Assembly: GCA_964540855.1 (NCBI GenBank)
Contig: CAZIOI010000002.1
Coordinates: forward strand, 1-44,362
Length of the DNA stretch: 44,362 nt
Direction of reading: 5' to 3'
Source: an uncultured Candidatus Saccharibacteria bacterium
GTDB lineage: Bacteria > Patescibacteriota > UBA1384 > DTJR01
Shown here: positions 1 through 44,362 of the stretch, in pieces
Layout: each line of letters begins with the position of its first letter
How positions within the stretch are numbered: the stretch's first letter is position 1
Notes under the pieces: generated by a model
Told to the model about the DNA's origin: nothing
Database searches by the model: none
The model's input: the letters and a program-made list of their open reading frames with translations, nothing else
Translations under genes and position numbers: made by a program

Positions 1-19
1 CGTTGCCATAAAACGTACA

Positions 20-37
20 CACCAGCTAACGCTGGTG
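20..37 (-). terminator. Hairpin just downstream of the ruvC stop (caccagc-taac-gctggtg)
   Basis: A 7-bp perfect stem starts 3 nt after the ruvC stop. A weak T-rich tract follows on the minus strand. Confidence 0.4.
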
Positions 38-39
38 GT

Positions 40-540
40 TTATTCTTTGTAAGAACCAAGGTGGCAAAGTGCCACCGCCACAGCATCAATCGTATCGTCT
101 TGGGTGATATTGCAATTTTTAACTTGAAGCGTCACCATCTTGGTCATCTGCTCTTTGGTAGCATGACCATAACCAGAGACCGAGAGTTTTATGACGTTTG
201 GCTTATATTCAAAAATCTCCAGTTTTGCTCGTTTAGCAACCAGCATCGCCACACCGCGAGCGTGAGCCACGGATATACCGGTTTTAACATTTTTCACAAA
301 AAAGATTTCTTCGATCGCCAGTTCTAAGGGTGAATATTTCTTTATAACTTTTTCTAGCTCCGAGGCAATTAGCTCCAACCTGTCTGGTAGCGGAGTGTTG
401 GCCTTAGTTTCAACACAGCCACAATCAAGAAGGCTGATTGTCCGCCTTTTGCGCTCATCTAACGCCGACTTGACTATCGACCAGCCACAACGCCCAGTCC
501 CCGGATCTACGCCCAATACAACCTTGGATTTATTTGTCAC
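40..540 (-). CDS. ruvC: Crossover junction endodeoxyribonuclease RuvC
   Basis: 166 aa with the N-terminal VLGVDPGTGRCGWSIV motif typical of RuvC. It sits directly downstream of yebC, which is the conserved order. Confidence 0.93.
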   Translation of the reverse strand: MTNKSKVVLGVDPGTGRCGWSIVKSALDERKRRTISLLDCGCVETKANTPLPDRLELIASELEKVIKKYSPLELAIEEIFFVKNVKTGISVAHARGVAMLVAKRAKLEIFEYKPNVIKLSVSGYGHATKEQMTKMVTLQVKNCNITQDDTIDAVAVALCHLGSYKE

Positions 541-543
541 AAA

Positions 544-1254
544 CTACCCCAAATTACTACTCACGGCCGAAACATCGTCCAGTTCATCTAGAGCCTCCAA
601 AAGTTTGACTGCTTTTTGCGATTGTTCATCGCCCAGCTCTATTGTGGTATTTGGTTCCCAGACAAGCTCCGCCGATTCCGTGACAAATCCACCATCTTCC
701 AATGACTTTTTAACGGCAAAAAGTTCATCGGGTTTGGAATATATCAAATATCTATCACCCTCAACTTGATAATCCTCCGCACCTGAATCAATTATTACCA
801 TTTCTGCTTCGTCCTGCGATTTGATCGTTTTAGCGCTAATTGACCCCTTGCGGGAAAATAAATAACTGACCGAACCCGATTCGGCCAATTTCCCACCAAG
901 TTTATTCAAAACGCCTTTTATTTCGGCAGACGTTCGATTTTTATTATCTGTTAAGGCCTCAATTAAAATAGCCGTACCGGAAATACCGTATGATTCGTAA
1001 ATGATTCCCTCTATTTGATTTCCACCCAACTCACCCGTTCCCCTCTTGATTGCACGCTCGATTTTATCCTTGGGCATATTAGCCGCGCGCGCCTTATCAA
1101 TCGCTAGGCGAAGTTGAAAATTCATCGTTGGATCGCCGCCCGATCGGGCAGAAACCGAAATCAAATTAGCGATTTTTGTAAACAAACTACTGCGGCGCGC
1201 ATCCGTCGTCGCCTTCTGATGCTTGGTTGTTGCCCACTTAGAATGTCCTGACAT
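544..1254 (-). CDS. yebC: YebC/PmpR family DNA-binding transcriptional regulator
   Basis: 236 aa. The N-terminus MSGHSKWATTKHQKA is the family signature. Confidence 0.93.
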   Translation of the reverse strand: MSGHSKWATTKHQKATTDARRSSLFTKIANLISVSARSGGDPTMNFQLRLAIDKARAANMPKDKIERAIKRGTGELGGNQIEGIIYESYGISGTAILIEALTDNKNRTSAEIKGVLNKLGGKLAESGSVSYLFSRKGSISAKTIKSQDEAEMVIIDSGAEDYQVEGDRYLIYSKPDELFAVKKSLEDGGFVTESAELVWEPNTTIELGDEQSQKAVKLLEALDELDDVSAVSSNLG

Positions 1255-1369
1255 ACTGCTCCATATATTTAGCGTCTGCGAATTTATTTATGATAAAAAT
1301 ACCAAGGCTTTATAACAGGTTTAACATTATAACAAATACTACTTCGTATCAAGATTTACGCCAACCGTC

Positions 1370-1398
1370 TTGACATCGGGTATAATTGGCGGTAGAGT
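1370..1398 (+). promoter_or_regulatory. Sigma70-like promoter for GC-rich island 1 (TTGACA-17-TAGAGT)
   Basis: TTGACA at 1370-1375, a 17-nt spacer and TAGAGT at 1393-1398, about 65 nt upstream of the island ORF. Confidence 0.4.
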
Positions 1399-1462
1399 TT
1401 CCTGATTTAGCACATTACCAAGGGTTGCTTTTGCAGCCCAACGATAAACGGAGGTGCGCATT

Positions 1463-1858
1463 ATGCGCCCAACGAAACTTAGCAGTATTGCCGTGGTCGC
1501 CCTCGTGGCGACCCTCATGGTCGTAGCCTGCGCCGTTCCGGCGCAGGCCCAGCTCGGCATCCAGGTCCAGATCGGGCCCGGATACAACTCGCAGGGCCCA
1601 CTGCAGCCTGTTGTGGTGCAGTGGTCAGATGGGACGACTTCTGTGGCATGGGTGCCCGCGCCCCAGCCGCAGATCGTTGTCCCCGTTCGGCCGCAATGGC
1701 AGCAGCCCTGGGGCTGCCAACCACCCCCGCCACCATGCTGGGGCGGACCACCTCCTCCCTTTTTCGACGCCCCCCGTCGTGGCGGCTCCCACGGCGGCGG
1801 ACACCATGACGGTGGAGGCCGGATCCGCTCCGGCGGACCCAGCCGCCACCCACGCTGA
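1463..1858 (+). CDS. GC-rich island 1: secreted Pro/Gln/Trp/Gly/His-rich protein, no recognised family
   Basis: GGAGG (1450-1454) lies 8 nt before the ATG at 1463; a GTG at 1454 is an alternative start. The N-terminus has a signal peptide (KLSSIAVVALVATLMVVACAVPAQA/Q). The C-terminus is PPPPPCWGGPPPP...GGSHGGGHHDGGG. Codon usage is unlike the neighbours. Confidence 0.6.
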   Translation: MRPTKLSSIAVVALVATLMVVACAVPAQAQLGIQVQIGPGYNSQGPLQPVVVQWSDGTTSVAWVPAPQPQIVVPVRPQWQQPWGCQPPPPPCWGGPPPPFFDAPRRGGSHGGGHHDGGGRIRSGGPSRHPR

Positions 1859-1998
1859 CACCACAGCCGCGGGTGAGCTTCTGTTCCCGTCATCCGCGGC
1901 CCCACATCTTCGGTCGGTTGACCACGGTTCACACCCCCGGAACCGCGCCCAATGGTCTTCCGACCCTCCTGCGGGACATCACCTGTCCCGCGTCACAC

Positions 1999-2046
1999 GG
2001 CCCGAGCGGAGAGTATGCCCACTCTCCGCTCGGGCCACCTTGTTTA
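1999..2046 (+). terminator. Intrinsic terminator of island 1
   Basis: A perfect 16-bp stem (ggcccgagcggagagt / actctccgctcgggcc) with a 6-nt loop, followed by a T-containing tail (accttgttta). Confidence 0.7.
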
Positions 2047-2050
2047 TAAA

Positions 2051-2935
2051 CTAGTTCGCCGCTTGCCAACCATTTTCGGTCAAATCAAATTCAACGCTCC
2101 CCACCTCATCCGTCCTGAATATTTTTGCACCGAGATTTTTATAAAAATCAATTGTCTCTTTCGCCGGATGACCATAACGATTCGGCTGACCGACTGAAAT
2201 CACCGCATATTTGGCAGCAATTTTTTCCAGTAAGTTCTCACTGATACCATTACTCGACCCGTGATGAGAGGCTTTTACAATCTCGGATTTCAGTATCGTC
2301 TCAAGGTTAGCGCCAGCCACCGCATCCAGAGCTTTATTTTCAGCATCGGCGAGCATCATCACATCGGCATCGCCGGGCGCGTCAAATTTCATAACCAGAG
2401 AACTGTCATTTGATGATAAATCACCAACCTGATCCTTATTAGGCCACAGAATATCAACAGAAAAATATTCTCCAAGCGATACTTCATCACCAACGCCAAG
2501 TGTAAATTCGGAAATTTTTTGCTCATCAATCTTTTTGGCAATTCTCTGGTATGTTTTTGATTCAGCTTGTTTACCAGACGTGTATAGATTATCGATCTTG
2601 TACGAGTCCAAAATATGCTCGAATCCTCCGATATGATCCAAATCTGGGTGGGTCAAAAAAACATATTCCAACTCTCTATCCGAGGGCGGCATCACGGCTG
2701 CAAGCTTGTCCAAGACTCCTTCGTCCGGTCCGCCGTCAATCAATATTTGTACGGATCCCGGCAAGCTGAAAACCGCCGAATCACCTTGACCCACATCTAA
2801 AAAGAAAACTTTTGCTAACGTGTCAGAATCGGGACTTGCCTTTGCCGACCCGAAATAATAGACCCAAATACCCGAGCACAGCAATAACAGCGCAATGGCA
2901 ATATATTCAAATTTTATTTTTCTGAGCTTTGTCAT
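2051..2935 (-). CDS. comEC: ComEC/Rec2-type metallo-beta-lactamase domain protein (C-terminal part of ComEC as a separate ORF)
   Basis: Contains FLDVGQGDS, LTHPDLDHIGG and ASHHGS, the MBL motifs of the ComEC C-terminal domain. It has one N-terminal TM helix. Confidence 0.85.
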   Translation of the reverse strand: MTKLRKIKFEYIAIALLLLCSGIWVYYFGSAKASPDSDTLAKVFFLDVGQGDSAVFSLPGSVQILIDGGPDEGVLDKLAAVMPPSDRELEYVFLTHPDLDHIGGFEHILDSYKIDNLYTSGKQAESKTYQRIAKKIDEQKISEFTLGVGDEVSLGEYFSVDILWPNKDQVGDLSSNDSSLVMKFDAPGDADVMMLADAENKALDAVAGANLETILKSEIVKASHHGSSNGISENLLEKIAAKYAVISVGQPNRYGHPAKETIDFYKNLGAKIFRTDEVGSVEFDLTENGWQAAN

Positions 2936-4346
2936 AAATCATCGACAAATATACAATGATCATCGATACGATAACATAGTATGTGATCAAACCCGTAAGA
3001 CCGAACTGAATACTCTTGAAATTCAGAGTCTCAAAGGCAGACGATATCTCAATGACCTTCTTTATATATAATACAGGCAAACTAAAAAAAGTACTCGCAA
3101 CCAGCGCCGCTTTGAAGTTAATCAAAGCAATCGCAAAACCGACAAAAACCGCCAGCATCGCCAGTGGCACGATTGGCAAAATAAAAATGTTCGAGACAAG
3201 ACCGATGAGGCTGATTCGACCAAATTGATACAACAGCACGCCAAAACAAAACAATTGCGCCATTAGGCTTTCTGCAAAAACAGTCGCAATAGTCGAGAAC
3301 CATTGAGAGTCCTTGACAAAATATGAAATTTTTTGCGAGTAGATAATTCCGACCGTAGCCAAAAAGCTTAGTTGAAAACCAATATCGAAAATAATAAAAG
3401 GGTTAATAATCATCATTATAAGTCCCGCCAATACCAGTAAATTCATTGGTGAACCTTTCCTGCCAACCATTTTGGCGATAATTGCCGTAGACCCCATAAT
3501 AGCCGCGCGTACTACCGACGAGGGAAACCCGGTCAAGAAACAAAATATAATCAAAATCAGGATACTCAAGTAAAATGCCCTGTTCTTCCCGATCGCACCC
3601 CGAAGCAGATTAAAAAGTCCAACCAAGATAATCGAGATATTATAGCCCGATACAGCCGTGATATGCACAAGCCCGGAGTCTTTAATTTTTTCATCAAAAA
3701 TCTTCGAAAAATTCGGATCGCCAAAAATCAGACCCTTTGCCAATTGCCCGAGATCACCGGGCATTAACACGTCGAAAATAGAGTCGAGCCTTTCTCTGGC
3801 GGCGTTGAAATAATTTTTTAAAGAAAATCCCGAAGATATTATCCGGATCTCGTCCGTTTGAGCAATTTGATCCGTCGAATATTTTGCAAAATAATACTTG
3901 CCCATTTTCCGCTCCCGTGTGATAGCTCCTTCACCGACACAAATTAGAAGCATATCGGAAATTTTATAAGGCAATTCTTTTGCGGTTTTAACGATCAAAT
4001 TTCCGGCCGAAGAACTTACCGCAAGTTCTATGCCAAATGACGACTCGCGGATGTCTCGCAATTTAAATTCGCCGCAACCGTTAAAGTTGTCTATCGGACC
4101 AAGCAACCTAAAACCGCAAGCGAACAGTATTCCGGCATACAGCACAACAGCGACAAGAGCCACAGAAAACATTTTGTTTAACAAAAAAGTGGCAAGCAAA
4201 ACCAGCGCAACCGACAAAATAAACAAAAACATTTTTCTGTTATTTAGATCAAAACTCGCGCCAAGGAAAATTCCAACCGACGCAAAGAGCATTAAACACA
4301 CCGGCAAATCGATTTGAGCAATTTTTTTTGACAGCCGCCGGATCAT
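2907..4346 (-). CDS. comEC: ComEC/Rec2 competence channel, membrane part (DUF4131 plus Competence domain)
   Basis: 479 aa and polytopic. The central GYNISII...FCFLTGFPSSVVRAAIMG region is typical of the ComEC competence domain. It overlaps the MBL ORF by 29 nt. Confidence 0.85.
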   Translation of the reverse strand: MIRRLSKKIAQIDLPVCLMLFASVGIFLGASFDLNNRKMFLFILSVALVLLATFLLNKMFSVALVAVVLYAGILFACGFRLLGPIDNFNGCGEFKLRDIRESSFGIELAVSSSAGNLIVKTAKELPYKISDMLLICVGEGAITRERKMGKYYFAKYSTDQIAQTDEIRIISSGFSLKNYFNAARERLDSIFDVLMPGDLGQLAKGLIFGDPNFSKIFDEKIKDSGLVHITAVSGYNISIILVGLFNLLRGAIGKNRAFYLSILILIIFCFLTGFPSSVVRAAIMGSTAIIAKMVGRKGSPMNLLVLAGLIMMIINPFIIFDIGFQLSFLATVGIIYSQKISYFVKDSQWFSTIATVFAESLMAQLFCFGVLLYQFGRISLIGLVSNIFILPIVPLAMLAVFVGFAIALINFKAALVASTFFSLPVLYIKKVIEISSAFETLNFKSIQFGLTGLITYYVIVSMIIVYLSMIYDKAQKNKI

Positions 4347-4354
4347 CTAGGATA

Positions 4355-4948
4355 ATGTTAGCAGTAATTATGCGAAATCAAAGAACCATATCAAATCTCT
4401 TTATAGCCAGTCTCCTCGTTGTCGTAGTCACGACTTTCGGATTGTTTGCAAATTCCAAAATCCAGGCTGACAGCTACCCGGGCTACGCTGCAGCCAAATT
4501 GCAGTTTAAAATCACCTCCGCGACTAGACAAGATATAGAAGTTGAAACAAGATTTATGTCAACCGACCCGACAGTCAAAAAATACAACTACAAAAAGAGA
4601 ACTTTTTCAATCAAACCCGGCACGACCACCATTAACTGGACCATCAGAAAGATTATGCCCGGGACAAAATTGATCAAAGTTTATGCAACCAAAACTTTTT
4701 CACCCGACGAGATTACAACAACCCTCTTAGCTGACGAAGTTTCGTTAGTAGGACCATTTCAATGGATTGATCCGACCGCCGCAACCATTACCAAGACACC
4801 GACAAATACAACAACGCCGCAAGAGAGTCCAACCGCCTCAGCGGTTAAATCCGAGATACCGGTGCCGGCAGTACCGGCTGCGCCGTCGGCAACTGCCACC
4901 GCCTCGGCATCCTCCGGCGACTACCTGTCTCTCCCGGGCGGCCTCTGA
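4355..4948 (+). CDS. Hypothetical secreted or membrane-anchored protein with a Thr/Pro/Ala-rich tail
   Basis: An N-terminal hydrophobic anchor (ISNLFIASLLVVVVTTFGLFA) and host-like composition. The start is uncertain (ATG 4355 or 4370). Confidence 0.6.
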   Translation: MLAVIMRNQRTISNLFIASLLVVVVTTFGLFANSKIQADSYPGYAAAKLQFKITSATRQDIEVETRFMSTDPTVKKYNYKKRTFSIKPGTTTINWTIRKIMPGTKLIKVYATKTFSPDEITTTLLADEVSLVGPFQWIDPTAATITKTPTNTTTPQESPTASAVKSEIPVPAVPAAPSATATASASSGDYLSLPGGL

Positions 4949-5003
4949 CGAAGTCTGGACAAATTGGCTTTGTTGCAGTAATCTACACTTCTGGGAGTTT
5001 TGT

Positions 5004-5459
5004 ATGAAAGACAAAAAAACATCAATCAAAAACGAAATTGCAGAACTAAAGCAGGGCTGGCAAAGAACTCAAGCCGATTTTGACAATTATAAAAAGAGAA
5101 CCGAGCACGAAAAACAAAATTGGAATGGAGAGGGGAAATTGGAGGCATTCACCAAAATCCTTCCTGTACTAGATAATCTGGTGGCAGCCACCAACCACCT
5201 GCCCGAAAATCTCGCGCAAGACGGCTGGGCGCAAGGAATTTTATTTATCGCCAAACAAATCGAGCAAACTCTCGAAGATCTAGGAATATCTAGGATTTCA
5301 CCGCAGATTGGAGACAAGTTTGACCCGAATTTCCATGAGGCCGTGGCTACAGAGAAAAATGAACAAATTGACACCGGATGTATAATTAGTATTGAAAATA
5401 TTGGTTATATGAGCGAGAACAAATTAATACGCCCGGCTAGGGTGAAGGTGGGAGAGTAA
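5004..5459 (+). CDS. grpE: Nucleotide exchange factor GrpE
   Basis: DFDNYKKR and FDPNFHEAV motifs. GGGAG lies 6 nt before the ATG at 5004. The longer ORF from 4767 is an Arg/Pro-rich artefact. Confidence 0.9.
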   Translation: MKDKKTSIKNEIAELKQGWQRTQADFDNYKKRTEHEKQNWNGEGKLEAFTKILPVLDNLVAATNHLPENLAQDGWAQGILFIAKQIEQTLEDLGISRISPQIGDKFDPNFHEAVATEKNEQIDTGCIISIENIGYMSENKLIRPARVKVGE

Positions 5460-5903
5460 ATGGCTAACGAAATCAGAAAATTGCGAAGGTCATCCGGCGA
5501 CAAAATGATCGCTGGTGTTTGCAGCGGTTTGGGTGAGTATTTCGACGTTGATCCTCTGATTTTCAGACTTATTTTTGCGGTAATGATCATTTTCGGTGGT
5601 ACCGGAGTTCTTGCGTATATCATCTTGTGGATTCTAATTCCGGAAGACAGTGAACAAAGACCCACTAAAGACCTAGGAGAAAATATCAAGAAAGGCGCCG
5701 ATAAGATGGCATCGGAAATAAAAGATGGCAGTGTTCACGGTAGCGGTCGATTCGTAGCCGGCGCAATAATTTTAACAATCGGTATTATATTTTTGATAAA
5801 CAATTTCTTCCCCTTCATCGGACTAGGGATGAAAAAACTCTGGCCCCTTGTCATTATTGCCGTTGGAGGGAGTATTTTACTTAGTCCCAAAAGGAGAGAC
5901 TAG
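5460..5903 (+). CDS. PspC domain-containing membrane protein
   Basis: KMIAGVCSGLGEYFDVDPLIFRLIF is the PspC domain signature. The start abuts the grpE stop. Confidence 0.85.
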   Translation: MANEIRKLRRSSGDKMIAGVCSGLGEYFDVDPLIFRLIFAVMIIFGGTGVLAYIILWILIPEDSEQRPTKDLGENIKKGADKMASEIKDGSVHGSGRFVAGAIILTIGIIFLINNFFPFIGLGMKKLWPLVIIAVGGSILLSPKRRD

Positions 5904-6805
5904 TGAACTTTTCAAAGATTTTTTGGGGTTTGTTGGTTATTTTTATAGGCACTTGCCTTTTAATGGTTAATTTTGGTCTGATGAGCTCTGAAAGTTTTGA
6001 GCAAATATGGAGACTGTGGCCGGTTGTTTTGATTGCCCTAGGTTTATCAATTATGGCTCGCGGTAGCGGAAAGATTGCCTCCGGTTTTCTTGGCGTGTTA
6101 TCTTTCATCATACTCGTTGGGTTTTTTAGTGCGTTTTTGCATCCCGTAACAAGACCATTTTTGACCAAAGAGACAGTCGAAGCCAAAAAAACCATTATCG
6201 CCGAGCCAGTTAATGAGGATGCAGCGTCAGTCAAAATAGATATCTCGCTAGGTGCGGCGAATCTGGATATATCCGGCGGCTCTTCGCAGCTAATAGAAGG
6301 TGAGATAGATAGTAATTTTGTTAGTGTTGAAACAAAACGGGACTTTTTCGAGGAGACAGATAGTTTCAAGATTAATTCGAAAGGTGCATCATTTCCTTTT
6401 CTGCACGGAAAAAATGACTGGCAGCTGTCTCTTGGTGATCAACTCCCGACAGAGCTCTTGGTCAGTGCCGGAGCCGTTGATGCAACCATCGATCTGACGA
6501 ACACCAAAACAAAGAAATTCACCTATAAAGCCGGCGCAACAACAGCCAATATCACGTTCCCAAAAGATATTGACTTTGCTCAAGCAGATATTAATGTCGG
6601 TGCCAGCACTGTGACGCTGAATGTTTCTCAAAATACCGGAATCAAAATATCTGCAAAAACAGGTGCAACATCAAATAACTTTACTGCTTTCGGTCTCGAA
6701 AAAAATGGGAATGTTTATCAGAGCAAGGATTATGACACTTTCACCAAAAAACTAGAGATCAATCTCGAAACCGGCGCGTCCTCAATAGAACTCAAAAGAG
6801 TCTAA
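5903..6805 (+). CDS. Membrane protein with a LiaF/DUF5668-like N-terminal TM region and a beta-rich C-terminal domain
   Basis: The N-terminal pattern is FWGLLVIFIGTCLL...WPVVLIALGL. The C-terminal half is repetitive and beta-rich. It overlaps the pspC stop by 1 nt. Confidence 0.6.
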   Translation: MNFSKIFWGLLVIFIGTCLLMVNFGLMSSESFEQIWRLWPVVLIALGLSIMARGSGKIASGFLGVLSFIILVGFFSAFLHPVTRPFLTKETVEAKKTIIAEPVNEDAASVKIDISLGAANLDISGGSSQLIEGEIDSNFVSVETKRDFFEETDSFKINSKGASFPFLHGKNDWQLSLGDQLPTELLVSAGAVDATIDLTNTKTKKFTYKAGATTANITFPKDIDFAQADINVGASTVTLNVSQNTGIKISAKTGATSNNFTAFGLEKNGNVYQSKDYDTFTKKLEINLETGASSIELKRV

Positions 6806-6817
6806 ATACCTAAACTC

Positions 6818-6846
6818 TTGACAAAATGTAAAGTAAACTTTACAAT
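6818..6846 (+). promoter_or_regulatory. dnaK promoter (TTGACA-17-TACAAT) with an embedded 8-2-8 palindrome TGTAAAGT-AA-ACTTTACA
   Basis: TTGACA at 6818-6823 and TACAAT at 6841-6846. A perfect inverted repeat at 6827-6844 fills the spacer and the -10. Confidence 0.5.
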
Positions 6847-6879
6847 TATTTTACATAATAAAAAAATAAGAGGAGTTAT

Positions 6880-8775
<1,896 letters not shown>

Positions 8776-8792
8776 TATCTGCTAATATAGAG

Positions 8793-8830
8793 AAAAGCCC
8801 CGGACGCGAAGCCGCTTGTCCGGGGCTTTT
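8793..8830 (+). terminator. dnaK intrinsic terminator
   Basis: aaaagccccggac / gtccggggctttt forms a 13-bp stem that includes the A and T tracts. Confidence 0.8.
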
Positions 8831-8868
8831 CTGGTTAATGCAGAAATTAAGGTTTATTTGTGGGTAGT

Positions 8869-8985
8869 GTCGCTAAAGCGACATATTTCTAACTTGGTAT
8901 CTTTTGACTTACAATTTTTACTTAACAATTTTTAATTTTGCATTGTGATTATACGTTTTGCCTTTTTCGTTATACGTTTTGAATT
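8869..8985. repeat. Dispersed intergenic repeat copy (GTCGC-hairpin module, third copy of the 65-bp module, GTTATACG arms)
   Basis: gtcgctaaagcgac at 8869-8882. 8890-8954 is about 85% identical to 37485-37549. It is followed by gattatacgttttgcctttttcgttatacgtttt. Confidence 0.75.
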
Positions 8986-9010
8986 ATTTTGTTGTGGTAA
9001 AATTGTATTG

Positions 9011-9721
9011 ATGAAAAAAATCTTTTTGGTTTTTGTGGTTGTAATATCAGTGATGCTTACTGGTTGTAGCTGGCAGAAAAAATCCTCTGCTACGGTTTCC
9101 GATTCCGATCAGGTCACAGACGTCGAAGCCGAGGCGACTGTTGCCGCGACAGATAGCGGTGAAGATGATACTTCGCTGACCGATTCTCTCGCTGATTCAA
9201 CATCGAGTGCAGACACGTTTAATCTCGATTTTGAAAGTCAAAAAATCACCGACCTCTTCGATCAGGCTTATCAAGAAGCCTATTCCGATGCCAACGCAAC
9301 GCTCGCCGGTAAAGCCAAATTTTGCAATAGCCTTGCCGAATTCACACCGGCACAATCGCCGGATAGTGCAAAAATCAGTTTCTTCTTCACCTCGGAAGAT
9401 CAGAATGATTGGTATTGGGTCGGGCAAAAAGACCTACTTGAGAATAAAAAGATTAGGCTTTTTGCTGCAAAAAGAGATTTTACAGACATAGCCTGCACGT
9501 CCGTTACGACAGATCAGCTGACTGCCAACTATGCCGATGCGCTCAAAACTGTCGCTGAGTCGAAAAAAACAACTTTCACCGCAGACGAACCCTCCAAAAT
9601 TAAAATTTATATCGAAGGATACACGTGGAAAGTAGAATTTTGGAAATCCGACTCGACAATCACCTCGCAGACAGCCCCCATCACCGCCACAACTACGACC
9701 GCCACAAGCACGGGCGAATAG
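9011..9721 (+). CDS. Lipoprotein, function unknown
   Basis: MKKIFLVFVVVISVMLTGC is a signal peptide with a lipobox. The upstream part of the 8945 ORF lies in repeat DNA. Confidence 0.7.
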   Translation: MKKIFLVFVVVISVMLTGCSWQKKSSATVSDSDQVTDVEAEATVAATDSGEDDTSLTDSLADSTSSADTFNLDFESQKITDLFDQAYQEAYSDANATLAGKAKFCNSLAEFTPAQSPDSAKISFFFTSEDQNDWYWVGQKDLLENKKIRLFAAKRDFTDIACTSVTTDQLTANYADALKTVAESKKTTFTADEPSKIKIYIEGYTWKVEFWKSDSTITSQTAPITATTTTATSTGE

Positions 9722-9797
9722 TTATCTCAATAATGTAAAGCACTCTTTACTAATCTTGAGATAAATAGTAAAATATTATGCGTTAACTTTTATTTAT

Positions 9798-10433
9798 ATG
9801 TCACAAAATTTTTACGAAACCCTCGGTATCGAGAAATCCGCTTCGGCTGAAGAAATAAAAAAGGCCTATCGGAAACTCGCACTGGAGCATCACCCAGATC
9901 GCGGTGGAAGCCAAGAAAAGTTTAAGCAGCTAAATGAAGCTTATCAGGTCCTTTCTGATCCGCAAAAGAGAGCTGCTTACGACCAATTTGGCTCCCAAGC
10001 CTTTTCTAATGGTGATTTTAGAGGTGGACAAAATTCCGGCGGAGGGCAAGGAGGCTTTGGCGGATTCGAGGGATTTGACTTTTCAGGTGGCTTTGGCGGA
10101 GGTGGTTTGGGAGATATTTTTGGAGATTTTTTTTCGCAAGCTTTTTCAACAATTCAGGCCGAAGTCGAAATCACACCTGCCCAAGCAGTTCTTGGCGATA
10201 AAATGAACCTCAGAGTTGACGGACAAAGTGTTGAATTAGATATTCCTGCCGGCGCGCAAGACGGGACACAATTTCGCATTCGAGGCGCAGGCAGAGCCGC
10301 CAGAAACGGTCAAAAAGGCGATCTAATCATCTCAATCAGAATCAAAATGCCGAGAAAATTGTCTCGTGAACAAAAAGAACTCTGGGAACAGCTCAAAAAG
10401 CTCGATCAAAATCGTTCCTCGTGGTGGAGATAG
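9798..10433 (+). CDS. dnaJ: J-domain co-chaperone (DnaJ/CbpA-like, no zinc-finger domain)
   Basis: The J domain has HPD (LEHHPDRGG), then a G/F-rich linker and a single C-terminal beta domain. The whole 211 aa contains no Cys. Confidence 0.85.
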
Positions 10434-10574
10434 CCAAAAGTTATAGTTGATTGTATATACGATGTGCTATAATTTGTTATAGAACATTTCCAGTGTGGAG
10501 ATGTTCTTGCAGCGTAAACTGCCAAAGGACGTTCACGTCGCGGGTTTGCGACTTTAAGTGGAGGGGTTATTCAA

Positions 10575-11084
10575 GTGTCACCTACTGTGCCAACATGGGA
10601 TCTGTTTTTAGCCATTTTTATCGCAATAACCGTTTTATACGGATTTATGATGCAGCGGGAAAAGATTATGGCAGCTCTCTTGGCATCTTATATGGGTATT
10701 GTAATCGTCTCCGTTTGGTCCGGACCGATTAAGGACTTTTTTGAAGGCAAAAAAACCGTTGCAAATACTTGGATTCAGGCGGACGCTTCGCCGGCAACCA
10801 TTAAAATCATTATATTTTTGTTAATCGTTGGGCTGGTCGCAGCCAAAGCAGACCTCGCTATCGGTCGCGACTCGGCGATGGCACCATTTGAGATATTATT
10901 ATATTCAGCAATAACAGGCATTTTGATTGCCGCCACAATTTTCTCGTATCTTCCAGCGGAAGTTCAACAAACTATTACATCTCAAACGAAAATAATTCAT
11001 TTCCTCAAGGACTACTACACTATCTGGCTTTTGACACCGGTTGCTTTGATGATTTTCGTGACTTCTCGTCGGCGCAACTACTAG
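10575..11084 (+). CDS. Hypothetical integral membrane protein
   Basis: 169 aa with about 5 hydrophobic helices. A GTG start lies 8 nt after GGAGGGG. Confidence 0.6.
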   Translation: MSPTVPTWDLFLAIFIAITVLYGFMMQREKIMAALLASYMGIVIVSVWSGPIKDFFEGKKTVANTWIQADASPATIKIIIFLLIVGLVAAKADLAIGRDSAMAPFEILLYSAITGILIAATIFSYLPAEVQQTITSQTKIIHFLKDYYTIWLLTPVALMIFVTSRRRNY

Positions 11085-11239
11085 AGATTGAATTTCTCTT
11101 ATAAATTTGTTATCATTTCCCAAGTGAATTTCGTGAATTTACAGCACTTTTATATCTAAATGTGTTTTGGCTGTGCAAAAAAATTATCGCACAGCGATAC
11201 CAAAGTTATACGTTTTTCGTTTTGCGTTATACGTTATTT

Positions 11240-11314
11240 GGGCCAGTAGCTCAGTGGTAGAGCAGGAGCCTTTTAAGCTTCGTGTCGCGGGTTCGATCCC
11301 CGCCTGGCCCTCCA
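11240..11314 (+). tRNA. tRNA-Lys (anticodon UUU), CCA encoded
   Basis: Hand-folded cloverleaf: acceptor GGGCCAG/CTGGCCC, D stem GCTC/GAGC, anticodon stem GGAGC/GCTTC with loop CTTTTAA, T arm GCGGG-TTCGATC-CCCGC, then discriminator T and CCA. Confidence 0.93.
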
Positions 11315-11351
11315 ACAAAGTCGATCACCGCAAGGTGGTCGTTTTTGTTGG
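11315..11351 (+). terminator. Terminator hairpin after tRNA-Lys
   Basis: cgatcacc-gcaa-ggtggtcg followed by ttttt. The flanking caacaaag/ttttgttg extends the stem. Confidence 0.6.
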
Positions 11352-11474
11352 ATGATTTGGGACGGTGGGGATCGAAAGCCGGACTGAACGATCCGCCAAC
11401 AGGCAGAGAGTGAGGGAGGCGAGCTCGCGAGCGGCGCATTCCTTGATAATTATATTGCGCCGACTTGTGAGAAG

Positions 11475-11492
11475 CCCCGCCTGGCCCTCCAA
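11475..11492 (+). repeat. 18-bp direct duplication of the tRNA-Lys 3' end (att-like)
   Basis: ccccgcctggccctccaa at 11475-11492 is identical to 11298-11315, which covers the T-stem 3' half, the acceptor 3' strand and CCA. Confidence 0.85.
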
Positions 11493-11609
11493 AACAGAAA
11501 GTTGTACGCTTGCAAGAGTACTTTTTAAAAAAATAGTTACAAAAGTAAACAGAGCTGTCATTTTACTACTCAATCTATCAAGAGATTATGTGTACTTTTC
11601 AGACAAAAA

Positions 11610-12833
11610 TTATTTAATATCCAGAACAATTTTTTCTAATTCTGATGGATCATCGAATATCTTGAATTTTATTCCGGAAGCCGACAAATTATTTTTAGCG
11701 CTTTCACCTATTTTAGTTGCATAGACCTCGTCAGCAGAAACAGCTTTGGCAAATTTCACTCCATGACCAGTTGTCGCCTCATAAAAAATATTTTTAATTT
11801 TTGTTTTACCAAGAATTTTTTTATTGTCATCATAATCAATAACCGCATACTCTTTGACCCCAAATTCATCTGCAATATCTCCTTCAAAAACGGGGATAAT
11901 AATTCTATAACCGATTTTTTTCGGCCCTATTGGGGAAAAACCTCTTCTGTAAATCAATCTAGAACCAATTGAGTTTTTAAGTGTTCCTTTATGAAAATCA
12001 TGCGATTCAACAGATATATTAACAAGTTTTAATTTATCAATTTTTTCTAAAAGATTTTTTTCTAACTTATCTGTTATATTAGAAGCCTCCTCGATTTTGA
12101 GTTTAGGATCAAGTACGATTTTTATATCTGCAATAGCAGCTGCTCCCATTTTTCTGCTCTTTAAGCTCGATAAATTAATTCCTATATCTTTAGATATTTT
12201 TTTTATCTGTTCTTCTATTTCGGGGTCGGCAATATCGAGCAGGGAACTTGAAATATCGCTTCCAAGTTGCCACGACTCCCAGAGAATATATATGCCGATT
12301 ATGACTGTAATTAAAGCGTCGGCGCCCGTCCATAATTTAATTAACAATATTCCTAAAAGAACTCCTAAAGATGCAATCGCGTCAGCCCGAGAATGTTCGC
12401 CGTCAGCGATAAGGGCAGGCGAAGAGTACTTAGCGCCTGTGTCAAACTTAAGCCGGGCCATAATTTCGTTCACTACGACCGATATAGCCATTATTGCTAT
12501 TGCCCAGACAGACAGAGTTGCCCGCTCTGGTCTAAAAAAATGGATTATTCCCTCATAAAGAATCCAAAAAGCAGAAATGGCTAGAAGAATTGAAACTATA
12601 AAACCGGCCAATGTCTCCGCACGATAATAACCATAAGGATGTTTTTCATCTACCGGTTTTTGTGCACTTTTAATCCCAAAATAGGCTACAATTGAGGAGA
12701 TAATGTCTAACCCGGAGTGAACGCCTTCAGCAATCAAAGCAGTTAAATTAAACGTTAAGCCCAAAACTATCTTGCCACCTGCGAGCATTACATTGACCAA
12801 AATTGCAAACAAAGAAACTGATTGTTGGTTCAT
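11610..12833 (-). CDS. Cation diffusion facilitator (CDF) transporter fused to a NifX/NifB-like (Nitro_FeMo-Co type) C-terminal domain
   Basis: The CDF core carries HSGLDIISS, HPYGYYRAE and GEHSRADAIASL. The C-terminal ~100 aa (EFGVKEYAVIDYD...GHGVKFAKAV...SASGIKFKIF) match the pattern of small NifX-like cofactor-binding proteins. Confidence 0.85.
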   Translation of the reverse strand: MNQQSVSLFAILVNVMLAGGKIVLGLTFNLTALIAEGVHSGLDIISSIVAYFGIKSAQKPVDEKHPYGYYRAETLAGFIVSILLAISAFWILYEGIIHFFRPERATLSVWAIAIMAISVVVNEIMARLKFDTGAKYSSPALIADGEHSRADAIASLGVLLGILLIKLWTGADALITVIIGIYILWESWQLGSDISSSLLDIADPEIEEQIKKISKDIGINLSSLKSRKMGAAAIADIKIVLDPKLKIEEASNITDKLEKNLLEKIDKLKLVNISVESHDFHKGTLKNSIGSRLIYRRGFSPIGPKKIGYRIIIPVFEGDIADEFGVKEYAVIDYDDNKKILGKTKIKNIFYEATTGHGVKFAKAVSADEVYATKIGESAKNNLSASGIKFKIFDDPSELEKIVLDIK

Positions 12834-12844
12834 TTTTATCCTTT

Positions 12845-13585
12845 TTATACAAACAAATAATTTAAAACAATAAAAACGGCAATACTTACGATAATTCCCA
12901 TAACAAAAAATGCCGGCTTTTTATATTTTTGGGCAAAGGGGATTAACTCGTGGATTGAAACAAAGATCATAGCTCCCGCGGCAAAAGCCAAAAAAATTGG
13001 ACTCAACGCCGGAAGCACTGCTATTCCCACCAAACCGATCATTGCACCTGCTGGTTCAGCGATCGCAGAAAATACTGCCGCTTTATAAAGAAACTTTTTA
13101 TCCTCCAAAGCGGCTATCGGCGCGGCGACAGCAAACTCTTCCGGAATATTATGCAAGGCGATAGCAATTGCAACCAAAATTCCCGAGGCAGGATTAATAA
13201 TATAAGAATTAACCATGGCAAAACCCTCGGGTAAGTCATGTAAAATCAAACCAAACGTTACCAACAGGGCAACTTTATATAAATTTGCCTTAGACCCCCT
13301 TCTCTCTTTTACTAAATGAGTATGAGGAATAACATAATTCAAAAATCCCAAGACCAGTAAGCCTGCTAAACCAGCTAACAAAACCGCTATTTTTGTGGTA
13401 TTTTCCAAAGCCTCCGGAATGAGCTCAAAAAAAGATATTAGAAGCATAATTCCGGTAGAAAAACCTATGCCACTGACTACCGCTTTAACATTATTTTTGC
13501 AAAAAAGCACTAAAACAGTACCGATCAAAGTCGTGAAACCCGACATAATAGACAGGGCAAAAATTATCAGATAAGTATTCTGCAT
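12845..13585 (-). CDS. ZIP family metal transporter (ZupT-like)
   Basis: LHDLPEGFA and HNIPEEFAVA motifs in a 246-aa polytopic protein. Confidence 0.9.
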   Translation of the reverse strand: MQNTYLIIFALSIMSGFTTLIGTVLVLFCKNNVKAVVSGIGFSTGIMLLISFFELIPEALENTTKIAVLLAGLAGLLVLGFLNYVIPHTHLVKERRGSKANLYKVALLVTFGLILHDLPEGFAMVNSYIINPASGILVAIAIALHNIPEEFAVAAPIAALEDKKFLYKAAVFSAIAEPAGAMIGLVGIAVLPALSPIFLAFAAGAMIFVSIHELIPFAQKYKKPAFFVMGIIVSIAVFIVLNYLFV

Positions 13586-13720
13586 TAAAAACCTATTTTA
13601 TACTAACAAATTTATAAAAAATTCTTTTATAATCTTAACATCAAATAACCAATAAACTTGTTACTTGGTAAAATTTCATAGCAAGATTTTACTGACAACT
13701 GCCGATACAATCCTATCCGA

Positions 13721-14431
13721 TTAGTTAAAAATAACCCAAATTCCTAGTCCCAACATTATAATACCCGATATCAAATGCAAAATCTTGATATTTTTGTCTT
13801 TCCATTTATTTGTACTTTCTATGCTTGAATAGCCAAAATAGATCATTCCGGTGATAATTAAGAGTGGTAGGATAAAAATAAAATTATAATAGAGCAAGAT
13901 AGGTATTAACGAAACTTTCGGTAAACTTGCTAAGTAGCCGATTGTAAACAAATACGGTCCCCCGGTGCAAGGCAATTCAAAAAAAATAATAACAAAACCA
14001 GCAAAAAATGCCGGCAAAGGACTTGTGATACCTTTGAGCAATTTTTTTAGCGATGGTCGCCAACGGTTAGGTATTTCTGTAACAAACCCACCACCACCAT
14101 ACCAAAAGAAATCTTTAATATTAGAAAGACCGATTAAAACAGCCATAATCCCGATTATTATATGAAACCACTTTGCCAGCCCAGAAAAATTTAATGCATG
14201 AAAAAGCCCTAACCCAGCTATAAAATAGGCAGCAAATAATCCTGAAGCAAAAAGCAAACCAGTTAAAACAGCCTTTTTTTTGTTCGTTGTAGTTATTAAC
14301 GAACCCAACAAAATTAATAACACCGCAATTGCGCAAGGATTTATCGAATCCACTAAAGCCGCGCTTGTAATAACCGAGATAGAAGCCGATTCTAAAATCT
14401 GTGGTGCCACACAAGTTCCTATATTGTTCAT
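13721..14431 (-). CDS. CcdA/DsbD-like transmembrane thiol-disulfide transfer family protein (tentative)
   Basis: A polytopic protein with membrane-embedded Cys motifs (SINPCAIAVL and ELPCTGGPY). AAGGAG lies 10 nt before the ATG at 14431. Confidence 0.55.
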   Translation of the reverse strand: MNNIGTCVAPQILESASISVITSAALVDSINPCAIAVLLILLGSLITTTNKKKAVLTGLLFASGLFAAYFIAGLGLFHALNFSGLAKWFHIIIGIMAVLIGLSNIKDFFWYGGGGFVTEIPNRWRPSLKKLLKGITSPLPAFFAGFVIIFFELPCTGGPYLFTIGYLASLPKVSLIPILLYYNFIFILPLLIITGMIYFGYSSIESTNKWKDKNIKILHLISGIIMLGLGIWVIFN

Positions 14432-14453
14432 TTTCTCAATGCTCCTTAATAAT

Positions 14454-14481
14454 AAATAGAGGGGGCACACCCCCTCTATTT
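14454..14481 (-). terminator. Hairpin between the DUF5320 gene and the CcdA-like gene
   Basis: aaatagaggggg-caca-ccccctctattt has a 12-bp perfect stem and a T-rich tail on the minus strand. Confidence 0.6.
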
Positions 14482-14483
14482 AA

Positions 14484-14744
14484 CTAGTTCTGATTTTCTA
14501 GTAGTTTCAATTGGTCTTCGGCCGCCTTTAGTTCTTCCTTAAGTAAAGCTATATCTTCTTCGATACTAGCTTTTTCTTCAACAACCGTTGGCTGGCGATA
14601 TGACCAGCGACCGATTGGTCCAAAACCACCAAACCTGCAACCACGATAGCCTAATCCTCTTCCATAGCCTCCGCCGCAAGTTCCTAGGCCACGTCCTGTT
14701 CTAGGACCCATTCCTGCCGGGCCGGTTCCATCAAGTCTTGGCAT
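14484..14744 (-). CDS. DUF5320 family protein
   Basis: MPRLDGTGPAGMGPRTGRGLGTCGGG is followed by a C-terminal coiled coil, as in DUF5320. AAGGTG lies 6 nt upstream of the ATG at 14744. Confidence 0.75.
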   Translation of the reverse strand: MPRLDGTGPAGMGPRTGRGLGTCGGGYGRGLGYRGCRFGGFGPIGRWSYRQPTVVEEKASIEEDIALLKEELKAAEDQLKLLENQN

Positions 14745-14885
14745 ATAAATCACCTTCTTTCTACAATTATTATTTAAAAAGTCTATGAGTTAATTAAATC
14801 CGATGAGAACATACAACAATTTTTGATTTTGACCGAGAGTATATAGCATTAGAATATTATATCTTAACGTTTACATCAGATATAA

Positions 14886-14905
14886 TATATAACATATGTT
14901 ATATA
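14886..14905. promoter_or_regulatory. 20-bp perfect palindrome (tatataacat|atgttatata) upstream of the DUF5320 operon
   Basis: The palindrome is read directly from the sequence. It sits between the arsP-like stop and the DUF5320 start, overlaps TATAAT-like hexamers and is AT-rich. Confidence 0.35.
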
Positions 14906-14933
14906 ATGTCAAATAATCATGTGTCCAACCAAG

Positions 14934-15893
14934 TTATAAAACCGCATTAAACAAATAGCCAGTCAAAATTATCCCCGCTCCGACAATGCCTACGAACATA
15001 AAAATCAGCTTGGGTTTCATTATTCGCTTTAAAATCATAAATTCTGGTAATGATAATCCAGTCACCGCCATCATAAAGGCGAGAGTCGTGCCCATCGCCA
15101 CCCCTTTTTCACTAAGTACCGATATAAGAGGAACGATACCTGCAGCGTTTGAATACAAAGGGATTCCCAATACAGTCGCCAAAGGGACCGCGTACCATTT
15201 GTCCGCTCCGGCATAATTTGCCAAAAAGTCTGCCGGAACATAACCATGGATAAAAGCGCCGACCGCTATACCGGCTAAGACATATACCCAAATCTTTTTT
15301 AACGTACTTCGAGTGTAGCGACCGGCATAGTTGAATCTGTCCCGCCAAGATATTTCCGATTGTTTTTTTGTATTTTTATTTTGATAACCAATATCCTCTA
15401 TCAAGTTTTCAACTCCCAGTTTGCCGAGCACAATTCCGGAAACAACCGCGATCACAAGTCCAGAGCCTATATAAAGAAGAGCTATTTTCCACCCAAACAT
15501 CCCAAGTAGCATCACCAGAGCCACTTCGTTTATCATCGGCGAAGCAATCAAAAACGAGAATGTAACGCCGATTGGCACGCCGGATTCGACAAACCCCAAA
15601 AAAAGAGGAATTGCCGAACAAGTACAAAACGGAGTAATGATTCCCAGCAAAGCCGCCAATATATTGCCCACAAACGGGTATTTTCTCGACAAAATTACCC
15701 GAATCTTTTCTTTTGGCAAAAATGATCTAATAACCGAAACTACAAAAATAACCACTGAGATCAAAATCAGGATTTTAATTGTGTCAAAAATGAAAAAATT
15801 AATGGCTTTGGCCAAAAGTGTATTGTGGCCGATCGGTAACACACTATAGCTTATCCAGTCGGCCAATAATTTTACAGGGTAAAAAATATCCAT
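14934..15893 (-). CDS. Permease of the ArsP / predicted-permease (PF03773-like) family
   Basis: A 319-aa polytopic protein with the vicinal-cysteine motif TPFCTCSAIPLF. It overlaps the arsR stop by 1 nt. Confidence 0.75.
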   Translation of the reverse strand: MDIFYPVKLLADWISYSVLPIGHNTLLAKAINFFIFDTIKILILISVVIFVVSVIRSFLPKEKIRVILSRKYPFVGNILAALLGIITPFCTCSAIPLFLGFVESGVPIGVTFSFLIASPMINEVALVMLLGMFGWKIALLYIGSGLVIAVVSGIVLGKLGVENLIEDIGYQNKNTKKQSEISWRDRFNYAGRYTRSTLKKIWVYVLAGIAVGAFIHGYVPADFLANYAGADKWYAVPLATVLGIPLYSNAAGIVPLISVLSEKGVAMGTTLAFMMAVTGLSLPEFMILKRIMKPKLIFMFVGIVGAGIILTGYLFNAVL

Positions 15894-16147
15894 TATCCTC
15901 CAAGTTCGCTAATTTTTTTTGCCAAATCCACGAGAGTTTTTTTATTCAGGGAATAAAATTGATTTTTACCGCATCTGCAATTTGTAACAACCCCTGCTTC
16001 CTTTAGGGTTGATAAATGATGAGAAACCAAATTTTGAGGCAAGTTTAACAATTTTTCTATCTGGCAAACACAAAGCGGGCCTCTGCTGAGCGCCTCCACA
16101 ATTTTCAACCTATTACTATCTGCAATAGCTTTCAACATATCAATCAT
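15893..16147 (-). CDS. arsR: ArsR/SmtB family metalloregulator
   Basis: 84 aa with NRLKIVEAL, a winged HTH, the metal-site motif LCVCQI and LVSHHLSTLKEAGVV. Confidence 0.9.
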   Translation of the reverse strand: MIDMLKAIADSNRLKIVEALSRGPLCVCQIEKLLNLPQNLVSHHLSTLKEAGVVTNCRCGKNQFYSLNKKTLVDLAKKISELGG

Positions 16148-16171
16148 TATTGATATGATAGCAAACTCTGA

Positions 16172-16185
16172 CTATTGCGCAATAG
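16172..16185. promoter_or_regulatory. 14-bp perfect palindrome ctattgc|gcaatag upstream of arsR (candidate ArsR operator)
   Basis: Lies 25-38 nt upstream of the arsR start codon on the minus strand. Confidence 0.45.
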
Positions 16186-16244
16186 ACTTTGTTTGCAAAA
16201 AACCAATATCATCAATGCTGCTGACCTGAATACCAGCCTCAACC

Positions 16245-16283
16245 GGCCCCTGCGATTGCATCAAAGGGGCCATTTAATTTTTA
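16245..16283 (+). terminator. Orphan plus-strand terminator at the left edge of island 2
   Basis: ggcccct-N13-aggggcc followed by atttaattttta. No plus-strand gene lies upstream in this window. Confidence 0.55.
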
Positions 16284-16302
16284 TAAAAGCAACATACCTC
16301 CG

Positions 16303-16354
16303 TTGACTTATTGAAATATTCTTGTACTATGATCAGATTCGCAAAGTTGCGAAT
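16303..16354 (+). promoter_or_regulatory. Island 2 promoter (TTGACT-16-TACTAT) plus the 8-2-8 operator palindrome ATTCGCAA-AG-TTGCGAAT
   Basis: TTGACT at 16303-16308 and TACTAT at 16325-16330. The perfect palindrome at 16337-16354 lies just downstream of the -10. Confidence 0.5.
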
Positions 16355-16374
16355 ACAAAACAGGGGGGATCGCC

Positions 16375-16911
16375 TTGGCGCACGCCGAAAATGATACCAA
16401 GTTTGTCGTTCTGACAAAGAACGGCAGGCCAGCAGGGTGGGAACTACGCAAAGGCGATAGAGTCGCCGAAAGCGGGCGGCTATATCCAGTCAAGAGCGCA
16501 TGGGGTACACTTCTGCTCCACCTCCCCAGCATGAGACCCGGCTCATATAACAAGGATGAGCTGAGGACTGTGTTGGGCTGGGACGGCAACAGGCTAGAGG
16601 TTCTGACCAGAGCCGCCATCGAGCGGTTCGCAAGAGAGCACCCAGACGTAATGAAAATCCGTGGCAAAACCGTCGCGGTTCTCATCGAAATCGGCCTCGA
16701 AGAATTCGAGGCTGGCGAGCATATCTCGCCTTGTAAACAGACTCGGTGCACACCAGCGGCCCGAGCAAGCAAGACTCGAACTAGACAAGACCTCTCGGGG
16801 GTGTCGAACGAGAATTTGCTTGATCTTCTCGTAAGTTGCCTCCAGGATGCCGAGCAAGGCGGTTGCGCCGAAGCGGTTCGGCGCGAGATCCTCAGAAGAA
16901 TGCACCACTAA
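16375..16911 (+). CDS. GC-rich island 2, gene 1: 178-aa cytoplasmic protein, no recognised family
   Basis: A TTG start follows GGGGGGA by 5 nt. The residue composition is balanced with amphipathic segments (DELRTVLGWDGNRLEVLTRAAIERFAREHPDV). The overlapping antisense ORFs look like GC artefacts. Confidence 0.6.
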   Translation: MAHAENDTKFVVLTKNGRPAGWELRKGDRVAESGRLYPVKSAWGTLLLHLPSMRPGSYNKDELRTVLGWDGNRLEVLTRAAIERFAREHPDVMKIRGKTVAVLIEIGLEEFEAGEHISPCKQTRCTPAARASKTRTRQDLSGVSNENLLDLLVSCLQDAEQGGCAEAVRREILRRMHH

Positions 16912-16938
16912 CAGAAAGCAATCTGCACGAGAGGTAGA

Positions 16939-17127
16939 ATGATGGCCGAGAAAATGGCAAGGAGCGCTCTGCTGTGGTTAGTAGGAGGGTTCATAGCCCA
17001 TCTTGCCAATATTGCCCCCGAAGCAATCACGTGGTGGGTGATGGGCGCCAGCTTATTGGTTCTTGCCACAAGTGGCACCATCATGCTGTTGCGAGCCTTC
17101 CGTCTGGAAATTCGCAAGCATAAGTAA
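16939..17127 (+). CDS. GC-rich island 2, gene 2: 62-aa two-TM protein with a basic C-terminal tail (holin-like or small membrane effector)
   Basis: Two hydrophobic helices (ALLWLVGGFIAHLANI and WWVMGASLLVLATSGTIMLL) are followed by RAFRLEIRKHK. GAGAGG precedes the ATG. Confidence 0.55.
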   Translation: MMAEKMARSALLWLVGGFIAHLANIAPEAITWWVMGASLLVLATSGTIMLLRAFRLEIRKHK

Positions 17128-17130
17128 TCC

Positions 17131-17190
17131 GGCCCCGCGCCTTGGATCGCGACAGCGACACCAAGGCGCGGGGCCGCCCGTTCATCTTTT
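17131..17190 (+). terminator. Island 2 intrinsic terminator
   Basis: A 15-bp perfect stem (ggccccgcgccttgg / ccaaggcgcggggcc), then ...catctttt. Confidence 0.8.
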
Positions 17191-17248
17191 CAAACCAAGA
17201 AAAAACCTGTAAGATAAACTCGAGCTTTAAAAAACTAAGCAAAATTTT

Positions 17249-18682
17249 ATGAAAAGAACACAGATCGTCGATACATTGTCCGAAGTTTCTAAAACAGTTA
17301 AGGTCTCAGGCTGGGTCCATGCCCGCCGAGACCACGGCAAACTAATTTTTATTGACCTGAGAGACCGAACCGGACTTTTGCAGGTCGTTTTTTTGCCCAA
17401 TTCGCCCGCATACGACGAAGCAAAAAAACTCCGCAGTGAATGGGTAGTATCGATAACCGGCACAATCAACGAGCGACCTGAAAAAATGGTTAATTTAGAA
17501 ATATCAACCGGAAAAGTAGAGCTCGAAGCTCATGAGCTGGAGATACTCAACGAAGCCAAGACAACTCCTTTTGAAGTTGATAAAGATACGTCCAAAGTCG
17601 ATGAAGATCTTCGCCTGAAATACAGATACTTAGATTTGCGTACGGAGAGACTGAACAAAAATATTACCCTGCGCCACGAAGTTGTCAGGTTTTTCAGGGA
17701 ATATCTATGGGAAAAAGGTTTTCGAGAAATCGAGACGCCATACCTCACAAAATCTACACCCGAAGGCGCGCGCGAATTTATGGTTCCTTCGAGAATTTAT
17801 CCAGGAGAATTTTACGTTCTGCCGCAATCGCCACAGCAATTCAAACAACTACTCATGGTCGCCGGAATTGAAAGATATTTTCAGATCGCCCGATGCTTCC
17901 GCGATGAAGACCAGCGCGGCGACCGCCAGCCGGAATTCACCCAACTTGATATGGAGATGAGTTTTGTCGCACAAGAAGACGTCTGGGAACTAGTTGAAAA
18001 AATGATGATCGAAATGGTCAAAACCGTCTGTCCGGATAAAAAAATACAGCAAACCCCTTTTCCACGCATCACGTACAAAGAGGCAATGGAAAAATACAAA
18101 ACCGATAAACCGGACCTCAGAAAAAATAAATCCGATAAAAATGAACTTGCTTTTATGTGGCTGGTTGATGTTCCAATGTTCAAATATTCTCAAACCGAAA
18201 AAAAGCTTGTCTCCTCGCATCATCCCTTTACAATGCCAAACGCCGAGGACATTGATCAGCTGGATACAAACCCAGAGAAAGTTCGCTCGTACGGCTATGA
18301 CCTTGTCCTAAACGGGTTTGAGATTGCCGGCGGTTCGATCAGGATTCACAGTCGCGAAATTCAGAACAAAATATTCAATCTACTGGGTATATCAGAAGAA
18401 GAAAAGAAACGTCGCTTTGGCCACATGCTCGAGGCTTTCGAGTATGGCGCACCGCCGCATGGCGGTATTGCCCCGGGAATAGACAGGATTGTCGCCCTGT
18501 TAGCCGGCGAGGATGTAATCCGCGAGGTTATGGCATTTCCGAAAACAGGGGACGCCAAAGACCTAACGATGGGTTCGCCATCACCGGTGACCGAAAAACA
18601 ACTCAAAGACGTCCACATAGAGCTTGCCAAAGAGGCAAAAGGTAAAGAGCTCAAAGGCAAAGACACCGAAACAAACGATTAA
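17249..18682 (+). CDS. aspS: Aspartate--tRNA ligase, bacterial type, lacking the GAD insertion domain
   Basis: Contains QSPQQFKQLLM and FRDEDQRGDRQPEFTQLDMEMSF (motif 2), SDKPDLR-type and HHPFT motifs, and GGIAPGIDR (motif 3). It is 477 aa rather than about 590. Confidence 0.95.
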   Translation: MKRTQIVDTLSEVSKTVKVSGWVHARRDHGKLIFIDLRDRTGLLQVVFLPNSPAYDEAKKLRSEWVVSITGTINERPEKMVNLEISTGKVELEAHELEILNEAKTTPFEVDKDTSKVDEDLRLKYRYLDLRTERLNKNITLRHEVVRFFREYLWEKGFREIETPYLTKSTPEGAREFMVPSRIYPGEFYVLPQSPQQFKQLLMVAGIERYFQIARCFRDEDQRGDRQPEFTQLDMEMSFVAQEDVWELVEKMMIEMVKTVCPDKKIQQTPFPRITYKEAMEKYKTDKPDLRKNKSDKNELAFMWLVDVPMFKYSQTEKKLVSSHHPFTMPNAEDIDQLDTNPEKVRSYGYDLVLNGFEIAGGSIRIHSREIQNKIFNLLGISEEEKKRRFGHMLEAFEYGAPPHGGIAPGIDRIVALLAGEDVIREVMAFPKTGDAKDLTMGSPSPVTEKQLKDVHIELAKEAKGKELKGKDTETND

Positions 18683-18683
18683 A

Positions 18684-19601
18684 ATGGAAATTAAAGAGGG
18701 GAAAAGCAAATCACATGTATTAGCCAGTCTAATCAGCACTGTCGTAATTTTGGCACTCGGATATTTTGGGCTTTTATATTTTATGAGCCGGCCACTTTGT
18801 GATTTGCCGGTGTCTTACGAGATCGGTTCGCTCGATGAAAAGTTTAACATCAAGTCGGAAGATTTTGAGAAATCTATCAGCTCAGCTGCAAACATCTGGA
18901 ATAGCAAAACGGGTCGAAGTGTTTTTTCTCCTTCAGACACAGGTGTAAAAATAAGTTTGATTTACGACGAACGCCAAGAGAATATAGACAAGCTGAACAG
19001 CGAATCAAACACTATTCTAGAAGACGAGAGCAGTCTCGATTCAATGGGCGAGAAATTTGCCAGACTGTCTGAAAAATACAAACGAGAACTCACAGAGTTC
19101 AATAAACAGGTCGAATATTGGAACGGTCAAGGCGGAGCGCCGGAAGAAGAATACAACAAACTAAAGCAAACCGAATCTAAGCTCGCAGAGACCCGAGCTA
19201 CGCTCAATGAGATGTCAGCTGTTCTAAACGAAAAAGTCGAGGAACACAACGACCAAGTTGACGATTACAATCAGGAAGTAGAGGAGTCAAAAGGCAAAAT
19301 TATCACCCAAGGGGAATATGATCCGAATAACAATACTATCAACATTTATACATTTGGCGACATAGAAGAACTTACATTTGTTATCGCCCACGAGCTGGGT
19401 CACGCTACCAATCTCGATCACGTGGATAACCCCAAGTCACTAATGTATTATTTGGTTCAGGATCAGGATATCAAAAATCCCACGCTCACCGATGAAGACA
19501 AACAGCAATTTATTAAAACATGTAACTTGAATGCCAATTTTTTCAAGCCTAATTGGGCAAATTTGAAGTCTATGCTACCAAGAACCGCGATTTTAAAATA
19601 A
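18684..19601 (+). CDS. Membrane-anchored matrixin-like zinc metalloprotease
   Basis: HELGHATNLDH (HExxHxxxxxH) is followed by SLMYY (Met-turn). It has an N-terminal TM anchor and a central coiled coil. The ATG lies 1 nt after the aspS stop. Confidence 0.8.
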   Translation: MEIKEGKSKSHVLASLISTVVILALGYFGLLYFMSRPLCDLPVSYEIGSLDEKFNIKSEDFEKSISSAANIWNSKTGRSVFSPSDTGVKISLIYDERQENIDKLNSESNTILEDESSLDSMGEKFARLSEKYKRELTEFNKQVEYWNGQGGAPEEEYNKLKQTESKLAETRATLNEMSAVLNEKVEEHNDQVDDYNQEVEESKGKIITQGEYDPNNNTINIYTFGDIEELTFVIAHELGHATNLDHVDNPKSLMYYLVQDQDIKNPTLTDEDKQQFIKTCNLNANFFKPNWANLKSMLPRTAILK

Positions 19602-19603
19602 TT

Positions 19604-20470
19604 ATGGATCACAAAAAAATATTAGCGTTTGATGTAGGCGGCACGACGATCAAAAGCGCGATTATAGTCGGTAGGGAGGCGATAGGTTTTAGAGATACGC
19701 CGACTCCGACCAACCTCGGCGAATTTCTCGAACTTATAAAATTAACCATCGATCATTACCAAAAAAATAATCAATTTGATCGAATTGCAATGGGACTACC
19801 GGGATTAATAAACTACGCCGAGCAAATCGCCCTCGTCTGCCCCAACCTCCCCTACCTCAATAATTTTTCACCGAAGATTTTTAATTACGACATAAAGATT
19901 GCCAACGATGCCGATTTGGCGCTCGCGGGTGAGATGCATTTGAACAAAATTTCAACAGATTGCGCCCTTTTCACTCTGGGTACCGGTGTCGGAGGGTCAA
20001 TTTCGCTCGCCGGCGTAAAACCGTTTGAAATTGCCTACTCCGGTGAATTTGGCCATATCAAAATCGGTTTGAACGGCCCTGAGTGCGCCTGCGGGCAAAC
20101 AGGCTGTCTCGAATCATATATCGGCTCCAAAGCCCTTTTAGATGCGGCAAAAACAAAGATATCCCCCCAGATAGAAAACATCGAGGAGCTCTTCCGTCTT
20201 GCGAGGGATTCCAACCCAAAAGCCATAGAAATAGTTCAAACATTCTCTGATTATCTCGCTCTCGCGATCGCGAATATTATCAATATAACCGGCGTGCAAA
20301 CCATCATATTATCCGGTAAAATCTCAAAATCATCAGATATTTTTATGAATATGCTAAAGCCACGGCTGATTGAAAAAATTGCCTTTGCTCAGTATCGAAA
20401 TCTCGATGTACGTGTCGCGCTAGACAACGAAAAGAGCGCGCTGTTCGGCTCAACAGCTTTATTTGAATAA
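19604..20470 (+). CDS. ROK family sugar kinase (glucokinase-like)
   Basis: AFDVGGTTIK (ATP site), the ROK zinc motif CACGQTGCLESY, and GEFGH. Confidence 0.85.
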   Translation: MDHKKILAFDVGGTTIKSAIIVGREAIGFRDTPTPTNLGEFLELIKLTIDHYQKNNQFDRIAMGLPGLINYAEQIALVCPNLPYLNNFSPKIFNYDIKIANDADLALAGEMHLNKISTDCALFTLGTGVGGSISLAGVKPFEIAYSGEFGHIKIGLNGPECACGQTGCLESYIGSKALLDAAKTKISPQIENIEELFRLARDSNPKAIEIVQTFSDYLALAIANIINITGVQTIILSGKISKSSDIFMNMLKPRLIEKIAFAQYRNLDVRVALDNEKSALFGSTALFE

Positions 20471-20871
20471 TTCAAGCTTCACCTGAAATATGTCATTTCT
20501 GCCCCGACTCTCGACAGTCATTCTCGCCCCATCAATTCGCGGGGTAAACTACAGCGATTTATTCAGGCTTCGCCTGAAATGTGATTACGAGCTAAAGCTC
20601 GTAGATTTATGTTAAGGACAGGGGCTTCAAGTTGCCTGCCCGCTATCGCTAACGCTCAAGCGTTCGCAGGCGGGCGAAGCCCGCCCCCCTATCCTTAACA
20701 ATCCAACCCCGGCACGCTTCGTACCATGGTGTCGCTTTGCGACGATATTTGTCATTGCGAGCCCAAAGGGCGCGGCAATCTTACTAGCGTAAAACGTATA
20801 GCGTATAACTATGGTGTTGCTTTGCAACGATTATATGAAGTTTTGAATTATACACTGTGATTATACGTTAA
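20471..20871. repeat. 400-bp convergent intergenic region composed of stacked repeat modules
   Basis: Contains caagcttcacctgaaat / caggcttcgcctgaaat direct repeats and GC-rich hairpins. GTCGC hairpins lie at 20729-20741 and about 20805-20817. GTCATTGCGAG...GCGGCAATCT is at 20751-20781, and CGTATAAC arms end in tatacgttaatta at the eno stop. Confidence 0.7.
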
Positions 20872-22197
<1,326 letters not shown>

Positions 22198-22224
22198 TTA
22201 GGATAAAGACTAAATAATGCAAAA

Positions 22225-22318
22225 CTTATAACGAAAAACGTATAAACACAATGTAAAACTTAAAATAAAAAAACTATCGTCGCAAAGCGACACCATAGTT
22301 ATACGTTTTACGTTTTAC
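22225..22318. repeat. Dispersed palindromic repeat (CGTATAA arm, GTCGCAAAGCGAC hairpin, CACCATAGTTATACG arm)
   Basis: The same module order is seen at 26411-26517, 30470-30618, 33941-34032 and 37352-37471. Confidence 0.75.
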
Positions 22319-22381
22319 TTTAACTTATTTGCTTTTCAATCTAAACCGTAATACTATCAAACTAATAATTAAGGAGGGTCT

Positions 22382-22714
22382 ATGGACAAGAATAAAAAAA
22401 GCTACCTCAAAGGTGCAGCCACTGGTGTTGCCCTCGGAGCGTTGGCCGGAGCTGTCGCAGGCATACTTTTTGCGCCTAAAAGCGGAAAAGAAACACGTGA
22501 GGATATCGCTAAAACGCTTCACGAGATCAAAGACAAGGTTGCCGATCAGCTGGAGAAAGCTGGTGATTTTACCAAAGAAAAATACTCCGATGTTGTAGAA
22601 TCCGTCGTAGCAAATTACGAAAAAGCCAAAAAGATTACGACTAAACAAGCTACCGAAATCAAAAAAGATCTTACTTCCGGTTTTGACAAGGTCAAAAAAT
22701 CAGCTAAGAACTAA
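22382..22714 (+). CDS. YtxH domain-containing protein
   Basis: GAATGVALGALAGAVAGILFAPKSGKETRED is the YtxH signature. AAGGAGG lies upstream. Confidence 0.85.
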   Translation: MDKNKKSYLKGAATGVALGALAGAVAGILFAPKSGKETREDIAKTLHEIKDKVADQLEKAGDFTKEKYSDVVESVVANYEKAKKITTKQATEIKKDLTSGFDKVKKSAKN

Positions 22715-23241
22715 CCTTTATTTAGCTTATATAAACCTGCTAGCAGACTAAGCCCCAAACCTAGCAGATATAAATCCGAAAGCTGGTTGTTTTGTAAACT
22801 GCCAAGATCCAGATAGTCAAAAGATAGATACAAAAAGTCGATAGTAAATTTGACTATTAGAAACAATGTGGCGGACGCCACGGCGTATTTGTTGGATATT
22901 TTTTCGCGGATCAAACTCCACGCTTGGACGCTATAAAATAAAACCCAGAAAATTTGACCCAAGTCCAGAATGTTGAAGCCGTTATTTATCATTTTTAGCG
23001 GATAATATGCAATAGCCATCGGCCCAAGCACAGCGCTCGGTAAAACTGCAAACGCCATAAGCCACCCAGCAACAGGAACCTTTTTGGCTCTTTTGTACCA
23101 AACAATCGCCAATAGCAGCGGATAAACCGGACACACCAAACAAAACGGCCATGCCCATATCGGAATTGAGAAAAGTTTGTCGTAATCAACTATCCAAGCA
23201 CCCACCGACCAAAATAAATCCAATACAAAAAAATAATACAT
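22711..23241 (-). CDS. Hypothetical integral membrane protein (possibly DUF1405-like)
   Basis: 176 aa with about 5 TM helices. The family assignment rests only on size and topology. Confidence 0.55.
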   Translation of the reverse strand: MYYFFVLDLFWSVGAWIVDYDKLFSIPIWAWPFCLVCPVYPLLLAIVWYKRAKKVPVAGWLMAFAVLPSAVLGPMAIAYYPLKMINNGFNILDLGQIFWVLFYSVQAWSLIREKISNKYAVASATLFLIVKFTIDFLYLSFDYLDLGSLQNNQLSDLYLLGLGLSLLAGLYKLNKG

Positions 23242-23296
23242 TTAACTATTATATTCCTTCCTTGATTGATAGAGCAATCTTTGGCACAATGAACCC

Positions 23297-24856
23297 ATGA
23301 ATGAACACCTGTCGAAAGCGGTAAAAGTAACTGCCGCTAAATTAAAGACTGAAAAAAAGCTTGATGAATCGACTGTTAAAATCAATGAGTCGGTTGCAAA
23401 AGCGGCTTTTTATTACGAGAAACTTAGAAACGTCATCGAATATCAAGACGAACATCTTTTTTTAAAAAACGCGATCAAGCGTATTATCAAACGCCACAAG
23501 GTTTTTGCCAGCCCCGATATTCCCCAAAAACTTTTGCGCGAGCTTGTTTGGGCCGGGTACTTCAAAAATAATTCTCTGCCAACCAGATACGAAGAGGACA
23601 TCGACCAGATAATCAAAAAGTACGACTTTATCAAGAAAAATGTCAAGTCGGGATTTCTGGAAAGCAAGAGAATAAATTCAATTTTCCTAGGTCTTATCGC
23701 CTGCGACATTGAAAATATTCTCTCCCCTTCAGTCGCACGAACAGAATTTGTCGATTTTACCAAAGACTTGATAAAAGACAATATCGATTTGCCTCCGACA
23801 CAAATAAGCCTAAGTGAACTTGACGTCCAGATAGATATTTCCATCGAAAAGATATTATTTAAGGCCGATTATGATCAGCTTTTCTTCAAACTTTTTGCGC
23901 GATTTTATCGAGAATGGCCGGATATCGATAAAGATCAAGCAACCGAACTATCAAAAAATTTTGCTCGCGTTTTCAATCTCATAGATTCGTGGATCGCCAA
24001 AAACAAAGTCAGCAAAGTCCAAAGATATACAAAAAAACAATTACCGGTATTTTTTGTTTTATGGAATATAATGTCGTTTAATTCCGATCCCGAGGGACTT
24101 TTTGAGTCAAAACAAAAGATCAAAGAAACGGCGCGACTTTTTATAAACGCTCGCAATAAGGAATTAGTCGGCAAAGTAATGCGCGCAATCACCAAAGGAA
24201 TAGTGTTTATTCTTTTGACCAAGACTATTTTTGCCATGCTGATCGAACTCCCCTATGAATCACGCTTTTTAGGAGAAGTGAATTATATGGCTCTTGGGAT
24301 AAACATCTTACTCCCACCGCTCATTTTGCTTATCGCCGGCTTTTTCATCAAAACTCCCGGCAGGCGAAATGATGAAAAGCTTGTTAATATGATCGAACTG
24401 GCTGCTTTTGAAAATAAGCTTTCGACAAAAAAACTCTCTTCGCTCAAAGAAAACCGCACCAAAAACTATGTTTTATTCAATACAATATATTTTGTCCTCT
24501 CGATCGTGATTTTGGTACTCGTCGGTTGGCTCTTGTACGCGGTTCATTTCAACCCTGTCAGTATTGCACTATTTTTTGTGTTCGTCTCACTGGTCAGCTT
24601 CCTTGCCTTTAGAACGCGGGCCACAGCCAAAGAGCTGGAAATAGAATCGACTGAGGATGGTCTTATATCCGGCGTTGTCAGTTTCCTTTTGCTGCCATTT
24701 GTTTCAATAGGTAAATATCTATCCGACAAATGGAGTGATTATAATTTTATGCTTTTTTTCTGGGATTTCGTTGTCGAAGCGCCGCTTAAGACCGTAATTA
24801 TGGTTTTCGAGTCTTGGCTGTCTTTCACCAGAGAAAAACGCGAAGATTTTGAATAA
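23297..24856 (+). CDS. Hypothetical protein, N-terminal soluble region plus C-terminal TM helices
   Basis: A 519-aa ORF with host-like composition. No motif was recognised. Confidence 0.65.
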   Translation: MNEHLSKAVKVTAAKLKTEKKLDESTVKINESVAKAAFYYEKLRNVIEYQDEHLFLKNAIKRIIKRHKVFASPDIPQKLLRELVWAGYFKNNSLPTRYEEDIDQIIKKYDFIKKNVKSGFLESKRINSIFLGLIACDIENILSPSVARTEFVDFTKDLIKDNIDLPPTQISLSELDVQIDISIEKILFKADYDQLFFKLFARFYREWPDIDKDQATELSKNFARVFNLIDSWIAKNKVSKVQRYTKKQLPVFFVLWNIMSFNSDPEGLFESKQKIKETARLFINARNKELVGKVMRAITKGIVFILLTKTIFAMLIELPYESRFLGEVNYMALGINILLPPLILLIAGFFIKTPGRRNDEKLVNMIELAAFENKLSTKKLSSLKENRTKNYVLFNTIYFVLSIVILVLVGWLLYAVHFNPVSIALFFVFVSLVSFLAFRTRATAKELEIESTEDGLISGVVSFLLLPFVSIGKYLSDKWSDYNFMLFFWDFVVEAPLKTVIMVFESWLSFTREKREDFE

Positions 24857-24887
24857 AATGTGCTAAGCTTATATAAAGGAGAAAAAA

Positions 24888-25814
24888 ATGCAAACCTTAA
24901 AACCCATTGGCGAACTAATAGGCTCGAGTTGGAGTACATATACAAAATATTTTTCTCAATATGCAAAGATACTAATGTGGTATCTTGTCTTCTCGGCCGC
25001 CTCCGTAGTTCTTTCAATCATCGAAATTAATATCGGGGCAGTTCTAGCTGCAGAAATAATAATCTCCATTGCTCTGATTATCAGTACATTGATCTGTATT
25101 CCCGCCTTGTTAGTATATATCGCCAGCGAACAAAAGATGTCCATTTCGGATGCGTTCAAACAATCAAGGCCGAGAATTTGGGCCTTTGTTTGGATCGGAA
25201 TTTTGTCCGCACTTGTCATGCTCGGCGGATTCTCATTGCTTATGATCCCGGGTATTTACTTGATGGTTTGCTTTTCTTTTGCTCAATACTTGGTGATTTG
25301 CGAAAAAAAAGGCGGAATGCAAGCCCTGTGGGAATCGACAAAACTGGTTCAAGGTCAATGGTTAGCAGTTTTCTTGAGAATTTTGGTCTATGCCGTAACA
25401 CTTATAGCCCTTATGCTCGCAGTTACGTGGATAGATGATATCGCAAACGCTCAAGGTTATATAATCAATATCGTGACTTTGGCGATTTCGTTTTTGGGTC
25501 CGCTGTTTATGGTTTATTTCTACCAAATATTTAAAGATCTCAAGTCTATTAGCAAAACCGAAACCGCCAGTATTCCATCCAGGACAAAAATCATATATTC
25601 CGTTCTGTTTGCAATAGGCATAGTTATACCGGCGACGATGATCACAATCGGCGCGATTGCAGCAACCTTCTACGGTAACGGCGCAGGTTCGGGCGATTTA
25701 ACGAATATCGAGGGCATGTACGGCGAAAAAACAGAAAGTCTGTATGGGCAATATCTCCAGTCTGCTATCGCCGAACAATCAAGCCAAAGCGTCTCGCCGT
25801 CCAGCACGGACTAA
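24888..25814 (+). CDS. Hypothetical polytopic membrane protein
   Basis: 308 aa with about 6 TM helices. AAGGAG precedes the ATG. Confidence 0.65.
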   Translation: MQTLKPIGELIGSSWSTYTKYFSQYAKILMWYLVFSAASVVLSIIEINIGAVLAAEIIISIALIISTLICIPALLVYIASEQKMSISDAFKQSRPRIWAFVWIGILSALVMLGGFSLLMIPGIYLMVCFSFAQYLVICEKKGGMQALWESTKLVQGQWLAVFLRILVYAVTLIALMLAVTWIDDIANAQGYIINIVTLAISFLGPLFMVYFYQIFKDLKSISKTETASIPSRTKIIYSVLFAIGIVIPATMITIGAIAATFYGNGAGSGDLTNIEGMYGEKTESLYGQYLQSAIAEQSSQSVSPSSTD

Positions 25815-25902
25815 TTTTTCTATTTTTTTCTGTTAACTACGATCGTAGGATAGACACATCCGAGGTTCTTTGAGTTTCTATCACATATGCAAGAGGCGCG
25901 AT

Positions 25903-26259
25903 ATGGGAGACCTAGCGTTGTCGGTTTCGCCAGATACCTTAGTCCTTGGCGATTCGATCCAAGTCAAGATCGAGCCTGACATGACTGCAGTTCTCGGCCT
26001 GCCAGGCGAATGGCTTACGGTCAAGATCGTAGCTATACCAGAATCGCGCTTGTACACGGTCTGGAACGACTCACTGCCGCGTGACGGCACTACTGGCTAT
26101 CAGCTGCAGGAGACGCACAATGGCTGGCGTTTCTGGCGGGAGACGCTGACCACCAACCACACATCAGCTGCCATCGTTCGTGCAGGCGACAGCAGTGTGC
26201 CGGCCAGACTTAAGCTGACACATCAGGCCGCCGATCCGACGCACAACGGCCATTGGTAG
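25903..26259 (+). CDS. GC-rich island 3: 118-aa beta-rich protein, no recognised family
   Basis: GAGG lies 6 nt before the ATG at 25903. The composition is GC-rich and foreign-looking. It has its own terminator. Confidence 0.55.
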   Translation: MGDLALSVSPDTLVLGDSIQVKIEPDMTAVLGLPGEWLTVKIVAIPESRLYTVWNDSLPRDGTTGYQLQETHNGWRFWRETLTTNHTSAAIVRAGDSSVPARLKLTHQAADPTHNGHW

Positions 26260-26286
26260 CCACACAACCTCCCCTCGGACCCACTC

Positions 26287-26334
26287 AGACCTCGCGTTGA
26301 TCACTTCGATCAGCACCACGCGAGGTCTTTTTTC
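26287..26334 (+). terminator. Island 3 intrinsic terminator
   Basis: agacctcgcg ... cgcgaggtct forms a 10-bp stem with an inner tgatc/gatca helix, followed by tttttt. Confidence 0.8.
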
Positions 26335-26410
26335 TCACAACAATCGTCACTTACTCCAGATATGCTTAATATATGATTCCTGTATGTGCAAAAGGCATAG
26401 TAGCGCAAAA

Positions 26411-26517
26411 TGCAAAATGTAAAACGTATAAACACAGCGTAAAATTCAAAAATTAATACATAACCGTCGCGAAGCGACACCATAGTTATACATTTTTCGT
26501 TTTACATTATACGTTAA
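26411..26517. repeat. Dispersed palindromic repeat copy that abuts the lepA stop
   Basis: aaacgtataaacac...gtcgcgaagcgacaccatagttatac...tatacgttaatta. The final tta is the lepA stop codon on the minus strand. Confidence 0.75.
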
Positions 26518-28254
26518 TTAGTACTTCAACAATTTCACAAACACATCTGTCGGCAGGCTCACGCGGCCCAGCTTTGCCATTTTACGTTTACCCTTCTTTT
26601 GCTTTTCCAACAGTTTTCGCTTTCGGGTCACATCTCCGCCATACAATTTCTCTGTCACATCTTTTCTAAAAGCTTGTATCCTCTCTGAAGCGATAATCCT
26701 ACCGCCAATAGCCGCCTGAATCTTTACCTCAAAGTTTTGTCTCGGTATAAATTCTTTCATTTTCTCCACCATTTGCCGGCCAACCTTGTCGACAAACCCC
26801 TTAAAGACTGTTCTTGAGAATGCATCAATTTTTTCTTCGGATATGTAAAAGTCAATCTGGACCAGATCACCGGCTCTAAATCCAATAAAATCATAATTTA
26901 TCGACCCGTAGCCTTGCGTTGCACTTTTCAGCTGATCGTAAAAATCCACGATCACCTCGCCAAGCGGCATTTCGTAGTCTAAAATCACTTTCTCTTCGAG
27001 ATGGCGAATATCTTTTTGCTCGCCACGACGCGACTGCAGAAGTTCAATTACACGTCCCAAATATTGTTTTGGCGTGATCAATTCCGCCTTAACCCACGGC
27101 TCCAGCGTCTCTTGCCCCTCTCTCTTATATTCGACGGTTGGCGTGGTAACGACTAGGTCAAGGTCATACTCCCTCTCCAGCCTTTCCTTAACAATTTCAA
27201 GGTGGAGCATTCCCAAGAAACCGCACCTAAATCCAAAGCCAAAAGCGGTCGAATTAGCTGGCTCATAAATAATTGACGAGTCAGATAATTTGAGCTTTCC
27301 CAAACTCTCCCTCAATCTTCCGTAGTCCTCACCGCTTGTGCAATATATTTCAGCATACACCATCGGACGCGGCTCCTTGTAGCCGCTCAATGGTTCAACC
27401 GCCAAAGAATCTTGTTCGCTGGTAACCGTAATCGTATCGCCAACTCTCGCCTGCGAGACATCCTTAAACGTCGTGACAACAAAACCAATTTCGCCAGTTG
27501 AGATAGATTCTTGCGATCTCAACCCCAGCTGAATCGCCCCCACGTCGGAGGCGATCGTCTTCTGATCCTTAAAAACAAATTTTATTTGGTCTGATCTGGC
27601 AATTTGACCGTCAAAAACTCTAACATAAGCGACAACCCCCCTGTAATCATCAAAGTATGAATCAAAAACCAGTGCCCGCGCACAGTCAACCTGTGATTTT
27701 CTCGGCGCCGGAACAGTTAAAATGATTTTTTCGAGCAGTTCACGCACTCCCTTACCCGTCTTGGCCGAGATAAAGCTAACGTCGTCGGGGTCGCAATTTA
27801 TGATCTCCGCTATCTCAAAAGCCACCTCTTCGGGCCGTGATTCTGGCAAGTCGATTTTATTCACAGCCGGAATAATCACCAGTCCGGCTTTTTTGGCGAG
27901 CTCCAGATTTGCCAGTGTTTGCGCCTGAACACCTTGGGTGGCATCCACCAAAAGAATCGCTCCTTCAACCGCCTGCAAACTGCGCGACACCTCGTAGGAA
28001 AAATCAACATGCCCCGGAGTATCTATGAGATTTAGCTCATACGGCTTATTATCGATAATCCATTTCATTCTCACCGGCTGAAGCTTAATAGTGATGCCGC
28101 GTTCACGCTCAAGATCCATGGAGTCAAGCACCTGATCAAGCATTTTTCGCTTTTCTACTGTTTCGGTCAACTCCAAAAACCGGTCTGCCAACGTTGACTT
28201 ACCGTGATCTATGTGAGAAATAATACAAAAATTACGAATATTCTCTGTTTCCAA
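26518..28254 (-). CDS. lepA: Translation elongation factor 4 (LepA)
   Basis: IRNFCIISHIDHGKSTLADR, NLIDTPGHVDF and the LepA-specific C-terminal domain. Confidence 0.97.
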   Translation of the reverse strand: METENIRNFCIISHIDHGKSTLADRFLELTETVEKRKMLDQVLDSMDLERERGITIKLQPVRMKWIIDNKPYELNLIDTPGHVDFSYEVSRSLQAVEGAILLVDATQGVQAQTLANLELAKKAGLVIIPAVNKIDLPESRPEEVAFEIAEIINCDPDDVSFISAKTGKGVRELLEKIILTVPAPRKSQVDCARALVFDSYFDDYRGVVAYVRVFDGQIARSDQIKFVFKDQKTIASDVGAIQLGLRSQESISTGEIGFVVTTFKDVSQARVGDTITVTSEQDSLAVEPLSGYKEPRPMVYAEIYCTSGEDYGRLRESLGKLKLSDSSIIYEPANSTAFGFGFRCGFLGMLHLEIVKERLEREYDLDLVVTTPTVEYKREGQETLEPWVKAELITPKQYLGRVIELLQSRRGEQKDIRHLEEKVILDYEMPLGEVIVDFYDQLKSATQGYGSINYDFIGFRAGDLVQIDFYISEEKIDAFSRTVFKGFVDKVGRQMVEKMKEFIPRQNFEVKIQAAIGGRIIASERIQAFRKDVTEKLYGGDVTRKRKLLEKQKKGKRKMAKLGRVSLPTDVFVKLLKY

Positions 28255-28266
28255 GTCTTCTCCAAA

Positions 28267-28863
28267 TTACAACGGCTTTTTCGCCTCAAGCGTCATTATG
28301 CCGTCCTGCAAATATACACTGATTAGCTCCAGAGAATCAAGATCGCCGTAGTTGTCACTGATCGCTTTTTGCACTGCTCGCGACAAACCAACGGCCAGCA
28401 CTCTAGGCGCGCTAATTTCTCCAATCTTGACACTCAAAAGCTCAAAGATTAATTTCCCGTCCGATATTTCGGGCATAAACTGAAATGTCATATTAGACCA
28501 AGAAAGAAAATTCGCTTTACCAGATAAAAAAATCCCCTCCGTACTGATTTTACAGCCCAAGCCCTCGTTTGATCTCACGGCCGCCAGTTTGGCGCAAAAT
28601 ACCGCCTCGGGAATTACAACATCAACTATCCCCCCGCTCTCGATTTTTGAAAAATTCTGGTCCGAGACGATATTCGGCCTAGTTGCCTGAGACGTAATCT
28701 CGTTTGAATGTAATTTTGACCCTGTTACAAACAGTACTACCTCCAGTACCACAAATAGCAGCACAAATGCCACCGCCAGACTCGCGCAACCGCAGCCGGC
28801 CGATTGCTTTGCCTCATCCAAATCTTTGTAAAACTCCCCAGGGCGGAGTTTTTTCTTTTTCAT
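28267..28863 (-). CDS. Hypothetical membrane-anchored protein
   Basis: 198 aa with a single N-terminal TM. It is tightly packed between murJ and lepA. Confidence 0.6.
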   Translation of the reverse strand: MKKKKLRPGEFYKDLDEAKQSAGCGCASLAVAFVLLFVVLEVVLFVTGSKLHSNEITSQATRPNIVSDQNFSKIESGGIVDVVIPEAVFCAKLAAVRSNEGLGCKISTEGIFLSGKANFLSWSNMTFQFMPEISDGKLIFELLSVKIGEISAPRVLAVGLSRAVQKAISDNYGDLDSLELISVYLQDGIMTLEAKKPL

Positions 28864-30423
28864 TTAGCTTCTAACTTCCTTGATCTTAAACAACCAAGCG
28901 AGCGACAAATATACTAAGCCTCCGGCTAACAGTGACAAAATTGTTTGCAGCAGCAAATATCTGACTCTATTAATATCAAACGCGCCACTAACCAATATCT
29001 TGGCAAGCTGCATCACAACCGACGTTACCAAAGTTAGGCTAATTATCGAAGCGACATAAGAAAATATGCCTTTGAAATTTATTTCAAATTTTGTCCTAAT
29101 GTAATAAACCAAAAGAATCAGATTAAGCCATGAACCAACACTGAACGCCAAGGCAAGACCGGCGACAGTGCTGCCAAACGGAATTATTTGTCTTGAAAAA
29201 AGATAGCCAAGAACAACGCTAGTTACTATCGACGCAACGCTAATTTTCATAGGAGTCCTTGTGTCGTGCATTGCATAAAAACTGCGGGCAACGATAGGTA
29301 TAAGACCCTGCGCCACTACCGAAAGGGCAAAAAAGCCCAATGCCGCCGAAGCCGCCTTGGTATCGGACCATCCAAAAAAACCGTAACCGAGTATTAGCCT
29401 GATAATTTGCGCCCTGAGTACAAAAATCACCGCAGTCGAAGGTATCAAGAAAAATAACGCCGCTCTCACGGAGCGGTTAAAGACACCCACAAATCGCTCT
29501 TTTTCCTCTTTTATATCAAGCGACAAGCCGGAAAGAGTCGGGAAAGCAGCTGTTGCCAAAGAATTACCAAAAATGACCGAGGGGACAGTCTGAATGTTAT
29601 CGGTCAGATTATATATGGCGATCGCCCCCGGAACATAAGAAGCAAAGCCAGTAAAAGCAAAAAGCAAAATCTGATTGGCCCCTAGACCGATCGCGCGCGG
29701 AATCATTAATCTGATAACACGTCTGACACCAGGGTTGGTAAAATCAAATCTTAATCCCGGTTTAAGCCCGACCTGCAAAACAGAGGGTAGCTGAACGAGC
29801 ATATGTAAAAGTGCTCCCGATATAACACCGATAATCACGCCCTTTACACCGAGCGTGTCTGCAAATAGAATAACACCTGCAATTATTGCCAGATTGTAAA
29901 ATAGCGGTGCGATAGAGTAAGCCAAAAATCTTTTACGCGCGTTTAAGACACCACCAAAAAAGTAAGAAAGGGTGAAAATAAACGGCGAAACGAGAAGCCA
30001 ACGCGCCATATTAACGGTCTCGTCCATCTTCTGGGATGAAAAATTCGGTACCAGAAGTTTCATCAGTCCGCTCATCGCAAAAAACATGATAATTAGAGCG
30101 ATCGTAACCGCTAGCAGACCAACCGAGATTGTCGCCTGTGCCATCTCATTTGCTTCTTTGTCCCCTTTTTCCTTGATATATTTTGAATAAACAGGCACAA
30201 AAGCCGCTGCTATCGAACCCAAAATCAGCACATTAAAGATCAAATCGGGCAATCTGAAAGCTGCATAGTAGATATCAAGCCTGTCGGTCGGTATCTTCTG
30301 CGCCAAAAAGTGGTCTCTGATAACCCCAAGAACGTTGGAAGCAGCGAGTGTTATCATCAAAATAAGGCTCGCTCCCCTAATTGAGCTCTCCTTAAAAAAT
30401 ACCTTCTTTATTTGGCTGAACAT
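28864..30423 (-). CDS. murJ: Lipid II flippase MurJ
   Basis: 519 aa with about 14 TM helices. The N-terminal ASNVLGVIRDHFLAQ...YYAAFRLPDLIFNVL pattern is typical of MurJ/MviN. Confidence 0.92.
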   Translation of the reverse strand: MFSQIKKVFFKESSIRGASLILMITLAASNVLGVIRDHFLAQKIPTDRLDIYYAAFRLPDLIFNVLILGSIAAAFVPVYSKYIKEKGDKEANEMAQATISVGLLAVTIALIIMFFAMSGLMKLLVPNFSSQKMDETVNMARWLLVSPFIFTLSYFFGGVLNARKRFLAYSIAPLFYNLAIIAGVILFADTLGVKGVIIGVISGALLHMLVQLPSVLQVGLKPGLRFDFTNPGVRRVIRLMIPRAIGLGANQILLFAFTGFASYVPGAIAIYNLTDNIQTVPSVIFGNSLATAAFPTLSGLSLDIKEEKERFVGVFNRSVRAALFFLIPSTAVIFVLRAQIIRLILGYGFFGWSDTKAASAALGFFALSVVAQGLIPIVARSFYAMHDTRTPMKISVASIVTSVVLGYLFSRQIIPFGSTVAGLALAFSVGSWLNLILLVYYIRTKFEINFKGIFSYVASIISLTLVTSVVMQLAKILVSGAFDINRVRYLLLQTILSLLAGGLVYLSLAWLFKIKEVRS

Positions 30424-30469
30424 AAACTGATCTTAGCATTTTGTACCCTTAAACGGAAGGGAGATGTCA

Positions 30470-30768
30470 GCGTATAACTAAAAACGAAGAACGTATAATC
30501 ACAATAGATTAACGTATAACGTAAAAGGCAAAACGTATAATCACAACGCATAATTCAAAACCTACAAACTATCGTTGCAAAGCAACGCAATAGTTATACG
30601 CTATACGTTTTACGTTATGAATCAATTTGTCATTGCGCGGTTTTGGGGCGATCCAAAACCTAAACCTCTGTTTAACATTTTAACCCGGAGGACGCGGCAA
30701 TCTAAAAACAATTGTCGCAAAGTGACACCATAGTTATACCTTTTGCATTTTACGTTATACGTTATTAT
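30470..30768. repeat. Cluster of dispersed repeats upstream of murJ
   Basis: Several CGTATAAC/CGTATAAT arms, the hairpins gttgcaaagcaac and gtcgcaaagtgac with CCATAGTTATAC, and GTCATTGCG...GCGGCAATCT at 30629-30703. Confidence 0.75.
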
Positions 30769-30793
30769 GCCTCGTCCATAGAGGCTCGGGGGC

Positions 30794-30822
30794 TTGACAA
30801 GTTATATAAAATGCTATATAAT
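30794..30822 (+). promoter_or_regulatory. Consensus sigma70 promoter TTGACA-17-TATAAT
   Basis: TTGACA at 30794-30799, an exact 17-nt spacer and TATAAT at 30817-30822. Confidence 0.6.
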
Positions 30823-30858
30823 GGACGATGTAAGGTTGAGAAGGAGGGAAATGTACTA

Positions 30859-31044
30859 ATGCTTCTCGCTTACAAGACTTGCTCCTTGATCGCGGACAGA
30901 CCCAAAGTCGAAACCGAGTTCTTACGTCAGGAAATTCCTGCGGTAGGAGATAGAGTTTTGGCCAAAAAAAGAGCGTACACGAGCGGCTCATATAATAAAA
31001 TAATTATAGCCGATTGCTCGAGTGAGTACGCTCTTTTTTGTTGA
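30859..31044 (+). CDS. Small 61-aa ORF of unknown function, driven by the consensus promoter
   Basis: GAAGGAGGG lies 10 nt before the ATG at 30859. The ORF ends 6 nt from the convergent dnaB stop. No family was recognised. Confidence 0.4.
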   Translation: MLLAYKTCSLIADRPKVETEFLRQEIPAVGDRVLAKKRAYTSGSYNKIIIADCSSEYALFC

Positions 31045-31050
31045 TCAAAA

Positions 31051-32409
31051 TTAGTCAGTTCTTTTGTTCTCGAGCGTAACAAAACGGCGAAATTCGGGAT
31101 GAAAGTACAGATCAATCTCGCCTATCGGACCGTTGCGATGTTTTCTAATCAAAATTTGCGTCACACCCTTGCGGTCGGTATCCGGATCGTAATAATCTTC
31201 TCTATATATAAACATAACAACATCGGCATCCTGCTCAATCGAACCGGATTCTCTAAGGTCAGAAAGCATCGGTCTCTTATCCGGCCTCGATTCAACCGCA
31301 CGCGAAAGCTGCGAGAGCGCGACAACCGGAACCTTGAGCTCACGCGCCAGGGCTTTCAAACCGCGCGATATCTCCGAAACCTCTTGCACCCTATTGGAAT
31401 CACCACCGGAATTTTTTGAATCAATTAGCTGCAGATAGTCAACGATAACTATCCCCAAGCCGTTTTCCGCCTGCAAACGCCTTGCTTTCGCCCTGATATC
31501 CATCACAGTCATCAAGGGGCTATCATCAATATATATCGGTGATTCGCTCAACACGCCCATCGCGTAATTGATTTTTGAAAAATCATCTTCCCGTAAATTT
31601 CCCGTTCTCAACCTCCAAGAATCTATTCCCGCTTCAATAGTTAATAGTGAATCTACCAGTTGATCTCGGCTCATTTCCAGAGAAAAAATACCGACCGGCA
31701 CTTTTGCATCGCGGGCGCAATTTAGAGCAACGTTTAGTGCCAATGACGTTTTACCCATAGATGGTCTGGCGGCCAGGATAACCAGATCGGACTTTTGAAA
31801 GCCGGCTAACAGATTATCGAGATCCCGAAATCCGGACGTGACACCGCGAAGCTGTCCTTTATTTTCGTGAAGCTCGTTTATTCTTTCAAATGTTTCCGCC
31901 AAAACGTCTTTGATTGGCAAAAAATCATTTGTCACAAATCTTTCCGAAACCGAAAAAAGCGCCTGTTCCGATTTGTCGATTATTCCGCCAACATCGCCTT
32001 TTTCGTCGTAGCTATCCTCGATAATTCTGGTGGCTGTTTTTATCAACCGGCGCAAAACGGATTTTTGGCTGACAATTTCGGCATGTTCAATAATGTGGGC
32101 GGCTGATAATACCTGATTCGCAAGAGTGGTCAAATAAACCGCCCCACCGGCTACATCAAGCTTTTTAGTTTGACGCAATTCCTCGGTCAAAGTGACGAGA
32201 TCAACCGGCGTTCTTTTTTCGTTTAAGGCTAAAATGGACCTGTAAATTTCTTTATGATCATCGCGATAAAAATCCTCCGGTTGCAAGATATTTGAAATCT
32301 TGAATACAGATTCCTTGTCTATAAGTAGTGCGCCCAAAACAGACTGCTCCGCCTCGACATTTTGAGGCGGCAATTTGGTAAGCTCGTTTGCCTTGGTTTG
32401 TATAGCCAT
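31051..32409 (-). CDS. dnaB: Replicative DNA helicase DnaB
   Basis: PQNVEAEQSVLGALL, Walker A ARPSMGKTS, and IVIVDYLQL. Confidence 0.96.
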   Translation of the reverse strand: MAIQTKANELTKLPPQNVEAEQSVLGALLIDKESVFKISNILQPEDFYRDDHKEIYRSILALNEKRTPVDLVTLTEELRQTKKLDVAGGAVYLTTLANQVLSAAHIIEHAEIVSQKSVLRRLIKTATRIIEDSYDEKGDVGGIIDKSEQALFSVSERFVTNDFLPIKDVLAETFERINELHENKGQLRGVTSGFRDLDNLLAGFQKSDLVILAARPSMGKTSLALNVALNCARDAKVPVGIFSLEMSRDQLVDSLLTIEAGIDSWRLRTGNLREDDFSKINYAMGVLSESPIYIDDSPLMTVMDIRAKARRLQAENGLGIVIVDYLQLIDSKNSGGDSNRVQEVSEISRGLKALARELKVPVVALSQLSRAVESRPDKRPMLSDLRESGSIEQDADVVMFIYREDYYDPDTDRKGVTQILIRKHRNGPIGEIDLYFHPEFRRFVTLENKRTD

Positions 32410-32420
32410 TTGTTTACCGA

Positions 32421-33857
32421 TTACGCCAACTCAAAAATTTCACCTATATCCGCTTCCATGTCGGCTTGTTTTGCAATGACACATTCGACTTTTTTAGGTT
32501 TATCCAGAACCGAGTCAACATTTTCGCATATCAGTCGATAATTATTCTTACTGGTGATTGTATCTTTATGAAACGGATATTCAACCGAGATCACAAGATT
32601 TTCACCGTCCATCGACCAAATCGCGCTACCCAGAAGAATAGCTAAGGGTTTATTTTTTTGCCCTACAAGCTCCAGTATGGCAATTTTGGCTTCACTCGAC
32701 AGCACCTTGAATTTCTTCGCTGCAGGCTGTTTCGGCTCTTCGCGATCGTCGGCTTCCTCGGGCTTTTTAGTACCGGTTGTCTTTGGTGTCGGTGACACCT
32801 TGTACATTTCCGGTCGAGTAGAAGATATTTCGCTTCTATCCACTATCTCGATCGCGGCCATTTCAAGCGGCAGAACCTCAAGACTCGAAAGTTTCGAATC
32901 GCCAACTGCCCGCAAAAAAATCCTGATGCAAAAAACCGTTTCGCGAGCGCTTTCGCCATGAGCCACCTGAGCGATCGCCTGCTCTCTCAATCTTGAAATG
33001 ACATTGTTTAAAAATTGTTCAAAATTTGTTCCTTTTTCAGATAATTCGCGCAAAAAATCCAATGCCTCGTTTAGTTTTTTGTTCTCCAAAAAATCCAGAA
33101 AATTATCGACCTCTTCTTGGTGTGTGAGGTTTAGGATTTTTCGCGCTTTTGCGAGCGAAAAATCCTTCTCCTTTAGATGACCTAACAATTGATCGAAAAT
33201 CGACTGCGCATCGCGAAACGACCCTCCGCTGGCTCTAAAAACAAGCTCCAGAAGTTCATCATCGACTTTGACCTTTTCTGCAGCTGCGATTACCTTTAAA
33301 TTTTCTTTGATCATCACCTCGTCGCCAAAGCGAAAATCGAATTTTTGACAACGCGAAATTATCGTCTCCGGCACTTTGTGGATTTCGGTTGTCGCAAAAA
33401 CAAAAATACTGTGCGCGGGCGGTTCCTCGAGGGTTTTTAACAGCGCATTAAACGCCTCGCGCGTCAGCATATGTACTTCGTCAATAATATAGACTTTCTT
33501 CCTGCCAACGCTCGGCGAAAAACCAATCTTTTCTCTAAGCTCGCGAATATCTTCAACACTCCTGTTTGAGGCGGCGTCAATCTCGATCAAATCAATAAAG
33601 TGACCTTGTTCTATGGCTTTGCAACTGACGCACTTGCCGCACGGCCGGTCGCCCGCATCGATTTTTTCGTCCAGACAGTTGACCGCTTTGGCTAGGATTC
33701 TGGCGATACTCGTCTTGCCTACCCCTCTGGGACCGGTAAACAAATAAGCATGCGAAACTCGATCGAGCTTTAGGGCGTTTCTCAGTGTAGTCGTGACGTG
33801 CTCTTGACCGACTACTTCCTGAAATGTTTGGGGGCGATATTTGCGATATAGGGTCAT
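32421..33857 (-). CDS. dnaX: DNA polymerase III subunit gamma/tau
   Basis: LYRKYRPQTFQEVVGQEHV, GPRGVGKTS, a zinc module CGKCVSC, and IIDEVHML. The upstream ORF extension to 33974 lies in repeat DNA. Confidence 0.93.
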   Translation of the reverse strand: MTLYRKYRPQTFQEVVGQEHVTTTLRNALKLDRVSHAYLFTGPRGVGKTSIARILAKAVNCLDEKIDAGDRPCGKCVSCKAIEQGHFIDLIEIDAASNRSVEDIRELREKIGFSPSVGRKKVYIIDEVHMLTREAFNALLKTLEEPPAHSIFVFATTEIHKVPETIISRCQKFDFRFGDEVMIKENLKVIAAAEKVKVDDELLELVFRASGGSFRDAQSIFDQLLGHLKEKDFSLAKARKILNLTHQEEVDNFLDFLENKKLNEALDFLRELSEKGTNFEQFLNNVISRLREQAIAQVAHGESARETVFCIRIFLRAVGDSKLSSLEVLPLEMAAIEIVDRSEISSTRPEMYKVSPTPKTTGTKKPEEADDREEPKQPAAKKFKVLSSEAKIAILELVGQKNKPLAILLGSAIWSMDGENLVISVEYPFHKDTITSKNNYRLICENVDSVLDKPKKVECVIAKQADMEADIGEIFELA

Positions 33858-33940
33858 AAAAATCCTCAAAAACTTTGCATCTTTGACTTTATACTTAAAT
33901 TCAAAATTGCACAAAGGAACGAGATAGTCAAAGCCAAACC

Positions 33941-34032
33941 AACGTATAACGAAAAAGGTAAAACGTAAAACCACAATAAACTAATGTATAACGTAAAACG
34001 AAAAACGTATAACTATGGTGTCGCTTCGCGAC
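33941..34032. repeat. Dispersed palindromic repeat copy
   Basis: aacgtataacgaaaaagg...acgtataactatggtgtcgcttcgcgac. Confidence 0.75.
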
Positions 34033-34121
34033 GATATTTGTGATTTAGTGTTTAGAACTTATTTGCTCAAACGTCATTTGTAAAAATGCGATTCTATCAA
34101 GTTTCTGCTAATCTTTTATTA

Positions 34122-35327
34122 ATGAGCAAAAACATCGTTCTACGCGACCAAATAGCAAGAGACTTATCGAAAGAGCTGGACATTTCTCTGGTTAAATCGA
34201 AAATGCTTATTTTAAAGCTGGAGTCTATTATTGCTTATGAGCTCAAATCCAAATCGCGCATTAAAATAGCTCATTTTGGAACATTTGCAATCAAGACTCG
34301 CGCTAGTCGAACGGTCAAAACCGTTCGAGAGCAAAAAACAAAAATTATACTCGAGCAGGAAGCGATTAGGTTCATTGCCGCCGAGCAGTTTAAAAGCCTG
34401 CTGATGGGTAAACCCGATTCGACAAAATTCAAGGGGATCGAGCCCGCTCAACCGGACGAAACAAAATCGGAGAATTCAAGCGAAAAAATAAGTATTAGCG
34501 TCACCAAACCCTCCGAACCGGACAATGCGCAAGTACAAGATGAAGAAATTCCGGTCAAATTTGTGGCGCACGAAAAATCAGCTGAAACGATCAAAATCCC
34601 CCTCGAGGAGACGCCCGAACCCAAAAAAAATGAGAGCACCAAAATAGTTCCCATAATCACAGAAAAAAAATCCCCCGTGTCTATTGCACCAAAACCAAAA
34701 ACACCGAAGCCGGCCAAAACCGCGCCGGCTCCGATCCGGCAGCCTGAACCAATCAGCAAGCCGAGAATCGTACAATTAACCGAGCCCGTGACCCATCCCG
34801 CCGTCTCGCGAGCCAAGACTAGCCCAATACCTCAGATTAAAAAACCATCCAAACCAGTTGAAAAAATTAAGTTTTCACCTCTTTCGATATATTCGCGCAT
34901 TGAGCGCGCCAAAGTTGAGACCGAGATTGCAAACCGCCTTGTAAAATTGGCTAAAACCCTTGAATCGCAAAAAAACGCAAAAAGTGACGACCGAGAAATA
35001 AAAATTGCCGAGAAGATATTTGCAAATTTTATATCTCAAGCATCAAAACTCCACATAAAATCGCTTGACTTCTCCATTTCGGCAAAAAAGCCCTCCAAAA
35101 GTGATCAAACCGCGATTTGCGCCGGTAGGCCGAGAATATGTCTGGGCAAAATACCAACGCTCTTGCTGCATCAATTTACTGAAGAAATTGCCGATATCGA
35201 GAGTTTTGAAACACCCCAGCTGAGATTTGTAACTATTAAAAAAGCGGATAATATAAAGAAGGCGATCCTAGAGGTCCACAGTTTTCCGACTCACGAGGGC
35301 GCAAGTATCCATGTAAAAGTCTTATGA
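34122..35327 (+). CDS. HU/IHF-like DNA-binding domain fused to a long Pro/Lys-rich linker and an unknown C-terminal domain
   Basis: The N-terminal ~95 aa match the HU fold pattern (HFGTFAIKTRASRTVKTV...IRFIAAEQFKSLL). A low-complexity PKP-rich segment and a ~110-aa globular tail follow. Confidence 0.75.
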   Translation: MSKNIVLRDQIARDLSKELDISLVKSKMLILKLESIIAYELKSKSRIKIAHFGTFAIKTRASRTVKTVREQKTKIILEQEAIRFIAAEQFKSLLMGKPDSTKFKGIEPAQPDETKSENSSEKISISVTKPSEPDNAQVQDEEIPVKFVAHEKSAETIKIPLEETPEPKKNESTKIVPIITEKKSPVSIAPKPKTPKPAKTAPAPIRQPEPISKPRIVQLTEPVTHPAVSRAKTSPIPQIKKPSKPVEKIKFSPLSIYSRIERAKVETEIANRLVKLAKTLESQKNAKSDDREIKIAEKIFANFISQASKLHIKSLDFSISAKKPSKSDQTAICAGRPRICLGKIPTLLLHQFTEEIADIESFETPQLRFVTIKKADNIKKAILEVHSFPTHEGASIHVKVL

Positions 35328-35692
35328 ATAGAAAAATAGTACAATTCACATTCGTTATAGCAGTGGCGGTTTTTGTTGGCTGTGGTCTATTGGGTTTTGG
35401 AATATATAAAAATCAGCCGACCGCCGACAGCTTTTCTTCGACCATCCCCGCCGGTCCGAGTTGGGCGGCAGACAATACTCCGGAAGTGCCTGACAAGCCC
35501 GCTATTGCCGGGGATGCAACCGACGACGGAATTACTAATTCGATGGATATAAACGCGCTCCTGTATCGCTGGGGTGAATCAGACGCCGATTATAAGACAG
35601 CCGCCGGCAAAACTACTGTTGGAAGCTATGATATTGTCGAAGTTGTCAATAACTGGCACTGCACCGAAGACCGGAACGGGTGCGGAAGTTAA
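35324..35692 (+). CDS. Small membrane-anchored protein with a dockerin/EF-hand-like Ca-binding repeat
   Basis: An N-terminal TM helix, then GDATDDGITNSMDINALLYRWG, which resembles a dockerin repeat. Confidence 0.5.
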   Translation: MNRKIVQFTFVIAVAVFVGCGLLGFGIYKNQPTADSFSSTIPAGPSWAADNTPEVPDKPAIAGDATDDGITNSMDINALLYRWGESDADYKTAAGKTTVGSYDIVEVVNNWHCTEDRNGCGS

Positions 35693-35714
35693 CGCAAAAT
35701 TAAAAACGAAAAAC

Positions 35715-35779
35715 GTATAACCACAATTCAAAATTATTAAGTACTAAGTAAGAATTGTAAGTCAAAAGACACTAAGTTT
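35715..35779. repeat. Left copy of the 65-bp inverted repeat that brackets the ncRNA island
   Basis: The reverse complement of 37485-37549 matches with 2 mismatches in 65 (hand alignment). Confidence 0.85.
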
Positions 35780-35780
35780 A

Positions 35781-35892
35781 GTCATTCCTGACTTGCTGTG
35801 CCCTGCGTAGCCCTGCCTACCGGCAGGCAGGCTTGGCGAAGTGGGGTCATTGCGAACCCGCGCAGCCACTGGCGAAGTGAGTGTGGCAATCT
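35781..35892. repeat. 66-nt GTCATTCCTGAC... module plus a GTCATTGCGA...GGCAATCT module
   Basis: 35781-35846 equals 41218-41283 with 2 mismatches in the same orientation. 35846-35892 belongs to the GTCATTGCGAG family. Confidence 0.85.
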
Positions 35893-36189
35893 CGCATCAT
35901 ATTCTTTTATTGACATTCCTGTGAAAACAGGAATCTTATCTTATTCGGGCTTCGCTTTAGTTAATAAAGAAACAACCAACAAGAAAGCAAGCTCCAAACA
36001 AATAACAAATCTCAATAATCAAACAAAAAATAATAAGCGTTTGTTTGTATATTTGAATATTGAAGTTTGTTTGGTCATTGTTTCTTGGTTATTGTTAGTT
36101 TTAAGCATTTTCGACACGCTTCATACCATGTGTCGCTAGCGCGACTTTTTTAAGTTTAAAAACCATAAATCCTAAAATTTCTATGTTTA

Positions 36190-36238
36190 CTCTATAAAAC
36201 AGCGAAGGCCACGGAGCTCCGAGTGGAGACGTGGCCTT
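36190..36238 (-). terminator. Terminator of the island 4 transcript
   Basis: On the minus strand, aaggccac-N18-gtggcctt is followed by cgctgtttta. Confidence 0.6.
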
Positions 36239-37297
36239 TGGTTGGGTCCCGCTAGGCGGGACCCCGGAGTAATATGGGTGGATGAATGTCGGAGGTGGAC
36301 AAAGGCGCGAACCCTGTCCACCCCCTTGGGCCTGTGTGCCCAAAGATGATCGCGTCCCGCCCGAAGGTGACTCGGGCGGGGTTGATGAAAAACTGCCTTC
36401 CAGCGGCTACGGGGGCTTCCCGTCATCATCCCGCTGTCGGCAGGGTGCGCCCCCGACCCGTGGTCGGGGGTACTTCCCTTGGCTCCGGTTCGATTAGGCG
36501 ACCTGCAAGGTCGCCTCCCCGACGTCAGATTTCATTCGGTCGTCCTTCCGGCCCGCCTCCTGGCGGGCGCGAGGGGATCTGGTAACCCGTCTCGTCCGCG
36601 CTCCCCTCAGAGAACGGAGTCTCAGGCGGGATTCCGTCAGATGGGCGTTGGGCCGGTAGTGCGATGCAAAGTGCAATCCAGCCCTCATCATCGTCGCAGG
36701 TGGCCCAACGCCCGTCCGTACGACTCCACGACGACTGATCGAACGCCCGGCCGAAGCACGAGACTCCAGCAAGGTCGCCAGAGTGTAGCTACATGACCGA
36801 GCGTCGCCACTTGAACGCACTGTTTGCACTCCTGATCGCCCCTACAGGGCGATCGGCCACTAACGTCCCACGAGATCCGACTCCTTCTCTTACACATCTG
36901 GCTGGAGTCGGTCTCGAGAAAGATGATACGTCCCCCGTTCGGAGTCCCCACATACCGCAGACTAGTGAAGTCACACCGAATCTGCCTTGTGAAGCCCTTA
37001 CATCAAACAGCAGAAAACCTTGGCCGCCATCAATAGGCGGCAATTTGTCTCCGCAAAGCAACATCAGAACAGCCGGAACAGGCAAGACCCGAACTCGTCC
37101 TCCTTGGGAGAAGGAATACCGTTCGAGTAACCGCCGCCATCTCCTCGCGGAGACAGCCGTTTACCGGCCGGCCTAAGGCCGCCCGGGTCTGACGAGACGA
37201 CTAGATTGTCACATCTAGCACGGCGGTGTGTCTGCCAACATCAATCAACCCTCCTTTCCCAGATCATCCACCATTTCAAGGTTCGTACAAATACGAC
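36190..37297 (-). ncRNA. Candidate large (about 1.1 kb) GC-rich structured ncRNA, class unknown (island 4)
   Basis: No credible ORF exists in any frame, and many perfect 6-12-bp helices are present. Minus-strand promoter-like and terminator-like signals frame it. The strand and ends are inferred, not proven. Confidence 0.5.
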
Positions 37298-37304
37298 TGG
37301 GTTC

Positions 37305-37332
37305 ATAATATTACTTTTTTTAAAAAATGCAA
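37305..37332 (-). promoter_or_regulatory. Putative promoter of the island 4 transcript (TTGCAT-17-TATTAT)
   Basis: The reverse complement reads TTGCAT (37327-37332), a 17-nt spacer, then TATTAT (37305-37310). Confidence 0.45.
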
Positions 37333-37351
37333 TAGATGCGTTACAGGGTAA

Positions 37352-37471
37352 AATCGTTGTTAATGTATAACTAAAAACGTATAGCGTATAACTATGGTGT
37401 CGCTTCGCGACAATCGTTGTTAATGTATAACGTAAAACGTATAGCGTATAACTATGGTGTCGCTTCGCGAC
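37352..37471. repeat. Two tandem 60-bp copies of the dispersed repeat unit
   Basis: 37352-37411 and 37412-37471 are identical except for the dinucleotide ct versus cg/ta versus gt in ...gtataac(ta/gt)aaaacg... Confidence 0.9.
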
Positions 37472-37484
37472 AATATTTATTTTA

Positions 37485-37549
37485 AACTTAGTGTCTTTTG
37501 ACTTACAATTCTTACTTAGTAATTATTAATTTTGAATTGTGGTTATACA
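37485..37549. repeat. Right copy of the 65-bp inverted repeat, abutting the dnaE stop
   Basis: This is the inverted partner of 35715-35779. The dnaE stop codon begins at 37550, the next base after the repeat. Confidence 0.85.
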
Positions 37550-40500
37550 TTATTCGTTAGCGAAGGTTTTCTTCAGTTCCTGTTCGAACTCATCTGTCAA
37601 GTCCACTTTTGACCTCGTCTTGGCAAACTTGAAATCGCCATTTTGTTTATATGCGAGAACCAACAGACTTTCGCCCGAAAAGCGTTCAACAATTTCTTTT
37701 AATTTTAAAATTTTGTCCTTTTTAGTCGTTTTGGGCAAAATAACATAAACCGTCCCATCATCTTTGAGCGCAAACTGCCCTTTTTCAAAGGCATGTTTCA
37801 GTTTGTCGGTTATATTTTTTGTCTCCGATTCTTCGGTAAGGTCAATTTCAACAATTTTGTCTTCTACTGGGTCAACGGTTACAACGTGACTAGAGGCAAA
37901 TTTTGTATTGACAGAGGCAAATTCCGGCGCAGCAATTTTCGCCGGATCAAACTTTTCCGTTCGCTCGGCCAATACCTTGACCTCCCCGTCTTTTGTCGAA
38001 ATCTTGCCGGTGACAAGCACAATATTATCCGCCACCCAAAGGTCTGCTTCAGCCTCTAGGGTTTTCGGAAAAATAAGCACCTCCGATTTACCGGAGAGGT
38101 CTTCTATAGTCGCAAATGCCATGGCGGCGCCGGATTTTGTATTGATCTTTTTTATCGCCTGAATAATTCCACCGACTTTGACTTTTTTGCCGTCCATCGA
38201 CAAATTAAGGTCCGTCAGAGAATGGCTGACCGCCATCTTGAGTTTCGCGCCGTTTTCTTTGAGCGGATGCTCGCTGATATAAATTCCCAGTAGTTCCTTT
38301 TCCCAAACAAGTTTATCAGCCTGCTCGGCCGGTTTGACCTCTGGCAGATCGAGCTTGCCGATTTCGATATCGCCCGAGAGAACCTCACCGAACAATCCGA
38401 TTTGCGAGGATTTTATCTGCTTGGTCGTATCCTGAATCCTCTTGGTGATCGTTTCCATACCTTCTAATACTTGGTTTCGCTCAATCAGCGAATCCAGCGC
38501 GCCGGATTTTGCCAAGGCCTCCAAAATCTTTTTGTTTAACACCGATCGAGTGGTCTTGGCGGCATCAGCCTGATCTACCGTCTCTTCGACATCCGTTTTG
38601 CTAAGCCGGTCAATAAAATCTTCAAAACTCTTGTACGGACCGTTTTTTTTGCGCTCGCGAACAATCACTCGCGCCGGATTTGTGCCTATATTTTTGATCG
38701 CCGCAAGACCAAAGCGAATATCGCCCGTCTCCTTGACCACGCCAAAATCGACAAAGCTTTCGTTGACATCGGGCGGCAAAACATTGATACCCATCTTATT
38801 GCATTCGTCAATCTCGATCGAAATCCTATCAATATCGTCCAAATCGTTAGTCAAAAGCGCCGCCATAAAGCACTGCGGATGATTCGCCTTGAGATACGCC
38901 GTCTGGTAAGCGATCATGGCATAACAAACCGCGTGCGACTTGTTAAACCCATAGGCCGCAAAATCTTGAAGCATCGAGAAAACTTTTTTGCCGTCCGATT
39001 CGCTGACCCCGTTTTTTTGCGCGCCCTTGATAAATTTTTCTTTCATCTCGGCCATCAGCTCGGCAATTTTTTTACCCATCGCTTTTCTAAGCTTGTCAGC
39101 CTCGCCGCCGGTAAAACCGGCCATATCGCGGGAGATCTGCATAACTTGCTCCTGATAAACCGGAATACCGTAGGTAACTTCGAGAGCTTTTTTGGTCATT
39201 TCGTGCGGATATTCTATCGCCTCGCGACCGTTTTTACGAGCAATAAACGTGTCGATAAATTGCATCGGACCCGGCCTGTAAAGCGCCACCATGACAGCCA
39301 CATCATCGAGCGTGGTCGGCTTGAGCTCTTTGATATAGCGCTTCATACCGGCGGACTCCAGCTGAAACACTCCCGTTGTCCTTCCGTCGCCCAATAACTT
39401 GAATGTTTTTTGGTCGTCCAACGGAAGGTTGAAAATATCTATCTTTTTGCCGTCCACCGCCTCGATAATTTCCAGCGCGCGCTCAATGGTCGTAAGGTTT
39501 GCTAGCCCCAAGAAGTCCATCTTTAACAGTCCCAGCTCCGCCACCGGATACATCGAATACTGTGTCACCTGTTTGACACCCTCTTTTTGCGCCTGCTGCA
39601 GTGGCACATAACAGGTCAACTCGTCCTTGGTAATAACAAAAGCGCTAGCGTGCTGGGAGGCGTGGCGCACCGTCCCTTCGAGCTGTATCGCCATATCCAT
39701 TAGTCGCTTGGCACGAGGATCTTTTTGGTAAACTTCTTTGAGTTCAGCCGAGTCCTTGACCGATTTTTCCAGCGGAATGTGTTTGCCTTGCACCGGCGGC
39801 GGCACGATCTTGGAAATCGCGTCCACCTCGGCATAAGGATAACCGAGCACACGGCCGACATCGCGCACAGCAGCTCGCGCCGCCATTGTTCCAAAAGTAA
39901 TAATGCCGGCAACCCGTTGCTCGCCATATTTTTGCACAATATAATCCAAAACCTCGCTGCGGCGGTGATCGGCAAAATCAAGGTCGATATCAGGCATTTC
40001 ATGGCGATCGGGATTCAAAAATCTCTCAAAAAGCAGACTATACTTTAGAGGGTCGGCATCGGCGATATGCGTTAAATACGCCACCAACGATCCCGCCGCG
40101 CTACCGCGACCCGGACCGACCATGATCCCTTGCTGCTTCGCCCAACTGACATAGTCGGAGACAATCAGAAAATAACTCGAGAAACCCATACTGCAAATTA
40201 CCGACAATTCATATTCAAGACGTTCGTTTATTTTTTTGAGCTCTTCGGCAGACGCGTTCGGGTAACGATCTTTTATCCCGTTTCGGCACAAATCTTTGAG
40301 ATACTCGGCATCTGTTTTACCCTTGGGTAGTGGAAAAGTCGGCAGCAAGTTTGTTTCAAATGGTATTTCGAGGTCGCATTTATCGGCAATCTCTTTTGTG
40401 TTAGTCAGCGCCTCTGGCACTTCTTTAAACACCTTCGCCAAATCCTGCGGATCGCGCAATGAAAAATCGCCGTTGTAAGTCATTCTGTTTTTGTCTTCGA

Positions 40501-41197
40501 CCAGTTTGCCTGTCTGAACGCAAATCAACACATCGTGAGCATCACGATCCTCTTTTTTTACGTAATGCGTGTCGCACGCTACGATCAGCTTGGTACCGGT
40601 CTCGCGCGAGAGCTTAATCATCCGTTCGTTTACAATTGCCTGCTCCGGAATTTGCTCGTGGTCTTGAAGCTCGAGATAAAAGTCGTCTTTGCCAAATATT
40701 TCTTGATATTCACCAAGAATTTTTTTTGCGCCATCGATTTCGTTATTTAAAAGCTGTTTTGAAATCTCTCCGGCAAGGCACGCCGAAGTCGCAATGATGC
40801 CTTTGGAATACTTTTTGAGAATTTCTTTATCAACGCGCGGCTTATAATAGAAACCCTCGAGATGCGCAATACTGTCGAGTTTCATTAGATTGCGATATCC
40901 TTCGACATTTTTGGCAATCAGTATCAAATGGTACGGGCTTGAATCAAGTTTTGAAACTTTGTCCGTCAATTTCCTCGGCGCAACGTATATCTCAACACCC
41001 ACCAAAGGTTTAATGCCCTCCTCGCGAGCCGCCTTGTAAAATTCTATTGCGCCGTACATTGCTCCATGATCGGTTAGCGCCAAGGCTTGCATGCCCATTT
41101 CTTTGGCGCGTTTAACCAAAGCCTTTGGGGTTCCAAGACCATCCAAAAGCGAGTAGTGGGAGTGGACATGCAGATGTACAAAATCCTTATTTTCCAT
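37550..41197 (-). CDS. dnaE: DNA polymerase III alpha subunit DnaE
   Basis: 1215 aa with a PHP domain (FVHLHVHSHYSLLDG), a palm/fingers region (GLLKMDFLGL) and an OB-fold C-terminus. Confidence 0.98.
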   Translation of the reverse strand: MENKDFVHLHVHSHYSLLDGLGTPKALVKRAKEMGMQALALTDHGAMYGAIEFYKAAREEGIKPLVGVEIYVAPRKLTDKVSKLDSSPYHLILIAKNVEGYRNLMKLDSIAHLEGFYYKPRVDKEILKKYSKGIIATSACLAGEISKQLLNNEIDGAKKILGEYQEIFGKDDFYLELQDHEQIPEQAIVNERMIKLSRETGTKLIVACDTHYVKKEDRDAHDVLICVQTGKLVEDKNRMTYNGDFSLRDPQDLAKVFKEVPEALTNTKEIADKCDLEIPFETNLLPTFPLPKGKTDAEYLKDLCRNGIKDRYPNASAEELKKINERLEYELSVICSMGFSSYFLIVSDYVSWAKQQGIMVGPGRGSAAGSLVAYLTHIADADPLKYSLLFERFLNPDRHEMPDIDLDFADHRRSEVLDYIVQKYGEQRVAGIITFGTMAARAAVRDVGRVLGYPYAEVDAISKIVPPPVQGKHIPLEKSVKDSAELKEVYQKDPRAKRLMDMAIQLEGTVRHASQHASAFVITKDELTCYVPLQQAQKEGVKQVTQYSMYPVAELGLLKMDFLGLANLTTIERALEIIEAVDGKKIDIFNLPLDDQKTFKLLGDGRTTGVFQLESAGMKRYIKELKPTTLDDVAVMVALYRPGPMQFIDTFIARKNGREAIEYPHEMTKKALEVTYGIPVYQEQVMQISRDMAGFTGGEADKLRKAMGKKIAELMAEMKEKFIKGAQKNGVSESDGKKVFSMLQDFAAYGFNKSHAVCYAMIAYQTAYLKANHPQCFMAALLTNDLDDIDRISIEIDECNKMGINVLPPDVNESFVDFGVVKETGDIRFGLAAIKNIGTNPARVIVRERKKNGPYKSFEDFIDRLSKTDVEETVDQADAAKTTRSVLNKKILEALAKSGALDSLIERNQVLEGMETITKRIQDTTKQIKSSQIGLFGEVLSGDIEIGKLDLPEVKPAEQADKLVWEKELLGIYISEHPLKENGAKLKMAVSHSLTDLNLSMDGKKVKVGGIIQAIKKINTKSGAAMAFATIEDLSGKSEVLIFPKTLEAEADLWVADNIVLVTGKISTKDGEVKVLAERTEKFDPAKIAAPEFASVNTKFASSHVVTVDPVEDKIVEIDLTEESETKNITDKLKHAFEKGQFALKDDGTVYVILPKTTKKDKILKLKEIVERFSGESLLVLAYKQNGDFKFAKTRSKVDLTDEFEQELKKTFANE

Positions 41198-41217
41198 TTT
41201 TTTAAATTATTTTCTTT

Positions 41218-41478
41218 GTCATTCCTGACTTGCTGTGTCCCGCGTAGCCCTGCCTACCGGCAGGCAGGCTTGGCGAAGTGGGGTTCAGGAATCTTGGTAT
41301 TGTCATTGCGAGCGAGCGTAGCCCCGTGAAGCCTTAAGTGTAATGGGGCGAAGTGAGCGCGGCAATCTCTTCGCATCGTTCTTTTTACACTTTTCATTAA
41401 CATTTTGATTTTTAAGATTTAATTTTTAATTTTACGTTGTGGTTATACATTTTTCGTTTTACGTTATACGTTATTCAC
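41218..41478. repeat. Repeat cluster upstream of dnaE
   Basis: The 66-nt GTCATTCCTGAC... module is at 41218-41283 and is closed by gttcaggaat. GTCATTGCGAG...GGCAATCT is at 41302-41368. A partial 65-bp module and GTTATACG arms lie at about 41420-41478. Confidence 0.8.
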
Positions 41479-41507
41479 TACTTCCTCTTATTTAGAACAT
41501 AGCATTT

Positions 41508-41556
41508 GGGGACAAAAACGCAAAAGGCCCCGCCATACTCGTCGTATGGCGGGGCC
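41508..41556 (-). terminator. Island 5 intrinsic terminator
   Basis: On the minus strand a 13-bp perfect stem (ggccccgccatac / gtatggcggggcc) is followed by ttttgcgttttt. Confidence 0.75.
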
Positions 41557-41581
41557 TGATGGGCTGGACGGGAAAACAAAA

Positions 41582-42187
41582 CTACTCGAACATCCTCTTA
41601 GCGACCTTGTCGGCCGCCGATTCACTGCGTGGCTTGTCGAAGTGTTGGCGAACAGCATCAAACAAGCTGTTTGCCCAATTCTCCGCAGCCAGCCCCGCGG
41701 ACTTGGCCGCCCACAACAGCTCTGTGAACAACGAAAGAGCCCTCGCCATGTCGCTCTGCGTAATCTCGCAGGGCAACTTGACGAGCTCGCCCACGACAAC
41801 GAAGTCGCGTGTGAGCTCGCCCGAGATGTCGTCAGCCGTGCCGGAGGCGACCTTCAACATCTGCCGCCAGTCGCCATTCTTGAAACGGCTTGGCGACCCC
41901 ACCGGCAACGGAGTCCCGTCGCCAATCGTGACGCGTACGAAAACGAACCTGCCCCCTTCCTCATCTGCCCCGAGCACGAGGTCGAGGTTGAGGGCGGCCG
42001 CAACCCACTGCTCCAGCCAGCTGCCCTCGGCAGCTGCAACGTCACGCTCACCCTGCAGCCACCGGACAGCATCCATCACCGCGGCCTTGATCGTGGCGAT
42101 AACCCCAAACCGCCCCTCCTCCGCCATCTTCCGCAGACCGGCCGAAAACCTGATCTCCCTGTTCTCCACGTAACTGTCTCCCATCAT
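41582..42187 (-). CDS. GC-rich island 5, gene 2: 201-aa cytoplasmic protein, no recognised family
   Basis: The composition is balanced and the SD GGGGAG lies within the repeated leader. The plus-strand ORFs over the same DNA are Arg/Pro/Ser-rich artefacts. Confidence 0.6.
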   Translation of the reverse strand: MMGDSYVENREIRFSAGLRKMAEEGRFGVIATIKAAVMDAVRWLQGERDVAAAEGSWLEQWVAAALNLDLVLGADEEGGRFVFVRVTIGDGTPLPVGSPSRFKNGDWRQMLKVASGTADDISGELTRDFVVVGELVKLPCEITQSDMARALSLFTELLWAAKSAGLAAENWANSLFDAVRQHFDKPRSESAADKVAKRMFE

Positions 42188-42189
42188 CT

Positions 42190-42226
42190 GTCAAGATACT
42201 CCCCTTCGCGCGCTGGCTTGGGGGTT
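42190..42226 (-). promoter_or_regulatory. Repeated 5' leader element, copy A (upstream of the 201-aa gene)
   Basis: gtcaagatactccccttcgcgc at 42190-42211 is identical to 42831-42852. The adjacent ggct(t/c)gggggtt is also shared. The minus-strand sense is CCCCC...GCGCGAAGGGGAGTATCTTGAC. Confidence 0.6.
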
Positions 42227-42816
42227 TACTTGCGCAATTGCCCTCGACCACGACCAACCCTCTCAAACGTCTGGTCCACTCCGGCGCGCCCCTCAACGAT
42301 CCAACGGGGAGTCTCCTCACCGTCGCTAACACGCCCCTCCGCCATCTCCGCTGCCTCTCGAGCAAGCTTGAGGTAGTGCCTGAACACATCCTCAAGCTCC
42401 TCCCGAAGGTAAGCCACGCCATCGATGATCTCGCAGTCCTCAGCGAGAAAATGATAAAGCTCCCAGCTGGCCGCCTCTCGCAGAACATTAGATACTTCCT
42501 GGTAACTGCCGAGGGTATGCAGCTCAACGGGGATCTTGAGCCAACGCCGGCGATTGAACCGGACCTTGGCGGTAACATCATTCGCCCGGTCACCAACACA
42601 GCGCTGCCTCCGTCTGCTTGGACAGATGGCAAAGCAAACCTCAAAGTGTCTGCTAACAAACCTGTCCAACCAGCCGCCAACTGCAACAGCGGCAGCTAAC
42701 TGGTTTTCATCAAGGAGCCACTTCAACCGCTTAAGAATGGCCCCCTTGACTAAAGACATGGCCTCGGGCTTTTTGGCCTTCAGCTGCTGCATCAATCGCT
42801 CCGAGAGTCTCGTCAC
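42226..42816 (-). CDS. GC-rich island 5, gene 1: 196-aa cytoplasmic protein, no recognised family
   Basis: A GTG start lies 7 nt after AAGGGGG. The sequence has amphipathic helical segments (SWELYHFLAEDCEIIDGVAYLREELEDVFRHYLKLAREAAE). Confidence 0.6.
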   Translation of the reverse strand: MTRLSERLMQQLKAKKPEAMSLVKGAILKRLKWLLDENQLAAAVAVGGWLDRFVSRHFEVCFAICPSRRRQRCVGDRANDVTAKVRFNRRRWLKIPVELHTLGSYQEVSNVLREAASWELYHFLAEDCEIIDGVAYLREELEDVFRHYLKLAREAAEMAEGRVSDGEETPRWIVEGRAGVDQTFERVGRGRGQLRK

Positions 42817-42830
42817 GGCTACCCCCTTAC

Positions 42831-42867
42831 GTCAAGATACTCCCCTTCGCGCAAAGGCTCGGGGGTT
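42831..42867 (-). promoter_or_regulatory. Repeated 5' leader element, copy B (upstream of the 196-aa gene)
   Basis: Carries the same 22-nt core and the 12-nt flanking match as copy A. Confidence 0.6.
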
Positions 42868-42895
42868 GTTGATTCCCTGTTAAAGGCATCGAGAG

Positions 42896-42924
42896 ATGAT
42901 ACAACTTGCCCCCTTGAAAGTCAA
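42896..42924 (-). promoter_or_regulatory. Putative island 5 promoter (TTGACT-17-TATCAT), divergent from rpmA
   Basis: The reverse complement reads TTGACT (42919-42924), a 17-nt spacer, then TATCAT (42896-42901). Confidence 0.45.
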
Positions 42925-42997
42925 TCCTTTTTTTGCTAAAATTCTTCTTGCTGGTCAAATCTGCGCCAGTTGTTTGTTTTTTATCCGGTTTATAACC

Positions 42998-43366
42998 ATG
43001 GCACATACAAAAGCAAAAGGTACGACAAAATTAGGTAGAGATTCCGAAAGCAAGCGCTTAGGCGTTAAAATTTATGGTGGCTCAGCGATTAAATGCGGCC
43101 AAATCATCATTCGCCAGAGAGGCACTTCTTATCTAAACGGCGAAGGTGTCAAACGCGGCGGCGATGATACGTTATTTGCCATTCGAGATGGAATCGTAAG
43201 GTTTAAAAAAGTTCGTTATACCAATTTTACAGGCAATACCAAGACCAAGCAGATTGTTTCTGTGGAGCCAAAGGAAAAACCGGTAGCCAAAAAGTCAACC
43301 GAAAAATCTCAGGTTAAGACCAAGATCGTGGCTGAAAAAAAGGAAGTCGCAAAAAAGAAAAAATAA
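42998..43366 (+). CDS. rpmA: 50S ribosomal protein L27 with a Lys-rich C-terminal extension
   Basis: [28 protein letters not shown]...RQRGT is followed by a ~35-aa KEKPVAKK-type tail. Confidence 0.93.
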
Positions 43367-43402
43367 TCCAAAATTACACCTTTTTAATTTTGTTTTAATA
43401 TT

Positions 43403-43975
43403 ATGGATTCAACATTTACCCACAAACATTATCAGCTGAAAAAGAATATCCCCGACATCAACCCGGGTGATCGTGTTCGCGTCCATCAGAAAATCCGCGA
43501 GGGCAACAAAGAAAGAATTCAGGTTTTTGAAGGTCTTGTTATCAAAGCTCAGCACGGCAACGGCATCAACGGGACGTTTACCGTGCGCAGAATCGCCTCC
43601 GGTGTCGGAGTCGAAAAGCTGTTTCCCCTTCACTCACCGGTTATTACCAAGATCGAAAAAGTTCGCTCTGCCAAGGTTAGGCGCGCAAAATTGTACTACG
43701 TCAGAGGTTTGATCGGAAAAGCCGCACGCAGATTAAAAAAAGAAAAAGAAGATCTAGCTATCTGGGAAGACGTAATCGTTGATGAGGACGAAAAAACCGG
43801 CGAAACAGACGAGACCGAGGAGACAGCTACAGACGCGACCGAAGAAAAAGAAGCCGACAAAGCCGAAGAAGAAACTACCGAAGACGCTAAAGACGATGAC
43901 AGTACCGAAACAAAGGACAAAAAACCGGCAGAATCTCAAAAAACCGATAAAGCAGAGAAAAAATCCGACAAATAA
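43403..43975 (+). CDS. rplS: 50S ribosomal protein L19 with an acidic/Lys-rich C-terminal extension
   Basis: The core reads [27 protein letters not shown]...[11 protein letters not shown]. It is 190 aa rather than about 115. Confidence 0.93.
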
Positions 43976-43995
43976 ACCAGTTGAGAGTTAAAACT

Positions 43996-44022
43996 AAAAA
44001 CAGCCCCACGTGGGCTGTTTTT
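43996..44022 (+). terminator. rplS intrinsic terminator
   Basis: aaaaacagccc-cacgt-gggctgttttt. Confidence 0.75.
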
Positions 44023-44039
44023 AGTATAATGAGATTAAA

Positions 44040-44362
44040 ATGGCGTACTTCAAAAAACAAACCGGCAACACCGGGGAAGATTTAGCGGCAAATTTCCTTA
44101 GAAAACGCGGTTATAAAATAATCTCAAGAAATCTGACCAACAAAATCGGCGAAATCGATATTTTGGCGCAAAAATGTAAAGTTATCGTTTTGATCGAGGT
44201 CAAAACAAAGTCAACCGACCGCTTTGGTGCCGGCTACGAGATGGTCAATTATTACAAAACCAAAAAGCTTCTAAATCTTGCCAAATCCCTCCAGATCAGA
44301 TACCCTAAAAGCGTAGTCAGAATAGATATAATATCGGTTGATTTATCCTCCGACCCGCCGCA
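44040..44362 (+). CDS. yraN: YraN family (UPF0102) endonuclease, 3'-truncated by the window edge
   Basis: Hand translation from the ATG at 44040 gives MAYFKKQTGNTGEDLAANFLRKRGYKIISRNLTNKIGEIDILAQ...VLIEVKTK, the YraN pattern. No stop occurs before the window end. Confidence 0.85.
   Translation, partial: MAYFKKQTGNTGEDLAANFLRKRGYKIISRNLTNKIGEIDILAQKCKVIVLIEVKTKSTDRFGAGYEMVNYYKTKKLLNLAKSLQIRYPKSVVRIDIISVDLSSDPP

Follow-up and report, generated by a model that had tools for sequence, protein, structure and literature searches.

The window analysed here, a stretch of 44,362 nucleotides, carries a gene backbone of 42.5% GC (500-bp backbone windows: mean 42.8%, sd 3.9, maximum 53) into which five GC-rich islands are set: I1 (1370-2046, 65.1% GC), I2 (16205-17190, 53.8%), I3 (25837-26334, 56.0%), I4 (36190-37332, 58.9%) and I5 (41508-42924, 58.9%). 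A further piece of about 160 bp, I6 (11352-11474), has 56.1% GC, and a composition scan of the 44-kb window revealed no additional islands. A first-pass annotation had proposed these islands by reading; computed GC, GC3 and tetranucleotide frequencies confirm them at those positions, and the uniform composition it had named as a refuting outcome is not what we found (54-65% against 42.5% GC). GC3 is 0.61-0.79 in island ORFs and 0.455 ± 0.032 (range 0.38-0.53) in 28 backbone genes. All three codon positions are raised in GC in the cassette genes, and their proteins have the amino acid composition of high-GC organisms (Arg 8.7 vs 4.1%, Lys 4.0 vs 8.5%, cassettes vs backbone). In tetranucleotide usage the islands correlate with the backbone at −0.17 to 0.28 and 1-kb backbone chunks at 0.74-0.84; once the effect of GC is removed, the pooled cassettes (r = 0.56) lie close to the chunks (0.63). 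The islands lie between YebC and ComEC-MBL (I1), ArsR and AspS (I2), UPF0259 and LepA (I3), a 122-aa gene and DnaE (I4), and DnaE and L27 (I5). All of these neighbours are intact, and the description of the islands as autonomous, foreign-looking intergenic units that leave host genes undisrupted stands. High GC begins only past the host-type promoter, which itself has host-like composition.

Four islands (I1, I2, I3 and I5) are small transcription units holding six genes in all; of the seven island proteins originally called, these six are real and the I4 ORFs are not genes, since no frame is conserved there. The I1 gene (1463-1858, plus strand; GC3 0.72) encodes a 131-aa protein that, judged by eye, has a signal-peptide-like N-terminus and a tail rich in Pro, Gly, His and Arg. 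Orthologues occupy the same slot in L001-L004 and L057/L058. Compared with L004, the ORF is 87.9% identical (omega 0.12; dS 0.44, equal to the flanks), the leader (1370-1462) 98.9% and the terminator 100%. In L001 an identical 1,059-bp tract spans I1 within flanks that are 10-20% divergent, and L002 is a mosaic sequence; mosaic recombination is also seen elsewhere in the genome, and the identical tract is not cassette-specific evidence. The I3 gene (25903-26259, plus strand; GC3 0.655) encodes a predicted beta-rich protein of 118 aa with an omega of 0.27 and a dS of 0.40, against 0.11 in the flanks. In L050 an I3 allele with the same borders and flanks 98.7% identical encodes a protein that is 29% identical; this allele and the I3 orthologue present in L057 have the C-terminus PPMAGDSGRD in common.

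For backbone genes of the window compared with those of L057, dS ranges from 1.5 to saturation. Their GC3 also differs, with 0.43-0.47 for the window and 0.30-0.39 for L057, whereas the values for I1 (0.72 vs 0.71) and I3 (0.655 vs 0.64), over the roughly 110-130 codons of each gene, are nearly the same. Third positions polarised with three taxa give GC-to-AT over AT-to-GC counts of 14:4 (I1) and 9:3 (I3), which at face value would mean slow GC decay, although the saturated, GC-rich outgroup biases the count. I1 and I3 appear to have been in their slots since before the split of lineages whose synonymous divergence is now saturated.

In I5 two paralogous genes lie on the minus strand, I5a (42226-42816; 196 aa; omega 0.30) and I5b (41582-42187; 201 aa; GC3 0.79; omega 0.50). 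Upstream of I5a is a 37-nt leader element (42831-42867, minus strand), and a second copy (42190-42226), 89% identical to the first, lies upstream of I5b. The I5 genes have dS values of 0.62-1.13 (I5a, 1.13), whereas their flanks have 0.15-0.23. The I5 promoter and terminator are approximately 100% identical between strains, most of the island about 72%, and a 399-nt stretch of I5b about 81%. An exhaustive search returned a single real homologue of I5a, and only two were found for I5b, both at the same slot in close strains.

The 160-bp piece heads a 5.9-kb variable region that starts at a tRNA-Lys(UUU) gene (11240-11314, plus strand; ARAGORN, Rfam) and has I2 as its far end. The 18-nt direct repeat CCCCGCCTGGCCCTCCAA is present in two exact copies, where none is expected by chance: the first (11298-11315, plus strand) is the tRNA 3' end and the second (11475-11492, plus strand) forms an att-like duplication. 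Between them lies the full 159-nt extent of I6 (11316-11474, plus strand), a GC-rich non-coding insert that is identical in L056, has a folding z-score of −4.4 and gave no match in Rfam. The native tRNA-downstream sequence (AACAGAAA.TTGT) follows the second copy here and directly follows the tRNA in L057. Next comes a low-GC accessory block (11493-16200, minus strand; GC3 0.29-0.43) of metal-transport and regulator genes (cation efflux, Zip, SfLAP, ArsP permease and ArsR), which L057-L059 lack, AspS lying about 0.5 kb past tRNA-Lys in those relatives. Two hairpins with a common outer stem GGCCCC...GGGGCC bracket I2. An orphan terminator-like hairpin seen upstream of I2 (16238-16275, plus strand), kept in L056, may be what is left of an earlier cassette. 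I2a (16375-16911, plus strand; 178 aa; GC3 0.61) is a singleton ORFan for which the homologue search returned only the protein itself and the family searches no match; the protein is also found on a second assembly, L122. I2b (16939-17127, plus strand; 62 aa) has, by eye, two hydrophobic segments, and I2 would combine a small membrane protein with a soluble one. In the same slot L056 has unrelated 168- and 79-aa genes in place of I2a and I2b, ahead of the same terminator; its 79-aa protein holds the I2b position and likewise has two hydrophobic segments, but is not homologous to I2b.

I4 is predicted to be a structured non-coding RNA of about 1.1 kb, encoded on the minus strand in the slot downstream of dnaE. 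Pair conservation, MFE and comparison with L055 define a conserved core (36195-36725, minus strand); all 144 predicted pairs are intact, eight of them with compensatory changes, and the minus strand has an MFE z-score of −10.9, the plus strand one of −5.4. I4 and L055 have no conserved reading frame in common, GC is flat over the three codon positions, the core gave no Rfam match and I4 DNA has no match among phage or plasmid collections. The 5' half (36726-37304, minus strand), less conserved in the L055 alignment, contains a Shine-Dalgarno sequence and an 8-codon mini-ORF read by eye (37241-37215). In the window, and likewise in L055, L005, L060, L071 and L093, GC-rich non-coding DNA occupies the slot downstream of dnaE; in L005, L060 and L071 it shows no folding excess.

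A consensus scan located promoters for I1 (TTGACA-17-TAGAGT, 1370-1398, plus strand; 10/12 matches), I2 (TTGACT-16-TACTAT, 16303-16330, plus strand) and I5 (TTGACT-17-TATCAT, 42896-42924, minus strand; identical in L051 and L052). A TTGAC-type sigma-70 promoter had been described for every island; the scan found no convincing promoter for I3, and the weak site read from the I4 sequence (TTGCAT-16-TATTAT, 37305-37332, minus strand), although kept in L055, fails it. The TTGAC-type −35 is also present before dnaK and other backbone genes and is not island-specific. Perfect 16-bp stems form the terminators of I1 (1999-2036, plus strand; convergent with the ComEC-MBL gene ending at 2051) and I2 (17130-17176, plus strand; kept in L056 despite the different genes upstream), and those of I3 (11-bp stem, 26287-26328, plus strand; kept in L049, L050 and L057) and I5 (14-bp stem, 41525-41557, minus strand) run into a T-run. 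Across L051-L053 the I5 terminator is 100% identical, and the ORF end just upstream of it is unalignable. The I4 hairpin (36205-36238, minus strand; identical in L055) has a stem of 9 bp followed by TTCGCTGTTTTA on the minus strand, so that the perfect stems of 10-16 bp reported for all islands hold for the other four (11-16 bp). The reported contrast with host terminators is broadly right, host stems reaching 13-15 bp only if A/T arms are counted.

Substitutions in I1, I3 and I5 are concentrated at third codon positions, and the omega values given above indicate purifying selection on I1, I3, I5a and I5b. Sliding divergence peaks precisely in the interval between promoter and terminator. No relatives of the island proteins outside the lineage were found among 5.8 billion clusters and 1.84 billion representatives, and the homologue searches turned up between zero and two relatives, all at the same slot. 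None has a match in Pfam, PHROGs, PADLOC, NCBIfam or PDB sequences, which bears out the earlier impression of unrecognised families, although this is not peculiar to the islands: several backbone proteins of host-like GC also lack a known family. AlphaFold models of island proteins (pLDDT 38 and 51) were too poor for use. Mean folding z is −3.05 for cassette ORFs (n = 13) and −0.39 for backbone ORFs (n = 12; Mann-Whitney p = 3e-4). Island DNA contains long ORFs in several frames.

The I1 junctions were reproduced in four independent Logan assemblies, and those of I3, I4 and I5 were seen again in assemblies of other runs; JGI contigs also carry island junctions. The I2 left junction recurs in L122, whose run may be the contig's own source run. 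Long contigs of relatives hold orthologous cassettes. GC-rich runs lie on both sides of dnaE in L005, L060, L061, L071 and L093 (70-81% DnaE identity), are absent from the dnaE flanks of L006/L064 (62%) and are almost absent from more distant CPR loci. The first-pass annotation had asked whether orthologous loci in related genomes lack the inserts; all relatives of at least 70% DnaE identity have GC-rich dnaE-flanking slots. The islands are syntenic in relatives, as one of its refuting outcomes supposed, but without the host-like composition that was part of it. Slot contents of relatives at about 70% identity have no detectable homology to the window cassettes, and their assignment to the same pool is made by position and composition only. 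The L27/dnaE slot of L060 holds a retron-type RT (PADLOC 1e-40, NCBIfam 1e-37), slots of relatives also hold an IS481-family transposase, and tandem cassettes occur in I5 (I5a/I5b), L005 and L060.

GC-rich genes and RNA thus occupy the same housekeeping gaps in the window as in its relatives, and the cassettes are therefore a long-standing trait of one Patescibacteria clade rather than an assembly error or a fresh import. We favour, at about even confidence, the reading that they are genuine chromosomal accessory cassettes in fixed hotspot slots filled from a GC-rich pool. A protein-coding cassette (I1, I2, I3, I5) comprises a small gene or a pair of them, restricted to the lineage, and closes with a very strong intrinsic terminator; I1, I2 and I5 add an ordinary host-type sigma-70 promoter. 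The borders (terminator, plus promoter and 5' leader where these exist) stay conserved, while what lies between them evolves several times faster than neighbouring genes, occurs as deeply diverged allele classes and in some strains has given way to unrelated GC-rich genes. Homologous recombination within the conserved borders and flanking sequence is the most likely route of exchange, a mechanism favoured because the population is visibly mosaic and a ComEC DNA-uptake channel is encoded. I2 and the contents of the L27/dnaE slot appear to have turned over recently and I1 and I3 to be old, which together argue for a standing pool. Their probable role is in conflict or interaction at the strain level, as defence, secreted or membrane proteins; I1 looks secreted, a retron sits in such a slot in one relative, and the divergence pattern would be typical of diversifying or frequency-dependent loci. 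For their GC, about 15-25 points above the genome, the best-supported lead is a pressure acting at the level of the transcript, given that RNAs of the cassettes fold far better than expected from their composition.

Repeated and continuing import from outside, with a high-GC donor such as a host bacterium or its phages or plasmids, is unlikely, although several observations fit it. Fragments would enter permissive intergenic hotspots, gain host promoters and diverge beyond recognition of the donor; the GC elevation at all codon positions, the Arg-rich, Lys-poor proteins, the duplication at tRNA-Lys, the transposase and retron in relatives' slots, the unrelated genes in the I2 slot of near-identical strains, the GC-to-AT lean of the polarised counts and the ComEC channel all agree with this. 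However, very large searches found no homologue in any other organism and phage and plasmid collections no match to I4 DNA; the GC-rich part starts after a promoter of host-like composition, GC-corrected tetranucleotides are near the backbone, and the window holds no integrase or other recombinase. I1 and I3 are moreover orthologous and syntenic over saturated divergence with GC3 unchanged. With these points and the GC-rich dnaE-flanking slots, the repeated acquisition first proposed is not supported as a series of recent events.

It is improbable that the genes were born in GC-rich structured non-coding loci, RNA genes such as I4 being the primary residents and long ORFs arising, and some becoming genes, where GC-rich sequence has few stop codons. 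The non-coding slot downstream of dnaE in the window and in relatives, the multi-frame ORFs, the ORFan proteins with poor predicted folds and the excess RNA structure kept in coding regions would suit such an origin; but I1 and I3 are conserved under clear purifying selection over saturated divergence, no locus was seen that codes for protein in one strain but not in another, and the origin of the GC-rich non-coding DNA would be left unexplained.

Slightly less probable again is a dedicated, dispersed, integron-like exchange system in which long GC-rich palindromes double as terminators and recombination sites and move cassettes among slots and genomes. The 11-16-bp palindrome that stays while upstream genes swap, the paired hairpins around I2 and the tandem cassettes would be expected of it, as would small, mostly ORFan, compositionally distinct cassettes like those of integrons. 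Against it, perfect stems with T-runs, without the bulged bases and core sites that attC has, are ordinary intrinsic terminators, no cassette family turned up in more than one slot, the left boundaries of swaps fall in ordinary conserved sequence rather than in a palindrome, and a recombinase is missing from the 44 kb. One dispersed, co-regulated foreign system, which the common architecture and similar GC had suggested, is very improbable, for the islands have no sequence in common, their promoters follow only the general host consensus and cassettes are replaced independently in different strains. A chimera of assembly or binning, for which only the sharp compositional jumps speak, is refuted, practically beyond doubt, by the recurrence of the junctions in independent assemblies of different runs and in JGI contigs and by the orthologous cassettes within relatives' long contigs.

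The GC-rich islands that the first-pass annotation had described stand out just as strongly when composition is computed over the window, a single complete contig of 44,362 bp. Islands I1 (1370-2046), I2 (16205-17190), I3 (25837-26334), I4 (36190-37332) and I5 (41508-42924) have GC contents of 53.8-65.1% and the short piece at 11352-11474, which lies within the insert I6 (11316-11474), one of 56.1%, against 42.5% for the backbone, whose 500-bp windows average 42.8% (sd 3.9) with a maximum of 53%. Third-position GC (GC3) is 0.61-0.79 in island ORFs versus 0.455±0.032 in 28 backbone genes, and raw tetranucleotide usage correlates with that of the backbone at r = -0.17 to 0.28 for the islands and 0.74-0.84 for 1-kb backbone chunks. 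Host genes are undisturbed, as had been claimed: the flanking genes, which encode YebC, a ComEC-MBL protein, ArsR, AspS, a UPF0259 protein, LepA, DnaE and L27, are all intact. Here we will refer to a GC-rich unit as a cassette and to the gap between two housekeeping genes in which it lies as a slot. The further proposal that each island carries its own promoter holds for I1, I2 and I5, where a consensus scan located host-consensus promoter-like sites that are kept across strains; the site of I4 is weak and none was found for I3. A TTGAC-type -35 cannot serve as a mark of the islands, since dnaK and other backbone genes possess one too. All terminators are perfect stems (16 bp in I1 and in I2, 11 bp in I3, 14 bp in I5 and 9 bp in I4). 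The islands of the window have no sequence similarity to one another and the TTGAC -35 is common to backbone genes, so the idea of one co-regulated system can be set aside.

An assembly chimera, raised as another possibility, is rejected, as the same island junctions were found again in independent assemblies. Four sequencing runs, each assembled separately, contain the I1 protein gene together with its flanks (nucleotide identity 88-100%). I3 with its flanks was found in two further runs, I5 next to L27 in two (L051, L052) as well as on short contigs from two more samples, and I4 and I2, each with its left flank, in one run apiece. In addition, homologues of I1 and I3 lie in place on JGI contigs (L057, L058) that come from a more distant relative. 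Compositional jumps of this kind should not be trimmed as contamination from genomes of this sort.

The cassettes other than I4 and I6 encode small proteins. The 131-aa product of I1 has an N-terminus that by eye resembles a signal peptide, I2 encodes two proteins, one of 178 aa and one of 62 aa that has two hydrophobic segments, the product of I3 is 118 aa long, and the two products of I5 (196 and 201 aa) are distant paralogues. Compared with their close-strain orthologues, I1, I3, I5a and I5b have omega values of 0.12, 0.27, 0.30 and 0.50, respectively, with changes falling mostly at third codon positions; the genes of the protein-coding islands are real. A 37-nt element precedes both I5a (42831-42867) and I5b (42190-42226), and its two copies are 89% identical while the proteins are only ~24% identical, which suggests that the element may be a constrained leader or operator. 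At the I1 locus, the antisense strand of the ORF (1463-1858) folds better than the sense strand (z -9.4 versus -4.9), and a 197-aa antisense ORF (1339-1932) spans it.

That no island protein belongs to a recognised family is borne out by searches of profile libraries and PDB sequences: Pfam, PHROGs, PADLOC, NCBIfam and the PDB sequences yielded nothing significant. Among 5.8 billion protein clusters I3 has one relative, I5b two and I2a none, and when 1.84 billion representatives were searched exhaustively with HMMER, one real relative of I5a was recovered; all relatives found for I3, I5b and I5a occupy the same slot in closely related strains. AlphaFold models of I5b and I3 (pLDDT 37.8 and 50.6) were too poor for a fold search. 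Unclassified status is not peculiar to the islands, because several backbone proteins of normal GC content also lack any family. The cassettes are obvious candidates for strain-specific functions such as defence or host contact, functions that are almost entirely unknown in these organisms.

I4 does not code for a protein: its GC content is flat over the three codon positions and a six-frame tblastn comparison with its only known homologue (L055) gave short matches and no conserved reading frame, so a coding role was rejected. It folds far better than shuffled sequence: the z-score is -10.9 for the minus strand and -5.4 for the plus. In two segments aligned with the homologue, all 144 of 144 predicted pairs are kept and none is broken, a count that comes from two sequences and from a structure predicted on the same alignment; eight pairs changed on both sides and about 20 on one side, the latter still pairing through G-U intermediates that are workable on the minus strand. 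The conserved structure extends over at least 530 nt of a unit of ~1.1 kb; signals for its putative transcription as a discrete RNA are a terminator hairpin and a promoter-like site that is weak. Known RNAs and mobile-element DNA were also considered and rejected: the best Rfam matches of I4 reach at most 20 bits with E-values above 1 even at permissive thresholds, tRNA alone passing at or near the gathering threshold, and I4 has no match in phage or plasmid DNA. We put I4 forward as a candidate new structured RNA that can now be tested. By eye, the minus strand at 37215-37258 carries an I4 leader in which a mini-ORF of eight codons (MLADTPPC-stop) comes after a strong Shine-Dalgarno sequence (AAAGGAGGG), and the homologue has MANGPPC-stop in the same place.

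Several repeats populate the intergenic regions. Members of an AT-rich family, 44-110 nt long and found in both orientations in many gaps, share the core ...AACGTATAACGTAAAACG...TATAACTATGGTGTCGCTTCGCGAC with a 5-bp hairpin GTCGC/GCGAC; copies lie at 8884-8978, 11171-11236, 20723-20869, 22215-22329, 26401-26519, 30468-30764, 33940-34045, 35690-35780, 37352-37558 and 41408-41476. Copies adjoin I3, I4 and I5 and also sit in gaps without islands, and one inverted pair (35705-35780 and 37483-37558, 95% complementary over 76 nt) surrounds a 1.7-kb segment that contains I4. A second repeat, of 70 nt and moderate GC content, has 96% identical intergenic copies on either side of the I4-dnaE block (35778-35847 and 41215-41284), and just downstream of dnaE a 60-nt unit is tandemly duplicated at 97% identity (37352-37471).

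Comparison among strains reveals constant borders around a fast-changing interior. In the I1 locus of L004 the leader (1370-1462) is 98.9% and the terminator 100% identical to those of the window, the ORF 87.9% and the neighbouring gene 90.6%. In L051 and L052 the promoter, leader and terminator of I5 are ~100% identical, most of the island ~72% and a 399-nt stretch of I5b ~81%; the encoded proteins are 50% and 61-66% identical, and the 3' end of I5b cannot be aligned. Synonymous divergence (dS) reaches 0.40 in I3, compared with 0.11 for the sequence on either side, and 0.62-1.13 in I5, compared with 0.15-0.23, and sliding difference counts peak exactly between promoter and terminator. Some strains have a deeply diverged allele or other genes in the same place. 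One relative (L050) with a 98.7% identical flank has an I3 allele of only 29% identity (E 9e-8) that ends in PPMAGDSGRD, the C-terminus of the orthologue in distant L057, and allele classes are therefore common to different lineages. Another (L056), whose left flank is 98.4% identical, has unrelated genes of 168 and 79 aa in the I2 slot with the same architecture and terminator, and an IS481-family transposase beside them (L056 4231-5256). L002 is identical to the window save for one ~1.5-kb segment (2131-3600) that is ~12% divergent, and L001 has an identical 1,059-bp tract (1073-2131) across I1 with flanks that are 10-20% divergent. Recombination is thus plainly frequent in this population, and the strains are mosaics. 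Between its RuvC and YebC genes L001 also has an extra gene with a GATase domain (L001 3025-4065), which is missing from the window.

A further insertion site lies at tRNA-Lys. The last 18 nt of this gene (11298-11315) have an exact second copy at 11475-11492, a direct repeat of the tRNA 3' end around an insert as in tRNA-linked islands, but the repeats enclose only the 159-nt I6. The native tRNA-downstream sequence follows the second copy, and in L057 it directly follows the tRNA itself; thus I6 is a remnant of something integrated at the tRNA. No Rfam family matches I6 near its gathering threshold. Relative to L057-L059 the window has 5.9 kb extra between tRNA-Lys and AspS, consisting of I6, a metal-transport block and I2. 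That block (11493-16200), which carries metal-transport and ArsR genes with GC3 values of 0.29-0.43, below the backbone, and is absent from L057-L059, looks like a conventional AT-rich accessory island beside the tRNA. We found no site-specific integrase in 11316-17180 and no second repeat at the far end of the 5.9-kb region. In L057 (10664-10921), and also in L059, the intact gene comes after a 5' copy of tRNA-Lys that is cut short at ~52 nt and a GC-rich insert of 130 nt, and L057 has a degenerate copy of the tRNA 3' end ~100 nt downstream. The tRNA-Lys gene is therefore a site at which insertion has happened repeatedly.

The slots themselves extend across the clade. Loci fetched through DnaE at 70-81% identity, one from a genome collection (L005) and four from metagenomes (L060, L061, L071, L093), have GC-rich runs directly upstream and downstream of dnaE. 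Such runs are absent from the lineage that branches next (62% DnaE identity, Berkelbacteria-like) and nearly absent from CPR loci further away. Between L27 and dnaE the runs contain ORFs whose codon periodicity is coding-like and which are not related to I5, and neither profile comparison nor all-against-all BLASTP detected homology between the I5 family of the window and the slot contents of L005, L060 and L071. The content of this slot differs among the window, L051, L005, L060, L071 and L093, and the slot upstream of AspS, which has nothing in it in L057, is filled differently in the window and in L056, so that the same flanking pair encloses differing content, as at core-gene-flanked hotspots. 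In L060 the L27-dnaE run is 3-4 kb long and includes a retron-type reverse transcriptase at 4103-5887 (PADLOC RT_XIII, 1e-40; NCBIfam retron St85 RT, 1e-37). This enzyme and the IS481-family transposase of L056 are recognisable as defence or mobile-element genes in the slots of relatives; none of the six island proteins of the window matches PADLOC. A DGR-like mechanism was rejected, as the window has no reverse transcriptase and the retron-type enzyme of L060 has no template/variable repeat pair nearby. Downstream of dnaE the runs are non-coding in every relative, show no mutual similarity except between the window and L055, cannot be aligned with I4 and fold in excess in one of four more distant relatives. 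The dnaE gene of L071 itself has an insertion of ~1.1 kb relative to the window (~7814-8956), possibly an intein.

Bacterial accessory and mobile DNA is normally AT-richer than the host genome. Here that composition is reversed: the most variable genes of a streamlined, symbiont-type bacterium are markedly GC-richer and lie in the same gaps between essential genes throughout the clade. Between the window and L057 the synonymous sites of the backbone are saturated (dS 1.5 to unmeasurable) and backbone GC3 is 0.43-0.47 versus 0.30-0.39; cassette GC3 is 0.72 versus 0.71 for I1 and 0.655 versus 0.64 for I3. Recently swapped cassettes are also GC-rich. There is thus a pool of GC-rich cassettes today, as there was before the lineages split, which argues against a simple picture of fresh, fading imports. 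Continuing import from an external high-GC source is a rival reading. With the GC effect removed, tetranucleotide usage correlates with that of the backbone at 0.56 for pooled cassettes and 0.63 for backbone chunks, and single cassettes are nearer to the cassette pool than to the backbone.

The I1 and I3 data do not prove that the GC excess is actively maintained, because few codons are available in genes so short, because an ancestor of very high GC content whose descendants decayed is excluded by a narrow margin only, and because polarised counts lean from GC to AT; three-taxon polarisation gave GC-to-AT:AT-to-GC ratios of 14:4 (I1) and 9:3 (I3), with a saturated GC-rich outgroup that biases the counts in the same direction. 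Two observations point to pressure on the transcribed sequence. The GC rise begins 3' of a promoter of host-like sequence and composition, and coding regions of cassettes fold much better than shuffled sequences with the same dinucleotide content (13 cassette ORFs have a mean z of -3.05 and 12 backbone ORFs one of -0.39, p=3e-4). Active maintenance would imply an unrecognised constraint on transcripts or a separate gene pool feeding candidate-phyla genomes.

The best-supported interpretation is one of fixed hotspot slots that hold small accessory transcription units drawn from a GC-rich pool shared within the clade. Cassettes would be swapped by homologous recombination through their conserved borders; a dedicated cassette-exchange mechanism is the rival on this point, and gene birth in GC-rich RNA loci is a rival account of where the cassettes come from. 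We guess that the cassettes serve strain-level conflict or contact, going by how they diverge, by the retron that one relative has in such a slot and by products that look secreted or membrane-bound, a guess with no family match behind it. A more far-reaching proposal, which we advance tentatively and think rather unlikely, is that the clade maintains a long-lived 'GC-rich compartment' of fixed intergenic slots, with ORFan cassettes and at least one large structured RNA actively held ~15-25 GC points above the genome amid rapid turnover and exchange among lineages. Were it true, it would mean nucleotide- or RNA-level selection on these transcripts (for example as exceptionally stable structured RNAs) or an unrecognised cassette-exchange mechanism, and among large non-coding RNAs I4 would form a class of its own, a new one. 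A limited literature search, which is no proof of absence, did not find this pattern; it is not described in the papers that came up, which report on Patescibacteria genomic islands in general (PMC12455944) and on a hypervariable repeat gene of a Gracilibacterium (PMC6851277).

Among known systems, phage 'morons' have a similar architecture. These are autonomous promoter-gene-terminator units between phage genes, often of deviant GC content, as in lambdoid phages. Like them, the cassettes have a sigma-70 promoter of their own, one or two small genes, a strong terminator, undisturbed and unrelated neighbours and a deviant composition; such self-containment is seen in I1, I2 and I5, all cassettes have strong terminators, and I3 lacks a recognisable promoter. 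Unlike morons, the cassettes are flanked by cellular housekeeping genes (YebC, ComEC, AspS, LepA, DnaE, L27), occupy the same slots clade-wide, are in some cases orthologous over saturated divergence and include a non-coding RNA. The window has no significant PHROG matches and no integrase or phage genes, and with no phage context the cassettes fail the defining test of morons.

Integron cassettes are likewise small, mostly single-gene ORFan units with a palindromic end, host-deviant composition and the possibility of tandem stacking. No integron integrase (intI) or recombinase was found among the window ORFs. An attC site is an imperfect palindrome with core sites and extrahelical bases, whereas the cassette stems are perfect over 11-16 bp, have T-rich tails and by eye share no core motif; and integron arrays are promoterless at one attI, whereas the cassettes of the window are dispersed among five slots and bring promoters of their own. 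Having neither integrase nor attC, they fail the defining tests of integron cassettes. The region 11316-17180 is like tRNA-linked islands in that it begins at the tRNA-Lys 3' end, of which 18 nt are exactly duplicated, carries accessory metal-transport genes and is absent from relatives, but it has no integrase and the duplication encloses only a 159-nt remnant. I4 in turn recalls the OLE, GOLLD and ROOL RNAs, being long, GC-rich relative to its genome, provided with its own terminator and built of many conserved helices with compensatory changes; unlike them it matches no Rfam family and has one known homologue, and the GC-rich non-coding segments that relatives further away have in this slot share no sequence with it and, in three of four, show no excess folding.

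Chromosomal hotspots between core genes are known as 'genomic islets' or defence islands. The slots resemble them in their fixed, conserved core-gene bounds, strain-variable content and recombination-driven turnover, and in the retron of one relative. Unlike hotspot insertions, the units are very small (0.5-1.4 kb), lack an integrase, are GC-richer than the genome and, in the window, encode no protein that matches a known defence family; some are long-term residents with allelic variants and not presence/absence insertions. Taken together, the cassettes resemble morons in architecture, hotspots in genomic behaviour and integron cassettes in size and ORFan content, and they are unusual in the GC-richer direction of their composition, their persistence, their clade-wide fidelity to slots and the large structured RNA among the residents.

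Follow-up and report, generated by a model that had tools for sequence, protein, structure and literature searches.

A GC-rich two-gene cassette with a small putative membrane protein in a strain-variable slot between arsR and aspS of a Patescibacteria chromosome

What is a GC-rich pair of genes without known relatives doing beside an essential gene in one of the tiny genomes of the Patescibacteria, whose accessory genes are little known? The window, that is, the whole 44,362-nucleotide stretch of DNA that was analysed, is a piece of a Patescibacteria (CPR) chromosome with ~42% GC. Its AspS finds its best match (74%) in a Patescibacteria MAG, and profile searches identify arsR (HTH_5), an ArsP permease and aspS around the cassette, with genes for a DUF5320 protein, an M10 peptidase, a ROK protein and enolase also nearby. 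Over 16400–17200 the GC content rises to 54–57% (57% for the cassette itself) compared with ~42% in the surroundings. In composition the island is thus foreign to its surroundings. An earlier note, made from the letters of the sequence, had placed the cassette between the arsR promoter region and aspS; this placement holds, all three flanking genes were verified, and each feature that the note listed was located in the sequence where it had been said to lie. An imperfect palindrome on the arsR side of the cassette is a candidate ArsR operator. The possibility of an assembly chimera is ruled out because independent Logan contigs of run X1, spanning 15744–17004 and 16988–17316 with one mismatch each, cross both junctions. 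In kind, the locus is ordinary: a foreign ORFan cassette in a variable slot. On balance, we favor the explanation that the cassette is a horizontally acquired, self-contained, moron-like accessory unit in a replaceable slot between arsR-arsP and the essential aspS, and that it yields a repressor-gated small membrane protein with a likely role in conflict. The features on which this explanation draws are collected in Table 1.

Table 1. Coordinates of features at the arsR-aspS slot, numbered along the window.
Feature	Position	Strand	Details
Imperfect palindrome 18/18, GCAAACTCTGACTATTGC/GCAATAGACTTTGTTTGC	16161–16196	.	Inverted repeat between arsR start (16147) and cassette
Left hairpin, GGCCCCTGCGAT / ATCAAAGGGGCC	16245–16283	+	12-nt arms, 83% complementary (16245–16256, 16260–16271); T-rich tail
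Strain-specific cargo, GC-rich two-gene cassette	16288–17127	+	Other strains carry unrelated DNA here; GC 54–57%
Sigma-70-like promoter, TTGACT-16-TACTAT	16303–16330	+	9/12 consensus matches; prediction only
Perfect 8-2-8 palindrome, ATTCGCAAAGTTGCGAAT	16337–16354	.	Starts 7 nt past the -10 box; candidate operator
178-aa ORFan gene (gene 1)	16375–16911	+	TTG start; SD GGGGGGA at 16363–16369; soluble
Predicted long-range RNA helix	16432–16734	+	16432–16448 paired with 16716–16734; encloses hairpin-rich domain inside the 178-aa ORF
62-aa gene (gene 2)	16939–17127	+	SD GAGG at 16931–16934; two-helix hairpin, basic C-tail RAFRLEIRKHK
Right hairpin	17130–17190	+	Perfect 16-nt arms (17130–17145, 17161–17176), 15-nt loop, distal T-run

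Comparison across strains reveals the locus to be a base-resolution hotspot at which close strains (from bioreactor, sludge, landfill and freshwater) swap small cargo beside an essential gene. The conserved flanks (arsR, arsP and aspS) are 90–93% identical among strains that carry unrelated cargo between them. In the X4 contig, 1943 other letters (1.9 kb) lie between 16275 and 17128, and the homology of X7 breaks at the same two borders; in L161, 2745 nt (2.7 kb) of other genes lie between 16163, where the homology of L163 to the window also stops, and 17128. Three further contigs (L199–L201) have a DDE transposase gene directly after 16287, which we infer to be the same cargo as that of X4 and X7, and a second contig from X6 differs in sequence until 17130. 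The left limit of the cargo falls at 16276 when the window is compared with X4 and X7 and at 16288 when it is compared with L199–L201, and all variants return to the common sequence at 17128–17131, ahead of the same hairpin. The slot is thus a strain-variable hotspot between two shared hairpins, and its common right border could stem from selection on the region upstream of aspS rather than from a defined insertion site. Among 160 aspS loci from genomes and metagenomes, we found neither a homolog of the island nor the arsR-aspS synteny, and the closest genome (L001) has a pheS-pheT-aspS arrangement instead.

The two border hairpins had been assigned to the cassette itself. The left one was read in the earlier note as an orphan terminator, the tail of a donor gene that was carried in; the hairpin is indeed present, but the idea of a carried-in tail fell away. 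It is conserved to 16275 in X4 and X7 and to 16287 in L199–L201 (X6 has a diverged copy), and because it is retained in strains with wholly different cargo it is part of the slot rather than of the cassette. The right hairpin had been described as a terminator with a 15-bp stem; it lies where it was placed, with a stem of 16 bp, and it stands behind every cargo type (X4, X7, X10, L161 and the second X6 contig). Its T-run does not abut the stem. It marks the conserved right-hand boundary of the slot and, as we presume from its sequence and position, would act as a terminator insulating aspS. Rfam, searched both at its gathering threshold and with E up to 1, yielded chance-level matches on this terminator hairpin and nothing else, and the 32 matches of its 16-mer in GC-rich viral contigs are at about the chance level. 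A weak minus-strand promoter-like site lies just beyond, at 17271–17244.

Conserved flanks enclosing non-homologous cargo in close strains are the mark by which a replacement flexible genomic islet is recognized, and genomic islands have been reported in Patescibacteria (PMC12455944). The likeness extends to the ORFan content of the cargo and to an IS element at the same site in other strains. Unlike such islets, however, the cassette is very small (0.84 kb) with sharp two-hairpin borders, the right junctions of no fewer than three cargo types agree to within 3 nt, and the RNA of the window cargo is unusually structured. The L161 module is likewise GC-rich, pairs an unrelated 165-aa soluble ORF with a 79-aa two-helix ORF and ends at the same hairpin; the corresponding genes (178 versus 165 aa and 62 versus 79 aa) resemble each other no better than shuffled sequences do. 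A bolder idea, which we regard as rather improbable, is that the hairpins are a dedicated insertion slot and that the 0.85–1 kb GC-rich, hairpin-dense cassettes of the window and L161, each with its unrelated soluble ORF and two-helix membrane ORF, form, within the Patescibacteria, a new class of mobile cassettes that are not autonomous. These would be placed by the hairpin by a trans-acting recombinase, with conserved RNA or ssDNA structure as part of mobility or control. Two known kinds of element were also considered and rejected. An integron gene cassette does not fit, as the unit has its own promoter and its 3′ hairpin is a perfect 16-bp stem common to all cargo types; no integrase was found among the annotated neighbours within ~5 kb. 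A group II (class C) intron does not fit either, as no Rfam intron family matched at E up to 1 and the cassette starts with a promoter, not GUGYG.

The unit that fills the slot in the window had been described as self-contained, and this is borne out, in that a promoter, a palindrome, two genes and a hairpin are all present. The TTGACT-16-TACTAT promoter was found as a consensus match, and the palindrome, ATTCGCAA-AG-TTGCGAAT, is perfect and is the sole exact copy within the window. This single occurrence proves nothing alone, because 0.67 occurrences of the pattern at three or fewer mismatches are expected by chance. Its half-site TTCGCAA recurs at 16627 and 17111; four of the nine copies in the window lie in the island, an enrichment that is weak after discounting the palindrome, and the one viral-contig match to the 18-mer lies inside a coding region and is a chance match. 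The copy of the cassette in X6 has no listed difference within 16329–16364, whereas 16365, 16367 and 16371 differ. The palindrome is presumably a repressor site over the predicted transcription start, and although the cassette had been said to contain no regulator gene, the protein that binds there could be the 178-aa product itself.

It is in this autonomy that the cassette recalls the morons of phages. Hendrix and colleagues reportedly described these as autonomous extra transcription units in lambdoid prophages, and the products of morons are often small membrane proteins by which other phages are excluded. The cassette is like them in having its own promoter and a downstream hairpin (both predicted), in its deviant base composition and in its absence from some collinear relatives. 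It is unlike them in that it sits among CPR housekeeping genes and not in a prophage, that the flanking hairpins belong to the slot, and that it has a palindrome at its start site.

The two genes themselves have no recognizable kin. Searches with both proteins covered ~15 billion proteins overall, including 5.8 billion clusters and a phmmer scan of 1.84 billion representatives, and returned only the window's own sequences. One apparent relative of the 178-aa protein (P0003, E=7e-5) is a TPR-repeat protein; the match is spurious because its many EHPDTL repeats each align to one short segment. Neither protein matched Pfam, PHROGs, PADLOC, NCBIfam or PDB sequences, and nothing was found by tblastn against phage and plasmid collections or in a scan of viral contigs. 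The suggestion of a known defence system thus found no support in PADLOC-DB 2.0, where no family matched either protein at E up to 1. An AlphaFold model of the 178-aa protein, made with no alignment, has a pLDDT of 37, too low to be of use. Since no homolog was found, the function of the cassette is a guess from its architecture.

That both ORFs are genes is nonetheless well indicated. Coding signal relative to the antisense ORFs had been set beforehand as a comparison capable of overturning the cassette, and both ORFs carry such signal. The first, which encodes a soluble protein of no recognized family from a TTG start as had been proposed, is the longest ORF of the island and exceeds the longest in 98.5% of shuffles; its GC at the three codon positions is 0.615/0.461/0.618, with a G-rich and T-poor first position, and its codon periodicity is clear (chi-square 24.0, p=5e-4). 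The second follows after the expected 27-nt gap, is preceded by GAGG and also shows codon periodicity (p=0.004).

The copy in X6, from landfill, separates the fates of the two genes. It is 87% identical to the cassette of the window, and its divergence of ~12% is similar to the 10.6% in the arsRP flank of X6; the cassette persists vertically. This copy was reconstructed from difference lists of low-depth contigs (2–6x), with ~7 differences near contig ends missing. In the 178-aa gene, X6 has two TAG stops (E62* and S141*), an SD changed to GGTGTGA and a lost stop codon; between the window and X6, dN/dS (omega) of this ORF is 0.40 (P=0.034), compared with 0.8–1.2 in other frames. The 62-aa gene is intact in X6, with 13 synonymous changes against 12–13 mostly conservative ones (omega 0.21, P=0.007). 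Out of frame, the values for both ORFs range over 0.5–1.2, and the core-gene baseline is 0.03–0.12. Judging from these comparisons, the 178-aa gene is coding but weakly constrained, dispensable (a pseudogene in X6) and able to be lost or re-partnered. The 62-aa protein looks like the part of the cassette, and the sole such part, that is maintained by selection. In X9, from freshwater, the sequence past the 178-aa gene departs from 16904 on, and coverage does not take in the region of gene 2.

This pattern bears directly on the proposal that the cassette is a toxin-antitoxin pair. In its full form, the proposal holds that the 62-aa protein is a depolarising toxin, acting perhaps in abortive infection, and that the 178-aa protein is its antitoxin and an autorepressor on the palindrome. 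A two-gene operon with a palindrome at its promoter, a small protein of holin- or toxin-like topology, a location that varies by strain as with many defence genes, and a helix-turn-helix-like stretch (residues 60–85 of the 178-aa protein, spotted by eye only) would all suit it. However, the genes are not co-inherited: X6 combines an intact putative toxin with a putative antitoxin reduced to a pseudogene, which a cell carrying a classical pair would not survive, and X9 differs from 16904 onward. That the two genes are separable argues against such a pair, as do the lack of any PADLOC, Pfam or NCBIfam family and a length of 178 aa, which is long for an antitoxin, and we consider the proposal quite improbable.

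The same decay of gene 1 would be read differently if the 178-aa protein were an antibacterial effector and the 62-aa protein its immunity factor, with loss of the effector leaving an orphan immunity gene. In orphan immunity genes the effector decays and the immunity gene stays, and X6 shows just this pattern; the locus is strain-variable, and L161 holds a comparable combination of one soluble ORF with one small two-helix ORF. Yet the 178-aa protein has no signal peptide, export partner, toxin domain or relatives, and it is unusual for immunity genes to share a repressible promoter with the toxin and to follow it in this order, making this reading very improbable in our estimation.

The two hydrophobic helices and basic tail that had been ascribed to the 62-aa protein are well matched by its Kyte-Doolittle profile (17-residue peaks of 1.76 and 1.86), by an AlphaFold hairpin with a short loop (pLDDT 91.3; helices 2–25 and 27–61) and by the composition of its last 11 residues, RAFRLEIRKHK, with 5 K/R and 1 E. 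On the basis of hydropathy and this one AlphaFold model, and because both ends are basic, the positive-inside rule predicts an N-in/C-in topology in which both ends should face the cytoplasm. This recalls the class II holins and pinholins (for example S21 of phage 21), which are likewise ~60–70 aa long, with two hydrophobic helices, a predicted N-in/C-in topology, a highly basic C-terminal tail and several Met codons at the start. Unlike them, the 62-aa protein shows no sequence relation to holins, its helices are moderately hydrophobic (KD 1.8–1.9), and its gene has no endolysin or spanin partner or phage context.

One could accordingly imagine a phage lysis remnant, in which a class II holin of 62 aa and an unrecognised endolysin or neighbouring phage gene were left by a decayed prophage. 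Met1, Met2 and Met6 as possible alternative starts, the foreign GC content and the moron-like autonomy of the unit would be in keeping with this. Against it, there is no phage gene within 10 kb, where arsRP, aspS and the M10 peptidase, ROK protein and enolase genes lie instead; no PHROG match below E=0.05 and no endolysin were found, phage genomes and viral contigs gave no match, gene 1 has no lysin domain, and the small gene is under purifying selection across ~12% divergence. The earlier suggestion of such a remnant did not survive these comparisons, and of all that we considered it strikes us as the most improbable.

In the explanation that we favor, a repressor that binds the palindrome would release it, the unit would be transcribed, and the 62-aa protein would enter the cytoplasmic membrane and act there alone. 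The most likely conflict role would be to block the entry of phage or of foreign DNA, or to provide immunity to a membrane-acting agent; we rate a lysis holin, or a self-toxin that depends on gene 1, as less probable. Genes for exclusion and immunity tend to be expressed constitutively, and the repressible look of this unit would count against such a role. Even so, a 62-aa protein that is kept while its partner decays is a cheap and concrete candidate for the role of a small membrane ORFan, be it toxicity, immunity or the exclusion of phages. Should all of these ideas fail, the locus would be one more ORFan islet.

The transcript itself is predicted to be unusually structured (z -6.0 to -6.4; host genes give -1.4 and -1.0, GC-matched genes +0.96 and -1.37), so that the folded RNA may gate how the small gene is translated. 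It is possible to go further and suppose, as we think unlikely though not far-fetched, that the first 550 nt are mainly folded RNA. They would be either a leader that gates the small hydrophobic ORF in the manner of type I toxin mRNAs (hok, tisB), or an RNA that has a function to itself, and the long ORF would be decaying or secondary. The coding part alone reaches z=-6.0. On the predicted fold of 16432–16859, the substitutions in X6 break 17 pairs where 24.1 are expected (P=0.0095), and four compensatory pairs are found between the window and X6 where 0.95 are expected (P=0.009). Two of the double-compensatory changes fall in the one long-range helix (16437–16729, G-C to C-G; 16441–16725, G-C to A-T). 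This surplus of changes that preserve pairing in gene 1 (P ~0.01) suggests that the RNA, rather than the protein, accounts for some of the constraint there; X6 retains the region despite two ORF stops and a mutated SD. However, the comparison comprises two sequences only, paired positions are not depleted of substitutions (39/54, with 65% of positions paired), the 62-aa region has no structure signal, and no Rfam family matched. Also weighing against a mainly RNA function are the codon periodicity and first-position bias of the 178-aa ORF, its good SD, a length matched in only 1.5% of shuffles, and its in-frame excess of synonymous changes.

The resemblance to type I toxin mRNAs (hok/sok, tisB/istR) lies in a small hydrophobic ORF at the 3′ side of a strongly folded transcript with long-range helices. 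Both tisB and dinQ are LexA-controlled, and the candidate palindrome, lying where transcription towards the small hydrophobic ORF would begin, resembles this arrangement, with a repressor site at the promoter as in tisB. The cassette is unlike these systems in that its toxin candidate, at 62 aa, comprises two helices, that its “leader” is filled by a 178-codon ORF with real coding signal, and that no antisense RNA gene was identified for it. In the GC-rich islands of this contig, such unusual folding of the RNA may be a sign of RNA-level control or of RNAs of kinds not yet known.

The segment between arsR-arsP and aspS that holds the two-gene cassette (16288-17127) is a replaceable cargo slot, and this is the main new result of the analysis. 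On a 6.4-kb contig at 60x from activated sludge (run X4), the flanks are ~93% identical to the window over 15193-16275 and 17128-18500, and 1943 other letters replace the window's 852. Likewise, a second run (X7) has the same two borders, with contigs ending at 16275 and 17128. In L161, a Logan contig, flanks 89-92% identical over 14938-16163 and 17128-20480 enclose 2745 nt with other genes: those for a YARHG-domain protein and for a multi-TM protein of 164 aa; a small two-helix ORF, frameshifted and very basic in its tail; a soluble ORF of 165 aa; and a two-helix ORF of 79 aa. Three JGI and ENA contigs (L199, L200, L201) match the window up to 16287, left hairpin included, and carry a DDE transposase gene (HTH_28/HTH_32 and rve) in the slot; we infer that this is probably the cargo of X4 and X7. 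On the right, a second contig from a landfill metagenome (X6) differs up to 17130 and is identical from 17131, and run X10 joins the window at 17128, with 93 nt upstream of the junction; the right junction is common to at least three cargo types, within 3 nt. It follows from the strain comparison that ~16288-17127 is strain-specific and that the two hairpins are the conserved frame. The cassette, a two-gene unit, is foreign and autonomous, and it occupies a hotspot bordered by hairpins. It is ~12% diverged from its X6 copy, and because this is close to the divergence of the arsRP flank (10.6%), it has long been inherited vertically and was not just acquired. Assembly artefact is ruled out by independently built X1 contigs, one spanning the junction of arsR with the cassette (15744-17004) and one that of the cassette with aspS (16988-17316), with a single mismatch each; the same sequence is present in the public bioreactor metagenomes X1-X3.

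ORFs were catalogued on both strands and the region was inspected directly. Every feature that the earlier note had listed (promoter, palindrome, two ORFs, both hairpins) was found in the sequence. The cassette has 54-57% GC against ~42% for the contig, which is assigned to Patescibacteria because the relatives of its AspS fall there (best match a Patescibacteria MAG, 74%). On the plus strand, a promoter-like TAGACT-18-TATCAT (16183-16212) precedes the left hairpin with its T-run by ~35 nt (region 16183-16283); a putative ~65-nt short RNA from this site could account for the "orphan" terminator.

Features of the cassette and its setting, and copies of the dispersed repeat family
Feature	Position	Strand	Remarks
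ArsR-family regulator, ArsP permease		-	neighbours
Left hairpin	16245-16271		imperfect, then T-rich run
Promoter-like TTGACT-16-TACTAT	16303-16330	+	consensus match
Palindrome ATTCGCAAAGTTGCGAAT	16337-16354		perfect; sole copy in window
Gene 1, 178 codons	16375-16911	+	TTG start; GGGGGGA 5 nt upstream of start
Spacer, gene 1 to gene 2			27 nt; contains GAGG
Gene 2, 62 codons	16939-17127	+
Right hairpin	17130-17176		perfect 16-nt arms
Aspartyl-tRNA synthetase (aspS)		+	neighbour
Repeat family copies	8884-8992, 11171-11239, 20723-20870, 22205-22329, 26401-26519, 30468-30770, 33940-34045, 35690-35780, 37352-37558, 41378-41476

Neither protein has a relative. Searching 5.8 billion protein clusters by word index returned only the proteins themselves, and an exhaustive phmmer search of 1.84 billion representatives added one spurious TPR-repeat match; Pfam, PHROGs, PADLOC, NCBIfam and PDB gave zero matches for either, as did phage genomes, plasmids and viral contigs. 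The coding case therefore rests on intrinsic signals and evolution. Codon periodicity is significant in the 178-aa ORF (chi-square 24.0, p=5e-4) and in the 62-aa ORF (chi-square 19.2, p=0.004); the former has GC1/2/3 of 0.615/0.461/0.618, with 37% G and 11% T at first positions, and exceeds the longest-ORF length in 98.5% of shuffles. The ~87% identical X6 copy was rebuilt from difference lists in three tiled stretches, from contigs of 2-6x depth, and lacks ~7 differences near contig ends. Set against the window, it has 13 synonymous changes and 12-13 mostly conservative replacements in the 62-aa gene, and 19 and 28-30, respectively, in the 178-aa gene. In-frame dN/dS is 0.21 for the 62-aa gene (0.47 and 1.03 in shifted frames; synonymous-excess permutation P 0.007) and 0.40 for the 178-aa gene (0.79 and 1.24; P 0.034), with a core-gene baseline of 0.03-0.12 between the window and L161. 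In X6 the 62-aa gene is intact, retaining its ATG with no other damage, and the 178-aa gene has two in-frame TAG stops (E62*, S141*), a Shine-Dalgarno sequence altered from GGGGGGA to GGTGTGA and a stop codon lost through small indels at 16906-16919. We conclude that the two ORFs code, or once coded, for protein, that the 62-aa gene is maintained by purifying selection, and that the 178-aa gene is weakly constrained and a pseudogene in X6. The two genes are also separable: in freshwater run X9, gene 1 fragments are 94-99% identical and end in ...MR*, after which the sequence differs and has a new ribosome-binding site, GAAGGAG; coverage there excludes the 62-aa region. Hence, genes 1 and 2 recombine independently.

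Unexpectedly, the cassette is predicted to be strongly structured as RNA, and on one possible reading its long 5′ part functions, wholly or in part, as a folded RNA. The folding z-score is -6.4 for the transcript (16337-17190) and -6.0 for its coding part (16375-17127), compared with -1.4 for aspS, -1.0 for arsP, +0.96 and -1.37 for Chloroflexi aspS segments of similar GC (L074, L069), and -3.2 for the GC-rich module of L161. When X6 substitutions were mapped onto the fold predicted for 16432-16859 in the window, 16 of the touched pairs stayed paired, 17 broke and 4 changed on both sides, where random re-placement gives 10.7, 24.1 and 0.95 (permutation P 0.0095 for fewer broken pairs, 0.009 for more compensatory ones). 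Two compensatory pairs (G-C to C-G and G-C to A-U) fall in one long-range helix, 16432-16448/16716-16734; the 62-aa region gave no pair-preserving signal. These pair-preserving changes keep the RNA reading alive and are suggestive, although a signal from two sequences is not proof.

The 62-aa protein is hydrophobic at ~9-24 and 32-51 (Kyte-Doolittle 17-residue peaks 1.76 and 1.86), and AlphaFold models two helices (residues 2-25 and 27-61) with a hinge at Pro26 (pLDDT 91). With K5 and R8 near the N terminus, one Glu in the loop and K/R at 5 of the last 11 residues, both ends should face the cytoplasm by the positive-inside rule. Class II holins have this shape, as do many small toxins and many exclusion and immunity proteins; alone, it cannot discriminate among these roles. 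In L161, the 79-aa protein has the same shape, is unrelated in sequence and stands directly before the same hairpin, behind the 165-aa soluble ORF, itself unrelated to gene 1 (block 53-62% GC). Shuffle tests found the genes of the window and L161 no more alike than shuffled sequences (p=0.28 and 0.39), so the gene layout recurs although the sequences are not similar. The GC-rich module also has, immediately before the 165-aa ORF (L161 4637-4854), a pair of overlapping frames of 30 aa and 66 aa; read together, they resemble a single small two-helix protein that has been frameshifted and whose tail, RRRARRKKFNTPKKRPKRGKK, is extremely basic.

The palindrome's place, 7 nt after the -10 box, suits a repressor site. 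X6 has no listed difference in 16329-16364, palindrome included, and differs at 16365, 16367 and 16371. It could be bound by the 178-aa protein, by ArsR from next door or by some unlinked factor; for ArsR itself, the candidate operator is a different palindrome (16161-16196). A repressor may gate a cassette whose 62-aa product would insert into the membrane and could serve in conflict, for example in exclusion or immunity. The earlier note's observations stand, and its interpretation is supported in part. The reading as a toxin-antitoxin pair is weakened by a would-be antitoxin that is dead in X6 beside a conserved would-be toxin, and a phage-lysis remnant would be one without any phage context. 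With its ORFan genes, the cassette belongs to a kind already known: accessory cassettes that vary between strains and encode a small membrane protein. In concept it comes closest to phage morons and to replacement flexible islets, and genomic islands have been reported in Patescibacteria (PMC12455944). The interest of the locus lies in how sharply the slot is bounded, in a layout that recurs without homology and in the unusual RNA structure.

The arsR-arsP block (14938-16163), 89-93% identical in L161, L163 and L199, adjoins a HAD hydrolase and BipA in L163 and has a different left neighbour in L161, and behaves as a portable module; its homology breaks at 16163, within the 16161-16196 palindrome. 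Another strain-variable spot lies after enolase (window 22187-22325): there, before the following gene, a related strain has a 3.9-kb insertion (L162 2580-6487) that encodes a sortase, an SBBP/Big_7 surface protein of 662 aa and an integrase of the rve family. The island at 1339-2054 (63-70% GC) has overlapping ORFs in all frames, no periodicity (p=0.14-0.2), an extreme folding z of -12.8 and a perfect 16-bp hairpin (1999-2036); since it is present in X4 (~6% diverged) and X7 (identical), it is conserved, not strain-variable, and it may be a structured RNA rather than a 134-aa signal-peptide ORF. The island at 36280-37200 (57-67% GC, no codon periodicity with p=0.2, folding z -5.8), without a convincing ORF or Pfam/Rfam matches, is bracketed by 76-nt inverted repeats, 95% complementary (35705-35780/37483-37558), and may be either a large, structured non-coding RNA or a MITE-like element. 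At 41500-42900 (54-63% GC, folding z -4.6), two ORFs on the minus strand (196 and 201 aa), with strong codon periodicity and no Pfam matches, have similar 37-nt leaders (42190-42226 and 42831-42867) and a perfect 14-bp hairpin downstream (41525-41557). Intergenic repeats of 60-110 nt, dispersed and in both orientations, form a family with the core GTCGCGAAGCGAC-ACCATAGTTATACGTTTT(A/T)CGTTTTACGTTATACGTT; within the window no copy lies near the cassette, and X4 and X7 have 15 nt in place of one copy (8832-8974). Finally, the left edges of GC-rich islands 3 and 4 share a direct repeat of 70 nt (35778-35847 and 41215-41284), which is GC-rich and 96% identical between the two.

Follow-up and report, generated by a model that had tools for sequence, protein, structure and literature searches.

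A GC-rich unit downstream of dnaE

What is encoded by the GC-rich segment of about 1.1 kb that follows dnaE in the 44,362-nt window (the whole stretch of DNA that was analysed) from an uncultured, tiny-celled Berkelbacteria-like bacterium of the Candidate Phyla Radiation (CPR)? The segment, here called unit D, lies immediately 3' of dnaE and on the same strand. A preliminary description, made from the bare sequence, had proposed it to be a large structured non-coding RNA of unknown class. The features of the unit, a proposed hairpin-array RNA gene counted from its promoter through its terminator tail, are as follows.

36190-37332, minus strand: whole stand-alone transcription unit; no codon periodicity, folding z -9.6, same architecture at the relatives' locus
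37305-37332, minus strand: sigma-70-like promoter; -35 TTGCAT at 37332-37327, -10 TATTAT at 37310-37305
37258-37298, minus strand: 5' leader with a predicted small terminal stem-loop, UCGUA-N4-UACGA, at 37296-37283 (MEA structure, pair probability 0.89)
37250-37257, minus strand: perfect Shine-Dalgarno (SD) sequence AAAGGAGG, 8 nt ahead of an ATG
37215-37241, minus strand: mini-ORF MLADTPPC, 8 codons plus stop, ATG at 37241
36239-37214, minus strand: body, predicted as about 22 consecutive GC-rich stem-loops with loops of 3-7 nt and a few nested long-range helices
36244-36264, 36294-36322, 36356-36380 and 36450-36470, minus strand: perfect hairpins of the body, first set
36496-36516, 36551-36568, 36834-36854 and 37023-37041, minus strand: perfect hairpins of the body, second set
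36643-36654 with 36702-36713, minus strand: long-range pair of 12 bp in the body
36190-36238, minus strand: intrinsic terminator, a two-tier hairpin (36238-36205) followed by CGCUGUUUUAUAGAG

The G+C content of the unit is 47-70% in 100-nt windows (36200-37250), compared with 23-35% in the flanking spacers and a mean of 44% for the whole window, in agreement with the sharp jump in composition reported before. It is not the sole GC island: four others (A, B, C and E1/E2) were found in the window, all of them orphan protein genes whose order of promoter, leader, SD and terminator matches that of unit D. The orphan island proteins have no match in Pfam, PADLOC, PHROG or a collection of 5.8e9 proteins, and no foreign donor can therefore be identified.

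The period-3 amplitude of unit D is 0.04-0.14 (0.10 for the unit as a whole) compared with 0.2-0.36 in coding controls, and no relic codon periodicity was detected in any 300-nt window of the unit. Its ORFs overlap each other on both strands, and the six analysed have flat GC1/GC2/GC3 values (0.49-0.68), unlike the real genes in the window, which show a dip in GC2. A search with nine of the ORF translations in concatenated form revealed no relatives among 5.8 billion proteins, which bears out the earlier view that these ORFs are not protein. Codon-position composition and the protein search thus speak against a protein-coding gene or pseudogene, and unit D is non-coding in character.

The surrounding genes, including dnaE, dnaX, dnaB, HU, DnaK, enolase and MurJ, are chromosomal housekeeping genes. 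The label "dockerin-like" given to the neighbouring gene did not hold, its product having no Pfam match, and the reported lack of an RT, transposase or Cas partner agrees with the neighbours examined. Every genome examined has a gene for an HU-domain protein at a distance of two genes (34086-35327 in the window). The repeat families of the window, which are REP-like and unrelated to unit D, lie around the unit and outside it.

Hairpin content and folding

Perfect stems with loops of 3-13 nt were counted in unit D, with 300 dinucleotide shuffles as the control. There were seven stems of at least 7 bp (shuffle mean 0.77), six of at least 8 bp (0.17) and four of at least 9 bp (0.04), and in no length class did any of the 300 shuffles reach the observed count. 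All the hairpins listed in the preliminary description were found where it had placed them. The strongest stems are perfect Watson-Crick palindromes. Such palindromes could also be produced by a process at the DNA level.

The region 36200-37300 folds with -527 kcal/mol on the minus strand, compared with -453 kcal/mol for shuffled sequences (z -9.6), and with -479 compared with -415 kcal/mol on the plus strand (z -7.5; 40 shuffles each), while a control region in dnaE gave a z of about -0.9. The comparison with shuffled controls that had been suggested as a check thus revealed excess structure. Most of the extra stability on the minus strand reflects base composition, and because the z values are also inconsistent between strands we dropped a strand assignment based on the MFE asymmetry. 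Coding island A is also hairpin-rich (z about -12), suggesting that the structure may belong to the GC-rich compartment rather than to an RNA function.

The MFE structure of unit D contains 24 hairpins, and the unit is predicted to be mostly a row of simple hairpins. Over nine units (unit D and related ones described below), 98 confident loops were obtained, 60% of which are just 3-4 nt long. No recurring loop motif was found among the 19 confident loops of unit D or among the 98 loops of the nine units.

Promoter, leader and terminator

The GC-rich body begins about 10 nt past the end of the promoter-like site. Both hexamers named in the preliminary description are present, and the spacer between them is 16 nt by the coordinates rather than 17 nt. 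Because the -35 box matches only three of the six consensus bases, the promoter is missed by a simple consensus scan. The Shine-Dalgarno sequence, its 8-nt spacing, the ATG and the 8-codon ORF were all confirmed in the sequence. The terminator hairpin reads AAGGCCACG-U-CUCC-ACUC-GGAG-CUC-CGUGGCCUU. The proposal that a promoter-like site and a hairpin terminator bracket the unit on the minus strand is supported. The AT-rich tails of promoter and terminator are in the style of the host and lie flush with the GC island. Unit D has both excess structure and gene-like boundaries.

Comparison with known RNA families and elements

Rfam 15 was searched for families including OLE, GOLLD, ROOL, HEARO, raiA, RNase P, tmRNA, rRNA, 6S RNA, group I and II introns and riboswitches. 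At the gathering threshold, the window yielded one tRNA alone (11240-11311), and eight related loci yielded tRNAs and nothing else. A permissive search of 35900-37600 gave a best score of about 20 bits (E ≥ 1.7), compared with family thresholds of 38-211 bits. A tRNA-Lys was the sole find of ARAGORN. Neither Intron_gpII nor group-II-D1D4 matched 35900-37600 at E ≤ 10 and no RT was found among the window ORFs examined, so that a group II intron was rejected. These results place the unit outside RNase P RNA, tmRNA, rRNA and group II introns, hallmark motifs of which had not been noticed before, and the recommended Infernal search matched no known RNA family. We found no description of a CPR non-coding RNA of this kind in the literature. 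A blastn search of unit D against phage and plasmid collections gave no match, and two of its hairpins, used as exact patterns against viral contigs, gave two chance matches in GC-rich phage contigs.

Like OLE, GOLLD, ROOL, HEARO and raiA, which are 0.6-1 kb in size, unit D is non-coding, strongly structured, stand-alone and GC-rich for its genome. These classes, however, are recognised by nucleotide conservation and covarying multi-stem junctions, detectable across phyla, whereas unit D has no covariance-model match, shares no interior sequence with its counterparts and consists mostly of predicted simple hairpins. Of the earlier proposal, the non-coding and structured nature and the lack of a family match were thus retained. 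Nothing points to a conserved, elaborate fold such as that of OLE or GOLLD: the counterpart interiors cannot be aligned, the loops are minimal and no motif recurs. Unit D does not appear to be a conserved ornate RNA of that sort.

REP/BIME clusters, such as REP325 and naRNA4 of E. coli, are also intergenic arrays of stable, short-loop GC stem-loops that vary between strains and are found where genes end or converge; REP/BIME clusters are transcribed, and unit D is likened to them from its sequence. Binding of RNA of the REP325/naRNA4 type by an HU-family protein has been reported (PMC4550694; bioRxiv 10.64898/2026.03.23.713779), which compares with the conserved HU-domain neighbour gene here. 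However, REP units are copies of dispersed families, lack their own promoter and span tens to a few hundred nucleotides, whereas the hairpins of unit D are all different and unrepeated in the window, and the unit has its own promoter-like site and terminator and a length of 1.1 kb. No second copy of unit D was found by blastn in the 44-kb window and 120 related loci, and a dispersed repeat of the REP/BIME type was therefore rejected.

The CsrB/RsmZ sponges share with unit D the multi-hairpin form, fast sequence turnover with lasting architecture, a Rho-independent terminator and a stand-alone gene, but they repeat GGA in their loops; a sponge RNA of this kind was rejected on the lack of a repeated loop motif. 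Phage "morons" are likewise self-contained units of deviant composition that vary among close relatives. Unlike them, unit D has a housekeeping rather than a prophage context, no ORF and a position conserved in the clade.

Counterparts in related genomes

A unit of the same design was found just 3' of dnaE, on the dnaE strand, in at least eight related genomes whose DnaE proteins are 70-81% identical (loci L078, L113, L056, L116, L001 with two units, L118, L121 and L046). Each has a sigma-70-like promoter at the AT/GC border, always of the form TTGxxx-16/17-TAxxxT, followed by a GC-rich, period-3-free hairpin array and a long terminator hairpin with GTTTTATA. The period-3 amplitude of the counterparts is 0.04-0.15, and their folding z is -6 to -11 except for the weak L001b (-3.3) and L045 (about 0). 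Over the set, the units are 0.3-1.1 kb long. The terminator pattern A(A/G)GGCC..GGCC(C/U)U, then 4-7 nt and GUUUUAUA, recurs in L113, L116, L046 and L078, and the terminator stems show compensated changes among units (AC..GU vs GG..CC). In about 200 kb of sequence from the clade, each period-3-free GC island is at the dnaE site and the remaining islands look coding. In L113, L116 and L121, gene callers predicted nothing in the corresponding gaps.

The interiors of the units behave differently from their borders. No interior similarity between unit D and its counterparts was detected by k-mers, blastn-short or Smith-Waterman alignment versus shuffles; the local alignment scores are at the level of the shuffles, at distances where neutral sites are saturated. 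No alignable homologue of unit D was found, and interior sequence is not shared among the counterparts even where DnaE is 91% identical. Between L118 and L121, the promoter hexamers and about 90 nt at the 3' end are conserved, with the promoter the most conserved part of the region, and the interior is random. The sequences of L118, L119 and L120, from three samples, are 100% identical, which argues against an assembly artefact. Fourfold-site identity among these genomes is 38-45%, which is saturated, and a G+C of 57-65% and the hairpins nevertheless persist where spacers have 20-35% G+C. Since neutral sites are saturated, composition and hairpins are maintained and sequence is not. Position and architecture are conserved, and sequence constraint is absent. 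Because relatives carry unrelated sequence at the same spot, the unit fits no known RNA family.

We propose three features for the class: a position between dnaE and the convergent small "dockerin-like"/HU-domain operon, on the dnaE strand; a GC-rich, structured, period-3-free body; and a promoter together with the terminator A(A/G)GGCC..GGCC(C/T)T, 4-7 nt and GTTTTATA. All three are found in unit D, with a weak -35 box.

The unit is absent from the close relatives L115 and L117 and is therefore dispensable, and the gene arrangement is unchanged in relatives lacking it. No identical match to the DnaE of the window is on record. In closer strains (DnaE identity of 98% with fourfold sites 80% identical, run ERR7570002; 89%, SRR30949874; 88%, SRR27197505 and SRR8925735; identical neighbour protein, SRR22315502 and SRR8925806), the contigs break off at the flanking repeats, before the unit and within 30-330 nt of the flanking genes, and the L109 contig ends inside REP-like elements.

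Alternative explanations

The alternative that survives best is a GC-rich orphan-gene cassette that has no function as RNA, or has lost it, i.e., a decayed small-protein gene, a proto-gene or a micropeptide gene whose structure is incidental. The layout shared with the orphan protein genes of islands A, B, C and E1/E2 is what it would predict, as is the variable presence among relatives. Unit D also has a gene-like start, its SD at +44 being followed by an ATG; the SD is at +55 in coding island A, and an SD with a start codon occurs at +37 to +63 in this island and in L056, L116 and L001b. In addition, L118 and L121 have a "unit 1" with a common promoter and unrelated small ORFs. However, decay should bring the G+C down to the 20-35% of the local spacers, and unit D has neither relic periodicity nor codon-position contrast. 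At least eight genomes, diverged to saturation, have a non-coding version at this single position, where an intact gene is found in none of them. Nor is the mini-ORF peptide conserved: a scan of the sense strand of every unit for small ORFs gave unrelated peptides of 5, 10 and 21 codons in the counterparts. We therefore consider this cassette unlikely, while giving it serious weight.

A cis-acting role is somewhat more doubtful. Here, unit D would be an oversized REP/BIME-like cluster, serving either as a read-through 3' UTR of dnaE that blocks 3'-5' exonucleases or as a terminator or insulator against the convergent HU/"dockerin" operon. The unit does lie between convergent genes on the dnaE strand, and read-through is plausible because the REP-like hairpins between dnaE and unit D have no U-tract on the minus strand. 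There is a precedent in E. coli REP325, reported to be a terminator-stabiliser, and REPs between convergent genes were reported to accompany increased expression of the two genes (bioRxiv 10.64898/2026.03.23.713779). A promoter-like site of its own, which is the most conserved part in L118/L121, is not expected of such an element, and the hairpins are unique rather than copies of a dispersed repeat. Moreover, 0.3-1.1 kb far exceeds what exonuclease blocking needs, and the genes are arranged alike in relatives that lack the unit.

Wobble pairs bear on a third possibility, a structure at the DNA level such as a palindrome cluster from template switching, cruciforms or a protein-binding array. 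The strongest stems of unit D are perfect palindromes, z is strongly negative on both strands, and unit D alone shows no wobble asymmetry (three G.U vs three A.C, which is uninformative about the strand). Class-wide, however, the helices contain 22 G.U compared with 7 A.C wobbles, where about 1.2:1 is expected, favouring the dnaE strand. The L118/L121 terminator shows one-sided changes from A-U to G.U that retain pairing on the sense RNA only. The borders carry a conserved promoter and terminator in all counterparts, and no recognition sequence is repeated, making a DNA-level explanation quite improbable.

Least credible, and by our estimate very improbable, is a diverged known RNA (group II intron remnant, RNase P, tmRNA, rRNA fragment or OLE/GOLLD/ROOL) or foreign or chimeric DNA, which the size of about 1 kb and the high G+C relative to the host would fit, but against which stand the lack of an Rfam match at gathering score (best E 1.7 at about 19 bits; none in the counterparts), the single tRNA-Lys from ARAGORN, the lack of phage or plasmid matches and the flush host-style tails; a chimera was rejected because independent assemblies of relatives have a like unit, in the same layout, at the same place.

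Proposed function

The reading that we favour, with about an even chance of being correct, is that unit D is a lineage-specific, syntenic, fast-evolving non-coding RNA gene acting through a generic stem-loop array. Transcription would start about 7 nt past the TATTAT box and end at the two-tier terminator hairpin. The resulting RNA of about 1.1 kb would form, by local folding, some two dozen very stable GC stem-loops, each short and with a minimal loop, and its 5' end would carry the small stem-loop, the perfect Shine-Dalgarno sequence and the 8-codon ORF. Unit D would be the local copy of a syntenic gene in the Berkelbacteria-like CPR clade, in which promoter and 3' terminator domain, together with a high G+C and densely packed hairpins, would be under selection while the primary sequence is not.

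Such an RNA would be abundant and nuclease-resistant and may work by the number and stability of its generic stem-loops, as a platform or decoy with many binding sites for an RNase or for an RNA-binding protein that recognises structure, or alternatively as a stabilising element. Synteny suggests the HU-domain protein as a candidate partner. The 5' Shine-Dalgarno sequence and mini-ORF may recruit a ribosome whose presence shields the 5' end. More tentatively, the clade may possess an undescribed kind of bacterial lncRNA, a possibility that we rate as clearly less likely than not: a syntenic, strongly expressed hairpin array whose promoter, 3' domain, G+C and stem-loop density are selected while its sequence drifts, as in eukaryotic lncRNAs, and which provides a platform or decoy through valency and stability, e.g., for the HU-domain protein.

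To our knowledge, nearly all known large bacterial non-coding RNAs were found through conservation of sequence and structure. A gene that is kept in place and shape but not in sequence would be missed by conservation-based screens. In very small genomes each kilobase is costly; if the favoured RNA-gene reading is true, structure-by-composition lncRNAs exist in bacteria with such genomes and would open uncultured CPR organisms to questions about RNA turnover, nucleoid proteins or interaction with the host. In the lncRNA reading, hairpin-array transcripts could also feed the GC-rich orphan secreted-protein genes of the clade as raw material, because a GC-rich transcript with a Shine-Dalgarno sequence and a start codon is one stop-codon loss away from an ORF. 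Since unit D lies within a GC-rich orphan compartment flanking dnaE, the locus is a candidate system for gene birth from structured non-coding transcripts.

Composition, folding and coding capacity of D

The segment D (window 36190-37332, minus strand, between dnaE and the 'dockerin-like' gene) has a G+C content of 47-70% per 100-nt step over 36200-37250, compared with 23-35% in the spacers on both sides and a window mean of 44%, in agreement with the GC-rich island of the preliminary description. The helices listed there were all recovered in place. Among hairpins with a 3-13-nt loop, perfect stems of at least 7, 8 and 9 bp numbered 7, 6 and 4, respectively, against 0.77, 0.17 and 0.04 expected from 300 dinucleotide shuffles of D, none of which attained these counts. 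Over the whole 1.1 kb the folding energy lies 64-74 kcal/mol below the shuffled controls, a clear excess (z of -9.6 on the minus and -7.5 on the plus strand; -0.9 for a dnaE control region). The predicted fold is an array of about two dozen stem-loops, and the strongest stems are perfect palindromes.

D is neither a protein gene nor a member of a recognised RNA family. Its overlapping ORFs are flat in GC1/GC2/GC3, whereas a marked dip in GC2 is seen in all real genes of the window, and the concatenated translations of nine ORFs from both strands had no match among 5.8 billion proteins, which bears out the initial view of D as ORF-less. Its proposed place outside known RNA classes also held: an Rfam search over the window returned only a tRNA, outside D, and permissive filters gave nothing above about 20 bits in the D region (E at least 1.7). 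A long AT-rich imperfect hairpin at 35960-36100, between flanking repeats and the D terminator, accounts for spurious plant and animal miRNA-precursor matches in the permissive search. ARAGORN detected no tmRNA, and nothing resembling D was found in phage and plasmid collections.

Counterparts in related genomes

Judging from its DnaE, the host belongs to a Berkelbacteria-like lineage of the Candidate Phyla Radiation. The genes around D are ordinary chromosomal ones (ComEC, GrpE, DnaK, enolase, MurJ), and dnaX and dnaB were also assigned to the neighbourhood by synteny. The clade keeps the order L27-L19, an orphan-gene zone, dnaE and a gap, beyond which a small secreted 'dockerin-like' protein and an HU-domain fusion protein are encoded on the opposite strand, followed by dnaX and dnaB. 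Units of the same kind as D occupy this gap in relatives.

Counterpart units at loci of related genomes, all downstream of dnaE and on the dnaE strand, with the identity of each DnaE to that of the window
L078, 9925-10630, 81%
L113, 8720-9310, 78%
L056, 11010-11800, 74%
L116, 8670-9300, 72%
L001, two units, 13860-14150 and 14300-15270, 71%
L046, 4125-4510, 70%
L118, 8645-9060, 70%
L121, 8225-8640, 70%

Every counterpart has a TTGxxx-16/17-TAxxxT promoter stopping a few bases short of a GC-rich body, which is followed by a long terminator hairpin, 4-7 nt and (G)TTTTATA. Folding z is -6 to -11, except in L001b, one of the two L001 units (-3.3). The period-3 amplitudes of the units are 0.04-0.15, and gene callers left the gaps without a gene; one more relative has a 2.4-kb gap without genes in the same place. 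The clade loci compared, which are centred on dnaE, span about 200 kb; all their GC islands without codon periodicity lie at the dnaE-downstream site and all those elsewhere are coding-like. The unit is dispensable, since L115 and L117 lack it, as do the more distant L002 and L072.

No 9-mer is common to three or more units, blastn of D against the counterparts gave no match, and local alignment scores were at shuffle level. Between L118 and L121, whose DnaE proteins are about 92% identical, the promoter hexamers and some 90 nt at the 3' end are kept, while the interior of roughly 290 nt is random. Identity at fourfold-degenerate dnaE sites is only 45% for this pair and 38% between the window and L078 or L113, both values being at saturation. 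Because these sites are saturated, unconstrained sequence is expected to be unalignable, and the random interior needs no cassette replacement. Unconstrained sequence should, however, drift to the G+C of ordinary spacers (20-35%), and the saturation-diverged lineages all retain 57-65% G+C and dense hairpins. Therefore, composition and hairpin formation are maintained although the sequence is not, so either selection or a persistent biased process would be at work. The terminator stems show compensated changes (AAGGCCAC..GTGGCCTT versus AAGGCCGG..CCGGCCTT) and also A-U/G.U switches that save pairing on the sense RNA only.

The best-supported reading takes D for a non-coding RNA gene that stands alone, is syntenic and lineage-specific, and forms about two dozen stable stem-loops, with constraint on architecture rather than on sequence.

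Promoter and 5' end

The transcript is predicted from promoter and terminator to be the minus strand. A promoter-like site was found at the proposed TTGCAT/TATTAT boxes, with a spacer of 16 nt rather than 17; the -35 box matches only three of six consensus positions, which explains its absence from a consensus scan. The 5' end carries a small stem-loop and, as first described, a perfect Shine-Dalgarno (SD) sequence before an ATG with only 8 codons. An SD and start at +37 to +63 also occur in L056 (5 codons), L116 (21) and L001b (10), at roughly tenfold the density in the rest of the units by our own count, and the peptides are unrelated to one another. Ribosome-loading 5' stabilisers are known in Gram-positive bacteria, and this element could by analogy be one; a micropeptide gene and the remnant of a gene start are other possibilities.

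Orphan islands and alternative explanations

Besides D, the window contains four further GC-rich islands (55-70% G+C). These encode orphan proteins, and each has a promoter and a terminator of its own.

Further GC-rich islands of the window
1463-1858, plus strand, island A: 131-aa product with a Sec-type signal peptide; perfect 9-10-bp palindromes within the ORF
16375-16911, plus strand, island B: coding composition
25870-26259, plus strand, island C: coding composition
41582-42187, minus strand, island E1: coding composition, weak paralogue of E2
42226-42816, minus strand, island E2: coding composition, weak paralogue of E1

Pfam, PADLOC and PHROG searches assigned their proteins to no family, and a comparison with 5.8 billion proteins revealed no homologue. 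D thus represents the non-coding part of a compartment flanking dnaE in the clade that is GC-rich, orphan and variable between strains. The strongest alternative describes D as a decayed or nascent member of this orphan cassette pool. Island A has an SD and start like those of D, opening a 131-codon ORF, and is itself packed with hairpins (z about -12), which shows that a high density of hairpins does not by itself prove an RNA function; the composition and hairpins retained at one site across saturated lineages favour the RNA gene.

Second in rank is a 3' UTR of dnaE acting as a giant REP-like terminator-stabiliser between convergent genes, which suits the position of D; the units have promoters of their own. 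In working, D is most like REP/BIME clusters and multi-hairpin sponge RNAs. Unlike D, the former belong to a dispersed repeat family and the latter have a loop motif: no such family was found for D in the 44 kb of genome covered, and no loop motif recurs among the units, where 3-4-nt loops dominate. D was rejected as either. The missing motif and short loops disfavour a sequence-specific sponge and point to a function of generic hairpins of high stability, for example resistance to nucleases, the multivalent capture of a structure-specific protein, or stabilisation or insulation in cis.

The third alternative, a DNA-level palindrome cluster, concerns the level at which pairing acts. Folding gives no verdict on strand: the minus-strand MFE is lower owing to G+U richness, and z is inconsistent across strands and units. 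We therefore counted single non-Watson-Crick positions within helices. On the dnaE strand of all units there are 22 G.U and 7 A.C (about 1.2:1 expected), which favours RNA-level pairing for the class; D alone gives 3 versus 3, since perfect palindromes make up its strongest stems. The weakest alternative, in which D would be a divergent form of a known RNA or a chimera, finds no Rfam relative, and three independent samples carry the L118 region with 100% identity, which rules out both an assembly artefact and ongoing hypermutation.

For the RNA gene, we propose with modest confidence a trans-acting stable RNA that would present many stem-loops to a structure-specific binder. The binder could be the conserved HU-domain neighbour, a candidate suggested by synteny and by the interaction reported for HU and naRNA4 (PMC4550694); HU/naRNA4 as a nucleoid-organising mechanism has been doubted (bioRxiv 10.64898/2026.03.23.713779). 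OLE, GOLLD and ROOL resemble D only in size and as stand-alone structured RNAs, and D lacks their conserved cores. We rate D within a known kind, structured bacterial ncRNAs or hairpin clusters. The literature searched held no account of a D-like unit; what is new is that place, ends, composition and hairpin density are conserved without sequence conservation.

Repeats and other features

A roughly 60-nt intergenic repeat family, AACGTATAAC...ACTATGGTGTCGCTTCGCGAC, with a small terminal hairpin GTCGC-N3-GCGAC, lies in most window spacers (hairpin core, 19 matches versus 2.75 expected).

Sites of the roughly 60-nt family
37352-37471 (tandem pair)
11171-11236
20769-20828
22215-22329
26401-26516
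30468-30764
33940-34045
35690-35733
41408-41473

A 76-nt inverted repeat (35705-35780 / 37483-37558, 95% complementary) encloses the entire dnaE/'dockerin' intergenic region, its arms beginning at the stop codons of the two convergent genes; more copies lie at other gene ends (8884-8964, 41378-41458). A second palindromic family, GTCATTGCGAG...GCGGCAATCT / GAGATTGC...CTCGCAATGAC, is common to different clade genomes (window 35778-35905 and 41215-41370; L078 9700-9870; L107 and L109 downstream of dnaE), and short-read contigs of close strains break at its copies flanking D. E1 and E2 are each directly preceded by a copy of a 37-nt direct repeat (42190-42226 and 42831-42867, 89% identity), probably a common 5' UTR or regulatory element. 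Just past the E genes, a 190-aa ORF (43403-43975, plus strand) resembles phrog_7602, a phage family of unknown function (E 1.6e-36).

Among the relatives, L118 (7975-8500) and L121 (7910-8215) have a further unit that separates dnaE from the hairpin-array RNA. Its promoter and 5' hairpin show about 95% conservation across 39 nt, but the small ORFs that follow them are unrelated (97 aa, Ala/Pro/Thr-rich, in L118; in L121 a membrane peptide of 51 aa). L121 also encodes a 445-aa reverse transcriptase (RVT_1; 1050-2387, minus strand) in the variable zone of orphan genes upstream of dnaE, and none like it was seen in the window. DnaE of L056 (6001-10704) carries an intein-type insertion (PF14890), as in two other relatives, with lengths of 1572-1580 aa.

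Follow-up and report, generated by a model that had tools for sequence, protein, structure and literature searches.

Layout of the locus

The window is the whole 44,362-nt stretch of DNA analysed here, and its host is a Berkelbacteria-like CPR bacterium (Patescibacteria). The minus strand carries a small GC-rich island of two genes. Gene 1 (42226..42816) encodes a protein of 196 aa from a GTG start. Gene 2 (41582..42169) encodes 195 aa from a conserved GTG, or 201 aa if the ATG at 42187 is used. An earlier note on this DNA placed two ORFs, 42816-42226 (196 aa) and 42187-41582 (201 aa), between a promoter and a terminator, and this arrangement is present. The promoter, TTGACT-17-TATCAT, is sigma-70-like and is found on the minus strand at 42924-42896. 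The intrinsic terminator (41525..41557, minus strand) is strong, with a stem of 14 bp rather than the 13 bp given in the earlier note. Ten of these pairs are G-C, a T-run follows, and the terminator is ~96% conserved relative to L001.

The -35 of the island promoter abuts the -35 of a divergent plus-strand promoter, TTGAAA-17-TAAAAT (42914-42942), which belongs to rpmA. The divergent neighbour is indeed rpmA (Pfam Ribosomal_L27, E 4e-27), followed by rplS. The earlier note attached weight to this position, as it is commonly occupied by rplU. In related Patescibacteria, rpmA and dnaE are direct divergent neighbours with a spacer of 87-506 bp that contains no L21 gene (rplU). The remark is therefore without meaning in this lineage, and the island fills an intergenic slot rather than replacing rplU. 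The gene-family members P0003-P0006, P0008, and P0009 all reside at this slot, in divergent orientation to rpmA. The locus is made up of a lineage-specific, fast-evolving orphan family in the divergent rpmA-dnaE spacer. The island ORFs of L006 and the downstream ORF of L051 were considered as further members and rejected, as they have no homology to the gene-1/gene-2 family. A literature search on GC-rich or hypervariable islands in CPR bacteria or Berkelbacteria found nothing relevant.

Two orphan paralogs

The products of genes 1 and 2 are related to each other. A profile-profile comparison (hhalign) aligns them over 175 columns with 98% probability and an E-value of 2.9e-13, and a pairwise comparison gives E 1e-4 over the N-termini. 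AlphaFold2 (AF2) models of the two proteins (pLDDT 80 for gene 1 and 77 for gene 2) have an identical order of secondary-structure elements. Homology thus extends over the full length of the ORFs, by hhalign and by secondary-structure order, and a non-coding leader lies in the same orientation within the repeat unit as a 37-nt direct repeat. Both are marks of tandem duplication. Genes 1 and 2 are ancient tandem paralogs, derived from a duplicated unit of leader element, Shine-Dalgarno sequence (SD), and gene.

Both ORFs are real protein genes, as the earlier note took them to be. Homologs exist, omega is 0.34 for gene 1 and 0.40-0.50 for gene 2, GC3 of the island genes is 0.64-0.79, and their third-position substitutions are in excess. 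The gene 2 product is acidic, and the gene-2 proteins have a pI of 4.3-5.1.

The identification by structure and profile searches that the earlier note proposed gave no known relative of either protein in PDB, BFVD, or Pfam. Searches of Pfam, PADLOC, PHROGs, and NCBIfam with both proteins and their orthologs returned no significant match, and a sequence profile search of the PDB returned none. Foldseek searches of PDB and BFVD with both AF2 models gave no match below E 0.07, and the matches with the lowest E-values have TM < 0.3. No known defence or toxin-antitoxin family was matched in PADLOC, PHROGs, NCBIfam, Pfam, or Foldseek, and no RNA-binding domain was detected in either protein. The gene-2 profile found no relative among GTDB species representatives.

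The leader element

The earlier note reported a 22-nt block ahead of both ORFs. This block, GCGCGAAGGGGAGTATCTTGAC on the minus strand, occurs exactly twice, at 42190-42211 and 42831-42852. No other match is found at three or fewer mismatches, and none of 100 shuffles contains any match (0 expected). The block is part of a longer direct repeat of 37 nt (42190-42226 and 42831-42867), whose copies are 89% identical. Copy 1 (c1, 42831..42867, minus strand) matches the covariance model of the element with 69 bits and copy 2 (c2, 42190..42226, minus strand) with 59 bits.

The ground plan of the element is a G-C-clamped CCCCC, a loop of 10-15 nt, GGGG(G), and then a single-stranded UAUCUUGA tail. 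Its 3' end lies 3-10 nt upstream of each cistron's own SD. On the minus strand, c1 reads AAC, the C-run (42865-42861), the 15-nt loop GAGCCUUUGCGCGAA, the G-run (42845-42842), AG, and the tail UAUCUUGAC at 42839-42831. The C-run of c2 is at 42224-42220, and c2 begins on the final base of the gene-1 stop codon (TAA, 42228-42226). The earlier note held that a 38-nt spacer between the genes consists of this element only. The element is there, but with the GTG at 42169 the spacer is 56 nt and holds a separate SD. Upstream of c1, the 5'UTR contains a further hairpin, hairpin 1 (GAUGCCUUUAACAGGGAAUC, 42871..42890, minus strand). Its stem is kept among loci, and its stem length and loop (UAAC, GUUUU, AAAU, AAAC) vary.

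Homologous loci, which comprise about six distinct haplotypes, all keep the c1 leader with its promoter, hairpin 1, CCCCC-loop-GGGG hairpin, and UAUCUUGA tail. The promoter core TTGACTTTCAAGGGG is identical across L001, L005, L050, L051, and L070; the fifth G of the promoter-core run is kept in the first four and not in L070. Between the window and L050/L051, where the proteins are 36-37% identical, the UTR of the c1 region has a p-distance of 0.24-0.29 versus a synonymous p-distance of 0.62-0.71 for rpmA. As judged from these sequence distances, c1, the promoter, and hairpin 1 are under purifying selection throughout the family. All c1 copies share the conserved loop motif RAGCCnnnGCGC(GA)R.

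The second copy is conserved differently. In c2 of L001 and L070 the loop is replaced, and only CCCCC...GGGG(G)UAU(C/A)UUGA(C/G) is retained. A stem-plus-tail skeleton stands before gene 2 in all three two-gene haplotypes (window, L001, and L070), and by this comparison the intercistronic copy needs only stem and tail. That the same leader is conserved on each gene thus holds for c1 and fails for c2, where L001 and L070 share the skeleton only. The potential for a C-run/G-run stem is conserved in 10 of the 10 copies examined, and this supports the view of the leader as a selected cis-element tied to each cistron start. No covariation was detected in the leader alignment with RNAalifold; stem columns are invariant and the covariation term is unfavourable. 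As a result, the argument for the hairpin comes solely from replacement of the loop with retention of the stem.

Distribution of the element

The leader element is specific to the gene-1/gene-2 family in all sequence collections scanned. A pattern scan of 917 kb found none outside gene-1/gene-2 loci. When the 44-kb window was scanned with the covariance model and all filters off, the two copies were found and none in other intergenic regions. The same model found no copy outside the family in 666 kb of relatives, and 43 loci from related Patescibacteria hold none. The leader core has 16 matches in JGI metagenomes, where the true ones are L055 and L062 and the others are unrelated GC-rich coding sequence. 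Viral contigs gave 0 matches to the leader core, and JGI metagenomes gave 0 matches to a promoter 26-mer. The search for the 22-mer elsewhere in the genome or in metagenomes thus ended within the gene-1/gene-2 family (window, relatives, JGI, and viral contigs). At the Rfam gathering score, the window contains only a tRNA and no cis-regulatory family; a permissive Rfam scan of 41450-43000 gave chance matches only (E >= 0.26).

Probable conversion of c2 and exchange of cassettes

The c2 of the window is of the c1 type. It differs by 1 nt from the c1 alleles of L005 and L070, against 9-12 differences from its positional orthologs. These sequence differences point to an origin of the window c2 by recent gene conversion or recombination, and not by site-by-site selection. 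The 22-nt identity is perfect in the window because c2 is here c1-type sequence; the perfect repeat arose by local conversion and does not represent a dual riboregulator that has been conserved. The L005 leader was considered as a c1/c2 hybrid proving a deletion. It does not serve as proof, since c1 alleles can carry the same variants, as L070 c1 does.

Read from metagenome assemblies, which are possibly chimeric at conserved segments, the coding cassettes are mosaic. The flanks of the window and L001 are 96-100% identical, and gene 1 is only 68% identical. Between L001 and L070, gene 1 is 90% identical while the flanks are 73-86% identical. Gene 2 is 76-80% identical in all pairs. The dS of the island is 0.44-1.05 versus 0.15-0.31 for rpmA/rplS. 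Five independent assemblies contain the L001 haplotype. Mosaic cassettes set against near-identical flanks indicate allelic exchange, and by this pattern of sequence identity the coding cassettes between the conserved leader and terminator appear to be exchanged between lineages. The window encodes ComEC and RuvC, a gene content that would fit with DNA uptake and homologous exchange.

The element could itself act as DNA, as a junction or anchor for cassette exchange, either through homologous recombination between leader copies or through a hairpin-directed site-specific or ssDNA recombinase encoded elsewhere. Conserved sequence gives way to variable sequence at the 3' end of c1 and at the terminator, copy number varies (one gene in L005 and L050; two in the window, L001, and L070), and gene-1 and gene-2 alleles assort independently. 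The c1-type c2, the hairpin potential, and the fixed TTGAC tail also fit. However, the ORFs scanned in the 44-kb window include no integrase or transposase, there is no copy after the last gene, attC-like core sites are not seen by inspection, and scans of the window and relatives place the element at no other locus. Long conserved flanks alone can explain replacement of the whole island in a ComEC-bearing organism, and the sharp boundary could mark the end of purifying selection. We consider a role as DNA unlikely.

A second alternative is that c2 has no function of its own and is a by-product of recent duplication or conversion. Only c1 would then be functional, as 5'UTR and rpmA-upstream region. 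In its favour, conservation does not extend to the c2 loop in L001 and L070, and conversion accounts for the window c2. Nevertheless, three independent versions of c2 retain CCCCC, GGGG(G), and UAU(C/A)UUGA(C/G) directly after the gene-1 stop, and this skeleton is kept although amino-acid identity of the coding sequences around it has dropped to 49-68%. We regard a functionless c2 as quite unlikely.

Translation starts and folding of the leader

By comparison with homologs, gene 2 starts at the GTG at 42169 and not at the ATG at 42187. Each gene has its own SD downstream of the element. That of gene 1 is GGGGG (42822..42826, minus strand), read from the sequence 5 nt upstream of the GTG at 42816; gene-1 orthologs have GAGGAG or AAGGAG at this position. 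That of gene 2 is GGGAG (42178..42182, minus strand), 8 nt upstream of the GTG at 42169, and the spacing is 8 nt in all orthologs. Every copy of the element is followed by such a second SD (GGAG, GGGAG, or GGGGG) 5-8 nt before the conserved start. The GGGG within the block is SD-like, yet it is the best-placed SD of neither gene. The distance from block to start is 14 nt for the gene-1 GTG and 20 nt for the gene-2 GTG (2 nt for the ATG), so the leader copies are out of register with the starts.

In the model of the earlier note, the C-run pairs with the SD, and each leader is part of a translational switch common to the two genes, for example a thermosensor or a site that an sRNA or a protein opens. 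When the leaders are folded in context and compared, the C-run pairs with the element's own G-run in six of nine copies (P >= 0.78). Pairing of the C-run with the true SD is predicted for the window c1 only, where P is 0.96 and the mean unpaired probability of the GGGGG is 0.02; in the other eight contexts P is ~0. In most copies that pair with their own G-run the SD is at least partly accessible (mean unpaired probability 0.07-0.84). The hairpin alone has a C5:G4-5 stem with a dG of -8.2 to -12.1 kcal/mol at 37 C, and folding energies of the leader are no better than those of shuffles (z -0.6 to +0.9).

The proposed switch draws on the SD-like G-run AAGGGGAG, on the pairing predicted for the window c1, and on the G-run lying 11 nt upstream of the ATG at 42187, should that be the start of gene 2. 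Sequestration is unsupported because a separate, properly spaced SD lies downstream of the element before conserved GTG starts. A thermosensor is further contradicted by an SD outside the stem and a stem too stable for a thermometer. No Rfam family matches the element. The switch is very unlikely on these grounds, and since the perfect repeat is a local conversion product, follow-up of a thermosensor is spared.

A hairpin-directed recombination system (functionally integron-like, or HUH-like), with its enzyme encoded elsewhere and the hairpin and UAUCUUGAC tail as recognition site, would shuffle single-gene cassettes of a GC-rich, rapidly diversifying family of orphan proteins at one fixed position in CPR chromosomes. 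It would provide these reduced episymbionts with a locus dedicated to variation, and it is highly improbable.

A proposed per-cistron stem-loop upstream of the ribosome-binding site

The most likely role of the element, as modelled here, is that of a per-cistron RNA stem-loop just upstream of the ribosome-binding site (RBS) that would serve in stability, RBS insulation, or as an operator. The RNA hairpin would lock up the SD-like G-run and leave the true SD within A/U-rich sequence, which is predicted to stay accessible, at least in part, in most copies. The hairpin could thus be a per-cistron RBS insulator or an mRNA-stability module. At c1 it may also be an operator for a trans-factor, as the loop sequence is conserved there too. 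The C-run of c2 directly adjoins the gene-1 stop codon, so ribosomes that terminate there should melt c2. The whole account, with a family-specific leader stem-loop, tandem paralogs, conversion of c2, cassette exchange, and an insulator or stability role, is one that we favour with moderate confidence.

The conserved c1 loop would not be needed by a pure insulator hairpin and counts against an insulator-only role.

Two other uses of the leader sequence were considered. An internal promoter in the TTGAC tail was rejected, as neither copy has a -10 element at 16-18 nt. A 20-codon ORF that runs from the probable TSS across c1 is found in the window, L001, and L005 only, and L070, L050, and L051 have AUA instead, so the ORF does not characterise the family.

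To our knowledge, cis-regulation in Patescibacteria is almost unstudied. The element would define an unannotated leader RNA motif in this group that is confined to one gene family. The locus also defines an orphan protein family without detectable fold relatives and is a concrete case of a compositionally atypical, recombining variable slot between the core genes rpmA and dnaE.

Comparison with known systems

The ompA 5' hairpin and the REP stem-loops in malEFG are stabilising or insulating stem-loops that are 5'-proximal or intercistronic. The element resembles them in being a stable G-C-rich hairpin that occurs both in the 5'UTR and intercistronically, shortly before an exposed RBS and with no conserved SD pairing. 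Unlike them, it is tied to one tiny gene family and has a conserved c1 loop and a fixed UAUCUUGA tail. REP-type elements are dispersed genome-wide. In contrast to REP/BIME, the element has two copies in 44 kb, and the 44 kb and 666 kb scanned hold no further one.

The MS2 coat-protein operator hairpin and the leaders of ribosomal-protein operons are translational operators bound by their own gene product. The element shares with them a family-specific hairpin with a conserved loop, immediately 5' of the RBS and repeated for paralogous cistrons. It differs in that neither protein has a detected RNA-binding domain and the gene-2 proteins are acidic.

Integron arrays are similar in having one promoter, promoterless ORFs, a repeated imperfect palindrome between them, and a variable number of cassettes. 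Unlike in integrons, no IntI is found among the window ORFs scanned, every ORF, the first one too, has the element on its 5' side and the last has none after it, no RYYYAAC/GTTRRRY (R''/L''-L'/R') cores are seen by inspection, and the ORFs are paralogs, whereas integron cassettes are unrelated to one another.

O-antigen and capsule clusters with JUMPstart/ops are hypervariable loci replaced by recombination in conserved flanks. The island shares with them atypical GC, near-identical housekeeping flanks, divergent alleles, and a conserved leader downstream of the promoter. It differs from them as a miniature two-gene locus that is GC-rich rather than GC-poor and has no ops sequence.

Organization of the island

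The island is a minus-strand operon transcribed divergently from rpmA and rplS, which lie upstream. Its TTGACT-17-TATCAT promoter (42924-42896) has a -35 that is abutted by the -35 of the rpmA promoter. A 5'UTR of ~75 nt leads to gene 1 (42816-42226, 196 aa), a short spacer separates it from gene 2 (42187-41582, 201 aa), and a terminator with a 14-bp stem follows (41557-41525). These ORFs, the promoter, the terminator, the divergent rpmA and two exact 22-mer copies had been described in an earlier note and were confirmed. The search for the 22-mer that it proposed returned exactly two occurrences of GCGCGAAGGGGAGTATCTTGAC in the window, at 42831-42852 in the leader (c1) and at 42190-42211 between the cistrons (c2), with no others at ≤3 mismatches and 0 in 100 shuffles. 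The 22-mer is embedded in a 37-nt direct repeat with 89% identity between its copies (repeat family D15). Ahead of its conserved MAHTKAKG start, rpmA has a further 34 open codons (42896-42997, plus strand), and gene callers annotate 156 aa; this extension spans the divergent promoters, and its translation is unlikely.

The start of gene 1 is GTG 42816, and the Shine-Dalgarno sequence (SD) ahead of it is GGGGG in the window and GAGGAG or AAGGAG in orthologs. Gene 2 orthologs start at the GTG equivalent to window position 42169, with GGGAG or GAGGAG ahead at a fixed spacing of 8 nt. This placement at conserved GTG starts puts the element upstream of a separate, well-placed SD in every copy. The G-run within the element only resembles an SD. 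A 20-codon ORF (42889-42827, minus strand) begins at the probable transcription start, 7 nt past the -10, spans c1 and ends 10 nt ahead of the gene 1 start. It is retained in the homologous loci L001 and L005 (UGA and UAG stops), and AUA replaces AUG in L070, L050 and L051.

Conservation of the leader element

At every locus c1 is conserved, as are the promoter and a first hairpin of variable loop (UAAC, GUUUU, AAAU, AAAC). This holds even for L050 and L051, which share just 36-37% protein identity with the window. The UTR p-distance to these loci is 0.24-0.29, against saturation at the synonymous sites of rpmA (0.62-0.71), so c1 is under purifying selection. The idea of a selected cis-element attached to each cistron is borne out. 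That both genes share the same leader as a conserved trait is not: c2 in L001 (CCCCCGCCGUUGCGUGGGGUAUAUUGAG) and L070 (CCCCCGAAGAUGUUUGAAGGGGGUAUCUUGAC) retains the stem-forming runs and the tail, and its loop is swapped. Window c2 lies 1 nt from the L005 and L070 c1 alleles; the window's own c1 differs from it by 4 and the positional orthologs by 9-12. On these distances, recent conversion or recombination that brought a c1-type copy to c2 best accounts for the perfect 22-nt identity.

In 917 kb, a relaxed pattern matched no sites other than those of this family. In the window a covariance model picked out just the two copies (69 and 59 bits; next match E 3.8), and in 666 kb of relatives it recovered only known copies. 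The element was found in just two L050-like loci in JGI metagenomes and was absent from viral contigs. By these searches, it is exclusive to this gene family.

RNA structure

The element hairpin alone has a predicted dG of -8 to -12 kcal/mol. When the leaders were folded, as the earlier note had suggested, the C-run paired with the element's own G-run in six of nine sequence contexts (P ≥ 0.78), and whole-leader energies were not better than those of shuffles. Pairing with the real SD was predicted for window c1 only (P 0.96). With a separate SD downstream in every copy, the proposed repeated SD-sequestering hairpin is not supported. RNAalifold detected no covariation in the leaders because the stem columns are invariant, and Rfam gave no leader match. 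The hairpin is suggested indirectly by its loop, which is 10, 13 or 15 nt long or replaced with the stem retained, as in hairpin 1.

An RNA-level role for a stem-loop just 5' of each RBS is favoured. It could insulate the RBS or stabilize the mRNA. In all three two-gene haplotypes only 0-1 nt separates the gene 1 stop codon from the C-run of c2, so ribosomes terminating on gene 1 should unfold c2. The loop sequence is also conserved at c1, which is possibly an operator.

The two proteins

Substitutions between the island and orthologous loci fall mostly at third codon positions, with omega of 0.34 for gene 1 and 0.40-0.50 for gene 2. GC3 is 0.64-0.79, compared to 0.40-0.48 for rpmA and rplS. 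Homologs exist, and by this coding signal both ORFs are protein-coding. The two products show weak pairwise similarity (E 1e-4) and clear profile-profile homology (175 columns, 98%, E 2.9e-13). Their AF2 models have identical helix and strand order (pLDDT 80 for gene 1 and 77 for gene 2). Genes 1 and 2 are ancient tandem paralogs. Neither has a match in Pfam, PADLOC, PHROGs, NCBIfam, PDB sequences, or PDB and BFVD folds. The family is tiny: six relatives (P0003-P0006, P0008, P0009) were all that emerged from 5.8 billion clusters and 1.84 billion representatives, and each is encoded divergently from rpmA in the same synteny.

Chromosomal slot and other repeats

The adjoining DnaE is 71% and 62% identical to MAGs labelled Saccharibacteria and Berkelbacteria, respectively, and the other relatives found for it are likewise all Patescibacteria. 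Elsewhere the window carries ordinary chromosomal genes (RuvC, ComEC, GrpE, DnaK, DnaJ, a class II aminoacyl-tRNA synthetase of Pfam tRNA-synt_2, enolase, LepA), and no recombinase turned up among the ORFs scanned for domains. In five relatives' loci (L007, L008, L009, L013, L021), rpmA and dnaE stand side by side in divergent orientation, with a gap of only 87-506 bp. The L21 gene was undetectable in the window or any fetched locus, where the L27 positive control worked. This makes the island an insertion into an intergenic slot, and its occupying the usual rplU position is without significance in this lineage. In L006 (8222-9997), the relative with 71% DnaE identity, the same slot holds two ORFs that are unrelated and moderately GC-rich; both have a promoter and a terminator of their own and are preceded by ACATTTGYATGGAGRAGA. 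Orphan genes appear to have landed in this slot repeatedly.

Further GC-rich islands lie at 1370-2030 (plus), 16305-17180 (plus) and 36100-37200, with GC of 0.56-0.70 against ~0.43 for the host. The first two each have an upstream TTGAC-type promoter motif, a strong terminator and orphan ORFs. In one, the product (134 aa, 1454-1858) is rich in Pro and Gly and carries a signal peptide; in the other, an ORF of 178 aa (16375-16911) precedes a membrane ORF of 62 aa. The third island has no convincing ORF or Rfam match and is flanked by a 76-nt inverted repeat (35705-35780 and 37483-37558). A GC-rich repeat of ~130-170 nt containing GTCATTGCGA(A/G)C...GGCGAAGTGAG occurs at 35778-35900 and 41215-41365 (70-nt core 96% identical). 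One of the two copies separates the island terminator from dnaE, and in L050 and L051 similar motifs are present downstream of the island. An abundant family, AACGTATAACGTAAAACG... with a GTCGCTTCGCGAC hairpin, lies between housekeeping genes in both orientations throughout the window (e.g., 22215-22330, 26400-26520, 30468-30625, 33940-34045, 37352-37484, 41408-41476).

Exchange at the locus

The window and L001 share 91-100% identity across rpmA, rplS and the promoter region and 96% in the terminator; their two coding sequences are only 62-85% identical at the nucleotide level. The dS is 0.44-1.05 in the island and 0.15-0.31 in the flanks. By flank identity the window belongs with L001 (96-100%) and apart from L070 (73-86%). 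In gene 1 it is L001 and L070 that pair (90%; window 68-69%), and gene 2 is roughly equidistant in all pairs (76-80%). The phylogenies of flanks, gene 1 and gene 2 are thus incongruent. Copy number also varies: L005 and L050 carry one gene directly behind the leader, and the second ORF of L051 is unrelated to the family. Together, these patterns indicate allelic cassette exchange between two anchors, the terminator at one end and the conserved leader with its flank at the other. Conserved segments are places where metagenome assemblies may be chimeric; the L001 haplotype, however, recurs in five independent assemblies.

The main rival to the favoured RNA-level role is a DNA-level one, in which the element is itself a recombination junction. 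The anchoring position of the leader and the c1-type copy at window c2 would suit it. Adjacent ORFs at 2051-4346 (minus) carry the Competence and Lactamase_B domains of a ComEC-like competence channel, and RuvC lies at 40-540 (minus). Both are compatible with DNA uptake and homologous allelic replacement.
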